Source: a virus
Lineage: Duplodnaviria; Heunggongvirae; Uroviricota; Caudoviricetes
Length of the DNA: 64,000 bases
Reading direction: 5' to 3' (one strand)
IMG/VR virus record: IMGVR_UViG_2645727901_000008
This document shows positions 1 through 64,000 of the stretch, piece after piece (the first letter of the stretch is position 1; every line of letters begins with the position of its first letter). The notes below the pieces were generated by a model. The model had not been told where the DNA came from. It was given only the letters and a program-made list of their open reading frames with translations, and did not search any database. The translations under genes were made by a program, and so were the position numbers.

Positions 1-430
1 GCCGTAACGAGGTTTAAAGTCTTTGCACGTTTCCATCACTCGACTGCCGTCTGTGGCTGTTCGTTGCAGCGGGGGTGCCTCCCCCTGGGGATATCCCCGG
101 CCTTACCCCATTCTTTCAAGACACAATGCAAGGCCGCATCCGCATAGGTGCATTACCGCAACATTAAGGAGACTTAGGGCAAAAGGTAATCGCCACAAAA
201 AAAATCCCTATGCCTCCTTAATGTTGAGGATGTGCATTGATGATGATTCGATGCGGCGAGTCCCGTTACTCTCTGCCGGACCATCATCAATGAACATCTT
301 AAAAAGACCTTCCGTGGCTCAACATGTCTTGTCGTTTACTCCGTAAAGTGCTCTCTCTGAAACCACTTTACGCACTAAACCTGCTGAACTTTGGCTTGCT
401 CGGTGCCAAAGCGAGTCCCTGTATGTATGT

Positions 431-448
431 AATTTTCTAACACTTTAA
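431..448 (+). promoter_or_regulatory. C1-operator-like motif copy (aattttctaacactttaa)
   Basis: One of 9 intergenic copies of an asymmetric ~16-bp motif ATTTTCTAACA(C/T)AAA. Resembles the asymmetric P1 C1 operator class (shared TCTAA core); the assignment is inferred. Confidence 0.4.
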
Positions 449-586
449 TTTGTTATTTGCTGGTGGGCGAACAACAACCAATAAGTGACTATCAAGCCCA
501 GCAAGCGAAATGTGGCAACGCTCCACCAGCAAGGAAAATTCTAAGTTAAGTTACTCTCACAATCAATACGTTCGTTTAGTGAAATT

Positions 587-603
587 AGATTTCTAACATT
601 TTA
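587..603 (+). promoter_or_regulatory. C1-operator-like motif copy (agatttctaacatttta)
   Basis: Same motif family, read directly; no ORF >=60 aa follows it, so the target may be a small gene or RNA. Confidence 0.4.
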
Positions 604-1821
604 TTTCCCATAAAGATCTTCTACGCCCCCATTCTTCTTGTCCCATTCGTTAGCCCACACCCGGCAGGCATCAATAATTTCTTGACGACGGTCGCCCTGC
701 ATAAAGGGGATGCTTTCATGAAAACTACTTGGGATACAGGCCACGCTGAATACGGTATCAAACGCAGTCTGTTTGATAGCTTCCAACGTCTCTGGGCGCA
801 TTTTCAATTCATCGATCGGCGCATCCTTAGAGTCCATAATCCGGCGATGCAGGCGCGGGAAATCAGTCTCCAGGTACGCCATAATTTTATCTGCCAGGCA
901 TTCGTCTATATCGGTATTCCAGTCCGTTTCGAAGCCGGGCAGGCGATAGTAAAGCGGCGTTCCCCATACTGATGGGATCACATCCATCGTCAGCAGGCGG
1001 TTGGTTCTAATTTGTTGATGGTAATTAGCCGTCAACAGAGCTTCACCACGCTGACCAGTCTCCGCAACCAGACCATGCGGGTACTCATGGATATAGGCAA
1101 TAGCATCCACCCCGTCATACATGAGCGGGAATGTCTCTGGCCTTTGTCCCATACCACAAGCGCGGTTCAGATCATGACCAAGCTGTGAGCACTCTCGTTT
1201 CAGCGTTTCAATAATGTTCTGCGCTGTTGCTAACTTTTTACGCAGTGTGACGCCTTCGCCTTGATACTTAATGCATTGCTGATTCAGCTCTGTTAAACGC
1301 TCTTTTAGTTCCCGACGCTCTCTTTTCAGCGCACGGTTATCCTTCTCCGCAACATCCAGTCGTTTTGACAGACTGGCTGGATAGTCTTTTTTGTAACGAC
1401 TCAAATCGGCTTCTGCGGATTTGCGCAGTGTGTTTGCCTGTTCAAGACGCGCTTCCAGATTACCGATCTCACTACGCATATTCGCGGCAAATTGATTAAC
1501 AGCATTGCCAAGACTTTCAACTGTCGCTGATACGCCTGTGACTTGTGAAAAACGGATCAAGCCATCATTAACGGCTTGTTGATATCCCTCAAACTGATCC
1601 ACCAGCTTGTTGTAATCAACCGTCCCTTCCTCAAGTAGCTGGTTGATCTCCGCGACCAGGTTATCAGTAGTGGCAATGACGCTCTCATGTAACCGTCTGG
1701 ACAGGTCATCCCCCGGATTCCGCTTTTGAATAAGGGCGATCTGTGTCCGCAGCGTTTCAATCGCGGCTGAGATGATTTCCAGATTAGAAGTATCAGTTTG
1801 TTGACTCATTGCAGTTCCCAT
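601..1821 (-). CDS. hypothetical coiled-coil protein, operator-controlled
   Basis: ORF track 601..1893. The N-terminal half is heptad-like and K/E/L/Q-rich; no catalytic motif recognised. The track start lies upstream of a terminator hairpin (1892..1918) and an operator copy, so the in-frame ATG at 1821 (or 1809) is the likelier start. Confidence 0.5.
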   Translation of the reverse strand: MGTAMSQQTDTSNLEIISAAIETLRTQIALIQKRNPGDDLSRRLHESVIATTDNLVAEINQLLEEGTVDYNKLVDQFEGYQQAVNDGLIRFSQVTGVSATVESLGNAVNQFAANMRSEIGNLEARLEQANTLRKSAEADLSRYKKDYPASLSKRLDVAEKDNRALKRERRELKERLTELNQQCIKYQGEGVTLRKKLATAQNIIETLKRECSQLGHDLNRACGMGQRPETFPLMYDGVDAIAYIHEYPHGLVAETGQRGEALLTANYHQQIRTNRLLTMDVIPSVWGTPLYYRLPGFETDWNTDIDECLADKIMAYLETDFPRLHRRIMDSKDAPIDELKMRPETLEAIKQTAFDTVFSVACIPSSFHESIPFMQGDRRQEIIDACRVWANEWDKKNGGVEDLYGK

Positions 1822-1837
1822 TGTTTTTTGCAAGATT

Positions 1838-1855
1838 AGTTTTCTAACATATTTT
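1838..1855 (+). promoter_or_regulatory. C1-operator-like motif copy (agttttctaacatatttt)
   Basis: Motif copy 17 bp upstream of the proposed start of the 601..1821 gene. Confidence 0.45.
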
Positions 1856-1891
1856 ATTAGTATGAGAACAAGAGCGAAAGATGTGATAAAC

Positions 1892-1918
1892 AAAAAACCC
1901 GCTAATCGGCGGGTTTTT
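1892..1918. terminator. bidirectional intrinsic terminator
   Basis: Stem aacccgc/gcgggtt with a 6-nt loop, flanked by an A-run on one side and TTTTT on the other. Confidence 0.6.
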
Positions 1919-1924
1919 GAGCGG

Positions 1925-2239
1925 TTATTGTGTCATTGCCTGGTAGATAAAATACACGATGCATACCGGTACGATAGCCCATTGCAGCAATGAAAGCAGC
2001 CTCATGGCTGTCATGGGAGTAACTCCATCTACGTATTCCTTCTCTGACATTTTCCCTAACCAACTAACCGACAAAAGGGTCGAGTTCTCCCCCATTTCCA
2101 GCTCCCTGAGGGCTTCCCGGATTAAAGGCGCTGTTACCACCTTGCGGGCAGTGTTGAGCGTAATGCTCCGCGTCCTCCCGGCGTCATCGGCAAACGCCAG
2201 GTTCACATGATATTTTTTGCTCAATGTACAAACTCCCAA
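1925..2239 (-). CDS. hypothetical protein with C-terminal hydrophobic segment
   Basis: 104-aa ORF; the C-terminus LLSLLQWAIVPVCIVYFIY looks like a TM helix. Last gene of the VRR-NUC operon before the terminator. Confidence 0.4.
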   Translation of the reverse strand: MGVCTLSKKYHVNLAFADDAGRTRSITLNTARKVVTAPLIREALRELEMGENSTLLSVSWLGKMSEKEYVDGVTPMTAMRLLSLLQWAIVPVCIVYFIYQAMTQ

Positions 2240-2421
2240 TCATTGGCTTTCGCGCTTTCCGGGGTAATGCATACCTTGTCGCCGGTAACTATGTTTCGGG
2301 CTTCTAATGCCCCATCATCCATCTTTTTAAGCTCTATACAGAAAGAATGAGGCCATGAGCAGCGACGAGCAACAACGTTAGCACCAGCAGGGATAAGTTC
2401 AGCCACGTTAAGTAAACGCAA
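2221..2421 (-). CDS. hypothetical small protein
   Basis: 66-aa ORF between the VRR-NUC gene and the 104-aa gene; overlaps the next ORF as in a coupled operon. Confidence 0.35.
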   Translation of the reverse strand: MRLLNVAELIPAGANVVARRCSWPHSFCIELKKMDDGALEARNIVTGDKVCITPESAKANDWEFVH

Positions 2422-2435
2422 AACGATTTCTCCGT

Positions 2436-2882
2436 TTAATCAAGACAAACATATTCCGTGATAGCTTTTATGGCTTCATCGGCACTGCGCGCCTCAAAGC
2501 AGTAATAGCCTGCTTCCGTGAGGCGAGTCATCCAGACGAGCTGTTCGGGAGTCAGACGGTTTCTCCCGTGCTTCATCTCAATGCGCATTCCGTGATACCC
2601 ACCACGAGCAAGGTCAATAGAAAGGTCCGGATAGCCCTTCTTCTGACCTTCTGCCACCATCTTAATGGCTGTCCTTTTGCCTCTCAGGCCGCCGTTCGGT
2701 GTTGAGTGTGTGTGCTCATACACGTATCGCATGTTGCGATACAGCCAATCCAGAACGCGAACCTGTTCGTAATGTTCGTAATTCCGTTTTAATAAGTCAG
2801 GATTTCTTTCTAACTCTCTCAGTGCAGCAGCGTGCGGGGATATTTCAGAATACGCACTATGATGCCTGCGTCTTCGCATCAA
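2436..2882 (-). CDS. VRR-NUC domain nuclease-like protein
   Basis: Motif GYPDLSIDLARGGYHGMRIEMK fits the VRR-NUC / PD-(D/E)xK pattern (D...E.K). Operator copy sits directly upstream. Confidence 0.65.
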   Translation of the reverse strand: MMRRRRHHSAYSEISPHAAALRELERNPDLLKRNYEHYEQVRVLDWLYRNMRYVYEHTHSTPNGGLRGKRTAIKMVAEGQKKGYPDLSIDLARGGYHGMRIEMKHGRNRLTPEQLVWMTRLTEAGYYCFEARSADEAIKAITEYVCLD

Positions 2883-2896
2883 ATTTCTAACACAAA
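2879..2896 (+). promoter_or_regulatory. C1-operator-like motif copy (caaatttctaacacaaac)
   Basis: Motif overlaps the start codon region of the VRR-NUC gene. Confidence 0.45.
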
Positions 2897-3067
2897 CTTA
2901 CTGAATTCATGAACACGATAATAACAAGAGCGTTAGTTTTATCAAACCGAGGGGAATACTACTGAAGAGATAGGCGGATGCAACAGGTCGGACTTGTTTT
3001 TAGAGTAAATGGTGATGCGGGTCAACAAGCCGGGTAAATTGTATGTCATTTACCCAACTTGTTATTT

Positions 3068-3328
3068 TTAATGGTTTATTTTATCAGGTTCGTTAATTTC
3101 CGTAACCGCCTTGTCGATAGCAATCATCCATCCTTCATAGGATAAATCATCAACAAGTCCCACCAGCTTATCGTCAGTGTGCGGAAAATAAATCCATCCC
3201 CATTTCGAAGGGTTTCCTATATGCCGCAGGGTAAATACCCGCTTATAACGGTGGTATTCAAGGGCGTATCCCTTCCCTTGTGAGTACGCTTTTAAGTCGT
3301 CGATCGTAAACCTACGATTCTTCCGCAT
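3068..3328 (-). CDS. hypothetical small protein downstream of darB (P1 lxc/ulx region by synteny)
   Basis: 86-aa ORF, tightly packed after the preceding gene; no motif recognised. The P1 comparison is from memory only. Confidence 0.45.
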   Translation of the reverse strand: MRKNRRFTIDDLKAYSQGKGYALEYHRYKRVFTLRHIGNPSKWGWIYFPHTDDKLVGLVDDLSYEGWMIAIDKAVTEINEPDKINH

Positions 3329-3330
3329 GG

Positions 3331-3765
3331 CTACCCCACGATTCGATATTTCTCTATAGACTCGTCGTAACTTGTGTATACGTATGGCTCTGTATCATCA
3401 GCATAAGGCGCGACTTCCAGAGCATGAACGGGATTGTATACCGCGTCATTTTCCAGGCGATCGCTCGAATACAGATGCCCGGCTAAAACCGTAAGCGCCG
3501 GGCGACTCATTTTGTAGATTTCTGCCACATCACTATCTACAACTTGTCCAAATGATATGTCGCCACGCTCCAGCAATAACGTTTTAAGCGCAGGCCACCA
3601 CGGCCCATAAAGATGATAAAGCTGTGGATCTCTTTTCAGCCTTTCCGCCATGCCATCCAGATATGCATCCAGAAACGCCTCTTCACTCCTGCCATTGAGC
3701 GCCTGCGGCAAAATGTCCTCAAGGTAGGATTCCGTCGGTTTTACAGTGTCAATTAATGTCGTCAT
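3331..3765 (-). CDS. hypothetical protein co-transcribed with darB
   Basis: 144-aa ORF 36 bp downstream of darB on the same strand, with a short stem-loop (3770..3795) between them. Confidence 0.5.
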   Translation of the reverse strand: MTTLIDTVKPTESYLEDILPQALNGRSEEAFLDAYLDGMAERLKRDPQLYHLYGPWWPALKTLLLERGDISFGQVVDSDVAEIYKMSRPALTVLAGHLYSSDRLENDAVYNPVHALEVAPYADDTEPYVYTSYDESIEKYRIVG

Positions 3766-3801
3766 TCAAATTCGGCCCCGGTTGGGGCCGCTCCTTATCT
3801 G

Positions 3802-6800
3802 TTAGGCCGCATCGGCGATTATTTTACGCAATTCATCTACCGAGTAACGCGTAGATACCATCCATGCAGGACGGTCAAAGTTCACATCAGCAACCGGGTT
3901 TGCTTCAAAATTCCAGAAACGCCCGCCAATCTTCTTAATCGCGTCTTTGGCGTTCCGTATTGTCGAGGAACCAGGTTGGTCGGCAATGAGATAAACCGCA
4001 CCGACGTCCTCGCTGACACTCCACCAGCGCCCGCGAACACGCGCCTTAGCGCGAATCGGCTTATCATTAACCACAATGATATAGTCATCATTCGCCGCTT
4101 CATCAGCTCTGGCTTCAGCCACTGCCGCCTGCTCTTCTCTTTTGCTTTCAGCCTGTTCAAGCCTTTCCGCGATCTCTGATTCGGTGGCCCCGCCGTTTTT
4201 CAGCGATACATAGTCTTGCCACGTTGCTGATTTGAGCGCATCCGGCAACTCATTCACATAGTCACCGTCTTTCAACTCACGGGCGCGGCGGGTAGCCATT
4301 TCTACCAGGCGATTAACAGAAACAGCATCAGCAAAATCGTCCTTACTAATGTGTTTTTCATCAAATGCATTGATGACAGCCCCCACCTTAATCCACTGCG
4401 CTGCTGGCGAATCCAGAGGATTATCGGCCTGAACAATGGCTAATTTCGCTCCATCGACACCATTATTAGCCAGCTGCTCCAATGCCGACCAGCCATCGGC
4501 ATCGCTGAGTGATTTATATTGCTCAAACAATGCATCGCGCCAGGCCACCAGCGCAGCTCGTGTTTTCTCAATTTTCGCCGTAATTTTCGCGGCCTTCACC
4601 TGATTAAACATCCGTTCAATGTCATCAGTGTTGCTAAAGGCTTTCATCCTGCCCTGGAATAAACGGTATGCCACCACGGTCTTCCAGAAAGATTCCAGCC
4701 CTTCTCCGGACGGTTTACGGAACAGGCTAAGAATATCTTCAGAAGTAACTTTATTAAGTGAGCGACCGGACAAACCACGCCCTGCCATCCAGTTTTCAAA
4801 CTCCTGGGAAACATCATCCATCGTGGCCTGTGACCCCCATGCCTGCATTCCCTGGATGTAATCATATCCATACAATGCCTGGAGGAATCCCTCGCCGTCC
4901 ACGACATTCAGCGGGTTATCACTGGCTTGTATTTTTGCCACTTCACGCTTCAGCGCCTCATCGTTGCCATCAGGGTAAATCCACCGCTCAGGCGCTATAT
5001 CCGATGCTCGCCCGATTTTTTGACCTATTACGCCATCATAAGCCGATGACAGTGCAATCTGACCATCATCGGTGCGATAAGCCCAGTATTTAATAGCTGA
5101 ACCACCGCCCCATACTCTACTAGGCTTCCCGGCAGTGACATTCATTACCCCATTGCGAATAGCATCATAGAACTGATCGCGCGTAAGTGTTGTTGATAGC
5201 TGGTGGCATTGAACACCACGTGCAGCTGTTTCACGCGATTCTGCAACTCCCTCTTCAAAGGTTACCGATTCAATTATCAGGTTAAAGGGCAAAAATAATG
5301 CCGTCCCCGGAGAACGAGAGTAACGACTAGCCACATCCAGCCAGGATATGCGGCACGTACACCCGCCCCTTTCCGCATCAATGGCGGTAACACGAACAAT
5401 TGCTGTCGTATTGTGATTCTCATCGATGATCGCGCGATAATGGCTGCCCTTGTGCAACAAGATATTTTTCTCAGTGCGTACATACTCCTGTGGGTTCTGC
5501 AATACATCGGCATCAAGCTCCAGAACCCCGGCTTTAATCGCACGTTCCAGATCACCACGAGAACGTTTCATAACGGTGTCAGCGTCTTTAGCTCTGGTGA
5601 TCGCAAAGCGTAGCTCCCGCACACGTTTTCTGTAGTCTCGCAACTGTTCCAGAACATATTTCTGCCCGTTCCTGTTCGTCCCCGCTTTAATCAGGTCGTC
5701 AAGATTGCGCTGGTAATGCTCTACCTGCTCCATCGCGCTTTTCAGTTCTGTCTCCATCATGCCGATATCTTTCCCGGCAGCATTCGCCGCTTTCAGGTAG
5801 TTATCGAGAGCATTATTGGCTTCGCGTAGGGCTTTCAGTTTCAGACGTTCTTCACGCTCTTGCGCCTGACGACTCATGATTGCACGGCGTTCTTCCGGAT
5901 TTGCCGCCAGCATAATGGCGCGTTCATCTGCGTCATCCGCATCACCATTGGCGATCTCTGACATGTCGGAGGTCATCACCATATTGATCCAGTCCTTCTT
6001 ACGTTTCAGCGTATCCAGACGGAAGTCATCAAATGTGCCTTTGCCACAATAGTAGTGAACATTGACCTTTTCTTGTGGTGAGCCTACCCGAGCGCCGCGC
6101 CCATTACGTTGGTCGATACTGGCAGGAGTCCAGGGTAGTGTCAGATGGTGGATATCGGTTGTCCCGATGTGCAAGTTAATACCTACTTCAGCCTTCTTGT
6201 TACAGATTATGATGCGCGTGCGACCTTCGTTATAGTCGGCGGCAATACCTTCCATGCCCTCAAGGCCAGCATCATTTTTAGCTGAGAGATAATCCTCATA
6301 TTGGGCAAGTTTGCTGTAGTAGGTTTCCCATGCACCTTCTTTGTATTCACCGTTTTTATTTGGCGTAGGTTCAGTCGGCTTATTCACCTTCTTCAGCTTG
6401 ACGCCGCCAGCCTGGCTAACTGTCGTCGCATTGATAATGCCTATCTCCTGCTCCGGCATTTGCAGTGCACTGGCAATAATACGGCGCAGCTTCTGGTGCT
6501 GGGCTTTTTCATCAATGAAGACGATTTGTTTACCGTTCTTCAGACCTTCACGAAGGTTTTCGATCAGCGCGGCATACTTCGGCGGGATGGGGTGTGATAC
6601 CTGCTGCATATCAATACCGGCAGCCGCAATGGCCTTCAGTATTTCAGCTTCCAGTTCAATGCCAGCACGTATTTCAACATGCGACGGATGTTCGCTAAAG
6701 GTGGTCTTCACTACCTTGCTGGCACGCGTACTGACCAGCCCACCAGCGCCATCTTCTTCGGCCTCGTCTACATCATCTGCCACTTTACCGCCAGCTACTT

Positions 6801-9800
6801 TTGGCAGGGCATCAGCAATAGCTTTTACCTTGTCTGCAAGCTCAACGGGGAACTGGAATGTAATCGCACTGGCATACAGATCAGGATCTATAGCAACCTT
6901 ATCCATGTCGCGGATGATGGAGAAGATGAAATCATCCGGTTTTTCGTTTGTGATATGCCCGTTTTCATCGACCGTCAGCGCATCTTTACTACTTAACTCC
7001 TGTGCACGCTTACGAAGTTCTTCGTAAATGGCCTCTTGCTCTCCTGTCATCGGGATCTGCAAGGTATTCTCGACAATATCAGGGATTTTTACCGTCGCCC
7101 CGACGTCCGCAGCAGTCTTCAGAGTAGTCCAGCGATGGAAAATACCACGCAGACCATCCAGGTTCTGGAAGCCCACCAGTCCCTGCTTCTCTTCCACCTC
7201 ACCGGAAATTTTCTGAACCTGAACTGTGGCTGTTTTACCGAACACGCGAACGAAATCATCCGGCGTAACAATACCCATGCGCATCCACTCTTCCTGCGGA
7301 ATGACAGTAGACAGCATGTTGAAAGCATCAATCGGGCTGTTCACCAGCGGTGTTGCCGTCAGCATAACCACACCACGCCCGTTGTTGCGTTTCATCATGT
7401 ACGCAGCTTTTACAGCCATGTCGCGGGCCATTTTGGATACTGCCGGGTTAGGCAAATATGCCAGTTGCCCCGCTTCGCGCCCGGCGCTAAAGGAGTTGCG
7501 GTAGTTATGCCCTTCGTCGGCAATTACGCTATCGAAGTTCATATCCTCAAAGTACGGGATATTCTGCTTCTTCGTTGTACCGGTATTTGCGGCCTGGTCC
7601 TTAATCTTGTTCTTCTTCTGCGCGTCACGGTGTTTGCCAGATGCCAGGTCAAGACGCCCCATTTCCACAGCATTAAAGACCGCTTGCTGTGAGTTTTCCT
7701 CAATGGTTTCTTCTCGTAGCGGGATAGACGCGAATTGCTCTTTTGTCATGATGACCGTTCGCCAATTTGACGACGGGATCATGTTCATGCGCTGAACGAT
7801 AACGGCGCTGGCGGACTCTTTCACAACATTTCTGGTAAGAGCCTGCCCGTTACTGTCGAGGCGTGGTTCGCCATTTTCATCAAGCACCGGCGCGGTCAGA
7901 ATATTTCCGCTGTCATCACGAACTTCATCCAAACCGATAAACATCATATTGGCGAAGGCATCAGAACTGTAGAAACTCTGTGCCTCGTGATACCAGTTCT
8001 GATAAACCGCCTTCGGAACAACAATACACGTGCGTTTAGTGCGACCTGTTTCGAAGTTATACGCCTCAAGCGCAAGCGCGGTCGTGGTTTTACCCAGCCC
8101 GGTGCCAAATCCCATGATGCCGCGCCCATCTTCTGATAAGCGACGAACTTCTTCATTCTGATAAGTCAGAGGAATGCGCTTCCCACTAATCCCCTCCAGG
8201 CCAAGCGGTGCGTCAGAATGCGTAAACGGGATGAAGCCATTAAATGCGTCGTTATAGTCGCGGGCTATCTGATCAGCCTGCGGGTGAGTGCGTAACCAGT
8301 CGTTGAAGCTAATTTCCAGTTGAGCAATCTTATCCAGGTACTCGTTAGCGTTCTGCCCACGCGGTTTAATGCCGTTCAGGTAGTTTTCTAACTGGTTCAG
8401 GAAGCCGTCTTTATTGTTGGCCTTCTTGAACTCATTCCCGTTTTTGCCGTTTACGGTTCGTAGTTGATAGCCAGTAAATACCCCGTCCTTACCTTCGTAA
8501 TCGTCCGGAGATACCAGAATGCCGTCCTCAACCTTAAGGTCGGGTTCTGTATACTTAAACTCGTCATAGCCCTGCTCTGCCAGGAACTCTTTTATCAAGC
8601 GGCGATCCAGCCAGCGGGCGTTCAGATTAACGGTGACTTTATTTAGTGGCGTGAAAATGCGTTTCTCTTCGATTTTCGCCAACTGACGCTCAAAGTTCGC
8701 TTTCTGCTCACCTGTTGACGCATCACGCCAGCCCACCAGCAATGCTGTTTTGGTTGCAATATCGCCGCTGGTGGCGCGGTCCATCGGCAGCAGGCAGCCA
8801 TACCCATCAATAGCGATATCATCAAATTTCGCCAGGTATTCCAGAGCAGCATCGTCGTCTCCTGGCAGTTCGCCAGCAAACGCCTCACGAAAATCGTCCA
8901 GTGTGATTGGATTAAGTGCCACGTCACTGAAAAGGTGGGTTACAACTTGTTCCGGGCGTGTAAAGTCAATACCGGCAGCACCATCCGTTACATCAAGTCG
9001 TCCAGCAAGGAGGTCAGAAGCAGAGCCGTCCTGTTTCACGTTGCCAGTGAAAGTCATCCAGTTTTTAGCGCCAGCTTCAGCAATCCCATTCAGCTTAATC
9101 GCGTGCGGCGGACCATACTTCGCAATTTCGGCTTCCGCCAGGCGCGCGGCATCAGCAAGTACATCATCAACATTTTCCCCCAGATTACGCTTATCAAGCG
9201 CCTTGTTGATCAACTGCCCTATCAGTGCGCCGCGCATAACGCGTTCTCTGTCTTTTTCTCTCTGCTTGCCAGCAAAGCGAATCATTGCCGCTACTTCATC
9301 ACTGATAACCGATGGATAGTCGGACGCGATCGCCGATATCTGGTCCCATGACAACGCCAGAATGCCATTTGTTGACTGAAACGCGATCTGCAGATCACCA
9401 AACGTCGTAACACCATATCGATTTACATCAAGCGCGGAGGATTTGGTTGTCGCGTCCTTGACCCATTTCAGACCATCAAACTCATGCCAGATGCCGCCTA
9501 CAAGGCGTTTATCGCCCACTTTCGCGCCCTGCCATGCCTGAGTAGTTACGCCAAGCAAATCCCAATTAATGCGGCTTTCAAAGCGGCGCGATAGAGCGGT
9601 TTTCATCGACTCATTGGATACACGACCGTCCTTTTTCACCACCAGGGTATTGCGGAAGCTGGTACGCTCCATATCGCCGTAAACAAATCGCTTCCCTTCG
9701 GTTGTAAACCATTTTCCTTTGAGGAAGGTATCCCAAAGGACGTTTGCCGATTTGAGCGTTGCATCATCCGTGTCGGGGATCATCTCCAGGAAGGTTTCCG

Positions 9801-10641
9801 GGTGTTTACGCAATACCCATACGTCCACCACGGTATCTGTACCGGATTCGCTGAACGTACCAGAAGGCATACGATGTGCGCCCAAAAATTCCGCTTTACG
9901 GCTGACTTTATCGCGCAATTTTTTGTATTTCGTACCATCGGTCATGCCATTCGGCACCACCAATACAATTAGTCCACCAGGTTTAACCTTGTCGATCGTG
10001 CGCAACACAAAGTAATTGCCAACGTTCTTCTCGTTTGCATATGCCGGATCAAGCCCGGCAACGCCGGAACGCCCTTCACCAAACGGTACGTTACCAACAG
10101 CGTGGTCATACATTGCGTCTTTCGCCGCCAGCGCCTCAAACGCCCCGATATTCACATCGTCTTCCGGGTGCAAAAGCTGGTTTATTCGACCGGAAATCGG
10201 AGACAGTTCGGCGCTGGTCATTATCATGCCCTGCCGTTTTGTCTCCTGGAAAATACCTGTGCCCGCTGATGGTTCCAGTACGTGCCCACCATCAATACCG
10301 TAGTCAGCAAACAGATCCCATATACCTTCAGCCATAAACTGTGGCGTGTAGTATTCGTATTGGCTGCCCTCACCATCTGTCAGGCCGCCTTCACCGGTAT
10401 ACCCGGCAAGAATCTGACGTTGTTCGTCAGTTAATTTCGCCCCATCGAAGCCGGGCGGAAGGGAATTAAGAAGATTTACTGCGGCATTGTTTGCTGCCCG
10501 GCGTGTTTTCTGAATACTGACGCCATCGGCTTTCCTGACGCCAAAGGTCGCAACAGCACGTAATTTATGCAACCGACTAACAATTTCAATCAGTTCGCCT
10601 AAGCTGGAGGCTTCACTGATTGAATGAAGTAGTTTGTCCAA
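3802..10641 (-). CDS. darB: DarB-like antirestriction protein (N-terminal methyltransferase + helicase domains)
   Basis: 2279-aa ORF. SAM-binding-like VLEPSAGTGIF, Walker A GLGKTTTALA and DExH box VIADEGHNYRN are present. Size and architecture match P1 DarB (about 2255 aa, from memory). Start is TTG with SD gaggggg. Confidence 0.8.
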   Translation of the reverse strand: MDKLLHSISEASSLGELIEIVSRLHKLRAVATFGVRKADGVSIQKTRRAANNAAVNLLNSLPPGFDGAKLTDEQRQILAGYTGEGGLTDGEGSQYEYYTPQFMAEGIWDLFADYGIDGGHVLEPSAGTGIFQETKRQGMIMTSAELSPISGRINQLLHPEDDVNIGAFEALAAKDAMYDHAVGNVPFGEGRSGVAGLDPAYANEKNVGNYFVLRTIDKVKPGGLIVLVVPNGMTDGTKYKKLRDKVSRKAEFLGAHRMPSGTFSESGTDTVVDVWVLRKHPETFLEMIPDTDDATLKSANVLWDTFLKGKWFTTEGKRFVYGDMERTSFRNTLVVKKDGRVSNESMKTALSRRFESRINWDLLGVTTQAWQGAKVGDKRLVGGIWHEFDGLKWVKDATTKSSALDVNRYGVTTFGDLQIAFQSTNGILALSWDQISAIASDYPSVISDEVAAMIRFAGKQREKDRERVMRGALIGQLINKALDKRNLGENVDDVLADAARLAEAEIAKYGPPHAIKLNGIAEAGAKNWMTFTGNVKQDGSASDLLAGRLDVTDGAAGIDFTRPEQVVTHLFSDVALNPITLDDFREAFAGELPGDDDAALEYLAKFDDIAIDGYGCLLPMDRATSGDIATKTALLVGWRDASTGEQKANFERQLAKIEEKRIFTPLNKVTVNLNARWLDRRLIKEFLAEQGYDEFKYTEPDLKVEDGILVSPDDYEGKDGVFTGYQLRTVNGKNGNEFKKANNKDGFLNQLENYLNGIKPRGQNANEYLDKIAQLEISFNDWLRTHPQADQIARDYNDAFNGFIPFTHSDAPLGLEGISGKRIPLTYQNEEVRRLSEDGRGIMGFGTGLGKTTTALALEAYNFETGRTKRTCIVVPKAVYQNWYHEAQSFYSSDAFANMMFIGLDEVRDDSGNILTAPVLDENGEPRLDSNGQALTRNVVKESASAVIVQRMNMIPSSNWRTVIMTKEQFASIPLREETIEENSQQAVFNAVEMGRLDLASGKHRDAQKKNKIKDQAANTGTTKKQNIPYFEDMNFDSVIADEGHNYRNSFSAGREAGQLAYLPNPAVSKMARDMAVKAAYMMKRNNGRGVVMLTATPLVNSPIDAFNMLSTVIPQEEWMRMGIVTPDDFVRVFGKTATVQVQKISGEVEEKQGLVGFQNLDGLRGIFHRWTTLKTAADVGATVKIPDIVENTLQIPMTGEQEAIYEELRKRAQELSSKDALTVDENGHITNEKPDDFIFSIIRDMDKVAIDPDLYASAITFQFPVELADKVKAIADALPKVAGGKVADDVDEAEEDGAGGLVSTRASKVVKTTFSEHPSHVEIRAGIELEAEILKAIAAAGIDMQQVSHPIPPKYAALIENLREGLKNGKQIVFIDEKAQHQKLRRIIASALQMPEQEIGIINATTVSQAGGVKLKKVNKPTEPTPNKNGEYKEGAWETYYSKLAQYEDYLSAKNDAGLEGMEGIAADYNEGRTRIIICNKKAEVGINLHIGTTDIHHLTLPWTPASIDQRNGRGARVGSPQEKVNVHYYCGKGTFDDFRLDTLKRKKDWINMVMTSDMSEIANGDADDADERAIMLAANPEERRAIMSRQAQEREERLKLKALREANNALDNYLKAANAAGKDIGMMETELKSAMEQVEHYQRNLDDLIKAGTNRNGQKYVLEQLRDYRKRVRELRFAITRAKDADTVMKRSRGDLERAIKAGVLELDADVLQNPQEYVRTEKNILLHKGSHYRAIIDENHNTTAIVRVTAIDAERGGCTCRISWLDVASRYSRSPGTALFLPFNLIIESVTFEEGVAESRETAARGVQCHQLSTTLTRDQFYDAIRNGVMNVTAGKPSRVWGGGSAIKYWAYRTDDGQIALSSAYDGVIGQKIGRASDIAPERWIYPDGNDEALKREVAKIQASDNPLNVVDGEGFLQALYGYDYIQGMQAWGSQATMDDVSQEFENWMAGRGLSGRSLNKVTSEDILSLFRKPSGEGLESFWKTVVAYRLFQGRMKAFSNTDDIERMFNQVKAAKITAKIEKTRAALVAWRDALFEQYKSLSDADGWSALEQLANNGVDGAKLAIVQADNPLDSPAAQWIKVGAVINAFDEKHISKDDFADAVSVNRLVEMATRRARELKDGDYVNELPDALKSATWQDYVSLKNGGATESEIAERLEQAESKREEQAAVAEARADEAANDDYIIVVNDKPIRAKARVRGRWWSVSEDVGAVYLIADQPGSSTIRNAKDAIKKIGGRFWNFEANPVADVNFDRPAWMVSTRYSVDELRKIIADAA

Positions 10642-10736
10642 AGGATTTCCCCCTCTAAACCGTAAAAAATTCCGCTATGCGGTACGGTTGAGAGGGTATG
10701 GAGAATGTTATTTTCAGGGGGACGATACTACCGTCA

Positions 10737-10751
10737 AAATCACATACTCCC
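10737..10751 (+). promoter_or_regulatory. late-promoter-like motif (aaaatcacatactcc)
   Basis: Copy of the conserved motif (sense AAATCACAnACTG), 42-56 bp upstream of the CHAP gene ATG. Confidence 0.4.
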
Positions 10752-10792
10752 CATAGTTTGCCTACTTATTAACCCATGACCGGGAGAAAAAT

Positions 10793-11278
10793 ATGGCAAA
10801 CATTGAACCTCGCTGGCTAATTGAAGCCCGTAAGCACATTGGCCTGACTGAAATAAAAGGCGCTAAACACAACCCTGAAATCGTTCAGTTCTGGCGCGAC
10901 ATCAAGCGCGGCGGAATTAAAGACGATGAAACGCCGTGGTGCGCAGCATTTGTCGGTGCAATGCTGGAACGTGTAGGCATCCGCTCAACAAGATTTGAGT
11001 CGGCAAAATCCTATCTGGATTGGGGCGAGAAATTAGATACACCGGCATACGGATGTATCGTTGTATTTACCCGCGTAGGCGGTGGGCACGTAGGCTTCGT
11101 TGTCGGACGCCGTGCCAATGGCGATCTGCTTGTCCTGGGTGGGAACCAGGGGGATGCTGTTAATATTCGCGCATTCCCAACATCAAGAGTGTCTGGCTAT
11201 CGCTGGCCTGCTGGCGAACCACGCAATACCGCTCTGTTACCAGTCGGAGACGCAGCAACCTCAACTAATGAGGCATGA
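10793..11278 (+). CDS. CHAP/NlpC-P60-like peptidoglycan hydrolase (candidate endolysin)
   Basis: 161 aa with a Cys...His arrangement (TPWCAAFV ... GGGHVGFVV) typical of CHAP-like hydrolases. Good SD; late-type motif upstream. Confidence 0.55.
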   Translation: MANIEPRWLIEARKHIGLTEIKGAKHNPEIVQFWRDIKRGGIKDDETPWCAAFVGAMLERVGIRSTRFESAKSYLDWGEKLDTPAYGCIVVFTRVGGGHVGFVVGRRANGDLLVLGGNQGDAVNIRAFPTSRVSGYRWPAGEPRNTALLPVGDAATSTNEA

Positions 11279-11280
11279 AA

Positions 11281-11302
11281 AAAGCCCCGGCCAGGCCGGG
11301 GC
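11281..11302 (-). terminator. intrinsic terminator ending the immI-like operon
   Basis: Hairpin gccccgg/ccggggc; the U-run follows it only in the minus-strand orientation. Confidence 0.5.
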
Positions 11303-11310
11303 ATCACGCT

Positions 11311-11511
11311 TCAATTCACGATCCAATCATTACCGACTATATCAGCCGTCGATAAATCAACTTCCCGGATCTGGAGTCCATTAATACAAAACCATCCGGT
11401 AGTAGAGTAATTATCAGGCCAGGCCCATACACCAACACTCCATGCTTTACGGCGGCACACTTCAGCCTGTCCTTCCCTGATTTTTTTTACCGCCTGCATG
11501 ATGTCCATCAC
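11311..11511 (-). CDS. hypothetical small protein
   Basis: 66-aa ORF whose start overlaps the stop of the Rha-like gene; followed by the terminator. Confidence 0.3.
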   Translation of the reverse strand: MMDIMQAVKKIREGQAEVCRRKAWSVGVWAWPDNYSTTGWFCINGLQIREVDLSTADIVGNDWIVN

Positions 11512-12215
11512 TCACCTCCCCAACCGATCACCTGGAATTGCCCCATTTTGGGGTGATACCAGCGTTTTCCTCGGTGTTCAGCCTCCGACATCATCCGGTT
11601 AAAAGCATTCATGAAGGGAGATAAGGCCACGATGGAACGACGCGACAATACCCCCTCTGGAGTTAAAAACTCATGTGTATCGGTGGGGATCCGGTAAGCG
11701 TTAACCAGGTTGCGACATTTGGCTTCGGTCAGGCCGCATTTTGCCGCCAGCTGGCGGTAGCCAATGTAACCTTCCGGCATGTTGCCCTTCTTGATTTGCT
11801 CGACGGTTTCTACCACCTGGCTAACCTTTGACTCAACAACATGAAGCCGCTTTTGCTGCTGAACTGCATTTGCAGCCATTGCGGCGATCATCTCTATTTC
11901 GGTCAACGGCTGGCGTGCTTGTTCTTCCAGTTCGCGCCAGCGGTCCACCAGCCGGGCGGTGAATTCGGGAGAGAGCTGCGCGACGACGATAATGCTATCG
12001 CGCTTGCCTTGCTCGCCTTCGAAGACGTAAGCCTCAACACTACGTCGTAGTCCTAAGTTATTGATTTTTTCGAAAACCTCAATTTGAGGACGAACAATAA
12101 CGCCACCTTTGTCTAATGTCTCAATAGTGCGTTTCACATTGTCATGACGTTTTCCCACCAGCTCCGCGATCTCAATGCTGGTCATTGATGGCTTTTCGAG
12201 AATGCAGATATCCAT
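11508..12215 (-). CDS. Rha-family phage regulatory protein / antirepressor-like
   Basis: N-terminus MTSIEIAELVGKRHDNVKRTIETL matches the Rha/antirepressor N-terminal pattern. Sits in an operator - leader - small ORF - ant-like arrangement. Confidence 0.6.
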   Translation of the reverse strand: MDICILEKPSMTSIEIAELVGKRHDNVKRTIETLDKGGVIVRPQIEVFEKINNLGLRRSVEAYVFEGEQGKRDSIIVVAQLSPEFTARLVDRWRELEEQARQPLTEIEMIAAMAANAVQQQKRLHVVESKVSQVVETVEQIKKGNMPEGYIGYRQLAAKCGLTEAKCRNLVNAYRIPTDTHEFLTPEGVLSRRSIVALSPFMNAFNRMMSEAEHRGKRWYHPKMGQFQVIGWGGE

Positions 12216-12439
12216 CAGTGAGCCTCCGCAATGCCGGGATTGGTAATATTGCGATACCAGGGATTGGTGTTTGGTTGTGGGGAAGTGGAGAAACGACCAG
12301 TGAGAACGCCATACTGATCAGGGATCAGAGAACGGGCTTCTTTTTCAGTTGCGGCAATTGCGAAGTGATCGCAGTGTTTTTGCAGGGAGTGAAAACGCCA
12401 GATGAATTCTGGACGTGAGCAAGGATTGGCATTAACCAT
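12215..12439 (-). CDS. hypothetical small protein (icd-like position)
   Basis: 74-aa ORF whose stop overlaps the start of the Rha-like gene. The position resembles P1 icd upstream of ant; no sequence motif supports this. Confidence 0.3.
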   Translation of the reverse strand: MVNANPCSRPEFIWRFHSLQKHCDHFAIAATEKEARSLIPDQYGVLTGRFSTSPQPNTNPWYRNITNPGIAEAH

Positions 12440-12787
12440 AGTTACGGCCTCACTAACAGGTTTAACAACCTGCTACCCGCTGCTAAACAGGTGGCAGGAC
12501 GTGACGGGGTTAGCAGACTGGCGTTAGTGAAACCAGCAGGCCGAAGCCTCCCCATCACGCCCCACCATAATTTGGGCGTAACGCGGTTTTACGGACACAA
12601 AAATACCGCAATATCGGATATCTGCGGTTGTCCGCACTAACATTCAGGCTGCTAAACCCGGTCGCAGAATTTGCTACGACGACATGAATATAAGCCTGAA
12701 AACATGGAAGATCAACTAAAAATTTCAGCAATAGATGACTTCAGTCGATGATGCAGATCATACATTCCGATTTAGAAACGGCAAATT

Positions 12788-12805
12788 AATTTTCTAACAC
12801 AAAAT
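12788..12805 (+). promoter_or_regulatory. C1-operator-like motif copy (aattttctaacacaaaat)
   Basis: Motif at the head of the about 350-bp leader preceding the small ORF and Rha-like gene. Confidence 0.45.
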
Positions 12806-12853
12806 GTCGAGCGAGCATTTTCCGATCATTGGGATGTTTTGTAGACGCACAGG

Positions 12854-13816
12854 TCACCCCCTAAAGCCAGCCGGGATTGACCAATCCTCACGGTCAAATT
12901 CAGACCGATAGCCACGCTGTTTCATCAGGTCAAAGGCTTCACCAATGGTTGCACACCCCTGGGAGCCAGAATAATCCATTGAGAAATCCAGGGCACTGGA
13001 TTGTTTAGGCTTATTCACTGCGGTAGCGGCACTACGTATCCATGCAAATTTTTTTGCCAGCTTTTCAGCGGTACGATACAGAGCCTGCCGTTTTGTGTGC
13101 CCCTCGTCTGAACGACGCTTTGCAGCTCTCGCTTTTGCCGCCGCCAGGCAGTGGTTGGTCTGTTCTTCCCTGATTACTGTTTTTTTATCCAGCACCCCGT
13201 TATCCGTTTGAGAACTATCTGCTGGTGAAGCCTTTGGCTGAACCGCGCATGATCTTTCTCTTCTTTTGGCTATAGAGTGACTCTTATTTTCTATTGGCTG
13301 TTCATTTTGAACATGGGGGGACTTGTTCAATTTGAACAGGGGGTTCCCAGTTTCAAAAAAATAACGAACCTTTGAAATCAACTGCTTAACCAGTTTTGTG
13401 GCGTTGGCAAATTTGATGCCCTGCTTACCCCCTATCTCCATTGCTACATGAATGAAGTGGAGAAATTGTGTCGTAAACCGATATACGTTACACACCTGGG
13501 CATTGTTATTCGCTACCTGATGTTGCTTAACAAGCATTCCGCACTTCGTCGCTTCAGCAAATGCCCGGCGTACAGTAGAAATACTGCGTCCTGTAATCTC
13601 GGACATATCAGCATATGAGCGACGGATCATGTATTCATCGGTAGACCCTGCCAGGTTGGCGAACTCGGCAATAATGGCGCTATGTGAAGGGGAAAGAAGA
13701 CCGCTATGACGAGCAAAAAAACTCAACTGATGACCTTTGATTTTTTTGTGGTATTCAGTGTTGTTTTTATACTCAGAAGTGTTGAAAGTTACTGAAACTG
13801 AATTTAAAATATTCAT
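12854..13816 (-). CDS. HTH DNA-binding protein (RepL-like or regulator)
   Basis: 320 aa with a helix-turn-helix-like segment MSEITGRSISTVRRAFAEATKCGMLVKQ and a basic C-terminal half; function not resolved. Confidence 0.5.
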   Translation of the reverse strand: MNILNSVSVTFNTSEYKNNTEYHKKIKGHQLSFFARHSGLLSPSHSAIIAEFANLAGSTDEYMIRRSYADMSEITGRSISTVRRAFAEATKCGMLVKQHQVANNNAQVCNVYRFTTQFLHFIHVAMEIGGKQGIKFANATKLVKQLISKVRYFFETGNPLFKLNKSPHVQNEQPIENKSHSIAKRRERSCAVQPKASPADSSQTDNGVLDKKTVIREEQTNHCLAAAKARAAKRRSDEGHTKRQALYRTAEKLAKKFAWIRSAATAVNKPKQSSALDFSMDYSGSQGCATIGEAFDLMKQRGYRSEFDREDWSIPAGFRG

Positions 13817-13876
13817 CAGATAGTTCCGTGCAAAAATCTATCTACCGTATAAATCTATGCCAGTGGATTTATACAC

Positions 13877-13911
13877 CAAAAAGCCGCTTCTCAGCGGCTT
13901 TTGCTTTTTTT
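13877..13911. terminator. bidirectional intrinsic terminator
   Basis: Hairpin aagccgc-ttctca-gcggctt followed by ttgcttttttt, with an A-run upstream. Confidence 0.6.
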
Positions 13912-13985
13912 GGCAGTCGCTACCGGAGCAGTGACCGCGATCCTACTCAATCACATCGGACAGGATCAACAGTGTATATAAATAC

Positions 13986-14005
13986 ACTATGTTAGAAATT
14001 TAATT
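13986..14005 (-). promoter_or_regulatory. C1-operator-like motif copy (reverse orientation)
   Basis: Reverse complement reads aaatttctaacatagt; adjacent to the palindrome agtgta-tataaa-tacact. Confidence 0.4.
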
Positions 14006-14016
14006 TCATGCAGCGG

Positions 14017-15015
14017 TTATCCCCGTCGCGAAACGAAGAGTAATGGGGTAGTATTTTTGCTCTCCTTCGGCGATAACTCCGGCTCTTTCTTGCCTGATAT
14101 CGGCAAGCCATAAGTCGCATTTGCCCCCAGAGATTCAAGCATCGCAGCCACTATGCGAGCATCATCTTCAGACTGCATACGGCAGAGCGCCCGACGCTGT
14201 TCTGCGCTGATAAAAACAGGCAGCTCCTGGATAGCATCACGCAAAATCCTACGGCATTTCTTCGCATCTTCGCCCTGGCTTTCCATCATTGCGGCCTGGT
14301 TGCGTAATTCGTCGCGAAGTTGCATATTTTCCACTTCAAGGAGCATCAATTCTGACTCAAGGGCTTCACGCTGTGCTGACTCGAAAATAGCCTGCTGATT
14401 CTTCATTGCTGAAAAGTGGTGAACAAGATCCGTAGCCGCGTTATCGGTAAAACCTTGTTCGATAAGTGCCGCATGAATAGCCGCGTCGCGCTCTTCTGCT
14501 GATTCCAGCATCAGACTTTTCTTGTCGAGGCTGATATAGTTAGGCACAGTTACGTAATCAAAGCCGTGGAAAGACTTTACCAGGGATACCGATGAATCTG
14601 GACCAGATGTAGCCCACGACCAACCACCAGCACCAGAGTTAATCATGCCCTGAACAATACGCCCGGTGTCTGTATCCAGTATTTCCTGCGTATGAGTAAC
14701 AATGCCGTTGTCGTCAATCGAAATGTCGATAGTCCTGTTTGACGGCACGTTCTCCAATACAACAGGCTTCCCATCTACCATCACAACAGAGACTTCCGGC
14801 AAGTTCAGGCTTTTCGTTTTGTTATAGTGCATCGCCCGGCGACCATGACCGTAATAACCATACATCTCACCCAGCGCGATACGCTCTTTTGTTTCTGGCG
14901 AGTTGAATGTGTCTCGTACCGACTGAATGACGTAATTTCGGTTGTTCTGCGGTGTGTGTTTGCGGATTTTCTCTACCAGGGAGAAGCGATCCGTAACAGT
15001 ATTCAGTGATTGCAT
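14017..15015 (-). CDS. putative head morphogenesis protein (prohead protease/scaffold-like)
   Basis: 332 aa with a C-terminal coiled-coil segment, immediately downstream of the putative portal gene. Assignment by position and composition only. Confidence 0.4.
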   Translation of the reverse strand: MQSLNTVTDRFSLVEKIRKHTPQNNRNYVIQSVRDTFNSPETKERIALGEMYGYYGHGRRAMHYNKTKSLNLPEVSVVMVDGKPVVLENVPSNRTIDISIDDNGIVTHTQEILDTDTGRIVQGMINSGAGGWSWATSGPDSSVSLVKSFHGFDYVTVPNYISLDKKSLMLESAEERDAAIHAALIEQGFTDNAATDLVHHFSAMKNQQAIFESAQREALESELMLLEVENMQLRDELRNQAAMMESQGEDAKKCRRILRDAIQELPVFISAEQRRALCRMQSEDDARIVAAMLESLGANATYGLPISGKKEPELSPKESKNTTPLLFVSRRG

Positions 15016-15028
15016 TATTTCCCTCCGG

Positions 15029-16711
15029 TTAATTGCTCATCACAAATTTTGCAAAGTTTATTAACTGTTCTGGCGTCCAGTTTTCCGGATCGTCACCGGA
15101 CGACAACGGCGCGGATTCGTACATACCATGCTCGTTGTTTTGCTCTGATTCATTCGCCTTAAACTCTTTGATCATGGTGTTGAGAGTGTCATCGTCGATG
15201 TGCAACTGCTCAGTGAACAGATAACGCATAAACGCGTCGCTACCAGCCAGTTTCGGGTTGTTCTGGATCTGGTCCATAATTTGGGAGATGACAGCAACAA
15301 AGTTGGCGCGTGCATCCAGTTCTCGGTTTTCCTCTTCCTGGATAGCAGTGTTCATTGAGTTGAATTGCACGTCATAAGGGCGGTTTGTTTCGGTGTAAAC
15401 CTTGCCGTATTTATAAGCGAGGTGAATGTCCAGAAGCCGATAAATAGTTCGCTGGGCGGCCTGTCTGATCCAGTTCGCACGCAATGCAGCCTGGATAGCA
15501 GTTTGCTGCCAGCCGCCTTCTCCAAGCCCTCCGCTCATCTGATCAGCCCAGCCAAGCATTGTTGCGTCAATGCCGAGGCTTGCAGCAAGCTGCCGGAGGT
15601 GAAACATAACGTCTTCGATACCACTGATATCTGCGGGTATGGATTGCGTATCAATGGTGATGCCGTTCTTCCCGTCTCCCATAACAGGTATCAGATGGTT
15701 AAGCACAGTCGGAATAGCGTTGGCATTAATCGACCTTTGCGCCACCAGGTCACTATGACGCTTCAATGCCTGGCTGACGCCACGCGTATAGTTCGCCGCA
15801 TTAACCGGGTCCAGTGTGTTCGTCGTAAGAGCAATCAGGCGGTCAATTTTGGCTGCATTATTTCGCGTTGATTTCAGCGCGGCGAGCGAAGCACATAAAT
15901 TAAGGTAAGGTTCATAGCTGTATTCCAGGAATGAAGTTCCGTAATTCTGCGTCTCCATTAACGGCTTATCAGCCTGATCACTTAACAGTGAATACCCTTT
16001 TGTACCGTAGCTAACCGGAATAACCTTATGCTGCGGCGTCCAATACGGGTTTTTCATGGAAACAAGATTCCACGGTTCGGTTATTACCCTGCGCAAACTA
16101 TGCGTATCCAGAATGTAATCACCACTAAAACCGACCAGCTGGCTACCGCGATAAAATTCCTGGACGAAGTGTGGAAGAGTGTAATAACTGGATTCAATGC
16201 CAGTTATCCCTCTGCCCTGTTCAGCATAAGGTCGGACATAAGACACCCCAAAGATCGCCATAATCATGGCCCATGAAGGAAGTCCGTCATTAATCATTGC
16301 CCCCAAATCAGCTGTTAACTCTTCACACCTACTTACCGCCTCGGCATCGGAACCATCTTTTGGCGAAAGCATGAATGCCAGCCCGGTTTTCTTTGAAGGC
16401 GCAAGCGCATGTGCAATATGAATGTTTAAAGCCGTTGAGATAGTCGGGCTTTTAGCCATCGTTTCCAGGATGTTGTACTTTTGCAGGCGCTCGCCGGGCA
16501 GTTCAGCGGATAAAGAAATTGAATCTGCTGCACTCGTCATGCCATCGCTGTTGCTACCCAGGATGCCTGGACGTAAAGCGGACAGGCCGGAACGAGCAAC
16601 GACACTATGCCCGCTCGTAAAAACGACCGGATCGGCGGGCGTAACATCACCACCGTTGAAGGCTTTCTTCAATGCCGACAGAAAGCCTTTGTTTTTGTCT
16701 TTCGTTGCCAT
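15029..16711 (-). CDS. putative portal protein
   Basis: 560 aa, first gene of an operon with a late-type motif upstream. Size and position fit a myovirus portal; no diagnostic motif. Confidence 0.45.
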   Translation of the reverse strand: MATKDKNKGFLSALKKAFNGGDVTPADPVVFTSGHSVVARSGLSALRPGILGSNSDGMTSAADSISLSAELPGERLQKYNILETMAKSPTISTALNIHIAHALAPSKKTGLAFMLSPKDGSDAEAVSRCEELTADLGAMINDGLPSWAMIMAIFGVSYVRPYAEQGRGITGIESSYYTLPHFVQEFYRGSQLVGFSGDYILDTHSLRRVITEPWNLVSMKNPYWTPQHKVIPVSYGTKGYSLLSDQADKPLMETQNYGTSFLEYSYEPYLNLCASLAALKSTRNNAAKIDRLIALTTNTLDPVNAANYTRGVSQALKRHSDLVAQRSINANAIPTVLNHLIPVMGDGKNGITIDTQSIPADISGIEDVMFHLRQLAASLGIDATMLGWADQMSGGLGEGGWQQTAIQAALRANWIRQAAQRTIYRLLDIHLAYKYGKVYTETNRPYDVQFNSMNTAIQEEENRELDARANFVAVISQIMDQIQNNPKLAGSDAFMRYLFTEQLHIDDDTLNTMIKEFKANESEQNNEHGMYESAPLSSGDDPENWTPEQLINFAKFVMSN

Positions 16712-16751
16712 GAATCACCGCGAATTGTTTCCAGTTTCGCGGCAGCATAAT

Positions 16752-16765
16752 CAGTATGTGATTTG
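16752..16765 (-). promoter_or_regulatory. late-promoter-like motif (cagtatgtgatttg)
   Basis: Motif 41-55 bp upstream of the portal-like gene start. Confidence 0.4.
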
Positions 16766-16795
16766 ATAGGAGAGTTTTATTGGTGCTGTTAATGA

Positions 16796-17128
16796 TTACT
16801 TACACGCTTCCCTGCCCACATAGTCAGCGATGGAACCACTTACAATCCCCCCCATTTTGGGATCAGGTTTTGAATTTTTCATCTGTTCAAGCGTCTCCCC
16901 AGAACCAAGATACTTCACTTCATTTGTCATGCAATTATATATTCTCTTCGAATATGCTGTCCCAGATGGGCCTTCCCTTTTTGTAATGATAGTTTTATAT
17001 TCACCTTCACGACCAATATCCAGCACTGTATAAGTAGCTTTTGGATCAGAAGGGATTTTTATCTTATAGGGCGCAGCACAAACTGATGCAGAAGCTAATA
17101 AAGCACAAACCAGGATTATATTTCTCAT
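16796..17128 (-). CDS. secreted small protein (signal peptide), cargo
   Basis: 110 aa; N-terminus MRNIILVCALLASASVCA is a signal peptide with an AxA-type cleavage site. Lies in an AT-rich islet. Confidence 0.5.
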   Translation of the reverse strand: MRNIILVCALLASASVCAAPYKIKIPSDPKATYTVLDIGREGEYKTIITKREGPSGTAYSKRIYNCMTNEVKYLGSGETLEQMKNSKPDPKMGGIVSGSIADYVGREACK

Positions 17129-17172
17129 AACTATACTCCATGTTATAAATTATCAAAGCTAAGTAAGTAAAA

Positions 17173-17730
17173 CTAATCTGGATCAACAATAAGTTGTGAA
17201 ACCTTCGCTGCAAGTCTTATATAGCGTTCAGCTTCATTTCTGGTGATTTCAAAATCCAGAAAGTGCGCGGCTTCATTTCTTAGCGAGCGAAGCCGTTTTA
17301 ACAGCAAAGCAGCGGAATCTTCAAGTTTTCCTTCTTGAATCAACCAGTCAATGAATAGTTCTGGATTCCGTTTCGGCTTTAACCCTCCCTGTATAAAACC
17401 AGAGCGCCCGGCAGCCTCCTCTACCATCAACCATGACTCCATAATAGCAGCTCTAGGTGAAAAATCAGCAATTCTCTCTAATTGTGCGATTTTATTTATA
17501 TATTCAGAGTTATTATTACCATTGTTAATATTTTTATTCCCAACTGATGCATCTGTTGCTAATACTTCTGCTGCGGTTAGTCCCGCATTAAACTCAGCTT
17601 CAGCTGCTCCAATCTTGAATCTACTCAGACGTACTATTAACTCCTTAATATCAACCCCATACTTATTAACAAACCACACAAACACCAATGGCCATGCAAG
17701 AGCTGAAACCAAATCTGTAAATGATGACAT
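17173..17730 (-). CDS. membrane-anchored HEPN-like protein (Rx4H motif), cargo
   Basis: 185 aa; N-terminal hydrophobic helix SALAWPLVFVWFV and C-terminal LRSLRNEAAHF (R-x4-H, HEPN-type). AT-rich, with no late motif upstream. Confidence 0.5.
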   Translation of the reverse strand: MSSFTDLVSALAWPLVFVWFVNKYGVDIKELIVRLSRFKIGAAEAEFNAGLTAAEVLATDASVGNKNINNGNNNSEYINKIAQLERIADFSPRAAIMESWLMVEEAAGRSGFIQGGLKPKRNPELFIDWLIQEGKLEDSAALLLKRLRSLRNEAAHFLDFEITRNEAERYIRLAAKVSQLIVDPD

Positions 17731-17855
17731 CGGTTATCCTCATTCATTATATTCTCAGCTAGTTTACATATTATTAAACAGGAACAAAAATGAATTATGC
17801 GCCCATCTTCAGATATGTTATGAACGCACAGAAAGAGCATTAAGTTACATTGATG

Positions 17856-19232
17856 TTACCCAACAGAGGTTGACTCAAACATAGAAAAAATTAACCCTTT
17901 ACCTTCGCCAAACTCAGTCTCAATTTCATCAGAAACGGCAGATAAAATGCTACGCAGATCGACATCTCCGCCGCCGAACATATCGCCTAACGCTTGTTGT
18001 TGGTGAATAAGTTCATCGTTAATTTTTTGCGCCAGTTTCTTGAAAGCGGCCCCCATTCGCTTAGCGCTTCGGTTGTTGGCAACAATAAACAGAGCAAGCG
18101 CTTCTGCTTCCGGAGTGCTATCTCCAAACAATCCACGCTGTGCGATCACCTCTTCTACTGCCTGACCGTTATCTTTTGCTTCACGAACAAGGTTAATTGC
18201 TTCCTGGAGTGCTGCTATCGCCTGTGTATCCAGGCCATTAACCTGCTCTATACCGTCCACTAAGCCTGTTACTGCGTCATGGTGAGCGTCGCCAGACAGC
18301 GACTGCATTTGCGCAAAATCGCTGGCTGCCGTATTTAATGCGGTCAGGATATTACGCATTTCCGGATCTGGCTCTTCCGACACTAGCCGAACAAGCCTTT
18401 CATCCTTGTACGCTTTGGCAAAAATTGCATTCTGGATGCGATCGATAAGCTGTTTCGTGGGACGCCCATCGGCAGTAAGCAAGCCTGCCGTCGCTGTATC
18501 GCCAATTTCGCGCAAAAACGCACGAATAAACGCATCATTGGACCGCGCCAGCAGATTTCCATCATCTGAAGGATTAAATAGCGCCATGACGCTCTCAGTG
18601 AGAAATTGCGCATCCGCATACGCTTTTTCACTTGCTGCCATCTCTTGCAGATCGCTAATGTTTGAATCGCGGGCAAATTGAGCGCGGTCTACATCTGTGA
18701 GTCTTTCTCGCACTAGTACGGGCATAGACATTTGCGAAATTTCGTCAGGATTCAGACCAAACTCTTTCGCATGGTCGATCAGGTACTGGCGATACTCATC
18801 CGCCTGTCCTTGCTCATAGGCACGCCAGATACCCATACTCCTTCCGTTGCCGGATTCAACAACGTTGTCCGGACCAACTATCGGCGCTCCGTGGCTGCTC
18901 ATACCGGAATCCGTTAATTGTGCCGGGCGTAAATTGGAGGCAATACGGTTAACCTGGAGTTTGCTGGATAGCCGGGTACGATCTCGTGGTTGGAGTTCTT
19001 CCGGGAAGGCCGGGTTAATCATACCGTCAAGGTTGTTCGAAATGATCAGACTGCTGGCATCAACGACCTTAAAAGCCGTCTTTACCTCTGCACCTTTGCT
19101 GGTGACTACGTAGCTACTTCGCCCCAGGCGTGTTTCTTTCCTCTCTAATGAAGAAACCAGAGCAATGACGCTGTTAATATCTGCGGCCTCGGAAAGCGCA
19201 GAAGTAACTGATTTGTTCAAAATACACTCCAA
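17856..19232 (-). CDS. hypothetical virion-associated protein (Dar-operon neighbourhood)
   Basis: 458-aa acidic protein with its own late-type motif upstream; position suggests a head internal protein. Confidence 0.45.
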   Translation of the reverse strand: MECILNKSVTSALSEAADINSVIALVSSLERKETRLGRSSYVVTSKGAEVKTAFKVVDASSLIISNNLDGMINPAFPEELQPRDRTRLSSKLQVNRIASNLRPAQLTDSGMSSHGAPIVGPDNVVESGNGRSMGIWRAYEQGQADEYRQYLIDHAKEFGLNPDEISQMSMPVLVRERLTDVDRAQFARDSNISDLQEMAASEKAYADAQFLTESVMALFNPSDDGNLLARSNDAFIRAFLREIGDTATAGLLTADGRPTKQLIDRIQNAIFAKAYKDERLVRLVSEEPDPEMRNILTALNTAASDFAQMQSLSGDAHHDAVTGLVDGIEQVNGLDTQAIAALQEAINLVREAKDNGQAVEEVIAQRGLFGDSTPEAEALALFIVANNRSAKRMGAAFKKLAQKINDELIHQQQALGDMFGGGDVDLRSILSAVSDEIETEFGEGKGLIFSMFESTSVG

Positions 19233-19260
19233 CTATAGAGAAAGCTGTGAGTGTAAAAAG

Positions 19261-19271
19261 AGTGTGATTTA
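19261..19271 (-). promoter_or_regulatory. late-promoter-like motif (agtgtgattta)
   Basis: Core GTGATTT 29-39 bp upstream of the 458-aa gene start. Confidence 0.35.
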
Positions 19272-19314
19272 TGTGAGAACAGAGAAGTGAAAGGGGCATT
19301 TCGCCCCCTTTTGA

Positions 19315-19683
19315 TTACCCGGCATAACCGTTGGCTTTCACCCAGCTTATGGTCTGTTCTTTAGCCTGCTCCAACGTAAGGAACTCGCCAACATAGTTTG
19401 AGATCCCACGCAGCGCATCAATAAATTCCATTTGTGTGGACTTTGTGAACACACCGCCCAGGAAGTCAGTCACTATCTTAGGGACTTCATCTACAACAGG
19501 ATCAGTCTGTTGTTGCGGTTCCGCTGCCGGTTGCGCGGCAGTCCCCAGGCCCAATTTCAGCATCACATCAACAATCTGCTTACCAATGGTGACGCGTTGC
19601 AATACTGGCGCAGTTTTCTGCGCCTGCATTAGATCTGATAGCTCTTTACCTAATTTCAGGCGGTCTAAAACAGAGATGGTCAT
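19315..19683 (-). CDS. hypothetical protein
   Basis: 122-aa ORF whose start overlaps the stop of the 654-aa gene. Confidence 0.45.
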   Translation of the reverse strand: MTISVLDRLKLGKELSDLMQAQKTAPVLQRVTIGKQIVDVMLKLGLGTAAQPAAEPQQQTDPVVDEVPKIVTDFLGGVFTKSTQMEFIDALRGISNYVGEFLTLEQAKEQTISWVKANGYAG

Positions 19684-21614
19684 TAAGCACCTCCCTGCTG
19701 AATTTCAGCCAGAATGTTGATCAGGTAGTCAACTGCTGCACCCACAGTGGCTTCGTTCTCGTCGTATCGACCTGCACTGATTAGAGCATTTGCTGCTTCC
19801 TGTACATGATCAAGTTCAGTACTGATGACCGTCAGATCGCGGGGTGTAAACTGCTCCGGAACGGATTTCAGGTACTCCAGCGCTTTATCTGCCTCCTGAT
19901 CAGCTTCACTTGCTGATTCACCAGCTTCTTCTGGCTCCGGCTCCTGTTCTGTTGCTGGTTGTGGTTGTGATTCCGGATCAACCACATGCTCTGTTTTTAC
20001 TTCGATTGAATGATTTTGAAGGGCGTTATACACGTCCATAATGAAAAGGTTCTCCCCATCACCAAGTGGATACGCCACGTTTGGAAACGCTTTGCGGAAA
20101 AGAATTTTCACTTGCGCCTTGAATGTTTTCAGGTCACTGCCAAACAGGTCTACATAGCCATCAATATGTTTCGACATGCTGGACACAACCAATTGGCCTG
20201 CAAAATCTTTCAGCTCATCTTCATCAGGAAGATAGAGCAACTCGTACTGGCTGACTTCTTCATCTGTCAGTTTACGGTCATACGTAATGATACCGTGACG
20301 AGCATATTCGTAATACTGATCAGCCTGGTCAGGACGATCAATCACGGCTTTATTTCCATCCGGCACAGCACCAACACCAGCCGGGCGAGATTGAAGTGCA
20401 TAGTGGTATTTACCTACATCCTGGCTCTCTTGTTGTGATACTGGGTTCGTCTCGGGGTCTGTCTGTGGTGGTTCGGAGTCTTCCTGCTGGCCTGGTAACA
20501 CATCAACTTTATATTTATCTGCGTTATGCTCTCGGTAGGCTTTAAGTAATTTGGTTGCAGCATCTGCCAAACTGCCTCCTTTGACAGCACTGGCATCAAT
20601 ACTGAATTTACCTTCAGGTGCTACTATCGTAACGAAATTGTCACTGCCGGACGTGACATAATTAACTTCAGCGCCATTATCCAGCACTGTTTTTCCGTCA
20701 ATGGCAAGATTATGTTTTACATGTCGCAGCTGGTCACTAAACGCTCGCTCTTTCGTTTTTTCACCTTTAGCAGACAACAATTTATCGCGTTTTGCTTGTA
20801 ATTCCTCGTTGATGGCTTTCTGGGCATCAAGTTTTTTTTGCATCTCCGTAAGAGCAGCACGCTTTTCAGTCAGCCCACGTTGCGCAACTTCCACCTGATC
20901 AATCATTATTGACCGTTCTTCTGCCAGTTTATCTGCTTCATTGAGATAACTCTCAATATCTGCCTTCATTTTGTCCTGGCGCTCTTTTGCTTTCTTAAAT
21001 TTTTCGCTGTTACGCTCAATCAAATTAGATAGCGCCTGGCATACCTGGCTTAAAGAAACATCTCTCCCACCAATCGGGGCGACAACGTGAGTTACGTTAC
21101 GTTTATTAAGTAAAAACTGAAATGCAACAAGCTCGTCGTTACTCTTTATTTTTGCCCCGTCAGATGTTGGAGAGTGGAAAATTATGCTTGTACTCTGCCC
21201 GTCAGTAAGCGGTATCTGCGCGGTCAAAACAGGGATATTAGCTACCCGACGTACACGACCGATAATCGCACCACCAATACAATTACGTCCATTTTCATCG
21301 GCCCCGGCTTCATCAGTCCCTGCCATAATATTCGTACCATTCAGGCCACGATTCAGCGCACGGACGAAAGCTCGCATTGTTTGAGCTAACCGAATTCTGG
21401 TTGTAGTTATGGACTCAAACATAGCTTCGTCAGACACAACCAGAATTTCATTGCCCATATAGGCAAGCTCAATATCTTCTAAGGTCGCCGCCTCAAAAAT
21501 CAGGTCATCTTCGCTTAATTCTTCTGAAGACCAGCGACTTGGCATATAGCCGGGGATCGTATCAGCAAAAGTAGACTGAATATTAATTCGTAAAGGATTG
21601 TTAATCATGCTCAT
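19683..21614 (-). CDS. large acidic virion protein, DarA-like by size and position
   Basis: About 640 aa from ATG 21614; long coiled-coil and acidic segments; sits after the holin pair as darA does in P1 (from memory). No diagnostic motif. Confidence 0.4.
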   Translation of the reverse strand: MSMINNPLRINIQSTFADTIPGYMPSRWSSEELSEDDLIFEAATLEDIELAYMGNEILVVSDEAMFESITTTRIRLAQTMRAFVRALNRGLNGTNIMAGTDEAGADENGRNCIGGAIIGRVRRVANIPVLTAQIPLTDGQSTSIIFHSPTSDGAKIKSNDELVAFQFLLNKRNVTHVVAPIGGRDVSLSQVCQALSNLIERNSEKFKKAKERQDKMKADIESYLNEADKLAEERSIMIDQVEVAQRGLTEKRAALTEMQKKLDAQKAINEELQAKRDKLLSAKGEKTKERAFSDQLRHVKHNLAIDGKTVLDNGAEVNYVTSGSDNFVTIVAPEGKFSIDASAVKGGSLADAATKLLKAYREHNADKYKVDVLPGQQEDSEPPQTDPETNPVSQQESQDVGKYHYALQSRPAGVGAVPDGNKAVIDRPDQADQYYEYARHGIITYDRKLTDEEVSQYELLYLPDEDELKDFAGQLVVSSMSKHIDGYVDLFGSDLKTFKAQVKILFRKAFPNVAYPLGDGENLFIMDVYNALQNHSIEVKTEHVVDPESQPQPATEQEPEPEEAGESASEADQEADKALEYLKSVPEQFTPRDLTVISTELDHVQEAANALISAGRYDENEATVGAAVDYLINILAEIQQGGA

Positions 21615-22221
21615 CCTCCAGGCGCGCGATTTCTTCTTTAAGAGCACGTGTCTTAGCTACTTCCTGAGACAAGGCAGCTTTAACGTTACCCGTATCTTGC
21701 ATTACTTTGTCTGACTTGCTCTGGAGTTTAGACAGTTTGTCGTTAGCATTAGCGATATCTTCACGGAGTGCATCACGTGATTCTTTCGCTTCAGCTAATT
21801 TCTGAGCGTTAGATTTAACTCCCTGCCGCTTCTTATTTCCGTCATCAATATTTTTTGCTGCACGAGCAAGTTTTCGAGCTAATGACTTCTGGAAAGAAGT
21901 TGCTCCGCGATTAAATAAAGCCGCAAGAGATTGCCCCAAAGCCGACATTGTTTTTACTGGCTTGAACGGTACTGTTTTACCATTCAGTTTGATCCCAGAT
22001 ATATCACCGGTATCGTTAACCTGAACTTCCATTGTCTGTTCATCAATACCAATAAGGGTAAACGTGCGCGTCATGATCCCATCTTTCTTCCTGCCATTAC
22101 TTGCAGGGATCACCCTCGCTATCTTGTAACCACCTTTGCTGATTTCTTTGACGAGTTTTGCCAGCCCCTTTTCGTTTAACTCATCATAATTAAGAAGAAC
22201 ATAATTATTCTTATTTGACAT
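21601..22221 (-). CDS. hypothetical lysine-rich protein
   Basis: About 206 aa from ATG 22221, K/A-rich with a coiled-coil C-terminus; overlaps both neighbouring genes. Confidence 0.45.
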   Translation of the reverse strand: MSNKNNYVLLNYDELNEKGLAKLVKEISKGGYKIARVIPASNGRKKDGIMTRTFTLIGIDEQTMEVQVNDTGDISGIKLNGKTVPFKPVKTMSALGQSLAALFNRGATSFQKSLARKLARAAKNIDDGNKKRQGVKSNAQKLAEAKESRDALREDIANANDKLSKLQSKSDKVMQDTGNVKAALSQEVAKTRALKEEIARLEDEHD

Positions 22222-22657
22222 CCCAGTCTCCTTCACGCTTTTCGATCGTAAACTGGCGCTCTATGCAGTCATTGATAGGGAAAATGCGATAAAGCGGATT
22301 CAGTCGACAGTTACCGTTAGTCAATGTGACTTTCAGATCCCACTTCGTTGGCTCAAGATATTTCGTATCGATGAGCAAATACTCTTCTCTCTCACCGCGT
22401 TTTGAGGCGTCAACTGGTCGCGTTTTCCCTGAAATAACCACAGATGGATTTTTCAGGTCTTGCAACCAATATTCGATTTGAGCATTGCTGACCCAGCTTC
22501 GCTTAACACGTAGCGAAACAGGAAATGCTATAGCGGATTCTTTCACTACAGCGTCACCAATACTCAAAATCTCAACACTCTTGCGACGAAAAATGAAACG
22601 GTCAATGATGGCAACAAATGCCATGATAAAAATGAAATAATTTCCAAAGTTACCCAT
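22211..22657 (-). CDS. membrane protein, antiholin-like (LydB position)
   Basis: 148 aa with N-terminal TM helix YFIFIMAFVAIIDRFIF; second gene of the late operon after a holin-like gene. Confidence 0.4.
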   Translation of the reverse strand: MGNFGNYFIFIMAFVAIIDRFIFRRKSVEILSIGDAVVKESAIAFPVSLRVKRSWVSNAQIEYWLQDLKNPSVVISGKTRPVDASKRGEREEYLLIDTKYLEPTKWDLKVTLTNGNCRLNPLYRIFPINDCIERQFTIEKREGDWDVK

Positions 22658-22983
22658 TATTTCTCTCCACCTTTTCCCCCATTCGCTATTACGCTTAAGA
22701 GATTCAAGACGTTACTAGCTCTGGACTTCAAGCCCTGTAAAATTTCACTACCGTTGTTACTGGCAATCAGAACAACGCAGAAAATGATACCTTCAGGCCA
22801 TTCTTGGCTAACCGCCACCCCATACCCCGCAAGCCCGGCTGTTACCGCAGTAAACAATTCACTCGCAAGATTGAGCAGGGACGCAGAAATGCGCCCGTCT
22901 CTAACTCCGAGAAGGAATACGCCGGTTCCACTTAGTAGGGATGTTATGACTACTACAGCCAGATTTTCATAATCTGCAAACAT
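22657..22983 (-). CDS. holin-like membrane protein (LydA position)
   Basis: 108 aa with two or three hydrophobic helices; SD ggagggg; first gene after a late-type motif. Confidence 0.45.
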   Translation of the reverse strand: MFADYENLAVVVITSLLSGTGVFLLGVRDGRISASLLNLASELFTAVTAGLAGYGVAVSQEWPEGIIFCVVLIASNNGSEILQGLKSRASNVLNLLSVIANGGKGGEK

Positions 22984-23023
22984 ACCCCTCCAGAAATAAC
23001 ATCTAATGCGCCACTAACTTAGT

Positions 23024-23038
23024 CAGTTTGTTATTTCC
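23024..23038 (-). promoter_or_regulatory. late-promoter-like motif (cagtttgttatttcc)
   Basis: 14 of 15 identical to the copies at 28729 and 60401; 41-55 bp upstream of the holin-like gene. Confidence 0.45.
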
Positions 23039-23061
23039 TTACAGGACATCTTCTAGAATCT

Positions 23062-23084
23062 CCCCCCTTAACATACAAGGGGGG
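23062..23084 (+). promoter_or_regulatory. stem-loop sequestering the cin Shine-Dalgarno
   Basis: Perfect 8-bp stem cccccctt/aagggggg with a 7-nt loop; the 3' arm is the G-rich SD 4 nt before the cin ATG at 23089. Confidence 0.45.
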
Positions 23085-23088
23085 ACAT

Positions 23089-23649
23089 ATGCTTATTGGA
23101 TACATTCGCGTATCAACTAATGACCAAAACACCGCTTTACAACGAAACGCCCTTGAAAGCGCAGGATGTGAGCTAATTTTTGAGGATAAGGCGAGCGGCA
23201 AAAAGGCTGAACGCCCAGGGTTAAAAAAGGTTCTGCGTATTCTTTCCAGAGGTGACACCCTGGTCGTATGGAAGTTAGATCGTCTTGGGCGCAGCATGCG
23301 TCACTTGGTTGTGCTGGTGGAAGAGCTGCGTGACAGAGGCATTAACTTCCGGAGTCTCACTGACTCCATCGACACCAGTACACCAATGGGGCGCTTTTTC
23401 TTTCACGTAATGGGGGCGCTGGCAGAAATGGAACGTGAGCTTATCATTGAACGTACACGCGCTGGACTTGATGCAGCTCGCGCAGAAGGTCGTATAGGTG
23501 GGCGTCGGCCTAAATACCAAGAAGAAACATGGCAGCAAATGCGGCGATTGCTGGAGAAGGGCATCCCTCGTAAGCAAGTTGCAATCATCTATGATGTGGC
23601 TGTTTCCACGCTTTATAAGAAGTTTCCGGCATCATCATTTCAATCCTAA
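23089..23649 (+). CDS. cin: serine DNA invertase (Cin/Gin/Pin/Hin family)
   Basis: 186 aa; MLIGYIRVSTNDQNT ... VVWKLDRLGRSM ... FFFHVMGALAEMERELIIERT is near-identical in pattern to P1 Cin and e14 Pin as recalled; lies next to the invertible segment. Confidence 0.92.
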   Translation: MLIGYIRVSTNDQNTALQRNALESAGCELIFEDKASGKKAERPGLKKVLRILSRGDTLVVWKLDRLGRSMRHLVVLVEELRDRGINFRSLTDSIDTSTPMGRFFFHVMGALAEMERELIIERTRAGLDAARAEGRIGGRRPKYQEETWQQMRRLLEKGIPRKQVAIIYDVAVSTLYKKFPASSFQS

Positions 23650-23666
23650 ACCTTGGTTTAAGAGAA
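23641..23666. other. cix-like crossover site (left)
   Basis: 26-bp site caatcctaaaccttggtttaagagaa matches 19 of 26 positions of the hix/gix consensus as recalled; straddles the outer edge of the left inverted repeat. Confidence 0.6.
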
Positions 23667-23834
23667 CTCGGTACCAGCGGTGAAAAGATCCCCCTGTTGA
23701 GTACGGCTAACACATGGAGTGCGCGCCAGACTTTCAACGGCGGGATCACCGGGGCGCTGACAGGGAACGCCGACACCGCGACGAAATTGAAAACAGCTCG
23801 AACAATCAACGGGGTGGGATTTGATGGTTCTAAA
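23650..23834 (+). repeat. left 185-bp inverted repeat of the invertible segment
   Basis: Reverse complement of 26839..27023, identical by direct reading. Confidence 0.85.
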
Positions 23835-24761
23835 GATATTACACTGACTCCTGAAAATCTTGGCTTGACGGATATCGTGTCTCAAGCTGGTAACGCCGTT
23901 CAGCGTTCCGGCGATAAAATGACCGGAGAACTGAAAATTGGTACGGTGAATGCGCTTCGGATATTTGATGAAGCATTCGGTCTTATTTTCCGTCGTTCAG
24001 AAGATTTTCTTCATTTCATTCCGACGGCTGAAGGACAAGGCGAAAACGGTGATATCGGCCCATTAAGGCCATTCGCTATAAATCTGAGAACAGGTGCTAT
24101 ATCTGTCAGCCACGGGGCCAAAATTGAAGGAGGTCTAGCTATTGGTGCTACTGATAACGCACTGGGTGAAAACTCCATTGTTCTGGGAGATAACGACACC
24201 GGATTTAGGCAAGATGGAGATGGTATTATTAGCTTCTATTCAAATGGTTCGCGCATCGGACATATTGATGGGTTAGGATTATATCTTTATAAAGATATTG
24301 AATCTAATGGCAGCAATTTTAGATTAAAAAGTAATTACCGCCACCACATTACATTCGCCAACGAAGACGGAAGTATTCGTATGTTTTTGTGGAAAGATAA
24401 CGGTGGTGATGGTGTTCATATTAATAACGGTTCAGATGGTGGTGGTGACTTCATCTTTAAAAGGGATGGCGGTTTCACTCTGGGAAGTGGTGCGCAAGTC
24501 GCGTCTAGTGGCGATATTTATGGTTCAGTGTGGGAAAACAACTGGTTAAGCACATGGCTGCATAATCATGTCGTTCGGGATATTCGTCTTGGCAGCATTG
24601 AACATAAAAACGTATGGCGCGACTACGGCTTTGGCGATGCGTCAGGTTATGTTTTAACAGCCGCAATTAACAGCAATGCGGATGATATTGTCGACACTGT
24701 TGCCAGAAGGCCAATTCAGAAATTGATTGGGGGAATATGGTACAACGTGGGGAGTGTTTAA
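23650..24761 (+). CDS. alternative tail-fibre C-terminal segment (Sv'), silent in this orientation
   Basis: In-frame coding starts at the repeat edge with no own start; shares [22 protein letters not shown]... with the expressed fibre and ends in the fibre-tip motif [16 protein letters not shown]. Confidence 0.75.
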
Positions 24762-24762
24762 G

Positions 24763-25290
24763 ATGATGCACCTGAAAAATATTAAGGCCGGGAATCCGAA
24801 AACACCGGAACAATACCAGCTAACTAAAAAAGCGGGCGTGGTATGGCTCTTTTGCGAAGATGGCAAGAACTGGTATGAGGAACAAAAGAATTTTCAGCCA
24901 GACACCATAAAAATTGCTTACGATGAGAACAACATCATCGTTGCTGTCAGTAAAGACGTTTCAACTATTAATCCTGAAGGGCTAAGCATAGTTGAAGTTC
25001 CTGATATTACGGCAAATCGTCGCGCAGACAATAACGGAAAATGGATGTTTCTGGATGGTAAAGTAGTAAAGAGGGAATATACAGAACAGGAACTGCAACA
25101 ACAGGCCGAATCACAAAAGGCCGCGTTACTTTCCGAAGCAGAAAGCGTTATTCAGCCACTGGAACGCGCCGTCAGGCTGAATATGGCGACGGATGAGGAA
25201 CGCGCACGACTGGAGTCATGGGAACGCTACAGTGTTCTGGTCAGCCGTGTGGATACGGCAAATCCTGAATGGCCACAAAAGCCTGAATAA
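24763..25290 (+). CDS. tail-fibre assembly protein (U'), alternative copy
   Basis: [23 protein letters not shown]... parallels the minus-strand assembly gene; start overlaps the Sv' stop. Confidence 0.8.
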
Positions 25291-25298
25291 AAATTAAG

Positions 25299-25318
25299 GC
25301 CCGATATCGGGCCTTGTC
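25299..25318. terminator. bidirectional terminator between convergent assembly genes
   Basis: Palindrome aaggcccgatatcgggcctt flanked by A/T runs. Confidence 0.6.
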
Positions 25319-25852
25319 TCATTCAGGTTGTTCGGGAAACGTTACTGGCAGGCAGGAGGTGTCTGTGGATTCGACTTTCTGCGCATAGAGCATCCACTCT
25401 GTTAATTTTTGTTTATTCTCGTCGGAAATGATGCCCAGCCGTAGCTGTGAGTCCCATAGCTGGGTTTTATCCCTGACGAGCTGTAGCAGGCTTTGCTTTT
25501 CATTTTCCGCCTGCTGCCTCTGCTCTTCCTCGGTATAAGTTCGCTTTACCACTACGCCATCTTTGAACATCCATTTACCAGAAATATCAGCCCGGCGATT
25601 TGCTGTAATATCAGGAACCTCAACGACGCTTGCGCCTTCTGGATTAATTGCTGAAACATCCTTTTCAATACAAATAATAACGCCGTTGTGGTCATAGACC
25701 ATTTTCAACGTATCAGACTGGAAATTCTTTTGTTCCTCATACCAGTTTTTTCCATCCTCTGTATAAAGCCATTTGATGTTAAATTGTTTCGTTAGCTGGT
25801 ATTGCTCTTTTGTTTTAGGGTTGCCCGCTGTAATATTTTTTAAGTGCATCAT
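25319..25852 (-). CDS. tail-fibre assembly protein (U), expressed copy
   Basis: 177 aa, MMHLKNITAGNPKTKEQYQLTKQ...; directly downstream of the fibre gene. Confidence 0.85.
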   Translation of the reverse strand: MMHLKNITAGNPKTKEQYQLTKQFNIKWLYTEDGKNWYEEQKNFQSDTLKMVYDHNGVIICIEKDVSAINPEGASVVEVPDITANRRADISGKWMFKDGVVVKRTYTEEEQRQQAENEKQSLLQLVRDKTQLWDSQLRLGIISDENKQKLTEWMLYAQKVESTDTSCLPVTFPEQPE

Positions 25853-25854
25853 AA

Positions 25855-28239
25855 TTAAATGCTCCCCGCGTTATACCACGTCCCATTAATACAATACTGA
25901 ATTGGCCTTGCCTGTGTTGTATCAATTAATTCATCACGGTTTCCATTAACTGAACCCGTAACGACATAACCTGACCTGTCAGACCAGCCGGGACCATTCC
26001 ATGTCTGAACAGATGACAGACCGCCCAGGCGAATACCTGTAATAAACCTTGAGTTACATTCTGCCTGTGTATATGCACCAACATCCCCCGCAGAGGGTTT
26101 GCGGGTTGTGGTGTAAAACTCTGACCAGTTAGCTTCAAAGCCATAACCATCACGCGCTGAACGATAAAAGATACCGCCGTTCTTATAATTCACGCGGAAC
26201 TGTACAGCAGGGCAACTCCCCGCATTCATATTAAAGTGGAGGATTAATGTCGATGCACCACTGATATCTGCATCATAAACGCCGCTATTCCAGTTCCAGC
26301 CAACAGCTTTATCATGTGCAACCCTGCTTCCTGTTTGCCCTAAAGCAAATGCAGGCTGCTGGTTTTTCGTATTGTAGTCTCTTCGCCAGCCAGGAGCATA
26401 AGCATCACCATGATTAATATAAGTGAATTGAGCGTTAGTGATTCCGCCGCCGCTGGACGTACTCGGAGTAGTAACGCGTATGGTCATTGCGCCGCGAGTG
26501 CCAATAACTTCCACCACAGCACCTGCAAGACAAATATTTCCGCAACCTGTATCTGTAATGACCTTATTATTTGCATAAGCCCATGAGCCTTTGCACATCC
26601 AGTAAGGATGGTTAAATGCCCCCTGACTCTCCAGCCACGAAATAAATTGCGCAGTTGTCCAGATCTGACTATCGCCACCAATATCCACCCATGCGCTATA
26701 TGCGCGGCAGGCACCAATATTTTTGGTGAAGGTATCTTTTCCCGGAATATCTGCGCCGTTCTGGTTTTTCTGTAATGCTCCTGCGGCTAATTCTACGGTT
26801 TGTTCAAGATTTAAATCTTCCGCCGTTAGCTCAATGTTTTTAGAACCATCAAATCCCACCCCGTTGATTGTTCGAGCTGTTTTCAATTTCGTCGCGGTGT
26901 CGGCGTTCCCTGTCAGCGCCCCGGTGATCCCGCCGTTGAAAGTCTGGCGCGCACTCCATGTGTTAGCCGTACTCAACAGGGGGATCTTTTCACCGCTGGT
27001 ACCGAGTTCTCTTAAACCAAGGTATTGGATAACGGCCAGTGTGCTTGTTTTAGCCAGAATATCGCGACCGACTGACGTTAAATCAGTCTGCGCTACCGTA
27101 TCCTTATCAATGAAATAAGGCAGTTTGTTTGCACCAGTCGCAAGACCAGCAAGCGCGGTTAAAGTTGCATCCAGAGGCTGTTTGCCTGCCAGCGCATTTG
27201 TCATTGTTGTCGCAAAGTTCGGGTCATTGCCCAGTGCTGCTGCAAGCTCATTCAGGGTATCAAGAGCTTCAGGTGATGAGCCGATCAATGCAGAGATAGC
27301 AGCTCTTACATAAGCGGTCGTAGCAATCTGCGTGTTATTCGTACCCTGTGCAGCGGTAGGCGCAGTAGGTATTCCCGTTAATGCAGGGCTTGCTAAAGGC
27401 GCTTTGAGAGCCAGGGCATTGTTGATAGTTGTGCTGAAATTCGGGTCGTTATTGATCGCAGCCGCTATTTCTTTCAGCGTGTCCATCGTTCCCGGAGCAC
27501 CATTGATAAGCGCATTTATAGCAGCATAGACAAAGGCCGCATTTGCGATCTGTGTGTTGTTTGTACCGGGTTCAGGTGTTGGCGAAGTCGGCGTACCTGA
27601 CAGATGCGGACTATCGAGCGGAGCTTTTGTATCAACCAAATCATGGAGAGTTTTGACAGCCAGAGGTGTAGCCGCTTTTCTTTCTTCTGTACTGCTTATT
27701 TCATTAGAGAATTCGACACCAACAGCACGGTTAACTCGGTATTTAAGCACAATCATTTCTTTAGTCACAGCCGTTGCGCCGCTAGGCACGATAACTCGAC
27801 ATAATTCAATTTGATTCTGCCCAATAGTATTGTCCGTACGCACGTAAATTCTTGCAGCGCTGACAGAAGATGCGCTATCTACCTGTGTCGTTTTTACACC
27901 ATGTTCAAAATTGGCTTCCAGCACAATAATGTTGGTAGCCCCAGCCTTTACCGAGACAGTCACATCTTCTATTTGCTGAACGGATATCTGAACATTATTT
28001 ACATCTACTGAAGCAGCCCCTTTACCTTCTGAGTTTTCAGAAGTTATACGGACGCTCAACCCTGTGCCGGGAACTGGTTCAAATCCACAGTAAAAGCCAG
28101 GCAAAACAATATTTTTAAGTTTTCTGTTAAGAGCCGAACTACTATAGAGTTCGAAATATTGAACATCAGCAAGCAACGGCTGTGAGACACCAGAGGATAG
28201 TGTCATTATGTTGTTCGTTTTATCAGCCCCCATAATCAA
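25855..28239 (-). CDS. tail fibre protein (constant part + current variable part)
   Basis: 794 aa with repeated PALTGIPTAPTAAQGTNNTQIATTAYV-type fibre motifs and C-terminal tip ARPIQYCINGTWYNAGSI. The 3' third (25855..26838) lies inside the invertible segment. Confidence 0.9.
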   Translation of the reverse strand: MIMGADKTNNIMTLSSGVSQPLLADVQYFELYSSSALNRKLKNIVLPGFYCGFEPVPGTGLSVRITSENSEGKGAASVDVNNVQISVQQIEDVTVSVKAGATNIIVLEANFEHGVKTTQVDSASSVSAARIYVRTDNTIGQNQIELCRVIVPSGATAVTKEMIVLKYRVNRAVGVEFSNEISSTEERKAATPLAVKTLHDLVDTKAPLDSPHLSGTPTSPTPEPGTNNTQIANAAFVYAAINALINGAPGTMDTLKEIAAAINNDPNFSTTINNALALKAPLASPALTGIPTAPTAAQGTNNTQIATTAYVRAAISALIGSSPEALDTLNELAAALGNDPNFATTMTNALAGKQPLDATLTALAGLATGANKLPYFIDKDTVAQTDLTSVGRDILAKTSTLAVIQYLGLRELGTSGEKIPLLSTANTWSARQTFNGGITGALTGNADTATKLKTARTINGVGFDGSKNIELTAEDLNLEQTVELAAGALQKNQNGADIPGKDTFTKNIGACRAYSAWVDIGGDSQIWTTAQFISWLESQGAFNHPYWMCKGSWAYANNKVITDTGCGNICLAGAVVEVIGTRGAMTIRVTTPSTSSGGGITNAQFTYINHGDAYAPGWRRDYNTKNQQPAFALGQTGSRVAHDKAVGWNWNSGVYDADISGASTLILHFNMNAGSCPAVQFRVNYKNGGIFYRSARDGYGFEANWSEFYTTTRKPSAGDVGAYTQAECNSRFITGIRLGGLSSVQTWNGPGWSDRSGYVVTGSVNGNRDELIDTTQARPIQYCINGTWYNAGSI
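26839..27023 (-). repeat. right 185-bp inverted repeat of the invertible segment
   Basis: Identical to the reverse complement of 23650..23834; encodes residues about 406-467 of the fibre. Confidence 0.85.
27009..27034. other. cix-like crossover site (right)
   Basis: ttctcttaaaccaaggtattggataa matches 21 of 26 positions of the hixL consensus as recalled. Confidence 0.6.
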
Positions 28240-28682
28240 CCCTCAACTTGCTCGATTGTCATGAGAATACTGTAACGTTTACCTTTATAGAGGGTATCTT
28301 GCTGGGTGCAAAGCACACCAAAAGCCTGTTCCTCAGCATCAACAAGCACAAGCGTGTTAAAGTCGTAAGGCGTGTTATCCGGCATTCTTTCTTGAGGGAA
28401 GGCTGCATTGATAGTGATAATCCCATCCACACTGGACAATATCAGATCGGACACTGCAAACTGTTGAGCATCACTCAATTTAAAATCGAGTGGAATGTCA
28501 GCTATATTCCAGCCTCCTGCACCATTAGCAGTTACCAGACTAGATTTGCACCAATACGCCTTAGAGATAACAAAACGCGCACCTTTGCCGATCGCCGACT
28601 CAGCGCGGCGTGAATAATAGTAGGAAAGCAATTGCGCCTTATACAGGCGGTTACCATCTCTTGCCTTTAAATTTTCAGCCAT
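28236..28682 (-). CDS. tail protein upstream of the fibre gene (P1 R-like position)
   Basis: 148-aa ORF whose stop overlaps the fibre start; late-type motif upstream. Confidence 0.45.
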   Translation of the reverse strand: MAENLKARDGNRLYKAQLLSYYYSRRAESAIGKGARFVISKAYWCKSSLVTANGAGGWNIADIPLDFKLSDAQQFAVSDLILSSVDGIITINAAFPQERMPDNTPYDFNTLVLVDAEEQAFGVLCTQQDTLYKGKRYSILMTIEQVEG

Positions 28683-28728
28683 ACGAACATAGCCCCTTCA
28701 TAAGCAATGAACCAAAGGAGAGTATGCT

Positions 28729-28743
28729 CAGTTTGTGATTTCC
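28729..28743 (-). promoter_or_regulatory. late-promoter-like motif (cagtttgtgatttcc)
   Basis: 15-mer identical to 60401..60415; 47 bp upstream of the R-like gene start, with a -10-like CATACT 2 bp downstream in sense orientation. Confidence 0.5.
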
Positions 28744-28776
28744 GTTGTTCTTCCCCCAAATGCGGGGGAAGAATTA

Positions 28777-29622
28777 TTAAACAGGTTGAAGGTGGTAATC
28801 CAAAGGCCACGCATCGAGTGGGGTTACATCAAGATGTAATTGCTTTTCTGCCGTTCGGTTCGGTATGGCGTTAAGAGAAATATTGTCTACCTGGCAGGAG
28901 GTATCACTACGGGATAGCATATCAGCCATACTCTCAGTAACATAAACACCTTCAATTACCGAAACATCCGTAGACAAGCAATTTAGTATTTCTGCCACTT
29001 CAGGGAATACAGCACTAAGCCGAAACGAGACGCCATCAAAAACAATATGCAATGGCAACAAAGGGGCTATTACTGTTTCGAAGTCAGATAACAATTTCTG
29101 CACAGCGGCTTCTTTATCCTGCTCTCCATATGAGCGATATAGCTTGTTCTGATCAACAACGACCAGCCCCCTTGATGTCAGGAAGAACTCACCGAATTGA
29201 GCCTGTGCCGTAGGTATTTCTATTTCGGTCGCAAAATATGAACCATAGGGGTGTTTTTCTATATTTACAGGTGCATATAGCGGTTCCCAACTAACAGGAA
29301 TACAACCGAATTCACGCCAGAATGTCTGCTCAATAGGCAAGATAGTGCCTTTAAAGTGCACTTCATCTAAACGTTGCGCCAGCAGCATTGGCCTACGGGC
29401 CTTATCTTTTTCAGTGATAACGAAAAAACGCCCGTATTCAGCAATGCGGGCATCCATATCCTCACTGTCCATAGTGAAGAAGGATTTTCTGTTACTTATT
29501 CTTGTTAATATTGGTTCTACTGCCTCATTCCAGACATCTTGCAAAGCGTCTATAAAGGCACTCCAGAGATGGGAATCCTGTTTTACTTTAGTTAATCGTT
29601 CCTTAAGCCAATTATCTTTCAT
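28777..29622 (-). CDS. baseplate/tail protein (gpI-like position)
   Basis: 281 aa, last in a W-J-I gene order typical of P2/Mu baseplate modules. Position-based. Confidence 0.4.
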   Translation of the reverse strand: MKDNWLKERLTKVKQDSHLWSAFIDALQDVWNEAVEPILTRISNRKSFFTMDSEDMDARIAEYGRFFVITEKDKARRPMLLAQRLDEVHFKGTILPIEQTFWREFGCIPVSWEPLYAPVNIEKHPYGSYFATEIEIPTAQAQFGEFFLTSRGLVVVDQNKLYRSYGEQDKEAAVQKLLSDFETVIAPLLPLHIVFDGVSFRLSAVFPEVAEILNCLSTDVSVIEGVYVTESMADMLSRSDTSCQVDNISLNAIPNRTAEKQLHLDVTPLDAWPLDYHLQPV

Positions 29623-29632
29623 GCTAACCTCA

Positions 29633-31063
29633 TTACGGGTAAGAAATGCTGAACGTTGAAGATTTCACGTCAAGATAAATGAAGTCATTAAAGTAAACAG
29701 CATCTTTCATATTTTGTATTGTTATGTCGTAAGACAGAAACATGTCCAGAGACTCTATTACTCGCCAAATATCTTTAACTTTTACCTGTGCATAACATTG
29801 CTGGGAATCATCATCACTCTGTAGTAATAAACTGAATGATGACGAATCACGGCCAAAATTATCTTCCAACGCTGCTTTAATAGCATTTTGAGCATCGTCT
29901 ATCAGAACATTTTTACGTGCAATACCTATAAAATTTATAGTAAATGGCTGTTCATTTGTATCTACATACTCGAACCGCTTGTTCAACTCATTTGGAACAT
30001 TCTCTAGAGCTTTCAGTATTTCTGATTTTAGCTGAGCCTGGCTTACACCCGGCTTATGTCCGCAAAAGAAAATTTTGTTGATGTTTCGAACGTCAAACCC
30101 AGTTATTTTCTCTTGTAACGCTTCGCCCCAAACGTTCAACCATGAAGTTCCATGAACAACATTCTGAATGAATTGGCGATAATCACCGCCCCATATCACT
30201 TGTTCATCGTATGCAACATAATACTGAGCACGATTTCGAGTTTCTTCTGTAGTTTCCATACCACTACCACCGGTAATGATCGAATCTGTTTTAAACTCTA
30301 GTGACTCCACATATTGAGCGATATTTCCAGCCGGTTCTAACTTTTGTCCTTCAGCCAAAGTATAGTCGCCAAGGCTAGCCATAACATCGATTCGAACCTG
30401 ACAGCCTGCTGGAGGCATCATACCCATAGAACCATCACCAAACTTGACTCCAAGTTGTTCTGTAGGTTTATATGCCAATGAATAGTGCTTACTCTTGTCT
30501 CTGGACATTCTAAATAATGGGTTATATGTCCATTTTTCTTCTACGCCATCTGTAATAATATAAACATCCAGGCTAGAGACTTCTTTTGTTAACTCTCTGG
30601 AAAGCAACAATGTCAGAAATAAAGTTTCCTTCTCAATATCAAATGTAACGCTAACAGCTTCATGCTGTTTAGTTTCTACGCCAGAAACAGTTCCTCCAGC
30701 AGGAATTACAACACTGTTAATAATTGCCAAAGGTGTTTGGTCATTGGCAAGCAATTCAGCCCCGGCTGGCAACGTAATATCCCGATCAGTTTTATTGGTT
30801 ATAGACGTTGTTCCGTATGAAGCACTAACAAATCGCCCTACGTAGCTACGGTCTTCAGCAACCGCTAAAATACTTGAGCGGCGCGTAGCCGTTGAAATAA
30901 GTCCCTCAGTGAGGCCGCGGCTTGCAAATGTACGGGCAATATAAATAAGCTGTGATCCGAATATAGCGTGCATCTGCACAAACTGACTATTTACAAATCG
31001 TGACCACCATGTGTTTTCATTTAACTTGGCATTAAATTTGTCCAGTAATTCTGTAATCGTCAC
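29633..31063 (-). CDS. baseplate J-like protein
   Basis: 476 aa following a gp25/W-like gene; size and order as in Mu gp47 / P2 gpJ. Confidence 0.45.
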   Translation of the reverse strand: MTITELLDKFNAKLNENTWWSRFVNSQFVQMHAIFGSQLIYIARTFASRGLTEGLISTATRRSSILAVAEDRSYVGRFVSASYGTTSITNKTDRDITLPAGAELLANDQTPLAIINSVVIPAGGTVSGVETKQHEAVSVTFDIEKETLFLTLLLSRELTKEVSSLDVYIITDGVEEKWTYNPLFRMSRDKSKHYSLAYKPTEQLGVKFGDGSMGMMPPAGCQVRIDVMASLGDYTLAEGQKLEPAGNIAQYVESLEFKTDSIITGGSGMETTEETRNRAQYYVAYDEQVIWGGDYRQFIQNVVHGTSWLNVWGEALQEKITGFDVRNINKIFFCGHKPGVSQAQLKSEILKALENVPNELNKRFEYVDTNEQPFTINFIGIARKNVLIDDAQNAIKAALEDNFGRDSSSFSLLLQSDDDSQQCYAQVKVKDIWRVIESLDMFLSYDITIQNMKDAVYFNDFIYLDVKSSTFSISYP

Positions 31064-31434
31064 GCGCCCACCCCACTTGATTTCTGCATAACAATATCCA
31101 TGCTCCCACCTTTCGCATAAAAACTAATTAATAAAGAATCTTCAGAAATTGATGTGCAACGAATCCCCTGCACATCCAAACCTGGCAAGTCTTGTCGTAG
31201 TTTTTTCATCATTCTCCCTTCAATAGCCACTTCAACTATGTGCGAAGTTTCAGAGCCGAATGGTTCATGCTTAAATTCTTCCATTGGATTCCCCCAAGAG
31301 GGTAAACCATAAACACTCCCTTCAGGGGTTCGTAGCCACTCGTCAAGTCGGGCCATCCATGCTGCGGTACTTCCTTCTGCAATAATGACACCGCTCTCAT
31401 TCGTTTGAAGTCTTGCGTCTATTTCATAAAGCAT
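31060..31434 (-). CDS. baseplate wedge protein (gp25/W-like)
   Basis: 124 aa, overlaps the J-like gene; size and sequence flavour of GPW/gp25-type subunits. Confidence 0.45.
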   Translation of the reverse strand: MLYEIDARLQTNESGVIIAEGSTAAWMARLDEWLRTPEGSVYGLPSWGNPMEEFKHEPFGSETSHIVEVAIEGRMMKKLRQDLPGLDVQGIRCTSISEDSLLISFYAKGGSMDIVMQKSSGVGA

Positions 31435-31439
31435 CTGTA

Positions 31440-34400
31440 TTAATCCTCAAGCAGAGCATCCAGCGACGGGTCATTAATAGTTGTGCTAGCACGTGGTCGC
31501 GGTTGCGGCTGCGATGTTTTGACAACCTTATCCGGATCGCCTTTTGTATTGTTCTTGTTCACATTCAGAAGATCGTTCAGGATAGAGCAGATGTTATCCA
31601 GCGCCTTCAACATAGCAGGATCGTTATTTATAGTGTCAGTAGTTAATGGTTGTCTTATTCCGCTTCGTGCGAGATCTGTTACAGTAGGAAGCTGTGGTGG
31701 CAAAGCAAGAAAAGGTTCTTGCACGGCTGACGCAGAGCCAAATATGGCATTATTGGCTTCGTTTGATATACCTCTAATGCTATCTGCGGTTTGTTGAATA
31801 CCATTATTCAGCCAACTACCGGCGCTCTTGGTAAGCGGGCTAATAGCCCTGGCAATTGTTGAGTTCTGCCCAGTAGCCTGATAAACCAAATCATTAACAA
31901 TACCTGTGCCATCTACCCCACCAATAAGTTGTGAAACGTTATCGCCAATTGCAGGTAACACAGCAGAGCTAATACGTTTCAGACCTGTTAATGACGAGTC
32001 AAACAAAGAGCCAAGCACCCCCTTATCTTCACCATCAATTACCTTGTATCCATTGTCATAAACTGGAATCCCCCTTGAGTTTACAGAGATTTTTTCACTC
32101 TCACTTGCCGAAGAAACACCGGAGAGAAGATCCACTGAAGGCATATCGCGTTCAGCTTTTGGTCTTTTTTGTAAAGCGTCTCTTATATCAGTTACCTGGC
32201 TTGCTTTTTGAAATCCAAAAGATTTACCGGTTAAGCTGGATATCTTTTCAGTAAGAGCCTGATCCATTCCTTTCGCTTTTTCGGAAAGCGAAGATATGGA
32301 ACCAAACGAAGTCGCCGACGCAAAATCCTTAATCAGGCCAAGGTTTGTACCAGCAAGGCTGGTAGCCGCACCTCCAAATAAATTACCTACCCCGCTGTCA
32401 TTTATAGCGATTAATCTCTCAAGCAGACTTGATGGCGAGCCAGTATTAACATCAACAATCTCTGGATTAATCGGTTGCGATTGATTGCCTGTTTTTTGTG
32501 GCTTTTTGACTGCCTGGGCATGTTGTGCAACCTCAATTGGCTGTTGTGTTGCTGTCGGAACGGCATTCAAAACTGGTTGAGCTGGAGATTTTCCATTAGC
32601 ATATTTTACCTTGCGACCAACACTATATTGCGAATCGCGGGCAATTAGCTGACCACCATTTTCTTTCTGAATTTTATTAATCCGCGCCAATGTTTCGTCA
32701 GAGAATTGTCCCTCCCATCGACCAGTGTTAGTGTTAAATGCTCCAAGTGCATTCTTAATGAACTCATTATTAACTGCCGGATTTCCGCCTTCTTTCGTCG
32801 CAATTGCACGAACTAATTGCGTCATAACCTCTGGGTTGCTGACATCTATTTTTTCATTAGGCGATACACCAAGATATTTACTGACGTTATCAATATATTG
32901 GTTAGTATTGTTCTCATTTGGCGGTGCCCATTTTGAAATGATGCTGGATACCGTCTGTAACTTCTGATATCCCGCTGCAGCACTGGTGCCGTTGTAATAG
33001 CTGGAAACCTGGTTTGCCAGTGCCCTGATCCCTTCTTCAGGTGTGTTAAATCGCGCAAAACGTTGTTCACCCTTTGCATTTGGCGATTCCAGCGTCGCCC
33101 CTTCCTGGTTGGCAAAAACAAGATTACCGAGATTATTATTTCGGTAATTGCGGTTTTTAGCGTTGCTGCCGCCAATATTCAGATCCGCTGCAATGGTGTT
33201 GTTGGCAGGTGCACTAAATTCAGTTGGAGAAGTATACCCGTGCTCACCAACTCCATCCTCGCCATTACGCCCACCTTGTAATTGTTCACCTAGAGAATGA
33301 ATCGCATCGACAGTTTTTTTGGTGCCGTCTTCAACAGCTTTTTTTACTTGTTTCGTGTTTTCGTCAGTGGATAAAAATGTATCCTTAAGGCTACCAAAAA
33401 CAGATTTGGTGATATCTACCGCGCCGTTAACACCACGAGCAATATCTCCGGTATCAAAATTCTGAAGTTTTTCACCTGCTCTTTCAAATCCTAGCGCAGA
33501 AATTCCTTTCCCTATCAAGTTCGTTGCGCCCGACACCAAGCCACCCATATCGAGCACATTAGCTGTTGCGTAAGCCGTTTTTTGCTGTTCGGATACAGCA
33601 TCATCGTCACTTAAACCAAAGGCTGCCTTTTGCGCCTCTGTATCTGTGTAACCATCTATGGCGTCATATCCAGCCATTGCCAGCGAACCGATGATAGGGA
33701 CCGCTCTTGCCGCTGTGGATGCTGCTGATTTAACACCTATTTTTGCTGCACTTTTGAGGGCTACAGATTCAGTTTTTTTCTTTGCAATGACTTCGCCGGT
33801 TTTAATGGTGGCATCTTCAGCCACAACACCAGCTGACTTCACGGCCTTAGCAGTATTTTTTGTTTCCTTTGCAATCCCCTTTGATGTATCGCTGATAGTG
33901 CTTACATCTTTGGGTTTGCTGATCTTATTTTTAACTACTTTTGCTGCTCCGACACCAGTGCCAGCCGCAGCGCTACCGGCAGCAACTTTTTCGCCAGCGG
34001 AGAGTGCTTTTTTCCCAAGATTGCGGCCTTTCCTTTTCGATTTGTTCCGTTTATTTTTTCCCGTCTGATCACCAATATTGATTTTATTTCTTCTGCTTGC
34101 TCGATTTTTCCAGAGATCACTTAAGCCGAACTTATTTCCAGAAGACACTGATTTCCGAAGCTTAACTATCTCGTCAGAAACATTTTCCAGACCATCAATT
34201 ATTTTGTTGTCATTGGTCTGAAGGATTTTGGTTTGCTCTTCTACTGCTTGTGCGGATTTTGTCTCAACAGCGTTATTGAATGCTTTTGCAGATGTTGCTT
34301 TTTGAGAATTCACCGCCGCCGGATAAGTAATTACTGGTGATATCGCTTTCGAGGTTGATGTTTCTTTTTTCCCCTTTTCTACCAATTCTTTAAGAGATTC

Positions 34401-35222
34401 TGCTTTACCTGTGATCTCTTTAGTTATGTCGTACATGCCACGAGCCGCCATCCATAACGGCCCACCAGCACCGACACCAGCTGCATTTGTTAAAGACTCT
34501 TCACTGGAAGACTGATTGCCATCTACCCCCATAATGGAACCTAGCTTTCTGAGAAAGCCAGCTTGTAATTTTGCGTCGGCTTTACGTGCGTTCTGCAATT
34601 CTTTTTTTCTGGCTACATCCTCATTGCTTTTTTGGGATACAAAACGTCCATTACTATCCCGCAGCGGGCCTTTTAGACTTTGGGGGGATTGTGGTTCAAG
34701 AGGGGCTGAATTAGCAGCTACCGGTATAAAACCGTCCGATTTTCGGATGGTCTGACGTGATTGCACGGAGCGAACACTTTCTTGTGTGTTCGTTGCAACG
34801 ATAGAGCGGTCCACGGTTTGGTTTATCGGTGCCCTTTCCTTTTTAGCAGGGAGACGTTTTTTATATGGGTTAGTTTGGACATCTCTAACGCTATCAGATG
34901 TACTTTGCTCGTAGTCTTTACGCCTGCGTGATAGTCTGTTGCTAACTCTGCCTTGCCTTTCGTCCTGTTGAGTTATGGTGCTTGCCCCAGAAAGAATGGC
35001 GTCTTTTACCTCAGCAAGAGCTTTAAGTTCGTTTGTGCTCGCCTCCTGAATAGCGTCAATTATTGCGATACGGTTTTTATTCTCTTTCAAAATAACCTCT
35101 CTTTTACCAGCGCGATCAACGTTTCCCGGCTTGAGCTTTGTATTTTTCTTCCAGGGCTTTTGACATATGGAGTGCTCGCCATTGCGGTAATTGTTCAACG
35201 TCGCTAACGGGCTGATATCCAT
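31440..35222 (-). CDS. tail tape-measure / injection protein (Sit-like)
   Basis: 1260 aa, K/A/G/S-rich with long low-complexity stretches and no Cys-rich motifs; immediately upstream of the baseplate genes. Confidence 0.55.
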   Translation of the reverse strand: MDISPLATLNNYRNGEHSICQKPWKKNTKLKPGNVDRAGKREVILKENKNRIAIIDAIQEASTNELKALAEVKDAILSGASTITQQDERQGRVSNRLSRRRKDYEQSTSDSVRDVQTNPYKKRLPAKKERAPINQTVDRSIVATNTQESVRSVQSRQTIRKSDGFIPVAANSAPLEPQSPQSLKGPLRDSNGRFVSQKSNEDVARKKELQNARKADAKLQAGFLRKLGSIMGVDGNQSSSEESLTNAAGVGAGGPLWMAARGMYDITKEITGKAESLKELVEKGKKETSTSKAISPVITYPAAVNSQKATSAKAFNNAVETKSAQAVEEQTKILQTNDNKIIDGLENVSDEIVKLRKSVSSGNKFGLSDLWKNRASRRNKINIGDQTGKNKRNKSKRKGRNLGKKALSAGEKVAAGSAAAGTGVGAAKVVKNKISKPKDVSTISDTSKGIAKETKNTAKAVKSAGVVAEDATIKTGEVIAKKKTESVALKSAAKIGVKSAASTAARAVPIIGSLAMAGYDAIDGYTDTEAQKAAFGLSDDDAVSEQQKTAYATANVLDMGGLVSGATNLIGKGISALGFERAGEKLQNFDTGDIARGVNGAVDITKSVFGSLKDTFLSTDENTKQVKKAVEDGTKKTVDAIHSLGEQLQGGRNGEDGVGEHGYTSPTEFSAPANNTIAADLNIGGSNAKNRNYRNNNLGNLVFANQEGATLESPNAKGEQRFARFNTPEEGIRALANQVSSYYNGTSAAAGYQKLQTVSSIISKWAPPNENNTNQYIDNVSKYLGVSPNEKIDVSNPEVMTQLVRAIATKEGGNPAVNNEFIKNALGAFNTNTGRWEGQFSDETLARINKIQKENGGQLIARDSQYSVGRKVKYANGKSPAQPVLNAVPTATQQPIEVAQHAQAVKKPQKTGNQSQPINPEIVDVNTGSPSSLLERLIAINDSGVGNLFGGAATSLAGTNLGLIKDFASATSFGSISSLSEKAKGMDQALTEKISSLTGKSFGFQKASQVTDIRDALQKRPKAERDMPSVDLLSGVSSASESEKISVNSRGIPVYDNGYKVIDGEDKGVLGSLFDSSLTGLKRISSAVLPAIGDNVSQLIGGVDGTGIVNDLVYQATGQNSTIARAISPLTKSAGSWLNNGIQQTADSIRGISNEANNAIFGSASAVQEPFLALPPQLPTVTDLARSGIRQPLTTDTINNDPAMLKALDNICSILNDLLNVNKNNTKGDPDKVVKTSQPQPRPRASTTINDPSLDALLED

Positions 35223-35236
35223 ATAGAGTCAGGTTG

Positions 35237-36058
35237 TTAATAATGGTTAGCCATCCATTCAGATCTAATTGATGGGATAAACTCTCTATTGAGAAAGGGG
35301 ACGTACAGTGTGGTTGTCACATCTGCACCCTCCTTAGCGTTTTTGCAATGTTGCGGAGGCAGGATCAGTCGGCTTGTGCCTCTCTCAATAGACATTTTCA
35401 GGCCGTGGCGTAGGTCTTTTTGCATAAGCTGTATGCGAGCCACAAGCGGTGTAAACTCGGTTTCAAGCGCCATGCTTTCAATGATGTCGAAGCGTCGGTT
35501 AGCTGCTTGAGTGAAGTCTTCCGGATCGTCGTCCAGTGCTGTGCATAAAGCGAGTTCTGCAATGCGCATACGGGCCACGCCTGCACTGTATTCAGGGCTT
35601 TTCATATCAGGAAGTGACGCACGCATACGTTCAAGGAGTTCCGCGCCTTTCCCGGTTAATGGTTTAAGTATCCAGTCAGTTGGTACGCCGTTTACCGGTA
35701 CGTTGGTTTTTACGTAAGGCGGTACAGTGAGTATCTCTACTGTTTGAGCCAGATCGCTCAGGTTTATATCGGCGTGATGCGTATTACCGCAGTGACTGCA
35801 CTCATAGGAGTAGGTCATTACTGCATCGGGGCGCGAATTAACAAATATCCACCAAAGAGCAGTTCTGCGATCCTGAACTGTCCAGTTAGCACTGTCGTTA
35901 ATTTCACCATCCTGCATAGAGTTAAGGTACTCTGTAGTAGTTGCCTCATCTTCTGCCGGGTTCAGGTCAGAATATTTCAGCGCATCCTTCACGGTAGGGG
36001 CGTGGAACTGAATTTCTGTCTCAGGACGGGAAGGCAATGGGAATTTTGGAATGTTCAA
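35237..36058 (-). CDS. tail morphogenesis protein (hypothetical)
   Basis: 273-aa ORF leading the operon that includes the tape-measure gene; late-type motif upstream. Confidence 0.5.
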   Translation of the reverse strand: MNIPKFPLPSRPETEIQFHAPTVKDALKYSDLNPAEDEATTTEYLNSMQDGEINDSANWTVQDRRTALWWIFVNSRPDAVMTYSYECSHCGNTHHADINLSDLAQTVEILTVPPYVKTNVPVNGVPTDWILKPLTGKGAELLERMRASLPDMKSPEYSAGVARMRIAELALCTALDDDPEDFTQAANRRFDIIESMALETEFTPLVARIQLMQKDLRHGLKMSIERGTSRLILPPQHCKNAKEGADVTTTLYVPFLNREFIPSIRSEWMANHY

Positions 36059-36105
36059 TTATTCCTCCGAAAAGCAGGTATCTGTTCATTTTCCAGAGGA
36101 TAGGG

Positions 36106-36119
36106 AGTGTGTGATTTGC
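36106..36119 (-). promoter_or_regulatory. late-promoter-like motif (agtgtgtgatttgc)
   Basis: Core TGTGATTT 48-61 bp upstream of the 273-aa gene. Confidence 0.4.
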
Positions 36120-36163
36120 GATGGGGATTGAATGAAGATCTTTGCTAGTCGAGAAGCGATTAT

Positions 36164-36422
36164 TGAGGGTGATTTTTACACCTTAAGTGACGCTACTCAC
36201 ATATCCACAGAGTATTTTTATAAACCTTTTTCCATTTTTAATCCTTTTTAGATCCTTTTTAGGCGTCGCTGGAGCCAGTAGTGGCGCGGGCTGTAGAGGA
36301 GGCTGGTGTAAGATTTGCCCTCAATTAAATACGATCGGTGTAAGATTCGCCCTCAAAAGGTGTAAGATTTGCCCTCAAAAGGTGTAGTAATTGCCCTCAA
36401 AGTGATGTAAAAATTGCCCTCA
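36164..36422 (+). other. plasmid origin region (oriV): inverted iteron, DnaA box, AT-rich tract, five direct iterons
   Basis: Inverted iteron 36164..36182; DnaA-box-like aTATCCACA at 36201..36209; AT-rich 36211..36262 with repeated cctttttag; five iterons on a 21-22 bp period. Confidence 0.7.
36305..36422 (+). repeat. five direct iterons (GGTGTAAGATTTGCCCTCAA)
   Basis: Copies start at 36305, 36337, 36359, 36381 and 36402. Confidence 0.85.
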
Positions 36423-36446
36423 CCATTCGAAGGAACACACAGGGTT

Positions 36447-37202
36447 ATGAACAGAGCGGAATTAACAGCAAAAGCCGTCAGCCTGATTGAGTCAGCGACA
36501 CCTATTAGTCGTAGTTTGGCACAAGCCAATGAGATCACGGAGGCTGCTTATCACCTGACTCGCGACCAAAAGCGACTGTTGTTTATTGTGGTGGGAAGAC
36601 TTCGCTATGCTTCTAAGGATGGCGTTCTTGGTTCAGGTGCCTGTGAGTTGACGGTCAACGAATATGCAGAGATGTATAATTTGCCCTCTGCTGAAGCCAG
36701 CAAGGATATTCGTAAGGCCATTTCAGGGCTTAGCGAGAAGAAAGTTACGATATATAACCCTGATGAATCGACCGAATCAGAAGACAGTTATGAGTCTTAT
36801 CCTTGGATGATTAAGGATGCCTATTCACCACGGCGCGGGACTTACATTATTCATCTTAATCCATATCTCATGCCGTTTTTTACTCTGCTTGATAAGAGAT
36901 TCACGAGGCTGAATTTTACCGAAGTATCTCGCCTTACAAATCCTTATTCTATGCGGCTTTATGAGTCCTTATGCCAGTACAGGAAGGATGATGGAAGCGG
37001 CTTTGCCATACTTGGCGTCGAATGGATGCGGGAGCGTTATGGGTTACCAAAAAGCTATCAGCGGTATGCCGAATTTAAGAGAAGTTTTTTAACGAAGGCT
37101 GTAGCAGAGATTGAAAAAAATACAAAAATGAAAATAGTCTTCTCAGAGGTGACGGAAGGCGGAAAAGTTACCAGGATAAAATTTACCTATCAGCAGTCTT
37201 AA
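36447..37202 (+). CDS. repA: iteron-binding replication initiator RepA (Rep_3 / RepE-like)
   Basis: Starts MNRAELTAKAV...; the pattern EVSRLTNPYSMRLYESLCQYR...ERYGLPKSYQRYAEFKRSFLTKAVAEIEKNT is typical of Rep_3 initiators; flanked by iteron arrays. Confidence 0.85.
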   Translation: MNRAELTAKAVSLIESATPISRSLAQANEITEAAYHLTRDQKRLLFIVVGRLRYASKDGVLGSGACELTVNEYAEMYNLPSAEASKDIRKAISGLSEKKVTIYNPDESTESEDSYESYPWMIKDAYSPRRGTYIIHLNPYLMPFFTLLDKRFTRLNFTEVSRLTNPYSMRLYESLCQYRKDDGSGFAILGVEWMRERYGLPKSYQRYAEFKRSFLTKAVAEIEKNTKMKIVFSEVTEGGKVTRIKFTYQQS

Positions 37203-37531
37203 GGGCAATTTTTACACCCTTCTCAAGGTGTAGAATTTGCCCTTAACGATCGGCAATTGAGGGCAATTTTTACATCTTAATTGCATGTATCTTGTTATTA
37301 GCAAGTTGTGTTTTTATATAACGTATTGATATGTAAGGATTATGTAAAAATCACCCTCAACCAATATCGTGCGTATCGTGCATTCTTATTGCGCTTTTTT
37401 ATTATCATTCACTGTGTTAACTGATTGATATTATTGAAATGTGTAAAGAATGCCTTCATTACAGATGAATTGATGATGTAAAAAATGCCCTCAAAATTGC
37501 GCTACCTTCCCTACCCGCTATCGTTGAGGGC
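37201..37531. repeat. downstream iteron cluster in mixed orientation (copy-control-like)
   Basis: Iteron-like copies at 37201 (rc), 37228, 37257 (rc), 37339, 37471 and 37524 (rc, partial), with an AT-rich tract between. Confidence 0.7.
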
Positions 37532-37583
37532 GTGGGTGCTGACGGGAAATGAGCAACCCTCCAGCACACATAATTAAAGCGCT

Positions 37584-38291
37584 TCAGAATTTAATCACTC
37601 CACTCACAGCTCCCTTTAACGCACTTGTAGCCATGCCTGCGGCACCGTTGACCAAAGCAGAAACACCTGAGCCTGCGGATGTGTATTTCTGGAAAGTGAT
37701 TGGGTATGACAAGAACTCTGACACCTGATCACGTGAGCGAGTGATTTCCCCAAGTTGTGTAGGAAATACGCGCATTTCTTCTTCCAGTTCTTTTCCGCCG
37801 TCCTGAGTCACCCGGTAGACACGGATTTTCATCAGATATTCAGGAGGAAGGTTTATTGTTCCATCAGGGTTTGTTACACGAGAACGACGCTCTTTGAACC
37901 AGTCCATGATCTTGCCATCTTCGGTATCCCTCACGGTCATAGTGACCGGTCCGGCGCTAACATAGGTTGGCTTGCTGAATTCTACGCTGCCGATCACCTT
38001 GCTTTCTGTCTCAATGTTTCCACTGCTGTAGGTGATATCCTTCACGAACATATCGAAGCCGTTCAGGCCATCCACTTCAACGGTCCACTGCCACCCCTGG
38101 GCGTAACGGATACGCATAGCGGCAGCAACAATATTTTTCCCGTAGGCAATATCGCTACTGTAATTCCCGCTTACCCCGCCGCCTGATATGGCTTTATCAA
38201 GAATGTCGCTAATGAGGTTGCTGGTGAATGATTTCGTGTTAAATGACAATGCGGTGGTCAACGTTCTACCAACGCTGCTGAAAATACTCAC
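37584..38291 (-). CDS. tail/baseplate structural protein (hypothetical)
   Basis: 235-aa ORF in the contiguous late operon running from the capsid gene. Confidence 0.45.
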   Translation of the reverse strand: MSIFSSVGRTLTTALSFNTKSFTSNLISDILDKAISGGGVSGNYSSDIAYGKNIVAAAMRIRYAQGWQWTVEVDGLNGFDMFVKDITYSSGNIETESKVIGSVEFSKPTYVSAGPVTMTVRDTEDGKIMDWFKERRSRVTNPDGTINLPPEYLMKIRVYRVTQDGGKELEEEMRVFPTQLGEITRSRDQVSEFLSYPITFQKYTSAGSGVSALVNGAAGMATSALKGAVSGVIKF

Positions 38292-38306
38292 TCTGCGCCT
38301 CCAGCG

Positions 38307-38897
38307 TTAAAAAATGGTAGCCCCCGGAATAATGGCCCGGTTTGAGGACATTTTTTCCTCTATCTCCTGCACTCGGGCATATAGCGTGGCTTCATCGGGC
38401 AGATCGGAGTAGTCAAATTTCCCGTCGATGGACGCTCTACGCTGCCGGGCGACATTTCTGACATTGATAAGCGCCTCCAGATATTCCTCCAGCATTCCAA
38501 TGATTGCAGGAGGCACTTGCCATTCATCCAGCTTTCTGTCGCGTAGATTAACCAGATAGAGCATCCGAAAAGGCCAGCGTTCTGAACCTGTTAGCTCTAA
38601 TTCAATAAAGCCGGATAATTCATCCGAATAGACCAACAGGCCATTGTTGTCGGTAACATGAACCAGAGAGAGATAATCTTCTGGCAATGGAATTGCAGTA
38701 CCACCAGCTTTTTCAAGTTTTAACGTTTTCACTACCCCTGCCCTGTCCTGATACGTGGTCAGAGCTTTGATCAGGAAGGCTTTCAGCGTTTCTTCTTCAC
38801 GCACAAGCAGTGGATTAAATCGTGCTTTAACGCTTTCTAATAATTCGGTTGGTGTCATCGTGCCTACAACTCCAAAACAAAGATGTTCCCGCCACAA
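38307..38897 (-). CDS. tail structural protein (hypothetical)
   Basis: 196-aa ORF, tightly packed in the late operon. Confidence 0.45.
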   Translation of the reverse strand: MWREHLCFGVVGTMTPTELLESVKARFNPLLVREEETLKAFLIKALTTYQDRAGVVKTLKLEKAGGTAIPLPEDYLSLVHVTDNNGLLVYSDELSGFIELELTGSERWPFRMLYLVNLRDRKLDEWQVPPAIIGMLEEYLEALINVRNVARQRRASIDGKFDYSDLPDEATLYARVQEIEEKMSSNRAIIPGATIF

Positions 38898-38912
38898 GGG
38901 CGGGAGCGGGGA

Positions 38913-39404
38913 TTATTCTGCCCAGTTGTAAACAATACGCAGAGAAGGTTTAACAACAGCCGTTACGTCTTCGGAAGAGAAGTCCACGGCGTCGGAATAC
39001 ACTTTGCAGTGAGAATATGTGCGGATCAGACCTTTATGGTTACCGCTATTCGATTCAGCCGCCGCCTGTAAGGTAATTTCCAGATATTCTTTTCCGTATA
39101 CCATCTGTTTTACAGCGGCGAGAACTGCGCCTTCGATAGTTTCCGCGCATGTGACCTGAAATTCACCAGAGTTGCGTAATGGTCCGTGCTGGTTGAATTT
39201 CATGCCACCAGGGGCGTAATCCTCCACATCTTCACGTGTCATTTCTGGTAACTGAGCTGTACGAACTAGTACAGACAGATGTTCGTAACCCTTAATGGTC
39301 ATCCAATATTCAGAACCAATAAGTTTTTCGCCTGCAGCCAGGTTTTTATTAAACCGGGATTTTAGAAAGGCCATATCGGCTTTTGTATTTGCAAAACCGG
39401 ACAT
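38913..39404 (-). CDS. putative tail tube protein
   Basis: 163 aa, downstream of the sheath gene as in contractile-tail modules. Position and size only. Confidence 0.4.
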   Translation of the reverse strand: MSGFANTKADMAFLKSRFNKNLAAGEKLIGSEYWMTIKGYEHLSVLVRTAQLPEMTREDVEDYAPGGMKFNQHGPLRNSGEFQVTCAETIEGAVLAAVKQMVYGKEYLEITLQAAAESNSGNHKGLIRTYSHCKVYSDAVDFSSEDVTAVVKPSLRIVYNWAE

Positions 39405-39412
39405 AAATACTC

Positions 39413-40003
39413 CTACACAAAAACAGATGAGATATTGCTACGGTTGATCGATGTGTTACCGCTGCATTGCAGGGTTACCGTGTTATGAGTGAAATAGCCT
39501 TCCGGTGTGCGCGGGGCGTCCAGTTGGTAACTCACGCTTTTGATAACAACGTCGGTAAGGGCTATGTTCCTACCTATGTTTAACGTTACTGTCTCCGGGC
39601 GACGACCGAATGGCGCTACATTGTTCAGTTCCGGCGATTCCATCTTCAGCAATGCTGTAATGGCTGCGTTCACTTCAAGTTGCGCATTCACTGTCGCCAT
39701 GAAATCAATTACCAGATTAAATTCAGGCGGTTGCTGACCTTCCCAAACAAGCATTGAGTTGAAGAGGGTTTTTGTTGTTACGCCGGTTGCGGTCTGAAGC
39801 GTATCTGCAAGAGAGCCAGCCGCAGCGCTAATACCGCCAAGCAAACCTCCTACTGACTGGTTTTCAAATGGTGATTGCCACATTGATGACAGTTCTGCGG
39901 TAGATCCTTCACCGATATAACCGACGACCATATCCTCTGAAGAGAGGATATAAACCTTCATTAACGGACTTATTCCGTCAGGCATTATCGCGCCGCAAAT
40001 CAA
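39413..40003 (-). CDS. tail structural protein (hypothetical)
   Basis: 196-aa ORF in the late operon. Confidence 0.45.
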   Translation of the reverse strand: MICGAIMPDGISPLMKVYILSSEDMVVGYIGEGSTAELSSMWQSPFENQSVGGLLGGISAAAGSLADTLQTATGVTTKTLFNSMLVWEGQQPPEFNLVIDFMATVNAQLEVNAAITALLKMESPELNNVAPFGRRPETVTLNIGRNIALTDVVIKSVSYQLDAPRTPEGYFTHNTVTLQCSGNTSINRSNISSVFV

Positions 40004-40052
40004 ACGCTATTTCTCCCAGGTAGAGGCCACCTTTGCAGGCGGCCTGTGTCAC

Positions 40053-40793
40053 TTACAAACCGCGTTTTTTGCGAATGCGCATTGATTTTTTGCGGTTAAT
40101 ATTCGCTACGGATGTATGTGCTTTGCGGCGTGCTTTTTTCAGCGCCTGTTTTTGCAATGACGTCATGCGGCGAGGACGCGGGCGTTTACGGATGATGGTA
40201 ACCTTGCCATCACGAACCACTTTTTTACGTACCGCTTCCAGCATTGCGCTATCACCACCAGCAACGGTGTAAATGGCAATAGCTGTTTCCATCATGTCGG
40301 TGTCGCTTTCGGAAAGAGCGTCATAAACACGTTCGGCAGCTGAGTCATCTTCATCGTCGATCATTTCGGTTACATCGTCCTGATCAGCGCCAAGCGCAAC
40401 AGCTGCATCAGCAAGAGCTGCGAGAGCATCGTTATAAGCATCGATTTGCTCATCGGTGAAATCGGTGTCTTCATCGATATCAGCCAGGCCAGCCATAGTG
40501 ATTGCTAATGCATCAAATGAGTCAGCCTCCGGATCACCATCTTCAACCCAACCAGCAAGCATGGAAGCTGCCAGGCTACGCATATCACCTTGTGCACGGG
40601 ATTCAACCGCTTCCATCATCGCGGTTTCAATGTCGTCTTTGGGCTTTGGTTGAGTGTCCTTTCCTTTCTGTCCTGCGCTTTCCAGCATGGCGTTATCATT
40701 ATTGTCCTGCGTGGATTTATCACCGCTTTCAAAGCAGCCAGAACCGAAAATCGCACGCATAAAAGGATCAGCAGTATAATTTTTCATATTCAA
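40053..40793 (-). CDS. acidic protein with a basic C-terminal tail
   Basis: 246 aa; D/E-rich body and a K/R-rich last ~50 residues (…IIRKRPRPRRMTSLQKQALKKARRKAH…), suggesting a DNA- or RNA-binding tail. Confidence 0.45.
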   Translation of the reverse strand: MNMKNYTADPFMRAIFGSGCFESGDKSTQDNNDNAMLESAGQKGKDTQPKPKDDIETAMMEAVESRAQGDMRSLAASMLAGWVEDGDPEADSFDALAITMAGLADIDEDTDFTDEQIDAYNDALAALADAAVALGADQDDVTEMIDDEDDSAAERVYDALSESDTDMMETAIAIYTVAGGDSAMLEAVRKKVVRDGKVTIIRKRPRPRRMTSLQKQALKKARRKAHTSVANINRKKSMRIRKKRGL

Positions 40794-40832
40794 ACCTCTC
40801 TCCCCCGCATCATTTAGCGGGGGGGTTATAAA

Positions 40833-42491
40833 TCAGCGCATCAGAATTGGCTTACCGACGATTCGGCGAGCTGTACCGGTCGGACAAACAGACCAGGACA
40901 CTTCCCACAGATCGATGTCCTTTTGGACAACCTGAACAACATATGGATCTTCGCCCTGGGACTTGTCACGTGGAGTAACCAGCGCACCGGCTGCAACGTA
41001 ACGGTCAAGCAATTCAGTCATTGCTTTCATTAGCGTTTCTTTAGTAATGCCATCTGGTTCATGCTTAATTGTCTGAGCAACTTCATAGAAATTGCGGGCA
41101 ATAGCATTCATCAGAGACGAAACGTGCTGGAATCGCAGGTAGTTGTTTTTACTGAAAGTAGTTAAAGAGTCGTCGATGTAGACAGAACCATCAGCAGCAA
41201 CAGAAACTGGATTAATGCGCGCAAGAACGAACGCTTCACGATCAACTGCACCGATATTTGGAATTCGGGCAATGTTCTGTCGATCAATAATCGCGCGTGA
41301 TATACCTGCCGGTGCGTAATGCCAACCACCAACATCCGGTACCAGCGCCACTCCTTTTGCCTTCGCTACGAATGCGTCGCAGCTAATGCCATAGACGACA
41401 TTCATTCCAGTGAAAGTATCTCGGCAGGAGAGTGGGAAGTAGTAACGGCTTGGTTGATGTGAGCCGCCAAAACTATGGCTTTTCGCTTCTGAAATAGCGT
41501 TTTCAGGTGTCTGGTTGCCCTTCAGGTCATAGAACATGTCTACGCGAACATCTTCAGCCAGCTTTTTGATTGCGGCTAAGGCGGATGCGTCATAACAGCC
41601 AAGTGACAGCAATGCGGTGTAATTAACCTCTGAAGCTTCGAGAACCTTTAATGCTTCCAGATAGTCTGCAGCGTTAATTTCGGACAGATTTCCATCAGTA
41701 CCACCTTCAAAAGCTACATCCTCAAAAATGAGTTGAGCAGCGGATGCTTCTGCATTATCTGCCAGTACGGCACCAATGCGAGAGGACTGGCTTTCAAGCA
41801 GTGTCGGAATCCATGCTGGTTGGCCCATGTCGTTGGTGCCTTCTGGATTGAAAGACACTTGGTGACTTTCCAGCACCTCAATGGACCCATCGGTTTGTTT
41901 TTCTTTCAGCGTCAGCGTAAAGAGTTCGCTTTCTTCATCATCGCGAGTTAGTGATAACGTGCGATTTTGAGATGCATCACCATCTTTGATGAAGAATAAT
42001 GCCTTCTCTCCACTTTTAATCTGGGGCGTCTCTTTGGGTGTGAAGGTCACTGATTGAGTCGTTGCAGTTGAAGCAACACCAACGCTTAATGTGTCACCTG
42101 GATTTACTGTGGTTTCAGTAGGTTCAACGGAAAGTTCTTTGCTCGCCTTTGCCGCTTTTGCTTTGCCCACAACGGAAACAGAAATACCCGGCACCTTCAT
42201 GTCTTTAGCGCAAACTCGAACGACATATCCAGAGCCGCCTTTTACTGCACGCTCCACGTGGCGATATGGTTCAAATGCCGCGCCCTGGCGAGGGTGAATC
42301 GGTGAACCTAATACGCTTTGATAAGTCGTATCGTCAACTTTCAGTACCTTACCCGGTGCGCCACGACGCGATATTACAAGCCCAGCAAAGACGGATGCGC
42401 CACCGCTGGTATTGGTGAGGGTAGCGTCAGCATTTACTGACATTACAGCAACGCCAGCTGCCTGCCCTACCGAAAAACTAATCTTATTCAT
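40833..42491 (-). CDS. tail sheath protein
   Basis: 552 aa; size and C-terminal region consistent with contractile sheath proteins; adjacent to the capsid gene as P1 genes 22/23 are (from memory). Confidence 0.6.
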   Translation of the reverse strand: MNKISFSVGQAAGVAVMSVNADATLTNTSGGASVFAGLVISRRGAPGKVLKVDDTTYQSVLGSPIHPRQGAAFEPYRHVERAVKGGSGYVVRVCAKDMKVPGISVSVVGKAKAAKASKELSVEPTETTVNPGDTLSVGVASTATTQSVTFTPKETPQIKSGEKALFFIKDGDASQNRTLSLTRDDEESELFTLTLKEKQTDGSIEVLESHQVSFNPEGTNDMGQPAWIPTLLESQSSRIGAVLADNAEASAAQLIFEDVAFEGGTDGNLSEINAADYLEALKVLEASEVNYTALLSLGCYDASALAAIKKLAEDVRVDMFYDLKGNQTPENAISEAKSHSFGGSHQPSRYYFPLSCRDTFTGMNVVYGISCDAFVAKAKGVALVPDVGGWHYAPAGISRAIIDRQNIARIPNIGAVDREAFVLARINPVSVAADGSVYIDDSLTTFSKNNYLRFQHVSSLMNAIARNFYEVAQTIKHEPDGITKETLMKAMTELLDRYVAAGALVTPRDKSQGEDPYVVQVVQKDIDLWEVSWSVCPTGTARRIVGKPILMR

Positions 42492-42558
42492 GCTGGTTCT
42501 TATCCTCTAAAGCGAGAGAACGAGGCAAGGCTACCCACGGTTAATGGGCAGCCTCTGA

Positions 42559-42837
42559 TCAGGATTGGCTTACCGTGAAGTTATCGCCTACGGTTACTTC
42601 TTTCGTAGTTGGTTCAACACTGACGGTGCTTACGCTTTTATGTGCCTCCCTAACAGTGACTGTGCACTGTGCGGTTTTATTGCCGTCATTTGTTTTGATT
42701 GTCAGCACTGCCTGCCCGGCCTTAAGAGCGGTACATGTAGTGCCATCAACCCGGACAATATCAGGGTGATCTGACTCAACAGTGAAAGATTTGTCTGTTG
42801 CGTCAGATGGCGTGATAGTTACTTGAATGTTTGCCAT
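42559..42837 (-). CDS. Ig-like domain protein (possible decoration protein)
   Basis: 92 aa, Thr/Val-rich beta-strand pattern typical of bacterial Ig-like domains; SD aggag. Confidence 0.5.
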   Translation of the reverse strand: MANIQVTITPSDATDKSFTVESDHPDIVRVDGTTCTALKAGQAVLTIKTNDGNKTAQCTVTVREAHKSVSTVSVEPTTKEVTVGDNFTVSQS

Positions 42838-42983
42838 TTTTTCTCCTGAACGCCCCTTAATCAGGGGCGTGTTTTTGCCTTACTTCTGCTTTGTTTTTTT
42901 CTGTGCCTTTGAAGTGTTCGCGGCGATAGTTTCACCTTCATCTACGTCAAGTGACGTTGGTGATACCGACACGTTCGCCACCA

Positions 42984-44681
42984 TCACTTTTTTTCGTTAA
43001 CCTTGCCTGTCAGCATGTCGATAGCACCTTCTTTGGCACGAGTCAGACGCAGGCGGGTGAAGTAGTTTTCACCGTTGCGAGGATGTACTTCGTTGATGGC
43101 ACTGCCCCAGAGAGTGGTACGGTTAACGAGAGACGGATTGGTTTCGTGAACGTAAGGGATTGCTGGGACTGCATCACCAGCAATCAGACCGGCTTTACCA
43201 ATGCCTTCGCCACGCCCATAGAAGAAGATGTCATCCAGCCCGAAGTCATATCCCTGTGCCTGGAATTGCTCACAGACAGGTTGCGGCACTTCGTAAATAC
43301 GAATCGTGCCAAACAGGGTGCCGATGTACTGTACATACGGCGACTGAACGTAACCTGGTGCGATCTGGAAGTGCTGTGGAGGCAGAGAGCGCAGGAAGTT
43401 CGCGGCGTCACCACCAGCAAAGCCGCCACGAATACCCGTTGTCAGGGTACGATTTGCCATTTCTTGAGACAGAGCGTTTACTACGTGACGCAGGAGGCCG
43501 ACCCAGGACTCATAGTTTTGAGCTTCCGGCAGAGCCACATCAAATTCACGACCATAAACGGTATGGAATACCAGGGTGCGCAGACGCATGATGTCGGTTT
43601 CATGGGAGATCCAGTTACGCATCGCGGAGAACTGAAGTGCCGCTAATTCAAGGCCGTGCTCACGGCTTAAATCGGATGCGGACATTACCGTGTGTTCGGA
43701 AGCAATTACGTACTGGGACGGACGAACTTCGTACTTACGCATAGCCTGGTTGATCACCGGAATCAGGCTTGGATTGCGCTCGATGTTAATTTCGACCTGA
43801 ACAGCAATTTCAGTCCCTTCTGCTGGCGCTTGAGTGAAGGTAATGTCGATGACACCAGTGTCATAGGCAACTTTGGCAGTCGCTGAGAAAGCATTACCTT
43901 TGCTGTCTTTAGCATTGAAATAAAGGTTGCCATCGCCGTCGTCAACTTTGGACGGTTTGCGGTTGATCAGCAGTTTGTTATAACCAGCGCGAAGCGGGCA
44001 GGATTGTCCCTCAAAATTTTGGATGTCGAACTGGAAGGTTTTGGTGCTGCCATCCCCTTTAGTGGAAAGGGTATACAGGCGCTTCATTTGAGAATAAACA
44101 CCAGCTGACTGCATATTCAGTTCGTCACCTTGTTTGAAGGTGCCGAATTTTGTGCCTGCTACGTTGACCAGTTCATAAATATTTGACTCGTCACGATCAC
44201 AAGGAACAAAAGTACAGGCATCACTGGTAGCAGCGCCCAGAGAGGCAGGCAGAATTAGAGCAGCATATTGAGCAACTTTCATTACGCCGTCAGAGCTACG
44301 CATTGATTGCGCGACAGACTCAAACATTGCCTTACCCGTGCCTTCATGGGTATCACTGGCACATTCAGTCATCAGGCGTTCAAGAGCCATGTGTGCGTTC
44401 GCCAGGATGTCACTTGCCGGGTAATGACCATGTTGACGTTTATACTCATGCAGAGACATAGCCCACCCACCAGTGATCTGACGAGCGACCTCTGGATTTA
44501 CGCCTTCAAACATAGGCACTTTCTGGATTGCTTTATCCAGGTTTTCCATCATTACTGCCTGGTCAGCAATCATGTTGCCTGCTGCATCGGTGGTCGGATC
44601 GACGGTCATAGCCATGACGCTTGCCGCCCGATTCATAATCTCGCGCTCGCGATCACGAGCTGGCTGAATGTTTTTATTCAC
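42984..44681 (-). CDS. putative major capsid protein
   Basis: 565 aa, first gene after a late-type motif and followed by a stem-loop and the sheath gene. Confidence 0.55.
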   Translation of the reverse strand: MNKNIQPARDREREIMNRAASVMAMTVDPTTDAAGNMIADQAVMMENLDKAIQKVPMFEGVNPEVARQITGGWAMSLHEYKRQHGHYPASDILANAHMALERLMTECASDTHEGTGKAMFESVAQSMRSSDGVMKVAQYAALILPASLGAATSDACTFVPCDRDESNIYELVNVAGTKFGTFKQGDELNMQSAGVYSQMKRLYTLSTKGDGSTKTFQFDIQNFEGQSCPLRAGYNKLLINRKPSKVDDGDGNLYFNAKDSKGNAFSATAKVAYDTGVIDITFTQAPAEGTEIAVQVEINIERNPSLIPVINQAMRKYEVRPSQYVIASEHTVMSASDLSREHGLELAALQFSAMRNWISHETDIMRLRTLVFHTVYGREFDVALPEAQNYESWVGLLRHVVNALSQEMANRTLTTGIRGGFAGGDAANFLRSLPPQHFQIAPGYVQSPYVQYIGTLFGTIRIYEVPQPVCEQFQAQGYDFGLDDIFFYGRGEGIGKAGLIAGDAVPAIPYVHETNPSLVNRTTLWGSAINEVHPRNGENYFTRLRLTRAKEGAIDMLTGKVNEKK

Positions 44682-44739
44682 GGTTAAGCCCTAAATTCGG
44701 GCGCGGCGTGAAGGTTCTTTTGACGGGCTAACAATACCT

Positions 44740-44753
44740 ACTTTGTGATTTAG
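44740..44753 (-). promoter_or_regulatory. late-promoter-like motif (actttgtgatttag)
   Basis: Core TTTGTGATTT 59-72 bp upstream of the capsid gene start. Confidence 0.4.
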
Positions 44754-44812
44754 TCAATAGGTTTAGTAAAATAAAATCTATTAACACTCATGTTGTTATG
44801 TGGTTTAATTTT

Positions 44813-44830
44813 AGTTTTCTAACACAAATC
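44813..44830 (+). promoter_or_regulatory. C1-operator-like motif copy (agttttctaacacaaatc)
   Basis: Motif 10 bp upstream of the ATG at 44840 of a plus-strand gene pair. Confidence 0.45.
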
Positions 44831-44839
44831 ATTAGAGTT

Positions 44840-45232
44840 ATGGCGTATCGAATCTTTGTTTCGTATAAAAATGGCGCTAAGAGCCACTCTCTGAACACAA
44901 CAAGTCGCTTTCTTGTTGAGGCGCAGTTGGCATCAATTCTTGCCGAAAGTGAGATACTCTCGCTCGCTGAACGGATCGTTATCCAGTTTTCTGGTAGAGA
45001 TATACTCAATGTCCCCGCCCTCACCCCGGCCTCCGAAGTTATGGAATCAATTAAATGGCCTGTATGCGGATGTCCTGCCAGGGTTGAAGAGCCGGTAACA
45101 GCAACGCTCTACATGCCGAAAGCAGTAAGAGATTGGCTTGCTATGGTTGGTAATGGGAAAGTCAGTGCTGGACTTCGCAAGTTAATTGAAATGGCAGATA
45201 TTCCTGAGTTAAAAAACGCATGGCGACAATGA
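44840..45232 (+). CDS. hypothetical protein (operator-controlled early gene)
   Basis: 130 aa from ATG 44840 (the track start at 44798 is an alternative codon inside the operator region). Confidence 0.45.
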   Translation: MAYRIFVSYKNGAKSHSLNTTSRFLVEAQLASILAESEILSLAERIVIQFSGRDILNVPALTPASEVMESIKWPVCGCPARVEEPVTATLYMPKAVRDWLAMVGNGKVSAGLRKLIEMADIPELKNAWRQ

Positions 45233-45248
45233 GTAAACAAGGGACAAA

Positions 45249-45707
45249 ATGAGCCACGTTAACCCATCAAAAACACAATATCGCTTAATGCTGGCGATCG
45301 CGTCAGCTATACCAACCAGCCTGAATCCCCCGGCAGGCTATCCCGCTGTTGTTGATGATTGTTTTCAGTATTACGGAGAAGACATCCTGAGCCAGTCCAA
45401 AGCGCTCAAGCAGTTATGTAAGGCAGGTATTCTTCACTGTATCGGAGATCCGGACGATTTTGTTGTTATGCTGGCGGATCGTGACTCTTTTCTACTGTCC
45501 TGGAAAGCCGGTGCGCGCGAAGCACGTTTGGGGAATGGTATTGGTTACATAGACTATAGTGATTGTCCGCTGGCATTTGCTGGTGGATATATGCATTGGC
45601 ATGAGCGAAATAGAGGCCGTCAGCGTCAGTATCGCTTGAGTGACTTTAACGTCTGTCACGGTTTCGAAGAAGCTGACAGCCAGGACATCTGGCTTCAGGA
45701 GCCTTGA
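45249..45707 (+). CDS. hypothetical protein
   Basis: 152-aa ORF with SD aaggga, 16 bp after the previous gene. Confidence 0.45.
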   Translation: MSHVNPSKTQYRLMLAIASAIPTSLNPPAGYPAVVDDCFQYYGEDILSQSKALKQLCKAGILHCIGDPDDFVVMLADRDSFLLSWKAGAREARLGNGIGYIDYSDCPLAFAGGYMHWHERNRGRQRQYRLSDFNVCHGFEEADSQDIWLQEP

Positions 45708-46027
45708 TCCCCCTTCCCTTCCCAAATCTCCCTGTTTCTTTGGTTATTCAGTGCGTTTCGTTGGTTGCATTCGTCGATCGTGCTGAATAACTGTTCAGCG
45801 TATGTCGGATACTTGTTTAACAGCACTGGCGTGTCCTCTGGCACTAAACAAGGGGAGTAATCAATCAGATTTGCCTGCGGCTTGCTGGTGGCTTCTACGG
45901 TAATTTTCACTGGCACGCTGGTTGATGGCTTTTGCCCGTTCCCGCTGCATCCTGATAACGTCATCAGGCACACGCACATCGTTAATCCCAGCACGGCGTA
46001 ACGCATTTTCAAGGCGAGTGATTTCAT
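45695..46027 (-). CDS. o-spanin (Rz1-like outer-membrane lipoprotein)
   Basis: Lipobox LMTLSGCS after a hydrophobic signal, Pro-rich mature part; start lies inside the Rz-like gene in another frame. Confidence 0.55.
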   Translation of the reverse strand: MKSLALKMRYAVLGLTMCVCLMTLSGCSGNGQKPSTSVPVKITVEATSKPQANLIDYSPCLVPEDTPVLLNKYPTYAEQLFSTIDECNQRNALNNQRNREIWEGKGDQGS

Positions 46028-46334
46028 TCTGGCTTTCCTCTCGTTGTTTGATTAGGTTGGCATTCAGTTCTGCTGTTTTGCGCTGGTACTCCTTTTCCAG
46101 TGCTTTAATTCTTTCGTTTTCGGTCAGCATGGCTGAGCGAGCGTTCTCACTTAACTGTAATGCGGTAGAAAGCGTGTTGTTCGTGCTTTCCAGTTGTGAT
46201 TTTGAGTCTTCAAGCGATCGGACATACCTGATGTGTTCGATAACTGCCGTCGTTGTTCGGTAAATTCCAGAAATGGCTAAAAGCGCAATTACAATCAAAA
46301 TTATCTTTTTCAAAACCATCCTCTCCAGGTTCAT
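45861..46334 (-). CDS. i-spanin (Rz-like)
   Basis: 157 aa; N-terminal TM KKIILIVIALLAISGIY followed by a long coiled coil. Confidence 0.65.
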   Translation of the reverse strand: MNLERMVLKKIILIVIALLAISGIYRTTTAVIEHIRYVRSLEDSKSQLESTNNTLSTALQLSENARSAMLTENERIKALEKEYQRKTAELNANLIKQREESQNEITRLENALRRAGINDVRVPDDVIRMQRERAKAINQRASENYRRSHQQAAGKSD

Positions 46335-46389
46335 TTTTGGTGTTAAACATGTACCAATTTACATCCTTTTGTGTGCCTAAGTGGTGTTT

Positions 46390-47196
46390 CTATGGTTCCT
46401 TTTTGGTGTTCTTTTGGAGCGCATCGATAACGCCTTGTGGCATGATTAAACTGATTGCCGGACTCATTACTGCATCATCCAGTAGAGAACCAGTTAACGT
46501 GATGGCGACAGCGTTCTCTAAACCTCTGGTTGCCTGAGTGGTTGACGTTTTAATGCGACCTGTAAGGGCTACGACACCCTCACTTGCTGAGTTAATTTCG
46601 GAGAGTAAAACTTCGGCGGCTGTCACTGCTTCCCGTAAAGCATCAATTTCATCCTGAGTAATGACTGGAGCCTGAGCGCCCCCAGCACCACCCTGTCCAC
46701 CATTGCTTTCACCACCACCAGCACTTCCGGTAGCTTCAATTTTTGCGTTAATGGCGTTCATGGCGGTTTTCAGAGCATCAAGTTTTAGCGCCGTCAATGC
46801 GTCCGTCAGAGATTGCGGAATGGAAACATTCCCCATTCCCTCAACAAGGGCGAAAGCAGGTATGGGGGTCAGCTCGTTACCTTTTGCGTAGCATTCCCAG
46901 CCAATCTTCATCTGTAACAGCTCTGATGGTTTGGTGTATGGGGAAAGAGAATCAGCCAGTAATGAAGACGCTTTGCTGGCCTCATTGAGCTGTTCAGAAA
47001 AGCCAAGCAATTGAGTAGTCCAGGCCGAAACAGAATCAGGATAGGTTTTATCGGCGTGAACTATTCCCTGTATGGCGCTGGCGAGCGATGAGGCTTTTAC
47101 AGAAGCTGCCCGGCTTATGGTTATAGATTCTGGTGTAGAGATACCGGCATCTGACAGAATTTTGAAGGCTTTAACTTCACCTATTGAATCAAGCAT
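46390..47196 (-). CDS. hypothetical protein downstream of the PAAR gene
   Basis: About 268 aa from ATG 47196, which overlaps the PAAR stop by 1 nt; Ala/Ser/Gly-rich middle region. Confidence 0.45.
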   Translation of the reverse strand: MLDSIGEVKAFKILSDAGISTPESITISRAASVKASSLASAIQGIVHADKTYPDSVSAWTTQLLGFSEQLNEASKASSLLADSLSPYTKPSELLQMKIGWECYAKGNELTPIPAFALVEGMGNVSIPQSLTDALTALKLDALKTAMNAINAKIEATGSAGGGESNGGQGGAGGAQAPVITQDEIDALREAVTAAEVLLSEINSASEGVVALTGRIKTSTTQATRGLENAVAITLTGSLLDDAVMSPAISLIMPQGVIDALQKNTKKEP

Positions 47197-47480
47197 TATG
47201 CAACCTGAAAAATATCCTCGCCGTTGGCGATAACAGAACCACAAGAAAGCGGATCGCCTACACAGACAACTCCCTTTCCACCTATCGAAAACCATACTCG
47301 CGTCGATACAGCTGCCCCTGGATGTGCACTGTTACCGTCAGTGTGACTGGGAAACATGGCACCATCTACAACAACTGGCTTACCGTTAACGGTGAACCAG
47401 GGAACGGTTTCAGCTACCAGTCGCGGCGGAAATCCTCCGTGACCAGAACAAAGGGTGTCGCTGGTGGCTATTGCGCTCAT
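47196..47480 (-). CDS. PAAR-like spike-tip protein
   Basis: 94 aa with Cys/His/Gly pattern (…LCSGHGG…NGKPVVVDGAMFPSH…GDPLSCGS…) as in PAAR proteins. Confidence 0.6.
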   Translation of the reverse strand: MSAIATSDTLCSGHGGFPPRLVAETVPWFTVNGKPVVVDGAMFPSHTDGNSAHPGAAVSTRVWFSIGGKGVVCVGDPLSCGSVIANGEDIFQVA

Positions 47481-47513
47481 TCTTCACCTCCTGGTTATCC
47501 TCCTATTGTCATC

Positions 47514-47528
47514 ACTTTGTTATTTCGT
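47514..47528 (-). promoter_or_regulatory. late-promoter-like motif (cactttgttatttcg)
   Basis: Motif 34-48 bp upstream of the PAAR gene start. Confidence 0.4.
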
Positions 47529-47559
47529 CATTCAAACGGAGAGTTAAATTTCGGAATAT

Positions 47560-47735
47560 TTTTGTATTCTCAATTCGTTCTCAAATAAATCTCACTGTCA
47601 GACCATCATTCGGTGGGTGATTAAGATATTCTCAAAATAAACTCAACAATCGCTCTTTTTATCTCGTTTGGTGTGGATTTTTGGGTGCTTCTCTTTTAAA
47701 ATTACATTTTGGTTCTCAAATGTGTCTCAGAAGTG
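47560..47735 (+). repeat. parC-like centromere repeats upstream of parM
   Basis: Repeated TTCTCAA(A/T) elements at about 47567, 47578, 47629 and 47714. Confidence 0.5.
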
Positions 47736-47745
47736 GAGCAAGAAG

Positions 47746-48702
47746 ATGCGCATTTTTATCGATGATGGTTCAACCAATATCAAAATGCTGTGGGAGCACG
47801 ACGGGGAAACTCGCACTCACATCAGCCCTAACAGCTTTAAGCGCGGATGGTCAGCAACATTTGGTGCTGGCAAGCCATTTAACTATGTCATTGACGACGA
47901 AAAGTATTCGTATGATTTGATCTCGCCAGATGTTCTGCCGACGAATAACGTGGAATGGCAATACAGCCCGCTTAACGTCCTGGCTGTTCACCATGCCCTG
48001 CTGACAAGTGGCATTGAGCCGCAGGAAGTAGAAATTGTGGTTACGCTGCCACTGGCGGAGTTTTACGACGACGACGCGCAATACAATCTCGATAACATCG
48101 AGCGCAAGAAAGCCAGCCTTATGCGCCCCGTCACGCTGAATAAAGGCAATGTATTCACGATTAAGAAAGTTACGGTACGCCCGGAGTCTATTCCGGCAGG
48201 AATTGGTCTGTGCGACAATCTGAACCCTGCCCACTCTGTTCTTATCGTCGATTTGGGTGGAACTACCCTTGATGTTTCAATGGTCGCCGGGCAAATGACG
48301 GCAGTTTCCCGTGTTTTTGGCGATTCGAATCTTGGTGTATCACTGGTCACCAGGGAAGTAAGGCAAGCACTTGCCAGAGCCAATACCGAAACGTCAAATT
48401 ACAATGTCGATCAGCTCATTATTAACCGCCACGATGAAGATTATCTGAACGACAATATCAATGACCCATCAGCGGTTGGTGATGTGAAAAAGGCCATTGC
48501 CGCAAGCATTGACCGTCTGCGTACCCGCGTTCTTGATGTGATTGGCGACTTTAAAGGATATACGCATGTCATGGTGATCGGTGGTGGCGCACCGCTGGTG
48601 GCAGATGCAATTCGCGAGCAAGTTAATATTCGTGATGACCGTTTCTTCGTGGCGGATGACCCGCAACTTGCTCTTGTTCATGGCCTGAAAGCAATCGGTT
48701 AA
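47746..48702 (+). CDS. parM: plasmid segregation actin-like ATPase ParM
   Basis: MRIFIDDGSTNIK…ISPNSFKR…DLGGTTLD…GYTHVMVIGGGA is highly similar to R1 ParM as recalled. Confidence 0.9.
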   Translation: MRIFIDDGSTNIKMLWEHDGETRTHISPNSFKRGWSATFGAGKPFNYVIDDEKYSYDLISPDVLPTNNVEWQYSPLNVLAVHHALLTSGIEPQEVEIVVTLPLAEFYDDDAQYNLDNIERKKASLMRPVTLNKGNVFTIKKVTVRPESIPAGIGLCDNLNPAHSVLIVDLGGTTLDVSMVAGQMTAVSRVFGDSNLGVSLVTREVRQALARANTETSNYNVDQLIINRHDEDYLNDNINDPSAVGDVKKAIAASIDRLRTRVLDVIGDFKGYTHVMVIGGGAPLVADAIREQVNIRDDRFFVADDPQLALVHGLKAIG

Positions 48703-48709
48703 CGAGGTA

Positions 48710-49054
48710 ATGTCCATGTCTCAGGAACGTAAGAAAGTGATGATTTATCTTCGCCCAGAGGCTTATGCCAATGAAAAGGCGGCGAGCGAGAAGATAAAAA
48801 AACATAGCGATATGGCAAGAACCGCATTGTTGGCAGGGCTTGCGCTGGGAGAAGTCGATAGCAGGCTTCCAGGATTACTGGCTTCCCTGCTGACCGAAGA
48901 CAATAACCCGGAGCTGATCCGAAAAATGCTGGCATCCTTCCTGGAACTACCAGCTGCGGTTGAGGAGCGCCCTGCCTCCATTGAGCCAGTGAAGGAGCAA
49001 GTTGTTGCCAAAAGCGCGTCGGCGCGTAATCTTGCTGATTCTCTACCTGATTGA
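48710..49054 (+). CDS. parR: ParR-like centromere-binding adaptor
   Basis: 114-aa ORF 7 bp after parM, matching the R1 parMR order; followed by a terminator. Confidence 0.55.
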   Translation: MSMSQERKKVMIYLRPEAYANEKAASEKIKKHSDMARTALLAGLALGEVDSRLPGLLASLLTEDNNPELIRKMLASFLELPAAVEERPASIEPVKEQVVAKSASARNLADSLPD

Positions 49055-49073
49055 TGGTCAAAACTCTATTTTA

Positions 49074-49097
49074 AGGCTGCAAATTGCAGCCTTTTTT
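49074..49097 (+). terminator. intrinsic terminator after parR
   Basis: Hairpin ggctgc-aaatt-gcagcc followed by ttttttg. Confidence 0.6.
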
Positions 49098-49098
49098 G

Positions 49099-49320
49099 TT
49101 CCTTTTTGGTGTTAAAATGGCATCAAAGCGACACCAAATGGGAGTCGTTAATGTACTGGTGCATACTTGGTGCTAATTTAGTGCTATTCAGGCGCAAAAC
49201 GTGTACCAGTATCCATCGGATTTGATGTTATACTTCCGGCATTAAGAATGGTGCTATTGCTGTACCGTTGATGTGTAAATGTGGTGCTGTTTTAGTGTAA
49301 AAATAGAGCCAAAATAAAGC
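49099..49320 (+). repeat. centromere-like repeat region upstream of parA
   Basis: Dense (T)GGTGC(T) and GTACCAG-type repeats, including acttggtgctaatttagtgctatt, aatggtgctattgctgtacc and tgtggtgctgttttagtg. Confidence 0.5.
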
Positions 49321-49326
49321 CGAGGT

Positions 49327-49974
49327 ATGGACATGATTATCCTGGTAGCAAGTCAAAAGGGAGGCTGTGGCAAGTCAACCACCAGCGTCAATATTTGTGC
49401 CGAGCTGGCCCGAAAAAACAAAGATGTCGTCTTGATTGATGCTGATAAGCAGGGAACGGCAGCTCGATGGGCGTCAGACCGTAATTCGTCCGAAGTGACA
49501 CCAGTTATTCATTGCGTCCAGAAGTTTGGAAATATTCGAGAAACTCTGCTCGATCTTAACAATCGATATGAATACGTGGTTGTTGATACCGCAGGTCGTG
49601 ATAGTAAAGAGATGCGCACAGGTATAACGGCGGCGGATATTCTATTGGTTCCATTCAGGCCGTCTCAGCCAGATTTGGACACGCTGGCACACTTTGTTGA
49701 GGTGTTTGAAGAGGCTTTGGATCTGATGCCTAATCCCAATATTAAGGCGTGCGCAGTCTTAACTATGGCCCCGTCAAATCCGGTTGTGAATGAAGCAAAT
49801 GAGGCCAAAGAGTATCTGGCAGAATATCCGCAACTGAAATTGCTGAAAACCATTATTCGCGATCGCAAGGTTTACCGCGACTGCATGGCTGAAGGAAAGG
49901 GTGTTGTTGAGATGGATAACGGTAAGGCGAAAGGTGAAATTCAGATGTTAGTTAAGGAGTTGCTAAGTGATTAA
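49327..49974 (+). CDS. parA: small ParA/ParF-type partition ATPase
   Basis: Deviant Walker A (KGGCGKST) in VASQKGGCGKSTTSVN and a VVDTAGRD segment; 215 aa. Confidence 0.8.
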   Translation: MDMIILVASQKGGCGKSTTSVNICAELARKNKDVVLIDADKQGTAARWASDRNSSEVTPVIHCVQKFGNIRETLLDLNNRYEYVVVDTAGRDSKEMRTGITAADILLVPFRPSQPDLDTLAHFVEVFEEALDLMPNPNIKACAVLTMAPSNPVVNEANEAKEYLAEYPQLKLLKTIIRDRKVYRDCMAEGKGVVEMDNGKAKGEIQMLVKELLSD

Positions 49975-50251
49975 ACGTCGAGAACCAGCTAAAGCGCCTA
50001 AGGCTACTGATCCGGAACTTGAGCGAAGAATTGAAGAGTTCGCCAGCAAAGCGGATTTAATCCCGGATGAAATTACAACGGGGAAGGTGCTTGATAAAGA
50101 TGCGCCGCGCGACTTTAAATCCATACGCGTGAGCTTTAATGAATATGAGTACGGGGTGCTCGATGCGTTAAGCAAAAAGCTTAACCGCAGCAAATTGAAC
50201 CTGATTCGACATGCCATCCTCATGCTTGCTGAGTCAGAGGATGCTAAATGA
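49967..50251 (+). CDS. ParG-like small centromere-binding protein
   Basis: 94-aa ORF overlapping the parA stop; C-terminus IRVSFNEYEYGVLDALSKKLNRSKLNLIRHAI is compatible with a ribbon-helix-helix fold. Confidence 0.55.
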   Translation: MIKRREPAKAPKATDPELERRIEEFASKADLIPDEITTGKVLDKDAPRDFKSIRVSFNEYEYGVLDALSKKLNRSKLNLIRHAILMLAESEDAK

Positions 50252-50370
50252 TACCGATTTGATGCCTTATTGGCGTCTATCGTGTACCAGTGCAATAATG
50301 TGTCAAAGTGGTGCCATAATGGTGTTAATATACAGCCATATTGATATCAAATTGACACTGTATCGGCATC

Positions 50371-50396
50371 AAAAAGCCCCAGGCGGGGCTTTTTCT
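50371..50396. terminator. bidirectional intrinsic terminator
   Basis: aaaaagcccc-aggc-ggggctttttc between the parA/G locus and the convergent dam gene. Confidence 0.65.
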
Positions 50397-51300
50397 ATTT
50401 GAGCGTTGCAATGATATCGTTAGCGACTATTCGCGTGGATGCTTTGCATGACACGGACCGTCTGGCTGGCATGTGGTACAGCTTAAAACCGTTTCTTTCG
50501 TACAATTCGCGAATTTTTGGCGCGCCACTGTTTGTTATTACTATCTTTGCACCGCGCTGGTGGGCCGCCACCAACAGTGATACAAGCCGTTTTTGTTCAT
50601 CGAAAAGGAAGCTATTTCCTGAATAGCTGGTAAATCCCTCTGTATCTGGCAGCGGCTCATACGGCGGGTCACAAAAAATCACATCGTCTTTACCAGCCGC
50701 CTCGATGACACCAGCAAAGTCACCTGATACAAAGGAAGTGTTTTTGAGTACGTCATCAGCCAAAAATGCCTTCATCTCTGCATGTGGGAAGTAGGGCGCT
50801 TTGTATTTGCCATACCCCACGTTGAACTCGCCATTTTGGTTGTACCGCGTTACGCCATTAAAACAGTGACGATTAAGGTACAAAAATGCGGCAGCATGAT
50901 GTAGTTGGTCATACTTTCCTCTGTTAAATGCCTCACGCACTTCGAGGTAAGCGTCAGCGTTGTTGTAATTTTTGAAAAAACTATATGACAGCGTGACGAG
51001 CGAATGTCCTTCTCGCTGCAATGTCTGATAGAAGTTAATCAGGTCACCGTTAATATCATTAAGCAGGTTGTGGCGAAATCCTGCATTCGTAAATACGGAA
51101 CCGCCACCAACGAATGGTTCTATTAACCGCTTACCGTGTGGTAGATGCTCAAGCACTGTAGGCAATTCTGAGAATTTACCACCTACCCATTTGAATATCG
51201 GACGCTCATATTCATCCGGAGTCCGAATGGTGCGCATATAGCTAATTTCAGCCATCGTATCCTGTTTTTCTATGGCTATGCTTGCTATAGATTTACTCAT
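50395..51300 (-). CDS. dam: DNA adenine methyltransferase (Dam family)
   Basis: KWVGGK…EPFVGGGSVF…FLYLNRHCFNG…FCDPPYEP matches Dam motifs; ATG 51300 has SD aaggggg. Confidence 0.85.
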   Translation of the reverse strand: MSKSIASIAIEKQDTMAEISYMRTIRTPDEYERPIFKWVGGKFSELPTVLEHLPHGKRLIEPFVGGGSVFTNAGFRHNLLNDINGDLINFYQTLQREGHSLVTLSYSFFKNYNNADAYLEVREAFNRGKYDQLHHAAAFLYLNRHCFNGVTRYNQNGEFNVGYGKYKAPYFPHAEMKAFLADDVLKNTSFVSGDFAGVIEAAGKDDVIFCDPPYEPLPDTEGFTSYSGNSFLFDEQKRLVSLLVAAHQRGAKIVITNSGAPKIRELYERNGFKLYHMPARRSVSCKASTRIVANDIIATLK

Positions 51301-51913
51301 AGAGCACCCCCTTATTCGCTTCGAAAACTGCCTTTGCGAATCCATGTGGAGTAGCACTTCGAAAATTAGCCCTGTCAGGCCCTGGTGGCGCGGCATGGAT
51401 TCTGTTATCTGGCTTGCCTAATGATTCGTCCATTAGGGCATCAGGCATGACAAAGCCCTGGCCGCTCCAGAGGCATGTTTTTTTTGTGTAGTTATCTTCC
51501 TGACAATATGCAGTGAAGAAGTAAGGGTGAAAGATGTGATCTGGCTTACGCCAGAATGTCGATATTTTGCTGACCGGATTTTCAATCATGTACGGACAAC
51601 CGATCATCTTTGCAATGTCATAACACTGCCAGACAACCTGCATTGCTTTGAACTGGAAAACCGGATCTTTATTAGCCTTGTCCGAAAACCAGCGCGCGCC
51701 GGAAACAGCCAGGTCAGTACACGGTGGGAACCCGGCCAGAAACACGATGCGCTGCAAATTCTTACGGAGAAAAGCGTATACTTCATCGCTATCGATGATC
51801 GCACTAATACGCGTCAGAACGGCACCTGATTGCATCCGCTCGTCACTGGTCGATAAGTGCTGTGGATCGACGATAGCGGCATCGACACCGTATTCCAGCC
51901 AGGGGGCAACCAT
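51293..51913 (-). CDS. C5-cytosine-methyltransferase-like protein lacking an evident motif I
   Basis: Motif IV-like FLAGFPPCTDLAVSG and motif VI-like CPYMIENP are present. The track start at 52045 would overlap rdgC by about 88 nt; ATG 51913 has a strong SD (acggggg). No FxGxG seen in either version. Confidence 0.45.
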   Translation of the reverse strand: MVAPWLEYGVDAAIVDPQHLSTSDERMQSGAVLTRISAIIDSDEVYAFLRKNLQRIVFLAGFPPCTDLAVSGARWFSDKANKDPVFQFKAMQVVWQCYDIAKMIGCPYMIENPVSKISTFWRKPDHIFHPYFFTAYCQEDNYTKKTCLWSGQGFVMPDALMDESLGKPDNRIHAAPPGPDRANFRSATPHGFAKAVFEANKGVLYE

Positions 51914-51956
51914 TGCCCCCGTAAAATCACAAAGACTCACAACAAGCTGTCGGTTA

Positions 51957-52862
51957 TTATCGTTCTGCTTCACCGCCAATGGCCTCCACCAGCGCGTTAA
52001 ACAGTGCAGATAATTCGCCCGTAAAGAGCACGAAATCAGCATCAAATCGTTGTGCTACATCCTCCCGGTCGATATCGTCGTTCTGGTCATAGAGATCATC
52101 ACAGAATGTCAGGGCTTTGATACTCATATCATCGTTGACTCTGAACGACGCACGGTCCATCCAGTTAATTGCAACGGTCGTAGCTACTTTCCCCGCCTCA
52201 ATGTGAGACATAATCTCGTCGGACTGTAGATCAACTTTGTTGCAGCGAACGGCACCACCATTATCGAGCAGACCCTTTAATGTGGCGTCTTCACCTGCTG
52301 TAAATCCGGCAGGGAAGCCGCTTTTAAACCACTCGGTCATTGTAATTTCCAGCGGTTCGCGTGGTGTGAATGGAATGACAGGCAGGCTGCCGAGCGACTT
52401 TCGCAATAAAGCCAGCTGGTCCTCTGCCTTTTTGGCGCTGCTTGCCTCAACGAATACCAGATGGTTGCTGCGGTCGATCAGGATTTTGGCGAGTGATTTT
52501 CTCGTGAACGCGCGAGGCAAAAGTGAATGCAGGACTTCATCTTTAAGACTGTCTCTTTCCGTTTTCTTCAGCTTGCGGGCTTGCTCTTCTTCGAGTTTCA
52601 GGACTTTTTTCTGCAACTCTTCCTTGAGCACCTGCGAGGGGAGAATTTTTTCTTCTCGCTTATGCTGTATTAGCAGAAAACCCTGGTATTCATGGGTGAG
52701 GTTGTCACCAAGAACAGGTGTCCAACCGACTTTAGCTGTGTCCTGAGAACCGCAAGGAGTAAACACGAATTTGCTAAGAGCATCGGATACTTCTGCGGCA
52801 CTCCAGTTAACTTCACGTGAAAGACGATAGATGAAGATGTTTTTGAAAGCGACTGATCTCAT
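51957..52862 (-). CDS. rdgC: recombination-associated protein RdgC (P1 HrdC-like)
   Basis: …VYRLSR…FTPCGSQD…EEKILPS…[22 protein letters not shown]…[13 protein letters not shown]… is collinear with E. coli RdgC as recalled. Confidence 0.9.
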
Positions 52863-52871
52863 GTTTCACCA

Positions 52872-52910
52872 ATTGTGTTAGAAAATTCTATTCAATTATC
52901 TAACACAATT
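52872..52910. promoter_or_regulatory. palindromic pair of C1-operator-like motifs
   Basis: ccaattgtgttagaaaatt…aattatctaacacaattgg: two motif copies in inverted orientation directly upstream of the rdgC start. Confidence 0.5.
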
Positions 52911-52921
52911 GGATGTGTTTT

Positions 52922-53575
52922 CTATCCCTTCTTGAAATCAAAGTTGCTTGCGATGGCCTGGAAGGTGCCTCCAGCCTTGAAATCAATATTTTCGTCGGCT
53001 GTCACAGTAATGTTTTTGCCATTAACGCTGATGTTATCGGCTGATTTGACGTTAACACTCCCTCCCGCATTCACTACTACATCAGCCGGACCAATGATGT
53101 ATATCTGCCCTGATTCATTCATTCCAATCCTTGAGCCTGCTGCCGTATTCGCTATTTCATATCCACCGCCAGCCGTTCGCACTTCGAGCACATTGTTGCG
53201 GTGAATCACGAAATCTTTTGTCGCCGAAAATTGCGGGCGGGGAGGCGCTCCGTCTACTTCTGGTGGCGTCCAGCCGCTACCATTGCCTGACGCCTCCGGC
53301 GCGACGTTTGGTACTCCTCCAGGCGCATCCTGAGCTGCGCCAACTATCATTGGGCGTCTGGTATCAATTCGACCATTAACATCCAGATAAGGAAACTCTA
53401 CCCATACCAGGTCGCCTTTTACTGTAGGTACAAACGCGTTACCTATGGGTAACAGGTATTCTGCCCAGGGTAGATCGTCATCAGGAACGCCATTCCAGTC
53501 TGGTAAAACACGGACCTGAGCACGCATAAGCCCTGCCGGGTGCACAGTTCCAACAATTTGCGCTCTACGCTTCAT
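52922..53575 (-). CDS. baseplate spike/hub protein (gpV-like)
   Basis: The N-terminus resembles the gpV-type baseplate spike domain, followed by a repetitive beta-helix-like C-terminus (…VVNAGGSVNVKSADNISVNGKNITV…). Confidence 0.45.
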   Translation of the reverse strand: MKRRAQIVGTVHPAGLMRAQVRVLPDWNGVPDDDLPWAEYLLPIGNAFVPTVKGDLVWVEFPYLDVNGRIDTRRPMIVGAAQDAPGGVPNVAPEASGNGSGWTPPEVDGAPPRPQFSATKDFVIHRNNVLEVRTAGGGYEIANTAAGSRIGMNESGQIYIIGPADVVVNAGGSVNVKSADNISVNGKNITVTADENIDFKAGGTFQAIASNFDFKKG

Positions 53576-54552
53576 TTGTTCGGCACTCCTAATATCATTC
53601 GTGTTGTGTAGCCTACGCGGTCTTCAAAGTGCGCAACATTTTTTACTATCAGCTTGCGGGGCATTGATTCATCAATGCGGTTTTCCTGGTCATAGCGGTA
53701 TACGATAATCTCTATTACCATTCCCGGTTTTATATCCGGATTGCCTGCGACTTCTATATCCATTTTGGGGACGAGAGACAGCTGCATATTGCGAAGAGTT
53801 TCCATATCAGAATCGGATATATAACGCACTGGGAGTGAGCTATCGCCATATTCGACGTAGCCATCGGTCATGGAATACCCAACAAAACGATATTGATTCT
53901 TTGCTGTTGTCGCATGTTCCTGTTGGAGTAGGCGCATTTTGGACAAAGTGTATTCTGCTTTAGGGTTATTCCCCTCGTAGGTAAATGATGGCGTTTGCTT
54001 CATCAGATCAGCCAGGGTGTAAAAGTTAAATTCCCCACGGCATACCCAACATAATGCACCTTTGTCTCGCGCTATCTGCGAGAGCATTTTTGACGGTTTG
54101 TCACCGGCATTCAGATGATATGTAACTGCGCGTTTTAGCACGCTGCTGGTAATTTTAAGCTTGCCGGAATATGCCTTGAATATAGCGTCTGGTGTTTTGT
54201 TGGTATGTAAATTTGTGCGCGGGGAGGGGATCTTAAACCTGCGCACGTCTTCACTGACAGCAATAACGGTAACAACATCACCAGCCAGCATTGCAGACGT
54301 AACAAAGAAGTCTGTTTTAAAAGTGCCTGCATTACCGTTTGGATCGCCCATTTCAGCCACCAGCGATGCACCGTATTTGGCTTTCCAGTCATCAATTACG
54401 GTGCCGGTAGCGTCATGAATTTCCAGTTTTAGCAAAGGGGCTTTGAGGCTGGTTTTTTCTACATATACTGCGGTAAAAATCCAGTCTCGTGGCACTTTGT
54501 TATCGTTAATGAGCACTGACTGTAGAAAATATTGTTGTAACTCCTGGGCCAC
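53572..54552 (-). CDS. putative baseplate hub protein (gpD-like), hypothetical
   Basis: 326-aa ORF immediately upstream of and overlapping the gpV-like gene. Position-based. Confidence 0.35.
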   Translation of the reverse strand: MAQELQQYFLQSVLINDNKVPRDWIFTAVYVEKTSLKAPLLKLEIHDATGTVIDDWKAKYGASLVAEMGDPNGNAGTFKTDFFVTSAMLAGDVVTVIAVSEDVRRFKIPSPRTNLHTNKTPDAIFKAYSGKLKITSSVLKRAVTYHLNAGDKPSKMLSQIARDKGALCWVCRGEFNFYTLADLMKQTPSFTYEGNNPKAEYTLSKMRLLQQEHATTAKNQYRFVGYSMTDGYVEYGDSSLPVRYISDSDMETLRNMQLSLVPKMDIEVAGNPDIKPGMVIEIIVYRYDQENRIDESMPRKLIVKNVAHFEDRVGYTTRMILGVPNK

Positions 54553-54555
54553 TTA

Positions 54556-55323
54556 TCACCCCATAGATATCGAGGTTTCGGTAATAATACGTTTTGCGTC
54601 CAACTCCCATGCTGTGATCACGTCTGCAATCACACTTATCGGCGCTTGTGTGGCATAAATACGCTCTTCTCCAATTGGTGCCGAAACATCCGTAAATCCG
54701 ACTTCTTTGGCATCCTGTATCGAGCAAATCAGCGGGACCGGGACACGAACAAGGTGAGTGGTTGCTTCAAATTGTGTACCTGTCATCAGGCGAAGCCGTG
54801 CGCCCAGCGAATTACACATCAGACTCATGGTCGCTTTATCAGTTGACATTAACGTAACGTCATACGTCAGAATGGCCTGGGTGTATTCCAGTTCTGCTAA
54901 AGGCATTCCGGTATCCGGTTCGCAAAAACTGGCTACTTTTTTGCGGTCAATCTGCTGATCATCGTTGATATAATTGATATCCATAGTGCGTGAGATATTG
55001 ACCAGGGGGAGAGCATCCCGGTTAATGTTCTGGTTTTCAGGTTTTCTCCCTTGCCCGGCATTTGCGCGACGAACTGCTTTAAGAAACTCGATCGCATTGT
55101 CGAAACGGGCCACATAGACACGCTCTGCTGGTGGACGATTCAGGAATGACGCAAAGCGTTTTTCTTCCGGCGCGGGGGCCACCAGTAAGATATCAGAAAA
55201 GATATTGCTGATTAGCGTAGCAAACGCGTTATCCACGTTTTCAAAGCCCGTGGTCTGGAATTTCCCTGTGCGTGAGGTTTGCCATTCACCTGTTCGCGCC
55301 AGGAGGGTTTTATTTGAAGTCAT
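54556..55323 (-). CDS. hypothetical structural protein
   Basis: 255-aa ORF in the same late operon. Confidence 0.4.
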   Translation of the reverse strand: MTSNKTLLARTGEWQTSRTGKFQTTGFENVDNAFATLISNIFSDILLVAPAPEEKRFASFLNRPPAERVYVARFDNAIEFLKAVRRANAGQGRKPENQNINRDALPLVNISRTMDINYINDDQQIDRKKVASFCEPDTGMPLAELEYTQAILTYDVTLMSTDKATMSLMCNSLGARLRLMTGTQFEATTHLVRVPVPLICSIQDAKEVGFTDVSAPIGEERIYATQAPISVIADVITAWELDAKRIITETSISMG

Positions 55324-56111
55324 TCGATCACTCCGTTTTGAGTCGTATCAAAATTCCTGGCAGGTATGCAGTAGTAAAGCGAACCAACATGCTGTGTGCC
55401 GTAGCTAAAAATACGGTGCACGTACCACCAGCGGCGGGCTACGCCGTTTACCATCTCTTCATTCCATTCAAGAATTGATCCGACGGGGACGTTATTTGCT
55501 GCAATACGCAGAATCAGAACATCATCGGTTAAGCCATCCTGCTCACCGTCTGCGTCAATCGCATGGAAAGAGTCACGCCCGTCCGGGTTATCCAGCACAT
55601 AAACGATTTCAGGTTCCTGGTAAGTCAGTTCGCGCTGGTTGTTATCCAGTTCAGTGAATGACTCTTCTCCTGTTTCGTCGCTGACTACCCCATATGTGCC
55701 AACATCTGGTCGATATAAGAGAGCCTGAAACGCGTCTGGGCTGGATTCAATAATCAGCATCCAGTCTGCGCGGATTTGGTCGTTAAAGGCTTTATGCCCG
55801 TTATAGCGTGCTTTTAGCTGTGGAGTTGGTTCTCTGCCAGCCAGGGAAGGTGGAAGTATGGCTATATCTGATTCGGCAGCATCCGGAGTAAGGCCAGCGT
55901 TGCTATCAGCAAAATTATCATGGCTATCAGCTTTGGCGGCGGGTTGCTCTTCCAGAATGCTGAATGAATCCGAACCGGTATTGCCATGTTCCGGCGCGCC
56001 TCCTGCATTCGCTTCAATCGGCGCTGGCGTTTCTCTCTGCGTGCTGTCATGTTCTGACTCATTACTTGCCAGGTTTGCATCGTCAGCAAACCATTCGTCA
56101 AAACGGCCCAT
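55320..56111 (-). CDS. hypothetical acidic protein
   Basis: Track ORF 55320..56153; ATG 56111 (MGRFDEW…) has SD gagg at good spacing and sits 52-62 bp from the late-type motif. Confidence 0.4.
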   Translation of the reverse strand: MGRFDEWFADDANLASNESEHDSTQRETPAPIEANAGGAPEHGNTGSDSFSILEEQPAAKADSHDNFADSNAGLTPDAAESDIAILPPSLAGREPTPQLKARYNGHKAFNDQIRADWMLIIESSPDAFQALLYRPDVGTYGVVSDETGEESFTELDNNQRELTYQEPEIVYVLDNPDGRDSFHAIDADGEQDGLTDDVLILRIAANNVPVGSILEWNEEMVNGVARRWWYVHRIFSYGTQHVGSLYYCIPARNFDTTQNGVIE

Positions 56112-56162
56112 AAGCATCCTCAAAGGTCGATTTATCAGGTATCGAGGGTGCATTGTCTGGAG

Positions 56163-56173
56163 ATTGTGATTTC
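56163..56173 (-). promoter_or_regulatory. late-promoter-like motif (attgtgatttc)
   Basis: Core TTGTGATTTC upstream of the 55320..56111 operon. Confidence 0.35.
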
Positions 56174-56181
56174 AATTCATA

Positions 56182-56226
56182 TCCCAACATGGGACTAAAG
56201 TGCTTTACATTGTCCCATATTGGGAC
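56182..56226 (+). promoter_or_regulatory. two palindromic operators in the higBA promoter
   Basis: TCCCA-ACA-TGGGA (56182..56194) and GTCCCA-TAT-TGGGAC (56212..56226), with a -10-like TATACT at 56231..56236. Confidence 0.5.
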
Positions 56227-56256
56227 TACTATACTTTCAGAGAGAAGGAATCTGTG

Positions 56257-56559
56257 ATGAAAATAATTTCGGTAAAAACACTAAGGGATTTCTGGGCGAA
56301 GAATCCCGATGCAGAACAGCCATTAAAGGCATGGGTTGATGAAGCAACAAAGGCTGACTGGAAAAATCCGGCTGAGATCAAAGAACAGTACCGGACAGCC
56401 AGCATCCTTAAAAACAGGCGCGTGGTGTTCAATATTAAGGGAAATGATTACAGGTTAATTGTCGCAATTGCTTATCAGCGAGGATGGATGTTCGTTAAGT
56501 TTATTGGAACACATAAGGAATACGATGCCATTGAAGCGGATACAATAGAACTGGAGTAA
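56257..56559 (+). CDS. higB: HigB toxin (RelE/ParE superfamily)
   Basis: MKIISVKTLRDFWAKNPDAEQ…VVFNIKGNDYRLIVAIAYQRGWMFVKFIGTHKEYD; the THKEYD motif and fold pattern match E. coli HigB as recalled; SD gaagga. Confidence 0.85.
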   Translation: MKIISVKTLRDFWAKNPDAEQPLKAWVDEATKADWKNPAEIKEQYRTASILKNRRVVFNIKGNDYRLIVAIAYQRGWMFVKFIGTHKEYDAIEADTIELE

Positions 56560-56562
56560 ATC

Positions 56563-56922
56563 ATGAACATTAAACCTATCCGTACAGAACAAGATTATGA
56601 GGCCGCACTGCGTGCGGTCGAACCGATGTTCGATAACGAACCGGAAATGAACACACCGGAAGGCGATTTCTTTGAAGTAATGTGCCTGCTCATTGAAGAG
56701 TACGAGAAAAAGCATTACCCAATTGAGCCACCATCACCTATTGAAGCCATTAAATTCCGTATGGAACAGCAAGGGCTGACCGTGAAGGATCTGGAACCGG
56801 CGATTGGTAAGTCAAATCGAGTTTACGAAGTGCTTAATGGGACACGAAATTTGACGTTACCTATGATTCGTCGTTTACATGCCCAGTTTGGTATTCCACT
56901 GGAAAGTCTGGTTGGTGTTTAA
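56563..56922 (+). CDS. higA: HigA antitoxin (HTH)
   Basis: 119 aa, 3 bp after higB; C-terminal HTH-like segment LTVKDLEPAIGKSNRVYEVLNG. Confidence 0.8.
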   Translation: MNIKPIRTEQDYEAALRAVEPMFDNEPEMNTPEGDFFEVMCLLIEEYEKKHYPIEPPSPIEAIKFRMEQQGLTVKDLEPAIGKSNRVYEVLNGTRNLTLPMIRRLHAQFGIPLESLVGV

Positions 56923-56984
56923 GTTTGGCGGTCTGGAGGACCGCTTTTTATCTAAAATAAAAATTAGAAGGTTTGATAGCTTGT

Positions 56985-57722
56985 ATGGGCAAAAATTCAT
57001 CAACAGAAAACACATCTACAATTGACTCAATCAAGGGCACAATGGATGAAGCCATAAAAGATAAATTATTTAATAAATTATTTGCATATGTGGTGGTTTC
57101 ATTTTTTGTCGTTAATTGGCAAGAAATACTAATTTTGTTTAAATCTAAATATGATATATACACAACACTGTCTATAGTATGGGTAGGGGATAAATATCAA
57201 ATCCCTTATTTTGGAACCTTCATTGTATCTCCGTTTTTAGCTCACTTTGTGATGCCGTTTATATATGGCACTATTGCGTCCATAGTGATGCCTTATATTA
57301 CTATGCGTATATCAAAACTCACTGGTAGAAATTATGCGCAAATAAGATACATTGACCATGAATTTGACTCAGAAGAGAAAGCAAGAGTAAAGGCGTTGCT
57401 GAGAAACCTAAAGAAAAAAGAGGAAGAGCTTTTAAAATTAGAGGAACAAATAGAAGGTCAACAAAAAATACTGAATACAATCGAAGAAAAGAAGAGAGAG
57501 ATTGAGAGTGCCAGAGTGGCTCTGTATCACGGTATAAAAGTAATTGTTGATATATATAAAGCAAAAGATAAAAGGATTTCCACCAAAGAAGATTTTGCCG
57601 ATTTATTAAAAGCAATTGAAGAAAGTGATTTTTATAAAGACACTGGGTTGTGGGGTATTAATAAATTAATAGATGACGTGGAGACAATATATGAGTCTCA
57701 ATCGACATCAAAGGACAAGTAA
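56985..57722 (+). CDS. membrane protein with C-terminal coiled coil (cargo)
   Basis: Very AT-rich; hydrophobic helices FAYVVVSFFVVNW and FIVSPFLAHFVMPFIYGTIASIVMPYI, then a K/E-rich coiled coil. Start codon uncertain. Confidence 0.5.
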   Translation: MGKNSSTENTSTIDSIKGTMDEAIKDKLFNKLFAYVVVSFFVVNWQEILILFKSKYDIYTTLSIVWVGDKYQIPYFGTFIVSPFLAHFVMPFIYGTIASIVMPYITMRISKLTGRNYAQIRYIDHEFDSEEKARVKALLRNLKKKEEELLKLEEQIEGQQKILNTIEEKKREIESARVALYHGIKVIVDIYKAKDKRISTKEDFADLLKAIEESDFYKDTGLWGINKLIDDVETIYESQSTSKDK

Positions 57723-57726
57723 TATA

Positions 57727-57752
57727 AAAGGCGGGATAACCGCCTTTGTTGT
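57727..57752. terminator. bidirectional intrinsic terminator
   Basis: aaaggcgg-gataa-ccgccttt between convergent genes. Confidence 0.55.
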
Positions 57753-57755
57753 AAA

Positions 57756-58952
57756 TTAAGAACCTTTCTTCACATACTCCATGAACATTTTTTCAGCTTG
57801 TGCAGGTGGTGTTCCTGCCATGACCAGCGCATCAATGAACGCCTGCTTCTTCAGTGCGAACTGATCGGCCAGGCGTTGCTGAAGCTCCTTGTTTTTCTGT
57901 TTCTCACGTTGCAACGCCGCTTCTTTTGCTGCCGCCCGTTTTTTCTGTGCGTCTGACAACTTTCTGGCCTTGGTCAGTTGGTCACGTAGCTTGTCAATCT
58001 TGCCGTTGTCCTTTGCCAGTTTTGTGCTTAAAGCGGCCTGGCGCTTCTGATAGAGCCTCCATTCGCGCTTGGCAGCGTCAACGTTTGTTTTACTGTTGCG
58101 ATTGCGATTAAACTCCCTCTCGTCTTCTTTTGAGAAGTGTTTGGTTGTACGGCGGCGATCGTCACCAAATGCAATTTGCGTTGCGGCCTTTTGTAACGCA
58201 CGAGCAATACTCATTTGCCAACTAGCGGACTGTAACCGCGTCATTGAGTGGATCACGTGTTTACAGGCGACGCCTTGTAGCTTAGGGTTACGAACTTTTG
58301 GATAGGCGTATTCTTTTGGCGGGGCCAGGGCAAAGTTACCCGCAGTAGCGATGTAACGATACCAGTATTGATGACGACCACAGTCACAATCGAAAGACAC
58401 CCGCCCGGCGCACAGTGATTTAGTGATTTTCAGAGCTGATTTATCGTCTTCTGCGATGTCATCGACCATCTGATCCCATTCTTCAAAGCGTATCCGGACG
58501 ATATGGTGCTGGTGGACGGATATATCCGATGCTTCTACGCGGATATGAATCACGTTGTGGCGAAGAGATACGGGTGTAGCTCTTTTGATACCAGATCCGT
58601 CATCCACGGCGTTATTTGCACGCTTAATATCGATTGCCTGGCTGGATGCCACCAGCTGGGCGTATGTGATGCCAGCCGTCTTGCTGTCATATTTTTCGCG
58701 TGTTTTACTCCGTAGCTTTTCGAAACCTTTCAGGTCGTCTCGCGTGAAGAACGTGCCGCCTTTTTTCTTCCCTAACTTGAGAATATCTTCGGCGGATTTG
58801 TTCCTCAGTCTACCTGGCGTCAGCGTCCGGTGAGCTTGTCGGCGCTTACGGGTTTGTTCTTTCCTGATAAGGTCGAATAAACGCGTGAAGTCCTTAGAGG
58901 ACAGGCCGTCAGTGATATAGCGCCCGTCCTGGTTTTTCAGGAAATCAGGCAT
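57756..58952 (-). CDS. Cys/His-motif protein with lysine-rich coiled-coil C-terminus
   Basis: 398 aa with FDCDCGRH…CKHVIH, a possible zinc-binding motif, and a K/A/Q-rich coiled coil; start overlaps the upstream gene by 8 nt. Confidence 0.5.
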   Translation of the reverse strand: MPDFLKNQDGRYITDGLSSKDFTRLFDLIRKEQTRKRRQAHRTLTPGRLRNKSAEDILKLGKKKGGTFFTRDDLKGFEKLRSKTREKYDSKTAGITYAQLVASSQAIDIKRANNAVDDGSGIKRATPVSLRHNVIHIRVEASDISVHQHHIVRIRFEEWDQMVDDIAEDDKSALKITKSLCAGRVSFDCDCGRHQYWYRYIATAGNFALAPPKEYAYPKVRNPKLQGVACKHVIHSMTRLQSASWQMSIARALQKAATQIAFGDDRRRTTKHFSKEDEREFNRNRNSKTNVDAAKREWRLYQKRQAALSTKLAKDNGKIDKLRDQLTKARKLSDAQKKRAAAKEAALQREKQKNKELQQRLADQFALKKQAFIDALVMAGTPPAQAEKMFMEYVKKGS

Positions 58953-59274
58953 TTTCTATCTCCGGTTCCGCGCTCGCGTAATCACGGATCTTGTTCCTCA
59001 GCCATGCCACATCAGGAAGAGTTAACGTGGTCCCGGCGGGCATTTCTTCCATTTCTGACTCATGGCCCACCAGCACCCGGAATACCCAGCGCAAATCTGC
59101 ATTGCCATACGCCCTGTAGGCTGCAAGGTCTGAACGATATACTTCATCAATCTTTATCGTGTACTGGAAATTATCAGAGTGATACTCCGATACCCGCTTA
59201 ATCATTTCCTGGTGAAACAGCGCACGAAAAATATCGTCTTCAATGTACCTATCGTCGAGTCTGCTATAGCCCAT
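58945..59274 (-). CDS. hypothetical protein
   Basis: 109-aa ORF translationally coupled to the 398-aa gene. Confidence 0.45.
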   Translation of the reverse strand: MGYSRLDDRYIEDDIFRALFHQEMIKRVSEYHSDNFQYTIKIDEVYRSDLAAYRAYGNADLRWVFRVLVGHESEMEEMPAGTTLTLPDVAWLRNKIRDYASAEPEIENA

Positions 59275-59467
59275 AACAAAGCCTCTCAGTCATAACATGG
59301 GGGAAACTGTATGCAGGGTGTGAAATGCGAGAAACAGACAGGCCACCAGTTCAGGGGGATGTGGTTCATAAATCCCCTCACTGGTGACAAGTGACTTTCA
59401 TTAATCTTTATGCGGGGGCCAGCTTCATTTGCTGGCATTAGATTAAAAATTAAACGGAGTGAATGAC

Positions 59468-59601
59468 ATGGATGTTATTCTAGAATTGTTAAAGCTTATT
59501 GATCTGTTTATGAACGCCTCATTGACCACTCAAATACTGGCGTCAATATTTTTGTTACTCTTCTACCTGGTATTGAGGGAGTTAACAAAGCTACTAATGT
59601 G
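59468..59601 (+). CDS. unannotated small hydrophobic peptide (44 aa)
   Basis: Below the ORF-track cutoff. ATG 59468 with SD ggag; encodes MDVILELLKLIDLFMNASLTTQILASIFLLLFYLVLRELTKLLM, one predicted TM helix; the stop abuts a convergent gene. Confidence 0.3.
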
Positions 59602-59602
59602 A

Positions 59603-60256
59603 TCAAAGTATCACGGTATCTTCATCAACTTCTTTCCCAGCCAGTGACTTTGGCTGGGAGGTGCCTGCTTTAACTTTTTCATGCCCAATAATGGAAAGGA
59701 ACGAAGCGAGTATGCCTGTTTTTTGCTCTTTCTCGACTGTACCGGTCATCTGCTCTACATAATCTGCACTGGCAACGTTGTGGTATACGGTCGCGTAGCA
59801 ACACAGGATCATCAGAATATGCTCCGGCCTGATATCCTGCCAGTTCACCCTGTAGACTTCTTCTCCGTTACCGTTGTATTCGGTATCAACGATAGAGTCG
59901 GGGATTTCGAAAGCACCTTTGTTATTTTGCGGCAGGGATAATAGTTTCTGGAGTTTTAACTCTCTGTATCTTTCCATCCCGACGATGATTGCTGCTCTTC
60001 CATCGGCATGACGGGTCTTGAGAGTCACCTGACTTGCTCCGGTGCCAGCGGAGATCGTTGGCGTAATTTCGTCTACCAGTACCTTAAATTTGCTTTTCCG
60101 CAGGGCTGCTATAGCTGGAGGAATTTTTTGCTTTTGCTCCAATGCTGACGCGGGAAGGGGTTTTACTTCGTTAATAATGAGAGCACCGTCTTTCAGTATT
60201 GCAGTGAGCATTTGAGGCTTGCTGGTGGTCAGGCTGAATATTGCGATCTTTTCCAT
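59603..60256 (-). CDS. hypothetical protein
   Basis: About 218 aa from ATG 60256 (MEKIAIF…) with strong SD ggaggaagg; a 15-mer late-type motif lies 145 bp upstream. Confidence 0.5.
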   Translation of the reverse strand: MEKIAIFSLTTSKPQMLTAILKDGALIINEVKPLPASALEQKQKIPPAIAALRKSKFKVLVDEITPTISAGTGASQVTLKTRHADGRAAIIVGMERYRELKLQKLLSLPQNNKGAFEIPDSIVDTEYNGNGEEVYRVNWQDIRPEHILMILCCYATVYHNVASADYVEQMTGTVEKEQKTGILASFLSIIGHEKVKAGTSQPKSLAGKEVDEDTVIL

Positions 60257-60400
60257 TGTCCTTCCTCCACGGATGACGGATACAAAAAAAGGCCGCACAT
60301 GGCGGCCTGCTTTGGCGTTATGACTCCCTACCGCGCTTCGGCTGAAAGTTAATCGTCAAAAGAACCTTCAACGGGAGCCGTTAGCGCGATGGATTATGTG

Positions 60401-60415
60401 CAGTTTGTGATTTCC
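60401..60415 (-). promoter_or_regulatory. late-promoter-like motif (cagtttgtgatttcc)
   Basis: Identical 15-mer to 28729..28743; CATAAT follows 4 bp downstream in sense orientation. Confidence 0.45.
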
Positions 60416-60524
60416 AAAATAGTGTCAACCACTTTTTGTGGATTTTATTTTTTGACCGAAATTTGGCCTAAATCATGTTGATGTAGTTAATTGTTTTTAT
60501 AACATAAAACTTCATTTTGTTTAC

Positions 60525-61148
60525 ATGAAGGATGGTGTAGTGAAGTTAAGGGTTTTAGGGGCCGCGCTCGCGGCTATGTTGGGATGCGTATCTGCTAATA
60601 CTGCCAATGCAACTGCGTTACCTGCACAATTCAGGGCAGGGCAGCAGGTTATGAATAATGCTGGTGGGGATCATTCACAAGCGGCCATTATGGACTTTTG
60701 CAAGAGGGAGGGCATTCCATTACGGCCTGTTGGAACTCAGTTTATTGGTAAAACTGACTTTTGCGTTTTTGCATATACAGCATATCTGACGGACAAAGCT
60801 ATAACAAAAACAGGTTATTCAACCAAAGATACTCTTTCCAGATTAAGTCAGGGATGGCAGCAATTCGAAGTGTATCGCCAGCAAGGATTAGGTGAGTTAT
60901 TGCAACCACTTTTTATGCTTGCGTTGGTGCCCGAGGGGCAGCAATTTTTGGTTAAAAAGGGAATGCTTCGCCAAAGTGATATTGCCGGGTTCGATAGCAT
61001 GATGGCTTATGAGCGCAAACTAACCGAGCAGCGAAATAAAAAACCATCTGCTTCATGTGTGCAAAGTAAAACAGCAGAATACAGTGCAGTAGCCGGGCCT
61101 TTAGCCAAACAAATGGCAGAGCAATGGTGTAAAAAATACGGGCAATAA
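60525..61148 (+). CDS. secreted/periplasmic protein (signal peptide)
   Basis: Signal peptide KLRVLGAALAAMLGCVSANTANA; likely GTG start at 60540 with SD aagga; possible lipobox MLGC. Confidence 0.5.
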   Translation: MKDGVVKLRVLGAALAAMLGCVSANTANATALPAQFRAGQQVMNNAGGDHSQAAIMDFCKREGIPLRPVGTQFIGKTDFCVFAYTAYLTDKAITKTGYSTKDTLSRLSQGWQQFEVYRQQGLGELLQPLFMLALVPEGQQFLVKKGMLRQSDIAGFDSMMAYERKLTEQRNKKPSASCVQSKTAEYSAVAGPLAKQMAEQWCKKYGQ

Positions 61149-61168
61149 GTTACGCAGCGGAGGCAGAA

Positions 61169-61561
61169 TTGAAAAGATTGACTATTGCTTTACTGGCGTC
61201 TTTCCCTTTGATCGCGAGCGCCGGAAATTTACAAGTTAAGTGCGGTCGGTTTGATATAAAAATCTATCCAGATGCCATATTTCTGAATGGGAATAAGGTT
61301 GATAACGTACACCGAAAAACTAAATCTGACGTAATGAGCTATGTGTTCCAGGAGTATGCGGAGATGGGGGGAACTTACACGCTGTACTCGCTGGATGTTC
61401 CTTCTCGCGGTGATATGACATTATCCCATCAATGGCAGAACGCCGATGGCGAAGCTCTGCGCGAAGTTAAAACAGAAAAATGCGGCACTTTCCATTCTTT
61501 TAAAGGGAAAGTGCCAAATGTTAAATCTGTGCTTGAAAAACAGCGCGCAGGTGATTTTTAA
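61169..61561 (+). CDS. secreted small protein (signal peptide)
   Basis: MKRLTIALLASFPLIASA signal peptide; 130 aa; followed by a terminator. Confidence 0.5.
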   Translation: MKRLTIALLASFPLIASAGNLQVKCGRFDIKIYPDAIFLNGNKVDNVHRKTKSDVMSYVFQEYAEMGGTYTLYSLDVPSRGDMTLSHQWQNADGEALREVKTEKCGTFHSFKGKVPNVKSVLEKQRAGDF

Positions 61562-61583
61562 ACTGCGTTAGCACTTTGAACAT

Positions 61584-61628
61584 GGCGACAACACATCTTG
61601 GTGGCTGCGTTGTCGCTGTATGTTTTTA
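61584..61628 (+). terminator. intrinsic terminator
   Basis: Stem ggcgacaac/gttgtcgc followed by tgtatgtttttat. Confidence 0.55.
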
Positions 61629-61649
61629 TAATATAAAGCATTAAAGTTT

Positions 61650-62279
61650 TCATTTTTGTCGGATCTTTTCCAGCATATTTAATTCATTATCACTTTCTGC
61701 TGCTGAGACGGTTGGCCTCACATTTCCGAAATATTTCCTGTGAGACTCATGACTTATGTATTCACCGACAGTTTCATTCTTGAATATACGAATTTGACAT
61801 ATGCGAGATCCAACAATAAGTTCTACAGGGCTATTCCCATGATTAAATAACTCTAAAGATATACAGCCTCTGTACCCTGGTTGTATCATGGTATTTAATG
61901 AAAGACCAAGCCTTGTATAGCTGCTTCTGGACAATACATCAGCGTAGCAATCTGGTGGCAAACAAACATATTCTAATGTTGTTGCCAGTACCACTTGATT
62001 CGGGTAAACAATGAATCTATCCCCAAGATCTCTCCTTGTTTCCTGGAAAAATGTTCTGATTGGTTGATGAGTATCATTGTTTTTTGATGGAATTAACTCT
62101 ATTGACGGCTTCCTTGTCATAATAGACACTAAAAAATCGTAACCAAGTCTAAGGTCTATGGTGAAGTTCCCAATTTGGTTTTTATTTAGAAGAGGTTCAA
62201 TGAACAACGACTCAGGTTCTTCTGATTCATAATATTGCAGCAATTCAGCTTTGCTTAGGAGATTCATTGTGCACTCCAT
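61650..62279 (-). CDS. dCTP deaminase family (Dcd / dUTPase-fold) protein
   Basis: IDLRLGYDF…LSRSSYTRLGLSL…IQPGYRGCISLELFNHGNSPVELIVGSRICQIRIF is collinear with E. coli Dcd motifs as recalled, including the S/R and E catalytic positions. Last gene of a coupled operon; AT-rich. Confidence 0.75.
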   Translation of the reverse strand: MECTMNLLSKAELLQYYESEEPESLFIEPLLNKNQIGNFTIDLRLGYDFLVSIMTRKPSIELIPSKNNDTHQPIRTFFQETRRDLGDRFIVYPNQVVLATTLEYVCLPPDCYADVLSRSSYTRLGLSLNTMIQPGYRGCISLELFNHGNSPVELIVGSRICQIRIFKNETVGEYISHESHRKYFGNVRPTVSAAESDNELNMLEKIRQK

Positions 62280-63337
62280 TTTTCAAGAATCATTACGTTT
62301 CGAATCGATTTTTCAACCAAATCATTTATAGTTTTTTCTATGGCTTCTTGTGACAACCCAGACCATATACCCGTAGGTTTTTCCCATTCAGAGCATAAGT
62401 ACTGCCAGCTGCTGTTAATAAAAGCATGCATTTCATTGTGGTCGCGAATAACAAAAGGACGCACATTATCAAAAGCTGATTTCACATCAAGCAAAGGTGT
62501 CGGCAATGTCAAACAAGGAGAAATAATCTGCCCACCATTATGTAAGGCTGATATCACAGCATTGAACATGCCAACAACTGGATTTTCCACTTTGTTCAAA
62601 AAGTCGCTTACAATTTTAACTCTATCTTCTGTGGATGGGTGAGTATAGCTTGCAGGATGAGAGCCAGCTAATTTGTATAAGAAATCTACCCCACTTTTTC
62701 CAATAAATTGGGCACTAAATAGATCTGCAAAATATTCTCTGCAATGATTTATCCAAATAACATCAGGTAGATTACTCCATTCTGGTCCAGGAAGTGTGCC
62801 TTTGTCCTTGGAACGATAGTTAAGACAGGCAAGCTCAGAAATACCTTTGCTAATATCAACGAAATGTCCCAATTCGTGATATAAAGGTATAGAGCATAAT
62901 GGTCGTCTTCTGTACATTTCAGGTAATGAAATCTGAATTAATTCGACATCGAATTTGACATTTAAAACTTCGTCAAATAAAGAATACAAATTCTTGTTTA
63001 CAGACTTAAAATAAAACCCATGCATATCTGGAGATAGGGCTGTGGTTATAAGTGTTTTTTCACTTATCCATTTTTTACAGGCATCATTTAAGCAATAGAC
63101 AATCTCGTAGGGAATTTTCTTTGTAGTACTGCCAGTGAAAAAATTAACTGCATCGGTGATAAAAAAAGTACAATCCGCAATTATTTTATCAGCAACATTC
63201 ACATGGTTTTCATAGAGCTTATCCACCGCTTCTTGTAGAACAGCAAGATATTCATGCATGTCTTTAGAAAAATAGGGAGATTCTGATATCTCCCTTAGCT
63301 TATTTCGAACTAATGTAAGTTGTGTAAATGCAAGCAT
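62264..63337 (-). CDS. HExxH zinc-metallopeptidase-like protein (ImmA/IrrE-like core)
   Basis: 357 aa with LYHELGHFVD and a downstream HCREYFADLF element resembling the ImmA/IrrE E..A..FA motif; start and stop overlap the neighbouring genes. Confidence 0.6.
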   Translation of the reverse strand: MLAFTQLTLVRNKLREISESPYFSKDMHEYLAVLQEAVDKLYENHVNVADKIIADCTFFITDAVNFFTGSTTKKIPYEIVYCLNDACKKWISEKTLITTALSPDMHGFYFKSVNKNLYSLFDEVLNVKFDVELIQISLPEMYRRRPLCSIPLYHELGHFVDISKGISELACLNYRSKDKGTLPGPEWSNLPDVIWINHCREYFADLFSAQFIGKSGVDFLYKLAGSHPASYTHPSTEDRVKIVSDFLNKVENPVVGMFNAVISALHNGGQIISPCLTLPTPLLDVKSAFDNVRPFVIRDHNEMHAFINSSWQYLCSEWEKPTGIWSGLSQEAIEKTINDLVEKSIRNVMILEKWSAQ

Positions 63338-63642
63338 TAAATGTACTCTAATACATTCCGGGCCATTACGGGTTCTAACATATCTTCGCTAGTTACTTTG
63401 GTTAGCACCTGGGCGAGCGCCTTAGTGTGGCGTATCTCTACCGCGAGCGAGATGGACTCTCTGTGAGAAGGAATCTGTAATTGATCACCTTTATCTACAC
63501 TTAAGTTTGAGGCTTCTCTGATCACCTCATAAACCCGTAACTTTAACTGCTGTGACACTTCTTGTTGAGATGCTATAAGCTGAAGTACAGTCTTGATCAA
63601 CTTCAAAGAATCAGAAGCTTGCTGAGGAACCGCATAGAGCAT
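63337..63642 (-). CDS. small protein, first gene of the peptidase-Dcd operon
   Basis: 101 aa with strong SD aaggagg; its stop overlaps the peptidase ATG by 1 nt; no motif recognised. Confidence 0.5.
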   Translation of the reverse strand: MLYAVPQQASDSLKLIKTVLQLIASQQEVSQQLKLRVYEVIREASNLSVDKGDQLQIPSHRESISLAVEIRHTKALAQVLTKVTSEDMLEPVMARNVLEYI

Positions 63643-63779
63643 AACCCCTCCTTTCCCTTATCTATAACCGCTTTCTTTTTTCTGTGTATGTTAAAAGTAG
63701 AAGCGGTTTTTACCTTTTGTAATATATATAGTGTCTAAAACTAACTTTGGCACTATATATGGCATGATATCTATGTTTT

Positions 63780-63821
63780 AAAGACACAAAAGCTCTGTTA
63801 AAACAGAGCTTTTGTGTCTTT
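63780..63821. repeat. 42-bp perfect palindrome upstream of the peptidase-Dcd operon
   Basis: aaagacacaaaagctctgtt-aa-aacagagcttttgtgtcttt with 20-bp arms, flanked by T/A runs; terminator or operator. Confidence 0.6.
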
Positions 63822-64000
63822 AACTTGATCATTTTCTCGCTGAAGTGTATGTCAGGCTTAGCTCATAATCAAGTTGCTTCCAAGCTAAAAATGAGCTAGC
63901 TCCCTGAAACACTAAGAGCGGGGTGTTTCATTTATTAGCGTTGGGCCTGACGGTGTGTAGGTGAATTTTAGCTCATTACTCGATAACGACGGGGAATGGA

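Follow-up and report, generated by a model that had tools for sequence, protein, structure and literature searches.

Dispersed asymmetric sites with a TCTAA core in a D6-like phage-plasmid are putative operators of a diverged C1-type repressor

The window, that is, the whole stretch of 64,000 nt analysed here, comes from a D6-like Escherichia coli phage-plasmid of the P1 family and is 93% identical to Escherichia phage D6 (93.4% over 20 kb). Ten operator-like sites are dispersed over both strands of the window and about 19 over D6. The genes next to them in the window are listed with the sites in Table 1; the orf52/orf53 pair has no Pfam match. The two leftmost copies (431 and 587 in the preliminary description, which had suggested that they may control a small gene or RNA) are instead located upstream of the minus-strand tRNA-Asn/Thr/Ser-tciA-tciB operon, just beyond the left end of the window. 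In the leader of this operon, the copy at 426 is 156 nt downstream of the copy at 582, which itself lies 16 nt upstream of a −35-like TTGATT (566-561).

Table 1. Candidate operator sites and neighbouring features in the window, with the P1 operators at equivalent places
Feature	Position	Strand	Core position	Score	P1 counterpart	Remarks
Operator copy TATGTAATTTTCTAACACT	426..444	+	434	21.3	Oban	Leader of minus-strand tRNA/tciA operon
Promoter-like TTGATT-17-TAGAAT	538..566	-				Between the two tRNA/tciA leader copies
Operator copy AAATTAGATTTCTAACATT	582..600	+	590	25.0	Oban	Directly 3' of pmgS stop codon (601)
pmgS-like coiled-coil gene	601..1809	-				Putative regulated gene
Operator copy AGATTAGTTTTCTAACATA	1833..1851	+	1841	25.8	OpmgR	23 nt upstream of pmgS-like ATG (1809, minus strand)
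VRR-NUC (pmgM-like) gene	2436..2879	-				First in operon extending to ~1925
Operator copy GCATCAAATTTCTAACACA	2876..2894	+	2884	21.8	O26, in front of pmgL-pmgM	Overlaps VRR-NUC start (ATG 2879 or TTG 2882)
ImmI-type operon	11508..12693	-				Rha-type antirepressor 11508-12215; icd 12215-12439; C4 antisense RNA 12487-12572; a1b1 target 12641-12693
Best operator copy AAATTAATTTTCTAACACA	12783..12801	+	12791	30.0	Oc4	−35 overlapped in the same way as in P1 Oc4/P51a
repL-like lytic replication gene	12854..13816	-				Putative regulated gene
Operator copy AAATTAAATTTCTAACATA	13988..14006	-	13990 (-)	27.1	OrepL	Between pro stop (14017) and repL ATG (13816)
Operator copy ATTTTAGTTTTCTAACACA	44808..44826	+	44816	28.6		13 nt upstream of orf52 ATG (44840, +)
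D6 orf52/orf53 homologues	44840..45707	+				Gene pair, putative regulated genes
rdgC (hrdC)-cytosine methylase-dmt operon	50395..52862	-				Putative regulated genes
Bivalent operator	52874..52907	.			Odmt, in front of hrdC-dmt	Two copies, next two lines
Left copy	52874-52892	-	52876 (-)	24.0
Right copy	52889-52907	+	52897-52904	21.1
Weak variant TAATTGTTTTTATAACATA	60488..60506	+		14.6		Conserved in D6 and pZ1323

As judged from weak consensus scans, the promoter geometry at the sites is heterogeneous, and several are positioned 11–24 nt before start codons or downstream of a predicted −10. The copy at 2876 would cover about +17 to +35 of a promoter-like TTGATA-16-TATTAT (2945-2918). The copy at 12783 overlaps by 2 nt a −35-like TTGCCG (12784-12779) of the c4-icd-ant promoter. 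A terminator-like hairpin (13879-13902) separates the copy at 13988 from repL. The copy at 44808 is also 126 nt upstream of the start of capsid gene 23 (44681, minus strand). The two copies of the bivalent operator are divergent with a fixed offset of 15 nt, contain a −10-like GATAAT (52900-52895) and end 11 nt before the hrdC/rdgC ATG (52862). The weak variant lies in the mat/simB divergent region, 18 nt before the simB-like ATG (60525).

The core TTTCTAACA is present in eight exact copies against 0.76 expected in the 64-kb window, a count that dinucleotide-preserving shuffles, the null used for motif counts, never reached (equalled in 0 of 100). A variant, ATCTAACA, is the ninth copy and forms the second arm of the inverted pair (plus strand). 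Recurrence of the motif holds at every place given in the preliminary description, with coordinates 1–3 nt off; the 15-mer in which it was worded does not, as it matches exactly only at 12789-12803 (six matches with up to two mismatches, 0.44 expected), and the recurring unit is about 19 nt, AAWTTARTTTTCTAACAYA. A matrix of this unit, built (as were the class-specific patterns below) from the same sequences in which it was counted, gives nine sites scoring 21–30 and the weak site, with 1.4 hits per window at a score of at least 12 under a first-order Markov null. The inverted pair described earlier is also found, and so is the intergenic location: using the annotated gene starts of D6, all strong sites are intergenic, with 2876-2894 overlapping the first codon of the VRR-NUC gene, whose start differs between the window and D6. 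With a mechanical ORF call whose starts are over-long, 91% of the window counts as coding, yet 8 of 10 cores are non-coding. Intergenic DNA of the window is AT-rich, and the flanking positions of the motif are biased to A/T. No dyad symmetry was found in single D6-type sites of the window and D6. Comparison of the window with D6 is uninformative as a footprint (89% identity within sites, 88% in flanks). The repL site has a perfect core in the window and reads TTGCTAACA in D6.

P1 has 22 dispersed asymmetric 17-bp C1 operators (PMC8546580). The window sites precede the same operons as the annotated P1 operators (AF234172) at at least six operons, the tRNA/tciA operon being the counterpart of the Op72-controlled ban operon of P1; D6 8337-7357 shares 95% identity with the leader and tRNAs of the P1 ban operon, and in D6 these tRNAs lie on the minus strand. 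Beyond the window, D6 has additional copies upstream of lpa, of ref and of c1 (12 nt from its ATG), as in P1. The c1-proximal copy is found in 30 of 31 IMG/VR relatives. In pK91, a conjugative plasmid whose only phage remnant is c1-cre and in which no ant/Rha gene is annotated, the copies at c1 and cre are still kept. As with the C1 operators of P1 and P7, the D6-type sites are many, dispersed, asymmetric and in both orientations, have the TCTAA core, include bivalent operators and are located at c1, lpa, c4-icd-ant, repL, the ban/tRNA operon, hrdC-dmt, ref and the pmg genes; the c4 site overlaps the −35 by 2–3 nt, as in P1.

The two sets show differences as well. The flanks are AAWTTARTTTTCTAACAYA here and ATTGCTCTAATAAATTT in P1, with about 10 of 17 positions in common, and the conserved stretch of the D6-type site reaches further 5'. 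The orientation of the c4 site is opposite to that in P1. D6-type bivalent operators, at hrdC and pdcB, are divergent with a 15-nt offset, whereas that of P1, at ban, is convergent with an 11-nt offset. One copy precedes c1 in the D6 type and several do so in P1. [quoted passage not shown]

A tblastn search finds no c1 homologue in the window, in agreement with the preliminary description, which had placed the repressor elsewhere in the replicon. The C1 homologue is gene 1 of D6, about 8.3 kb left of position 1 of the window. As the repressor gene is outside the window, the c1 allele of this replicon is deduced from relatives; pZ1323HEC0010-2, the closest complete plasmid, carries the same set of sites and a C1 with 100% identity to that of D6. 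D6 C1 is only 21% identical to P1 C1 (240 aa, E 2e-8) and has an extra C-terminal helical region of ~100 aa. Both proteins belong to PHROG 1678, D6 C1 matches NCBIfam phage_rep_C1 weakly and its relatives carry Pfam PF27008 (Phage_P7_repressor_C1), the same family as the P1/P7 repressors. An ORF at the position syntenic with lxc (3068-3328, after ulx) has no similarity to P1 Lxc (Bof), and a D6-like plasmid has also been reported without Lxc (PMC6799933). Since no Lxc homologue was detected in the D6 type, the P1 model may apply here only in part.

The sites are specific to the lineage. A matrix scan finds zero D6-type sites in P1, and no P1-type sites are found in the window or D6, where the P1 operator matrix reaches 13.3 at most; in P1, the same matrix gives 21 sites scoring 18–27, including all annotated operators. 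The 17-bp P1 consensus ATTGCTCTAATAAATTT, which had been quoted correctly beforehand, is not matched by the window sites, although the two agree in the TCTAA core and at a few flanking positions, so that the earlier view of an asymmetric motif distinct from that of P1 stands. TTTCTAACA accompanies C1 alleles 44–100% identical to D6 C1, TTCTAAGG those of Leclercia and Citrobacter (~30% identical), ACAYRYAWTTCTAAA that of Pantoea (28%) and ATTGCTCTAAT P1 C1. In each of these four operator types (P1, D6, Leclercia/Citrobacter, Pantoea), the variant is at syntenic places and keeps the TCTAA core.

The sites thus exist, are non-random, intergenic and lineage-specific, are syntenic with the annotated operators of P1 and co-vary with the class of C1. 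Very probably, the motif serves as operator for D6-type C1, a prophage repressor that is distantly homologous to P1 C1 and has its gene on the same phage-plasmid, ~8 kb left of the window; synteny, homology of D6 C1 and class covariation are all consistent with the diverged C1-type repressor proposed earlier. In a lysogen, every asymmetric ~19-bp site would be occupied by C1, probably one monomer per site, and the bivalent hrdC operator by two molecules head-to-head. The units silenced in this way would be the ImmI antirepressor operon (c4-icd-ant), repL (the lytic replicon), the rdgC-methylase operon, the VRR-NUC/pmgR operon, pmgS, the orf52/53 pair and the tRNA-tciA operon, which begins inside the window and leaves it at the left end. 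Beyond the window, lpa (the gene of the late-gene activator), ref and c1 itself would be under the same control, and all these units would come on together once C1 is released, for example by an Ant-type antirepressor. The D6-type sites are most likely a local form of the familiar P1 switch.

The motif could alternatively be the site of another phage regulator, such as the ImmI Rha/winged-helix protein (11508-12215), a second repressor or an early/middle activator, its co-occurrence with C1 classes then reflecting whole immunity regions inherited together. The assignment to C1 does come from comparison, the covariation tracks the whole plasmid lineage and not strictly C1, and a Rha-family HTH protein is encoded beside one site. 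We consider this improbable, however, given that the sites coincide with C1 operator positions of P1 that have an experimental basis, that the TCTAA core is common to the proven P1 operator, that every relative with the region keeps the copy 12 nt before c1 and that pK91 retains its copies with no ant/Rha gene annotated.

An extended −10 element is TGnTATAAT, with TAnnnT as the pattern of its hexamer. On the other strand, the motif reads TGTTAGAAA, containing TG-n-TAGAAA, and most copies are 11–30 nt upstream of start codons and antiparallel to the gene, so the sites might be a class of co-regulated promoters instead of operators, with an extended −10 or a box for a phage-directed RNA polymerase specificity factor. 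This is very unlikely: the hexamer TAGAAA has no conserved final T, copies are often too near the ATG for a −10, and the P1-type late boxes (AAGTGACTT) are a different sequence located elsewhere in the window. Moreover, the site is parallel to the gene at repL, orf52, lpa and orf117, antiparallel at c4, pmgS, pmgM and c1, and both at hrdC and pdcB; such mixed orientation, as in P1, argues against a directional promoter element. Least probable of all is a host-factor site (nucleoid protein or global regulator) or a word favoured by the composition of AT-rich intergenic DNA, which would fit the A/T-biased flanks but not the shuffles, the invariant C residues, the zero copies in P1 (which has the same hosts and orthologous promoters) or the variation of the motif by plasmid lineage inside one host family.

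The C1 operator reading places the element beside the lambdoid CI/Cro operators in that lytic genes are silenced by a prophage master repressor. In lambda, dimers bind a few dyad-symmetric operators clustered at two promoters; the D6 type has about 20 scattered asymmetric sites, each of which would control a separate transcription unit. Tentatively, and with a little less than even confidence, we suggest that C1-family repressors, which form a small family (PF27008; about 80 clusters at 50% identity), may act as monomers with a Tus fold that read the invariant TCTAA core together with flanks specific to each class. No sequence similarity of D6-type C1 to E. coli Tus emerges from a profile search of PDB sequences; the likeness of fold is a prediction, and Tus-Ter serves fork arrest whereas D6-type C1 is a putative transcriptional repressor. 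If the suggestion is true, operator type and repression specificity would be predictable from sequence across P1-like phage-plasmids, and the chromosomal terminator protein Tus and the C1 repressor family would share an origin.

E. coli, Salmonella and Shigella commonly harbour D6-like phage-plasmids, and relatives in the group carry resistance genes; in PLSDB, 138–149 plasmids match the window or its repressor. Knowing the operator would define the regulon (antirepressor, lytic replicon, recombination/methylation genes, tRNA operon and late activator), and operator type would allow D6/P1-like elements to be sorted from sequence alone. The D6 type would also offer a second repressor-operator pair, apparently orthogonal to that of P1, for P1-based vectors and circuits. 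The picture of the P1-type immunity mechanism is unchanged by the D6-type sites.

The late (Lpa-dependent) promoter of P1, with its −22 box AAGTGACTT 4 nt before the −10, was considered as a candidate for the motif and rejected, as the sequence differs. P1-like late boxes are present in the window at 59389-59407 (perfect) and 538-556 (two mismatches, GAGTAACTTAACTTAGAAT), the latter within the promoter-like sequence between the two tRNA/tciA leader copies.

The recurring element in the window is a 9-nt core, TTTCTAACA, present in eight exact copies as compared with 0.76 expected, a number reached in none of 100 shuffled sequences. The 15-mer ATTTTCTAACAYAAA, put forward in the preliminary description as a dispersed operator-like motif, has its only exact match at 12789-12803, but with up to two mismatches it has six matches (0.44 expected). 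The copies listed at that stage agree with ours to 1-3 nt, and the inverted pair is also found, its partner arm being a ninth copy, ATCTAACA, on the plus strand at 52897-52904. Alignment of the copies in the window and phage D6, together with 104 contexts from relatives, gives the conserved stretch AAWTTARTTTTCTAACAYA, which begins ten bases 5' of the TCTAACA heptamer and ends two bases 3' of it. The 19-nt matrix finds nine sites in the window (score 21-30) and a single weak one (60488-60506, score 14.6); the Markov null gives 1.4 matches at a score of 12 or more. Given the annotated gene starts of D6, all sites are intergenic, as had been claimed; the one at 2876 overlaps the VRR-NUC gene at its first codon. 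Even with a mechanical ORF call, under which 91% of the window is coding and two starts are placed too far upstream, 8 of 10 cores are non-coding. The comparison of the window with D6 as a phylogenetic footprint is uninformative (identity 89% inside the sites, 88% in the flanks), because the two sequences are too similar. The core stands out in three regions where they have diverged (426, 1833, and 2876).

Over its first 20 kb the window has 93.4% identity to Escherichia phage D6 (MF356679), a myovirus that is related to P1 and has a plasmid prophage; position 1 corresponds to D6 position 8491. The right-hand 24 kb has matches in 138 plasmids of PLSDB (Escherichia, Salmonella, Shigella, and Klebsiella). 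The repressor gene is absent from the window, as had been supposed (tblastn gives no C1 match there). In D6 it is gene 1 (227-1264), annotated as a prophage repressor 'similar to P1 C1'. D6 C1 (345 aa) and P1 C1 (283 aa) share 21% identity across 240 residues (E 2e-8), and both belong to PHROG 1678 (E <1e-140). NCBIfam phage_rep_C1 is weakly matched by D6 C1, and Pfam PF27008 (Phage_P7_repressor_C1) is present in its relatives. The closest complete plasmid, pZ1323HEC0010-2, has an identical C1 and the same sites. Searches with C1 of a local copy of Pfam and of PDB sequences gave no match, a scan of genome contigs found no C1 relatives, and a profile search of a word-indexed protein database gave one further protein only. 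With HMMER against 1.84 billion representatives, only 83 clusters of the C1 family are found; conservation covers roughly the first 245 residues.

The P1 record (AF234172) annotates both C1 operators and late promoters, and both sets were extracted. The operators give ATTGCTCTAATAAATTT, in agreement with the P1 consensus quoted in the preliminary description; the same consensus appears in PMC8546580, where 22 operators are counted in the P1 genome. The -22 box of the late promoters, AAGTGACTT, is unrelated to the window motif. The sites are lineage specific: P1 has no D6-type site above a score of 12, and the window and D6 have no P1-type site (best score 13.3, as compared with 18-27 in true P1 operators). 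Very probably the motif is the operator of the D6-type C1 repressor, and its sites are the D6 lineage's counterpart of the C1 operator network of P1; binding, repression, and stoichiometry would follow the P1 precedent. That a C1 homologue has its own operators is what a specialist would expect; added here are the full site list and regulon, a correction on the copies at 426 and 582, and a tabulation of operator types across C1 classes. The D6 GenBank record lists no operators. Full-text literature searches for the motif or for D6 operators gave nothing relevant; the 2018 D6 genome paper (Gilcrease and Casjens), outside the reach of these searches, may already describe the sites.

Operator-like sites in the window and further copies in phage D6
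Position	Exact core (strand)	Location	P1 operator
426-444	434 (+)	3' of pmgS
582-600	590 (+)	3' of pmgS
1833-1851	1841 (+)	before pmgS	close to OpmgR (Op86)
2876-2894	2884 (+)	before VRR-NUC gene pmgM	close to O26 (Op82)
12783-12801	12791 (+)	upstream of a1b1 target, C4 RNA (Rfam), icd, Rha-type antirepressor
13988-14006	13990 (-)	upstream of repL	OrepL (Op53)
44808-44826	44816 (+)	13 nt upstream of plus-strand gene pair with no assigned function	no counterpart
52874-52907	52876 (-)	before rdgC(hrdC)-methylases	Odmt (Op68)
60488-60506 (weak)		mat/simB divergent region	Omat
D6, outside window		12 nt before c1 ATG
D6, outside window		upstream of lpa
D6, outside window		ref divergent region
D6, outside window		before second ImmI-like operon
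D6, outside window (pair)		before pdcB
D6, outside window		between cre and orf117

Of 31 IMG/VR loci scanned, 30 have the copy next to c1; in the remaining locus, c1 begins 7 nt from the contig end. Across relatives, TTTCTAACA is kept at syntenic positions where C1 is 44-100% identical to that of D6. The C1 proteins of Leclercia pE1_003 and a Citrobacter plasmid are ~30% identical to D6 C1 (49% mutually), and these plasmids have the word (A)TTCTAAGG; Pantoea pPSP-26e, with a C1 28% identical to that of D6, has ACAYRYAWTTCTAAA. The other-class words are located at equivalent places (3' of cre, ahead of c1, flanking pmgS, and ahead of the VRR-NUC gene), which makes TTCTAAGG and ACAYRYAWTTCTAAA candidate operator types. 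A cross-table of the four words and eight sequences is nearly diagonal; as the class words were defined post hoc on these very loci, we regard their enrichment figures as indicative only. TCTAA is common to all four types (P1, D6, Leclercia/Citrobacter, and Pantoea). It is improbable that the motif is the site of another phage regulator. GTGATCA, the commonest repeated word of the Leclercia plasmid, was rejected as an operator, since it belongs to pac and Dam-site clusters. A D6-like prophage remnant (hot, humD, phd-doc, dut, cre, c1, and a truncated terminase) is located in pK91, a conjugative IncFIB resistance plasmid of S. Typhi (NZ_CP029871, 64498-66979); the remnant encodes an intact C1, with 68% identity to that of D6, and still has the operator copies at c1 and cre.

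Several copies are within 11-24 nt of a start codon or lie 3' of a predicted -10. The orientation of the sites relative to the downstream genes is mixed, as in P1, which disfavours a directional promoter element; that reading is very unlikely. A host-factor site or a composition effect is also very unlikely. The site at 12783-12801 overlaps a -35-like TTGCCG by 2 nt, and P1 Oc4 (Op51) likewise overlaps the -35 of P51a. A -10-like GATAAT is found inside 52874-52907, and a terminator-like hairpin is located between the site at 13988 and repL. In scans for the sigma-70 consensus, plausible promoters were limited to c4, hrdC, pmgM, and the tRNA leader, with none at mat/simB and D6 c1, so that the promoter-operator geometry is tentative. 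The pairs at hrdC (window and D6) and pdcB (D6) share one layout, divergent and offset by 15 nt, which suggests that two repressor molecules bind head to head in a fixed arrangement; the P1 Oban pair, in contrast, is convergent with an 11-nt offset. No homologue of Lxc was detected at the position expected from synteny. Bound to the sites in the lysogen, D6-type C1 would silence the antirepressor operon and lytic replication, and likewise the recombination/methylation genes, the tRNA operon, and the pmg genes. Beyond the window, lpa (the late activator) and c1 itself would be silenced too.

P1 C1 is monomeric in solution. A first AF2 model of C1, from 9 sequences, was poor (pLDDT 70); with it, Foldseek ranked Tus entries 1-4 (E 1.5e-6, TM ~0.3). 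Tus reads its long asymmetric site as a monomer, and the behaviour of C1 would be consistent with this. A PDB sequence search found no link between C1 and Tus at the sequence level, and literature searches found no paper linking them; we regard a Tus-like C1 as a prediction of moderate strength.

The copies at 426 and 582 are followed by no ORF in the window, as noted before, but the suggestion that they control a small gene or RNA is corrected here. D6 8337-7357 shares 95% identity with the portion of the P1 ban operon that holds its leader and tRNAs, and this identity, with the minus-strand tRNAs of D6, places both copies upstream of a tRNA-Asn/Thr/Ser-tciA-tciB-tRNA(CAU) operon left of the window, the counterpart of the P1 unit under the bivalent Oban (Op72). 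Neither a DicF-like RNA nor any other Rfam RNA was detected downstream of the copies within the leader, or in D6 7800-9200. The copies are direct repeats, 156 nt apart, flanking a promoter-like sequence (566-538) whose -10 is shared with a P1-late-promoter-like box. P1-type late boxes (-22 box and -10) are found at 538-556 (minus strand, two mismatches) and, perfect, at 59389-59407 (plus strand) near gene 26/mat. The location of the former between two operator copies suggests dual early and late control.

In D6 6084-7850, ARAGORN assigns tRNA-Asn, tRNA-Thr, and tRNA-Ser to the minus strand (plus in the GenBank record) and finds a fourth tRNA with a CAU anticodon (6084-6159) missing from the annotation; the tRNAs, tciA, and tciB form a unit like the P1 ban operon. 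The VRR-NUC start in D6 (11358-11430) and pZ1323 is annotated 54 nt farther upstream, which would put the operator inside the coding region; in the window (2876-2960), that upstream frame is closed by stop codons, and the start must therefore be ATG 2879 or TTG 2882, at the operator. A second antirepressor-like gene (357 aa) with a small upstream ORF is located at the right end of the window (62264-63642, minus strand); no C4-type RNA or operator copy for it was found within the window. At the same place D6 has a second icd/ant module, whose operator is farther upstream (D6 75978). An 18-bp perfect palindrome, AGTGTATATAAATACACT (13971-13988), conserved in D6, adjoins the repL-proximal copy and may bind another protein or have a role in the control of lytic replication. 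Chi (GCTGGTGG) is strongly over-represented, with 13 plus-strand and 21 minus-strand copies in 64 kb (~2 expected); two of them (459-466 and 523-530) form a 10-bp inverted repeat, TTGCTGGTGG ... CCACCAGCAA, within the tRNA-operon leader. The Leclercia relative is likewise rich in Chi.

Follow-up and report, generated by a model that had tools for sequence, protein, structure and literature searches.

The 64,000-nucleotide stretch of viral DNA analysed here (IMG/VR record IMGVR_UViG_2645727901_000008; hereafter the window) is a plasmid prophage of the P1 family, similar to phage D6. Judged from their sequences, two of its loci very probably form the D6-type counterpart of Dar (defence against restriction), the antirestriction system of P1. 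Positions 1–23797 are collinear with phage D6, with nucleotide identities of 92.9% for darB and 97.9% for the darA operon region. An earlier note on this DNA had described a giant DarB-type antirestriction gene and a holin-led operon containing a DarA-like gene; both loci are present, and both lie on the minus strand. The genes are not new: the GenBank record of D6 (MF356679) already names every one, with ulx, darB, lydA, lydB, hdf, darA, ddrA and ddrB at the matching places. The divergence from P1, which the note had considered worth quantifying, was quantified, and the outcome is an ordinary one, the already annotated D6 version.

In pairwise alignments with P1 DarB, DarA, DdrA, DdrB and Hdf, as the note had proposed, every named gene matched significantly and essentially over its full length, save DdrB. 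BLASTP E-values against the P1 proteins ranged from 2e-23 to 0, so these matches are not due to chance. All dar genes exhibited dN/dS values of 0.05–0.26 relative to D6, indicating purifying selection. Among 5426 complete E. coli genomes, 93 contained at least 80% of the darB region, as did 113 plasmid records, and the ORFs are intact in many plasmids. The dar genes of the window are intact and conserved, but ordinary, since D6 already has them annotated and E. coli plasmids commonly carry them; what the sequences show is that they are orthologous and syntenic to their counterparts, keep their catalytic motifs and evolve under purifying selection.

Domain architecture of DarB

The darB gene (3802–10641, minus strand) encodes a 2279-aa DarB ortholog composed of an N-terminal region, an N6-adenine methyltransferase, a SNF2-type DExH helicase and a lineage-specific C-terminal module, and starts at a TTG codon (10641) preceded by the Shine-Dalgarno sequence GAGGGGG. 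The initial reading of this ORF as DarB-like, based on its methyltransferase and DExH helicase motifs, was borne out by a full-length match to P1 DarB (40% identity, BLASTP, E = 0); identity to D6 DarB was 95.2%, and phrog_1685 was matched over the full length.

The methyltransferase domain (9742–10374, minus strand; approximately aa 90–300) carries motif I, EPSAGTG (aa 123), and motif IV, GNVPFG (aa 183), both common to the window, D6 and P1, and is 53–56% identical to P1 in each 100-aa bin. The Pfam N6_Mtase model matched aa 152–282 with an E-value of 4e-4 and 20.2 bits, just below its cut-off of 20.4, and a weak PDB match was obtained to 7eew_A, a type I restriction-modification methyltransferase subunit. 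The SNF2-type helicase core (5833–8175, minus strand; approximately aa 823–1603) contains a Walker A motif GTGLGKT (aa 846), a DEGH box (aa 1042), TATP (aa 1095) and QRNGRG (aa 1511), all shared with D6 and P1 DarB. It was matched by Pfam SNF2-rel_dom (5e-14), ResIII and Helicase_C, and its identity to P1 was 44–68% per bin.

The C-terminal module (3805–5844, minus strand; aa 1600–2279) consists of a coiled-coil hairpin, a small beta domain, a helical domain and a C-terminal beta domain. These approximately 680 residues are only 20–30% identical to P1, and Pfam gave no match within them. Among 1.84 billion cluster representatives the module had 27 matches, the long ones all being DarB-sized proteins. 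Its AF2 model (pLDDT 84.1, pTM 0.43) returned no structural relative from PDB or BFVD at E ≤ 0.001 in a Foldseek search.

Within this module lies a dimorphic cassette of about 450 nt (5242–5691, minus strand; approximately aa 1651–1800), spanning the last part of the coiled coil together with the small beta domain. Nucleotide identity to D6 was 63–82% in the cassette versus 84–100%, mostly above 90%, in the rest of the gene, and dS was 1.35 versus approximately 0.25 in the flanks, with a cassette dN/dS of 0.14. Among plasmids, cassette identity was bimodal, with 27 at 99% or higher, one at 90–95% and 89 at 60–80%. D6-like plasmids carry one or the other of two distinct alleles of the cassette, and that of the window is the rarer one.

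ulx and the lydA–ddrB operon

The gene directly following darB, ulx (3331–3765, minus strand), which the note had not mentioned, occupies the same position in P1 and D6. It encodes a 144-aa homolog of P1 Ulx (46% identity, E 8e-45) and matched the 'Ulx-like anti-restriction' family phrog_1629 (4.5e-59). In P1, Ulx helps the incorporation of DarB into the head.

The second locus (17856–22983, minus strand) comprises six consecutive genes, lydA-lydB-hdf-darA-ddrA-ddrB, in the P1 order. The proposed match to the P1 darA operon layout stood for all six genes and their order; the last gene, listed at 458 aa, corresponds only to the N-terminal 446 of the 995 residues of DdrB. The gene lengths previously reported for this locus agree with the Shine-Dalgarno-supported starts, which give 108, 148, 206, 641, 122 and 454 aa.

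The first gene, lydA (22657–22983, minus strand), encodes a 108-aa holin that is 43% identical to P1 LydA (E 1e-24) and matched the holin family phrog_1527 (8e-39), with a sub-threshold match to Pfam LydA-holin (18 versus 28.4 bits). The adjoining lydB (22211–22657, minus strand) encodes the 148-aa LydA antagonist, or antiholin (Pfam LydB, 1.1e-24; 34% identity to P1 LydB, E 2e-30). Upstream of lydA, the box AACTGACTA (23020–23028, minus strand) is a tentative candidate for the -22 element of a late (Lpa) promoter, as it resembles the P1 late -22 boxes AAGTGACTT, AAGTGACTA, AAGTGATTT and AAGTTACTT. The motif AACTGACTW occurs four times against 0.91 expected, a modest enrichment (four were reached in 1 of 100 shuffles). 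A -10 hexamer sought at the P1 spacing from the -22-like box yielded nothing convincing, and no clear late promoter could be defined.

The hdf gene (21601–22221, minus strand; ATG at 22221 preceded by AAGGAG) encodes a 206-aa DarA paralog with a DarA-N domain (Pfam DarA_N, 8.4e-18) and a C-terminal helix; it is 40% identical to P1 Hdf (E 4e-32), matched phrog_1620, 'Hdf-like antirestriction' (1.4e-76), and the P1 Hdf chain 9ukm_H (1.6e-25), and keeps the VNDTGDIS..KLNGK motif. The following darA (19683–21608, minus strand; ATG at 21608 preceded by GGAGGA) encodes a 641-aa acidic internal head protein. Its acidity, reported earlier for an approximately 640-aa product, is evident from 107 D+E versus 73 K+R residues in the 654-aa longest ORF, and the expected similarity to DarA is clear (38% identity to P1 DarA, 4e-140). 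The protein scored 1132.5 bits against a 350-bit cut-off for the NCBIfam equivalog NF052326 (anti_RE_DarA, 'antirestriction phage head protein DarA'), and matched Pfam DarA_N (9.7e-40), DarA_C (9.1e-19) and the P1 DarA chain 9ukm_I (4.8e-122).

The 122-aa product of ddrA (19315–19683, minus strand) is 33% identical to P1 DdrA (E 2e-23) and matched phrog_1855, 'DdrA-like anti-restriction protein' (4.8e-50). The operon ends with a short form of ddrB (17856–19220, minus strand), whose 454-aa product (458 aa if the first in-frame TTG is used) contains the DdrB-ParB domain alone (Pfam ddrB-ParB, 1.9e-42), is 64% identical to aa 2–446 of the 995-aa P1 DdrB and keeps the QPRDRTR and ESGNGR motifs. 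This DdrB is half the size of its P1 counterpart, the C-terminal zincin peptidase half being absent; a tblastn search of the window with P1 DdrB aa 447–995 (HELGH at 872) found nothing (best E 0.4).

Proposed mode of action and alternative readings

P1 provides the functional model. [quoted passage not shown] On the inner surface of the P1 capsid, 55 DarA-Hdf pairs contact the DNA; emptied heads are devoid of these pairs, and Dar incorporation is ordered (PMC12810830). Plasmid-based darB assays are confounded by DNA-mediated restriction alleviation (PMC11109961).

By analogy, the lydA-lydB-hdf-darA-ddrA-ddrB operon and the darB-ulx unit would be expressed during late lytic growth. Hdf and DarA would attach to the inside of the procapsid where pentons meet hexons, helping there to set head size and serving as a platform for loading DdrA, and then DdrB, Ulx and DarB. 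The Dar proteins would be packaged with the DNA and exit the head with it at infection, whereupon DarA, Hdf and DdrA would shield the incoming DNA against type I restriction of the EcoA type, and DarB would confer protection in cis from EcoK/EcoB-type systems. DarB would probably act either by moving along the entering duplex with its SNF2 motor while the N6-adenine methyltransferase works on the DNA, or by displacing the restriction complex. Virion packaging, co-injection, protection against type I restriction and the choice of target systems are thus inferred for the D6 type from P1 proteins of 33–64% identity; we found no experiment in the literature on Dar function in D6 or D6-like phages.

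The darA operon might instead be mainly a head-morphogenesis module, with DarA and Hdf serving as auxiliary scaffold and setting head size, and with antirestriction a secondary or lineage-specific addition that D6-type phages may lack; we regard this as possible, though rather unlikely. Deletion of darA or hdf in P1 reduces normal-size heads from approximately 80% to approximately 15%, and the DarA-Hdf pairs are structural in the inner capsid (PMC12810830). Conservation is highest in the regions that bind the capsid (DarA_N is well conserved, and Hdf aligns to the P1 virion chain), and the operon lies among head genes, with portal and protease genes at 14017–16711. Both roles, however, coexist in the same P1 proteins, and the components devoted to antirestriction (DdrA, Ulx and the 2279-aa DarB), which are not known to act in morphogenesis, are nevertheless intact and under purifying selection.

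A second reading, in which the D6-type system has been rewired or in part disabled compared with P1 and DarB is loaded by another route, in other amounts or not at all, appears improbable. [quoted passage not shown] Against this, the short DdrB is 98% identical to that of D6 (dN/dS 0.16) with its ParB motifs kept, and a ready-made short form is plausible given that P1 DdrB is itself trimmed ahead of packaging (PMC5512222). DarB moreover keeps every catalytic motif, with a dN/dS of 0.095 versus D6, and a useless 6.8-kb gene would not remain intact in more than 100 plasmids. A Dar system acting as in P1 stays the preferred reading, although assembly may not follow the P1 route exactly, since the D6-type DdrB is missing the whole C-terminal half.

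That the prophage instead encodes DarB as a defence protein akin to the DISARM, Zorya or Dpd helicases, guarding the lysogen against other phages rather than incoming phage DNA, is very unlikely indeed, since the C-terminal lobe of the helicase matches DrmD, ZorD, DpdE and BrxH models only weakly and locally, through generic SNF2 motifs and with scores far under family cut-offs (DrmD 43.7 versus 610 bits), no partner genes of such systems are adjacent, the protein aligns collinearly with the virion protein DarB over its full length, and the neighbour is ulx, as in P1.

Comparison with known systems

D6 (MF356679/NC_050154; orf14 ulx, orf15 darB, orf25–30 ddrB, ddrA, darA, hdf, lydB and lydA) has the same genes, order, strand relations and neighbours as the window, with protein identities of 97.9% (Ulx), 95.2% (DarB), 98.0% (DdrB), 94.3% (DdrA), 95.8% (DarA), 99.5% (Hdf) and 100% (LydB and LydA). 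It shares the short DdrB and two small ORFs downstream of ddrB, but carries the other allele of the darB cassette. Beyond the dar loci, the tail-fibre C-segment of D6 is inverted relative to the window, and its stretch with ParA-like, orf61 and glnS genes is replaced.

All six components of the P1 Dar system (Iida 1987, Piya 2017, PMC9024508, PMC12810830), together with LydA and LydB, are also in the window in the same operon order, with identities of only 33–64% (BLASTP, eight proteins). Shared features include the DarB order of methyltransferase then SNF2 helicase with all catalytic motifs, DarA-N/DarA-C, the DarA-N domain of Hdf, and DdrB-ParB. Judged from alignments, three D6-type differences from P1 stand out: a ParB-only short DdrB, lacking the last ~550 aa and with them the autoprocessing HELGH zincin peptidase; a strongly diverged DarB C-terminal module with a two-allele cassette; and a diverged DarB N-terminal targeting segment, consistent with joint adaptation with the capsid and Dar partners of D6. 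The window also has neither lydC nor hxr, its ddrA–ddrB spacer is 82–94 nt with a GC hairpin versus 12 nt in P1, and its darB adjoins a CHAP-domain gene, whereas P1 darB is divergent from prt/pro.

The methylase-SNF2 dyad of polyvalent proteins, described together with the ParB-plus-peptidase architecture of DdrB (Iyer, Burroughs, Anand, de Souza and Aravind 2017, PMC5512222), is a giant late-gene protein fusing an EcoKI/TaqI-like adenine methyltransferase to a SNF2-clade ATPase, with DarB as its archetype; the window DarB differs from it solely in the lineage-specific C-terminal module.

Identity of the element and layout of its dar loci

Within the P1 family of plasmid prophages, the window belongs with the D6-like elements. 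Nucleotide comparison with Escherichia phage D6 (GenBank MF356679) revealed collinearity across window positions 1-23797, with 92.9% identity over the whole length of 3802-10641 and 97.9% over 17000-24000; matches of P1, P7 and SJ46 to 3802-10641 were limited to a ~170-nt patch at ~80%. We found both loci as the earlier note had described them, namely a giant ORF of 2279 aa and a second, late-operon-like locus with agreeing gene lengths; both lie on the minus strand. Its interpretation of these as a DarB gene and a darA operon was supported by homology to P1, gene order, family models and motifs.

The giant ORF, darB (3802-10641, minus strand, 2279 aa), starts with a TTG at 10641 that has GAGGGGG upstream. 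The second locus, likewise on the minus strand, comprises six abutting genes, each with a Shine-Dalgarno-supported start: lydA (22657-22983, 108 aa), lydB (22211-22657, 148 aa), hdf (21601-22221, 206 aa), darA (19683-21608, 641 aa), ddrA (19315-19683, 122 aa) and ddrB (17856-19220, 454 aa, or 458 aa from the first in-frame TTG). The order lydA-lydB-hdf-darA-ddrA-ddrB, with holin and antiholin first, is that of the P1 darA operon; P1 lydC and hxr have no counterpart in the window. We also observed a ulx homolog (3331-3765, minus strand; match to phrog_1629) immediately downstream of darB, a gene absent from the earlier account.

Divergence from P1 and D6

Divergence from P1, which the earlier note had considered worth quantifying, was determined by BLASTP and corresponds to 33.1-64.3% identity over eight proteins. 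DarB is 39.8% identical to its P1 counterpart (aa 1-2279 vs 1-2255, E = 0, 1519 bits), Ulx 46.4% (E 8e-45), LydA 43.4% (E 1e-24), LydB 34.1% (E 2e-30), Hdf 39.6% over the first 145 aa (E 4e-32) and DarA 38.4% (E 4e-140); DdrA, encoded between darA and ddrB as in P1, shows 33.1% (E 2e-23), and DdrB 64.3%, over only aa 2-446 of the 995 in P1 DdrB. All eight proteins are 94-100% identical to their D6 counterparts.

The dar genes are under purifying selection with no sign of decay, as dN/dS values against D6 (Nei-Gojobori) were 0.07 for ulx, 0.095 for darB, 0.16 for ddrB, 0.12 for ddrA, 0.26 for darA and 0.09 for hdf; lydA and lydB carry too few substitutions for the ratio. The synonymous divergence from D6 was uneven: dS was 0-0.02 in lydA, lydB and hdf, rose to 0.05-0.07 in ddrB and darA and reached about 0.26-0.27 in ddrA and darB. 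This more than 10-fold difference among adjacent dar genes points to recombination breakpoints within the operon, and so wide a spread agrees with the mosaic history, shaped by recombination, that such elements are expected to have.

Domain architecture of DarB

Identity between the window and P1 DarB varies by region, from 53-56% in the N-terminal region with the methyltransferase and 44-68% in the helicase core to 29-48% in the linker and only 20-30% in the last ~680 residues; the C-terminal third alone still aligned with P1 at 28% (BLASTP, E 2e-69). N6-adenine methyltransferase motifs I (EPSAGTG, SAM binding, aa 123) and IV (GNVPFG, N-x-P-F/Y, aa 183) are the same in P1 and D6, with the Pfam N6_Mtase model scoring 20.2 bits for the window protein against a cut-off of 20.4, compared with 31.6 for P1 DarB. 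Motifs I, II, III and VI of an SNF2-clade SF2 helicase (GTGLGKT at 846, DEGH at 1042, TATP at 1095 and QRNGRG at 1511) are identical in window, D6 and P1, and SNF2-rel_dom (5e-14), ResIII and Helicase_C exceeded their Pfam cut-offs. In PHROGs, the window protein belongs over its full length to a family of its own, phrog_1685, and its best match to the P1-type family covers aa 2-1473 only. Identity as a DISARM DrmD, Zorya ZorD or Dpd DpdE defence helicase was rejected, with scores far under the cut-offs (DrmD 43.7 bits vs 610; DpdE 31.6 vs 500); the PADLOC matches were local and confined to the helicase lobes, and no partner genes of these three systems lie adjacent to darB.

In P1, the N-terminal 30 residues direct DarB to the head, and residues 1-30 suffice as a capsid-targeting sequence (PMC9024508). 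The corresponding segment in the window is 100% identical to D6 and matches P1 at 8 of 30 positions, with P1 residues 6-10 (MGVFR) replaced by HSISE. Such divergence may reflect either a signal adapted to the D6 capsid or loss of the signal, two readings that sequence alone does not separate.

The neighbourhood of darB differs as well: P1 darB is divergent from prt and pro (the portal and protease genes), whereas window darB instead adjoins a divergent gene for a CHAP-domain protein (10793-11278, plus strand; Pfam CHAP 2.7e-07; labelled TIGR02594 family in RefSeq). Just past the 3' end of the CHAP gene we observed a terminator-like hairpin of 8 bp, all GC (11284-11302), called on the minus strand. 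A separate feature of the window is an excess of the Chi sequence GCTGGTGG, with 34 copies vs 1.6 expected (>20-fold; none of 100 shuffles came close), six of them in darB (4021, 4545, 5199, 6740, 8733 and 8767). Chi enrichment is a reported trait of P1, whose darB carries 11 Chi sites (PMC11109961).

The DarB C-terminal module and its two-allele cassette

The C-terminal module of DarB (aa 1600-2279; window 3805-5844, minus strand) is a feature particular to the DarB lineage. When 1.84 billion cluster representatives were searched exhaustively with HMMER, the module returned only 27 hits, and its full-length relatives were DarB-type proteins of ~2200-2300 aa that are 36-53% identical and retain most catalytic motifs; a word-indexed homolog search returned close fragments only. 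An AlphaFold2 model built from a 14-sequence alignment was locally confident (pLDDT 84.1, pTM 0.43), and the predicted fold comprises a coiled-coil hairpin, a helical domain and two beta domains, a small one and one at the C-terminus. Foldseek comparison of this model with the PDB and BFVD gave nothing at E <= 0.001; a Tudor/KOW-like small-barrel resemblance recurred at E 0.2 or worse, so we do not claim it.

Within the module lies a cassette of ~450 nt (5242-5691, minus strand; DarB aa ~1651-1800) that covers the small predicted beta domain. Its nucleotide identity to D6 is 63-82%, vs 84-100%, mostly >90%, in the remaining darB. Cassette identity among plasmids was bimodal (27 records at 99% or more, 1 at 90-95% and 89 at 60-80%), revealing two discrete alleles in D6-like plasmids, of which the window carries the minority and D6 the majority allele. 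The cassette showed a dS of 1.35, vs ~0.25 in its flanks, and a dN/dS of 0.14. With dS saturated, we rejected positive selection on the basis of this ratio, and the two values together indicate an old allele brought in by recombination. It seems improbable, and we put it forward only as a long shot, that the cassette with its small beta-barrel domain acts as a specificity determinant, whose exchange by recombination would change the restriction or defence systems, or the hosts, that DarB counters; if it did, DarB would be a virion-delivered anti-defence protein whose target-recognition element can be swapped.

Proteins of the darA operon

DarA scored 1132.5 bits against the NCBIfam equivalog NF052326, 'antirestriction phage head protein DarA' (cut-off 350), together with 135.6 bits for Pfam DarA_N and 68.2 bits for DarA_C (cut-off 27 each). 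It matched chain I (DarA) of 9ukm, the P1 virion cryo-EM structure from 2026, at 4.8e-122, and Hdf matched chain H (Hdf) at 1.6e-25 (phmmer, Hdf aa 8-204). Hdf, a DarA paralog, also contains a single Pfam DarA_N domain (8.4e-18, aa 16-111), keeps the NX+ motif as KLNGK and carries a putative capsid-binding helix in its C-terminal part; the NX+ motif of DarA-N domains is common to window, D6 and P1. The first ~35 aa of DarA, counted from the ATG at 21608 (~48 on the longest ORF), did not align to P1. A homolog of the prohead protease Pro was located at 14017-15015 on the basis of the matching D6 gene, orf21, and by analogy with P1 this protease would remove an N-terminal propeptide from DarA.

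LydA matched the holin family phrog_1527 (8e-39) and fell under the cut-off of Pfam LydA-holin (18 vs 28.4 bits), and LydB matched Pfam LydB (1.1e-24). The PHROGs families bearing the names Ulx, DdrA and Hdf take in the three window proteins, with DdrA matching phrog_1855 at 4.8e-50.

The architecture of DdrB differs from that in P1. It scored 144.7 bits against Pfam ddrB-ParB (cut-off 27.6), with the conserved arginine motif present and the ParB motifs ESGNGR and QPRDRTR common to window, D6 and P1. Its C-terminus corresponds to P1 aa 446, so that the C-terminal ~550 aa of P1 DdrB are missing, as in D6. The zincin-like metallopeptidase of this region (HEXXH; HELGH at aa 872) is absent, and a tblastn search of the whole window with P1 aa 447-995 gave a best E of 0.4; an alignment extending ~27 codons past the ddrB stop was non-significant and too weak to be called a remnant. 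We regard window DdrB as a short, ParB-only protein rather than a P1-type DdrB, and this is a real difference in architecture. P1 DdrB undergoes processing ahead of packaging, probably through its own peptidase (PMC5512222), which makes a ready-made short DdrB plausible. On the improbable reading in which the DarB cassette sets specificity, the short DdrB without the peptidase would in addition signal that Dar assembly follows another route than in P1. The ddrA-ddrB spacer differs too, measuring 82-94 nt in the window (19221-19314) and 12 nt in P1, and contains a GC hairpin (19293-19307; GGGGC-GAAAT-GCCCC on the coding strand) that may act as an attenuator or serve for processing and so lower ddrB expression.

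Candidate regulatory sequences

In P1 the darA operon is read from the late promoter LPdar, and the -22 box of late promoters takes the form AAGTGACTT, AAGTGACTA, AAGTGATTT or AAGTTACTT. Upstream of lydA we identified a candidate box, AACTGACTA (23020-23028, minus strand), with 2 mismatches to AAGTGACTT. It is one of four AACTGACTW copies in the window (23020-23028 minus, 30981-30989 plus, 55622-55630 minus and 60752-60760 plus; 0.91 expected, a modest enrichment) and is found on the coding strand, 37-45 nt before the lydA ATG. We tentatively suggest that AACTGACTW, which resembles the P1 box AAGTGACTT, may be a D6-type site for Lpa, on which P1 late promoters (-22 box plus -10) depend. No good -10 was found at P1 spacing from the box upstream of lydA, and AAGTGACTT with 1 mismatch was not enriched in the window (18 vs 14.2 expected). 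Generic scans of 3400-23300 gave no excess of sigma-70 promoters (20 vs 26.3 in shuffles) or of terminators (26 vs 19.9), and these scans were not used for defining transcription units.

Accessory and variable segments

Between ddrB and the portal gene we observed an islet of ~1.1 kb (16715-17855) with two minus-strand ORFs, 17173-17730 and 16796-17128; the former, of 185 aa, gave sub-threshold Pfam matches to DUF4145 and HEPN_RiboL-PSP. Neither ORF has a P1 counterpart or a PADLOC hit. D6 has the islet, just 14 plasmid records have it in full, and the closest plasmid lacks it, with 65 bp in its place; on these grounds we set aside a role for the ORFs in Dar or a known defence system. The islet could be an accessory (moron) cassette.

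Other segments differ from D6 or from the closest plasmid. The Cin-invertible tail-fibre segment (~23800-26900) is flipped relative to the D6 record, with which it shares only 88-90% identity, vs 94-98% in the flanks. A stretch of ~1.3 kb (49115-50406) stands in for ~3.1 kb of D6 carrying a ParA-like gene, orf61 and the glutaminyl-tRNA synthetase gene glnS, and smaller gaps in the match (56172-56556 and 57157-57764) lie within or beside the D6 RelE/HigA addiction-module region; positions 60576-64000 had no match in the compared D6 region (record 32000-76000). The closest plasmid (NZ_AP027678.1) carries between icd and repL, at 24033-25202, an InsQ/TnpB-family RNA-guided endonuclease gene that the window does not have.

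Predicted function and comparison with known Dar systems

In P1, DNA is protected from EcoK/EcoB-type restriction in cis by DarB and from the EcoA type by DarA, Hdf and DdrA. All six Dar proteins are found in P1 virions, with ~40 copies of DarB, which is loaded last (PMC9024508). The P1 capsid is lined on the inside, at its penton-hexon junctions, by 55 DarA-Hdf pairs, which touch the DNA and are gone from emptied heads; P1 needs these pairs to build heads of normal size and to load the remaining Dar proteins (PMC12810830). P1 DarB is proposed to act on entering DNA through an adenine methyltransferase linked to an SNF2 motor (PMC5512222); its mechanism is stated to be undefined and plasmid assays to be confounded by DNA-mediated restriction alleviation (PMC11109961).

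Judged by sequence, orthology of the dar genes to those of P1 is essentially certain, and the transfer of function is the step that we infer: by analogy, the window genes very probably do the same job as those of P1. DarB would accordingly be expected, on the P1 model, to be packaged in the virion and to protect DNA in cis against type I restriction of the EcoK/EcoB kind. The short DdrB, the diverged C-terminal module with its cassette and the diverged capsid-targeting segment offer handles for studying the DarB mechanism and Dar assembly.

At least 80% of region 3000-11000 was found in 113 plasmid records and in 93 of 5426 complete E. coli genomes (~1.7%). The carriers are nearly always ~90-kb non-mobilizable plasmids, the closest being 99.1% identical. 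RefSeq names the dar proteins on D6-like plasmids only 'SNF2-related protein', 'head protein' or 'hypothetical protein'; the practical value of these results lies in annotation, and ~1.7% of complete E. coli genomes bear this large anti-restriction investment.

The dar loci of the window represent the P1 Dar system in its D6 version and were already known from GenBank annotation and from PMC6799933, which mentions the antirestriction module of D6-like plasmids. MF356679 labels the D6 counterparts of ulx, darB, ddrB, ddrA, darA, hdf, lydB and lydA as 'similar to P1 gene', so that the genes, their homology to P1 dar and their layout carry little weight as a discovery; relative to the known P1 and D6 systems, the only mildly new items are the quantified divergence and the cassette with two alleles within the C-terminal module of DarB.

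Follow-up and report, generated by a model that had tools for sequence, protein, structure and literature searches.

The window, that is the whole 64,000-nt stretch of DNA analysed here, is ~98% identical to Escherichia phage D6. D6 is a distant relative of P1. More than 120 plasmid records contain the region, and plasmid prophages of the D6 type are frequent in E. coli, Salmonella and Shigella. The public D6 record carries no annotation of late regulation. A full-text literature search returned no match for D6 late promoters; an earlier description in D6's own paper is possible.

Eleven copies of a 21-nt element are spread over the window, and all of them head late operons, whose genes function in morphogenesis and lysis. 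Each copy consists of a 13-nt box, exactly 2 nt and a -10-like hexamer of the form xAxxxT. The single plus-strand copy (10737..10757; box AAATCACATACTC, -10 CATAGT) precedes a gene for a CHAP/peptidoglycan hydrolase (10793..11278) and is conserved in D6 and in its relatives pEF-4 and pCit. Back to back with it, on the minus strand, is the copy that heads the darB unit, which contains homologues of darB, ulx, pmgM, pmgR and pmgS (10693..10713; box AAATAACATTCTC at 10701-10713, -10 TACCCT). The boxes of these two elements are separated by 23 bp.

The other nine copies are also on the minus strand. The portal-pro genes are preceded by the copy at 16744..16764 (box AAATCACATACTG, -10 TATGCT), which occupies the LPpro position of the P1 annotation. 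A ddrB-like gene has its copy at 19250..19270 (box AAATCACACTCTT, -10 TACACT), conserved in D6 and pEF-4 and present as a variant in pCit. The lydA-lydB-hdf-darA-ddrA operon starts from the P1 LPdar position (23016..23036; box AAATAACAAACTG, -10 TAAGTT), and the R-S-U tail-fibre genes from the LPs position (28721..28741; box AAATCACAAACTG, -10 CATACT), outside the invertible segment. The copy in front of pmgB-sit-pmgA-bplA-16 (36097..36117; box AAATCACACACTC, -10 TATCCT) is the counterpart of P1 LPsit, and that in front of the genes from capsid gene 23 through tub (44731..44751; box AAATCACAAAGTA, -10 TATTGT) is at the position of LP23. Two copies with the same hexamer, GACAAT, precede upfC (PAAR)-upfB with its downstream genes (47505..47525; box AAATAACAAAGTG) and genes 7-24-6-5 (56152..56172; box AAATCACAATCTC). 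The last copy, at the LPmat position, lies upstream of mat (60393..60413; box AAATCACAAACTG, -10 CATAAT). As had been claimed, its 13-mer at 60401 is the same as the tail-fibre 13-mer at 28729.

The original prediction had listed ten copies of the motif. All ten are present: nine are recovered by AAATCACAAACTG at no more than two mismatches, and the one assigned to a '458-aa gene', the ddrB-like gene, has three (19258-19270). The total is nevertheless higher, 11 or 12, because two had been missed. One is the darB copy, which scores 20.1 bits with a position weight matrix (PWM), matches the strict pattern described below, and is conserved in D6 and pEF-4 and variant in pCit. The other is a weak variant upstream of the gene 26 homologue, at the P1 LP26 position on the minus strand (59306..59326; ATTTCACACCCTGcaTACAGT, made up of box ATTTCACACCCTG, spacer ca and hexamer TACAGT). 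It scores 10.4 bits. D6 and pEF-4 retain it despite a different upstream sequence, which makes it a candidate for a weaker late promoter.

The consensus of the box is AAAT[C/A]ACA[A/C/T][A/T][C/G]T[G/C]; it is asymmetric and has no dyad symmetry. Positions A1-A3, T4, A6, C7, A8 and T12 are invariant. All 11 hexamers share an A in second and a T in sixth position; six begin with T, and the other five with C or G. A -10-like hexamer had been described as following the motif often, at 2-7 bp; it is in fact found in every copy, but always at a spacing of 2 nt. If the hexamer is taken as -12 to -7, the box extends from about -27 to -15 and is centred at about -21. No -35 element was found at the sites, the best match to TTGACA at a spacing of 16-18 nt reaching only 1-4 of 6 positions. 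Complete sigma-70 promoters are likewise absent from the sites, and a consensus scan of the 10-30 kb part lists no box-linked -10 there.

Short A/T-rich words recur by chance, so the copies could in principle be a chance or neutral repeat, for example the remnant of a duplicated intergenic segment. One AAATCACAAACTG match fits this description: located within the sit coding sequence (34559-34571) and lacking a -10, it is probably a chance occurrence. The 8-nt core is found 19 times, of which eight lack the full architecture. The search with AAATCACAAACTG at up to two mismatches gives ten matches in the window where 2.7 are expected, and none of 100 shuffled sequences reaches ten. The full pattern, AAAT[C/A]ACA-N3-T-N4-A-N3-T, occurs at 11 sites against 0.18 expected, a figure that is partly circular because the pattern was derived after the sites had been seen. 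It has no match inside coding sequence, which is informative despite the circularity. When mapped onto D6's annotation, all 11 sites lie fully within the non-coding 10.2% of the genome (P ~1e-11). The spacing between box and hexamer is fixed, and the flanking sequences are unrelated from copy to copy. These properties, together with the conservation described below, make a neutral repeat a scarcely credible explanation.

Placement points to promoters. A motif search and enrichment check of the kind outlined with the original prediction found the strict-pattern sites to be exclusively intergenic and fixed in orientation, and each of the 11 faces the next gene, as had been claimed. The distance from the end of the -10 to the start codon is 24-51 nt in ten cases and 136 nt for mat. 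A scan of the whole D6 genome retrieved the same 11 sites, the next best score being 11 bits, and found no site in the early, lysogeny or plasmid part of D6.

The box and the -10 are conserved islands in relatives that are 70-83% identical to the window, and beyond. When the window is compared with pEF-4, the box has an identity of 0.92 and the -10 one of 0.98, as opposed to 0.52-0.55 for the 40 nt upstream; for pCit the values are 0.68, 0.62 and 0.21-0.24. The islands are at orthologous positions and their flanks have diverged to background, which is not what a neutral repeat predicts.

Phage P1 has 11 late promoters in which a 9-bp inverted repeat is the binding site of the activator Lpa (PMC10695390), and Lpa acts together with SspA (PMC1891329). 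The P1 promoters consist of the 9-bp box AAGT[G/T]ACTT, 4 nt and a -10. Since the P1 box is 9 bp long and followed by 4 nt, its centre coincides with that of the 13-nt box. The two systems share a sigma-70-type -10, the lack of a -35, a box centred at about -21/-22, and about a dozen copies that head morphogenesis and lysis operons at the same operon positions; D6 itself also encodes an activator of the Lpa family, as P1 does. Seven copies are at the positions of P1 late promoters, namely those of mat, portal, lydA/dar, R/S, the sit operon, gene 23 and, weakly, gene 26; compared with the published P1 set, they match LPmat, LPpro, LPdar, LPs, LPsit, LP23 and LP26. D6 has additional promoters at darB, ddrB, upfC and gene 7 but none between lpa and pacA.

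The claim that the motif follows the P1 late-promoter architecture thus holds for the element at about -21/-22, the -10 and the missing -35, but the box is a different one. In P1 it is a 9-nt palindrome with a 4-nt spacer, whereas the D6-type box, AAAT[C/A]ACA..[C/G]T., is 13 nt long, asymmetric and followed by 2 nt. The P1 palindrome AAGTNACTT at up to one mismatch occurs 30 times in the window against 26.5 expected, i.e. at chance level, and never at the promoters. Exact P1 boxes at 4743 and 59389 were considered as late promoters and rejected, because they are not promoter-like. The two box types also serve divergent genes differently: the D6-type darB/hydrolase pair uses two oriented boxes, whereas P1 LP26/LPpmgL share a single palindromic one.

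The D6 gene orf4 encodes a homologue of Lpa that is 31% identical to the P1 protein and matches Pfam PF25716 (BPP1_LPA) over its full length; full-length matches to this family are found in D6, pEF-4 and pCit. The position of lpa lies outside the 64-kb window, and the element would carry the gene as D6 (~98% identical) and other relatives do. No solved structure of Lpa was found. The mode of DNA binding of D6 Lpa may differ from that of P1 Lpa, because the box barely resembles P1's when the two are aligned on the -10 and is not palindromic.

The same dissimilarity raises the alternative that the copies are late promoters read by a factor other than Lpa, such as another phage activator, a modified RNA polymerase or a host factor. 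The box is asymmetric and shares almost no sequence in register with the P1 Lpa box, and the binding of Lpa to it is a prediction. In addition, its TCACA core resembles a CRP half-site, and ATCACA matches such a half-site. A CRP-type dyad, TGTGA-N6-TCACA, was rejected, since the partner TGTGA 6 nt upstream is missing from all 11 copies (0-3 of 5 positions match); nor would CRP activate transcription from a site centred at -21. The D6 annotation lists neither a sigma factor nor any further late regulator. The box centre, the missing -35 and the operon positions all agree with the Lpa system of P1, and the type of box changes together with the divergence of Lpa. A reader other than Lpa is therefore considered unlikely.

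The motif might instead be the operator of the C1-type prophage repressor. D6 encodes a C1 homologue, and the C1 operators of P1 are annotated as asymmetric 17-mers scattered over many sites in the genome. The copies, however, precede structural and lysis operons rather than early genes, and they take the place of a complete -35/-10 promoter instead of overlapping one. The 17-nt P1 C1 operator ATTGCTCTAATAAATTT, of a kind that overlaps complete sigma-70 promoters of early genes, was also tried as a candidate and rejected, having no match at up to three mismatches. Early gene heads are marked by another over-represented word, AATTTCTAACA (eight matches against 1.5 expected). It is found ahead of two genes of the window, repL and rdgC, and in D6 and pEF-4 ahead of lpa, all of them places at which P1 has C1 operators. 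That the motif is a C1 operator is thus very improbable.

We conclude, with a probability of roughly 0.85, that the copies are late promoters of a D6-like, P1-related plasmid prophage, of the Lpa type but with a recognition box of their own. Sequence architecture, statistics, placement and conservation are established directly, as is the presence of an activator gene in D6, to which the window is nearly identical. If P1 is a guide, the Lpa homologue would bind the box late in infection and recruit the host RNA polymerase holoenzyme, the box standing in place of a -35 beside a sigma-70-type -10. As in P1, the host co-activator SspA would also be needed, and transcription would start where the -10 predicts. 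Expression of the operons for lysis, heads, tails, tail fibres and anti-restriction would follow.

Among the genomes compared, box type tracks phage clade. The 13+2 architecture is found in D6, pEF-4 and relatives from Pantoea, Enterobacter and Citrobacter, with variation at positions 4-5 (TC, TT or GT), whereas AAGTGACTT+4 boxes are found in P1, JK004, and Kluyvera and Escherichia P1-like phages. The unannotated pCit-type and Pantoea/Enterobacter plasmid prophages of the D6 clade carry 13+2+6 elements of this architecture in front of the same operons. Their pattern, AAA[G/T/A][T/C]ACA[G/A]AC[T/C]G nn TAnnnT, differs from that of D6 at positions 4-5 (GT or TT for TC) and 9 (G for A). pCit has an additional copy before pacA, and its Lpa is 37% identical to D6 Lpa. 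Judged from these sequences, the Lpa family may comprise at least two DNA-recognition classes, palindromic (9+4) and asymmetric (13+2).

The copies head operons, but late transcription units cannot be drawn simply from each promoter to the next gene, because a terminator-like hairpin lies between the 'tenth copy' of the original prediction and mat. At least this copy thus does not simply drive its gene. The mat late promoter is predicted to give rise to a conserved leader RNA of ~105 nt (60284..60386, minus strand). The predicted fold contains an outer stem (60373-60379/60322-60328) and a hairpin A (arms 60363-60371/60342-60350). The terminator-like hairpin is at 60290-60308 with a T-run at 60284-60290, and the mat ATG, at 60256, is beyond it. 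The layout recurs in 74 mat loci, the P1 clade included. In P1 the mat start codon is annotated at 2716, whereas homology supports a start at 2827.

A block of the leader (60354-60370) is perfectly complementary to the predicted first ~17 nt of the capsid mRNA (44709..44725, minus strand; CGTCAAAAGAACCTTCA). The match is 17 nt long, and no other match in the window exceeds 11 nt. Across the P1/D6 supergroup, eight or more lineages, P1 among them, keep the paired block in place while its sequence changes on both sides; several of the changes fit G:U wobble. For the D6 clade, a stem is predicted that would hide the GTG start codon of the capsid gene. The target block forms the 5' strand of this stem, and its 3' end, TTCAC, would pair with the GTG; a single compensatory change (C:G to U:A) speaks for the stem.

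No Rfam family matches the leader, and a full-text literature search found nothing on a mat-leader RNA. RNAduplex, run with the whole leader against 80-nt genome windows, gave no useful information, any signal being drowned by long discontinuous duplexes. RNAalifold gave no usable consensus for the leaders of all lineages, as these align poorly, and for D6-clade leaders its support is limited to the terminator and one small hairpin, compensatory changes being absent. The z-score of the single-sequence fold is only -1.46. An enriched 8-mer, AGGCCGCA, was rejected as a shared terminator stem because it occurs mostly inside coding sequence.

Tentatively, and at somewhat less than even odds, the complementarity suggests that the mat copy does not simply drive mat but drives a conserved, terminated RNA that pairs with the 5' end of the capsid (gene 23) mRNA. 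Because the target block is also predicted to sequester the GTG start, translation of the capsid gene could be switched on by such an RNA in an anti-antisense manner. The effect could also run the other way, with the capsid mRNA lifting the termination that precedes mat. A precedent in the same family is the C4 antisense RNA of the P1 immI region, which is small, acts in trans and pairs with the leader of a phage mRNA; the window has a C4 homologue at 12487-12572. The mat leader differs from C4 in its proposed source, a late promoter, in its proposed target, the capsid mRNA 5' end, and in matching no Rfam family. The regulation of rpoS by DsrA and RprA is similar in that the capsid leader is predicted to bury its own start codon in a stem, with the small RNA directed at the 5' strand. 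The 6S RNA of lambda PR'-tR' resembles it in having a promoter-proximal terminator after a late promoter. In the D6-type system the terminator is found at the mat promoter only, and no Q-like antiterminator was identified.

The promoter signature allows late transcription units to be mapped across the clade, and it corrects the assumption that relatives of P1 can be annotated by P1's box. P1 Lpa with AAGTNACTT and D6 Lpa with AAATCACA... form a natural specificity-swap pair for studying how a family of SspA-dependent activators reads DNA. If the pairing between the mat leader and the capsid mRNA is real, it would add a previously unrecognised post-transcriptional layer to late expression in the P1 family, the model phage P1 included.

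The element is a relative of Escherichia phage D6 (MF356679), a P1-like plasmid prophage, with mosaic replacements, and is not D6 itself because four segments differ. Identity to D6 is 97.9% over 28000-36500, and the two are colinear throughout at 90-98% identity except for the invertible tail-fibre variable region (23797-26833), a segment near the par genes (49115-50406), the toxin-antitoxin region (56172-57764) and everything past the simB-like gene at about 60.6 kb (60576-64000), which are non-colinear with D6 or missing from it. Regions of the window are common to more than 120 plasmids of E. coli, Salmonella and Shigella. Annotation in the D6 record is limited to coding sequences, tRNAs and recombination sites and includes no promoters. 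The Chi octamer GCTGGTGG, first in an unbiased 8-mer scan, occurs 34 times in the 64 kb against 1.6 expected (21 copies on the minus and 13 on the plus strand, at positions that include 459, 523, 1599 and 60660) and is almost absent from 14.6-34.4 kb.

Judged by sequence, the motif copies that head the operons are late promoters of the Lpa type, and their box is specific to the clade. With up to two mismatches allowed, AAATCACAAACTG has 10 matches in the window compared to 2.7 expected, and at least 10 were found in none of 100 shuffles. Nine of these matches are copies named in the original prediction; the other, at 34559 within sit, lacks a -10 and probably arose by chance. The predicted copy of the '458-aa gene' is also present (19258-19270), but carries three mismatches. 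The predicted set was incomplete, since a position weight matrix (PWM) scan adds an overlooked strong copy upstream of darB (10693-10713, minus strand) and, before the gene 26 homologue, a weak variant (59306-59326), which is conserved in D6 and in the related E. fergusonii plasmid pEF-4 despite their differing upstream context. When the copies are aligned, box positions A1 A2 A3 T4, A6 C7 A8 and T12 are invariant. The -10-like hexamer, in which A2 and T6 are invariant, was correctly predicted, but begins exactly 2 nucleotides past the box and not at a variable distance of 2-7 bp. The resulting pattern AAATMACA-N3-T-N4-A-N3-T, which was derived post hoc, has exactly 11 matches in the 64 kb, where 0.18 would be expected. 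The bare 8-nucleotide core has 19 copies; 11 of them show the full architecture, and these coincide with the intergenic copies.

The architecture, placement and conservation of the late boxes are direct observations. When the window sites were mapped onto the D6 annotation, all 11 fell wholly within the non-coding 10.2% of the genome (P about 1e-11), and every one points at the next gene, as had been claimed. The -10 ends 24-51 nucleotides before the start codon at ten sites and 136 nucleotides before it at mat. The genome-wide motif search proposed originally confined the sites to late-gene heads both in the window and in complete D6; the D6 scan returned the same 11 sites, with a next best score of 11 bits, and no site fell in the early, lysogeny or plasmid regions of that genome. 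No -35 element accompanies the sites, the best match to TTGACA at 16-18 nucleotide spacing being 1-4 of 6, and when 10-30 kb was scanned for the sigma-70 consensus, no box-linked hexamer of that stretch was listed. A chance repeat is excluded by the statistics together with the conservation. A CRP-like site was also considered and is excluded, the partner half-site being missing.

For P1, 11 late promoters are described, their Lpa site being a 9-bp inverted repeat (PMC10695390), and P1 Lpa acts jointly with the host protein SspA (PMC1891329). The annotated P1 late promoters consist of a 9-nucleotide '-22 region', 4 nucleotides and a -10, and when extracted read (a/g)ac-AAGT[G/T]ACTT-nnnn-TAnnnT. 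The P1 box extends from -25 to -17 and the window box from -27 to -15 (hexamer -12 to -7), so that both are centered at -21; the P1-like arrangement that had been proposed, an element near -22 plus a -10, is thus borne out, again without a -35. The sequences differ, however: the P1 box is palindromic, whereas the D6-type box lacks dyad symmetry, and the P1 box AAGTNACTT occurs in the window at chance level (30 matches, 26.5 expected). Copies occupy the positions of LPmat (mat), LPpro (portal), LPdar (lydA), LPs (R), LPsit (pmgB-sit), LP23 (gene 23) and, weakly, LP26 (gene 26), and the hydrolase copy corresponds to LPlyz in function. Relative to P1, the D6 type has extra promoters before darB, ddrB, upfC and gene 7. 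The divergent LP26 and LPpmgL of P1 share one palindromic box, whereas the divergent darB and hydrolase genes of the window are served by two separate oriented boxes, consistent with an asymmetric site. For these late promoters we infer binding by Lpa, dependence on SspA, the timing of expression and the transcription starts.

It is unlikely that the late boxes are instead operators of a C1-type prophage repressor. The P1 C1 operator sequence is absent from the window, and a different enriched word, AATTTCTAACA (8 matches, 1.5 expected), marks early gene heads where P1 has C1 operators. This word lies at 432, 588, 2882 and 12789 on the plus strand and at 13990, 17141, 52876 and 57323 on the minus strand; in the window it precedes repL and rdgC, in D6 and pEF-4 it precedes lpa, and it is a candidate for the D6-type C1 operator. 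Rfam also identifies a C4 antisense RNA (12487-12572, minus strand, 70 bits) and its a1/b1 target element (12641-12693, minus strand, 51.5 bits), which together form an immI module of the P1 type, located before the icd/antirepressor genes.

The late box of mat is followed by a conserved 136-nucleotide leader, about 105 nucleotides of which (60284-60386, minus strand) would be transcribed from this promoter through a canonical terminator-like hairpin, AGGCCGC-CATGT-GCGGCCT plus a T run, ending about 30 nucleotides before the mat ATG. An outer stem encloses a further hairpin, TTGAAGGTT with loop CTTTTGACGATT and AACTTTCAG. This layout of a late box, a 105-129 nucleotide leader, a GC hairpin and T-run, a Shine-Dalgarno sequence and an ATG is shared by 74 loci, namely 72 of 79 IMG/VR mat loci, the window and Cronobacter phage JK004, with the P1 clade included. 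In P1 (NC_005856, 2678-2830) the terminator-like hairpin is AAGCCGCC-GCTG-GTGGCTT followed by the T-rich run TTCTTTTTT, and the annotated mat start at 2716 falls upstream of it, inside the conserved leader. That start may be mis-annotated, because homology to D6-clade Mat begins at ATG 2827. Covariation gives little support for intramolecular structure of the mat leader, an Rfam search with it matched no family, and nothing on this RNA was found in the searchable literature. The 8-mer AGGCCGCA/TGCGGCCT is enriched in the window (11 matches, 1.9 expected), at 131, 3804, 7588, 11731, 14290, 19182, 27534, 34022, 56600, 58182 and 60290; only the last belongs to the mat-leader terminator, and the others appear unrelated to terminators. 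All D6-clade lineages have a conserved TTGAC(A/C) 9-11 nucleotides upstream of the mat late box (about 60422-60430, minus strand, in the window), which at 24-26 nucleotides from the -10 is too distant for a normal -35; at this position P1 has TTGACA, which its annotation gives as the -35 of Pmat.

The longest complementarity of the mat leader in the window, its own locus aside, is a perfect 17-mer at 44709-44725 (minus strand), at the very 5' end of the predicted capsid mRNA; the second longest is 11 nucleotides. The match is 17 nucleotides in D6, 16 in pEF-4 and 10 plus partial pairing in pCit, a Citrobacter portucalensis plasmid. Among 33 distinct pairs of mat and capsid leaders, each from the same contig, the complementary block occupies the same place in every lineage although both sides differ in sequence (for example CGTCAAAAGAACCTTCA, GTCAAAAATTCC, CGCCAAAAAACCTC, GCCAAAAGTA, GAAAAGGGAT in P1 and TGAAAAGAGT in JK004). 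Most of the 15 columns in a fixed register are paired, many with at least two Watson-Crick pair types and G:U-compatible changes. Duplex energies of short segments range from -22.7 to -37.8 kcal/mol when the pairs are cognate, compared to means of -23.6 (sd 5.2) for non-cognate and -19.8 (sd 4.2) for shuffled ones. The 3' end of the block is predicted to pair with the GTG start-codon region in ten capsid leaders of the D6 clade, in a stem supported by one compensatory change, C:G to U:A. The covariation of the block and its overlap with this stem suggest that the leader RNA opens the stem sequestering the capsid start codon; possibly, in reverse, capsid mRNA could relieve termination before mat. 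We put forward the pairing and its role as a hypothesis.

The late promoters themselves are conserved in relatives. The plasmid pEF-4, with 70-83% DNA identity and an 80% identical Lpa, carries the motif at all 11 orthologous places. With the motif as anchor, identity between the window and pEF-4 reaches 0.92 for the box and 0.98 for the -10, but 0.52-0.55 in the 40 nucleotides upstream; for pCit, with a 37% identical Lpa, the values are 0.68, 0.62 and 0.21-0.24. In pCit, AAA[G/T/A][T/C]ACA[G/A]AC[T/C]G followed by 2 nucleotides and TAnnnT stands before the same operons and also before pacA; P1 LPpac has no counterpart in D6. The 13+2 architecture is found at capsid loci of Pantoea, Enterobacter and Citrobacter (GTDB genomes), the P1-type 9+4 architecture in P1-like Escherichia and Kluyvera and in JK004, with variants in two more lineages. 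With 13+2 in the D6 clade and 9+4 in the P1 clade, box class therefore tracks phage clade and Lpa divergence.

The lpa homologue of D6 is the annotated orf4, which overlaps pacA and is not part of the window; its product shares 31% identity with P1 Lpa (E 1e-16). D6 orf4, P1 Lpa and the Citrobacter homologue all match Pfam PF25716 and phrog_1704 over their full length; no solved structure for Lpa was found. Upstream of lpa, D6 has a degenerate late box, TTTTAACATTCTCatTATCAT (about 4560-4600 of the D6 locus), and pEF-4 has a good one directly adjacent, AAATAACACACTGatTAACAT (record 54123-54143; locus 4123-4143, minus strand), additional to its 11 orthologous copies. This box would permit auto-activation of lpa and late expression of pacAB.
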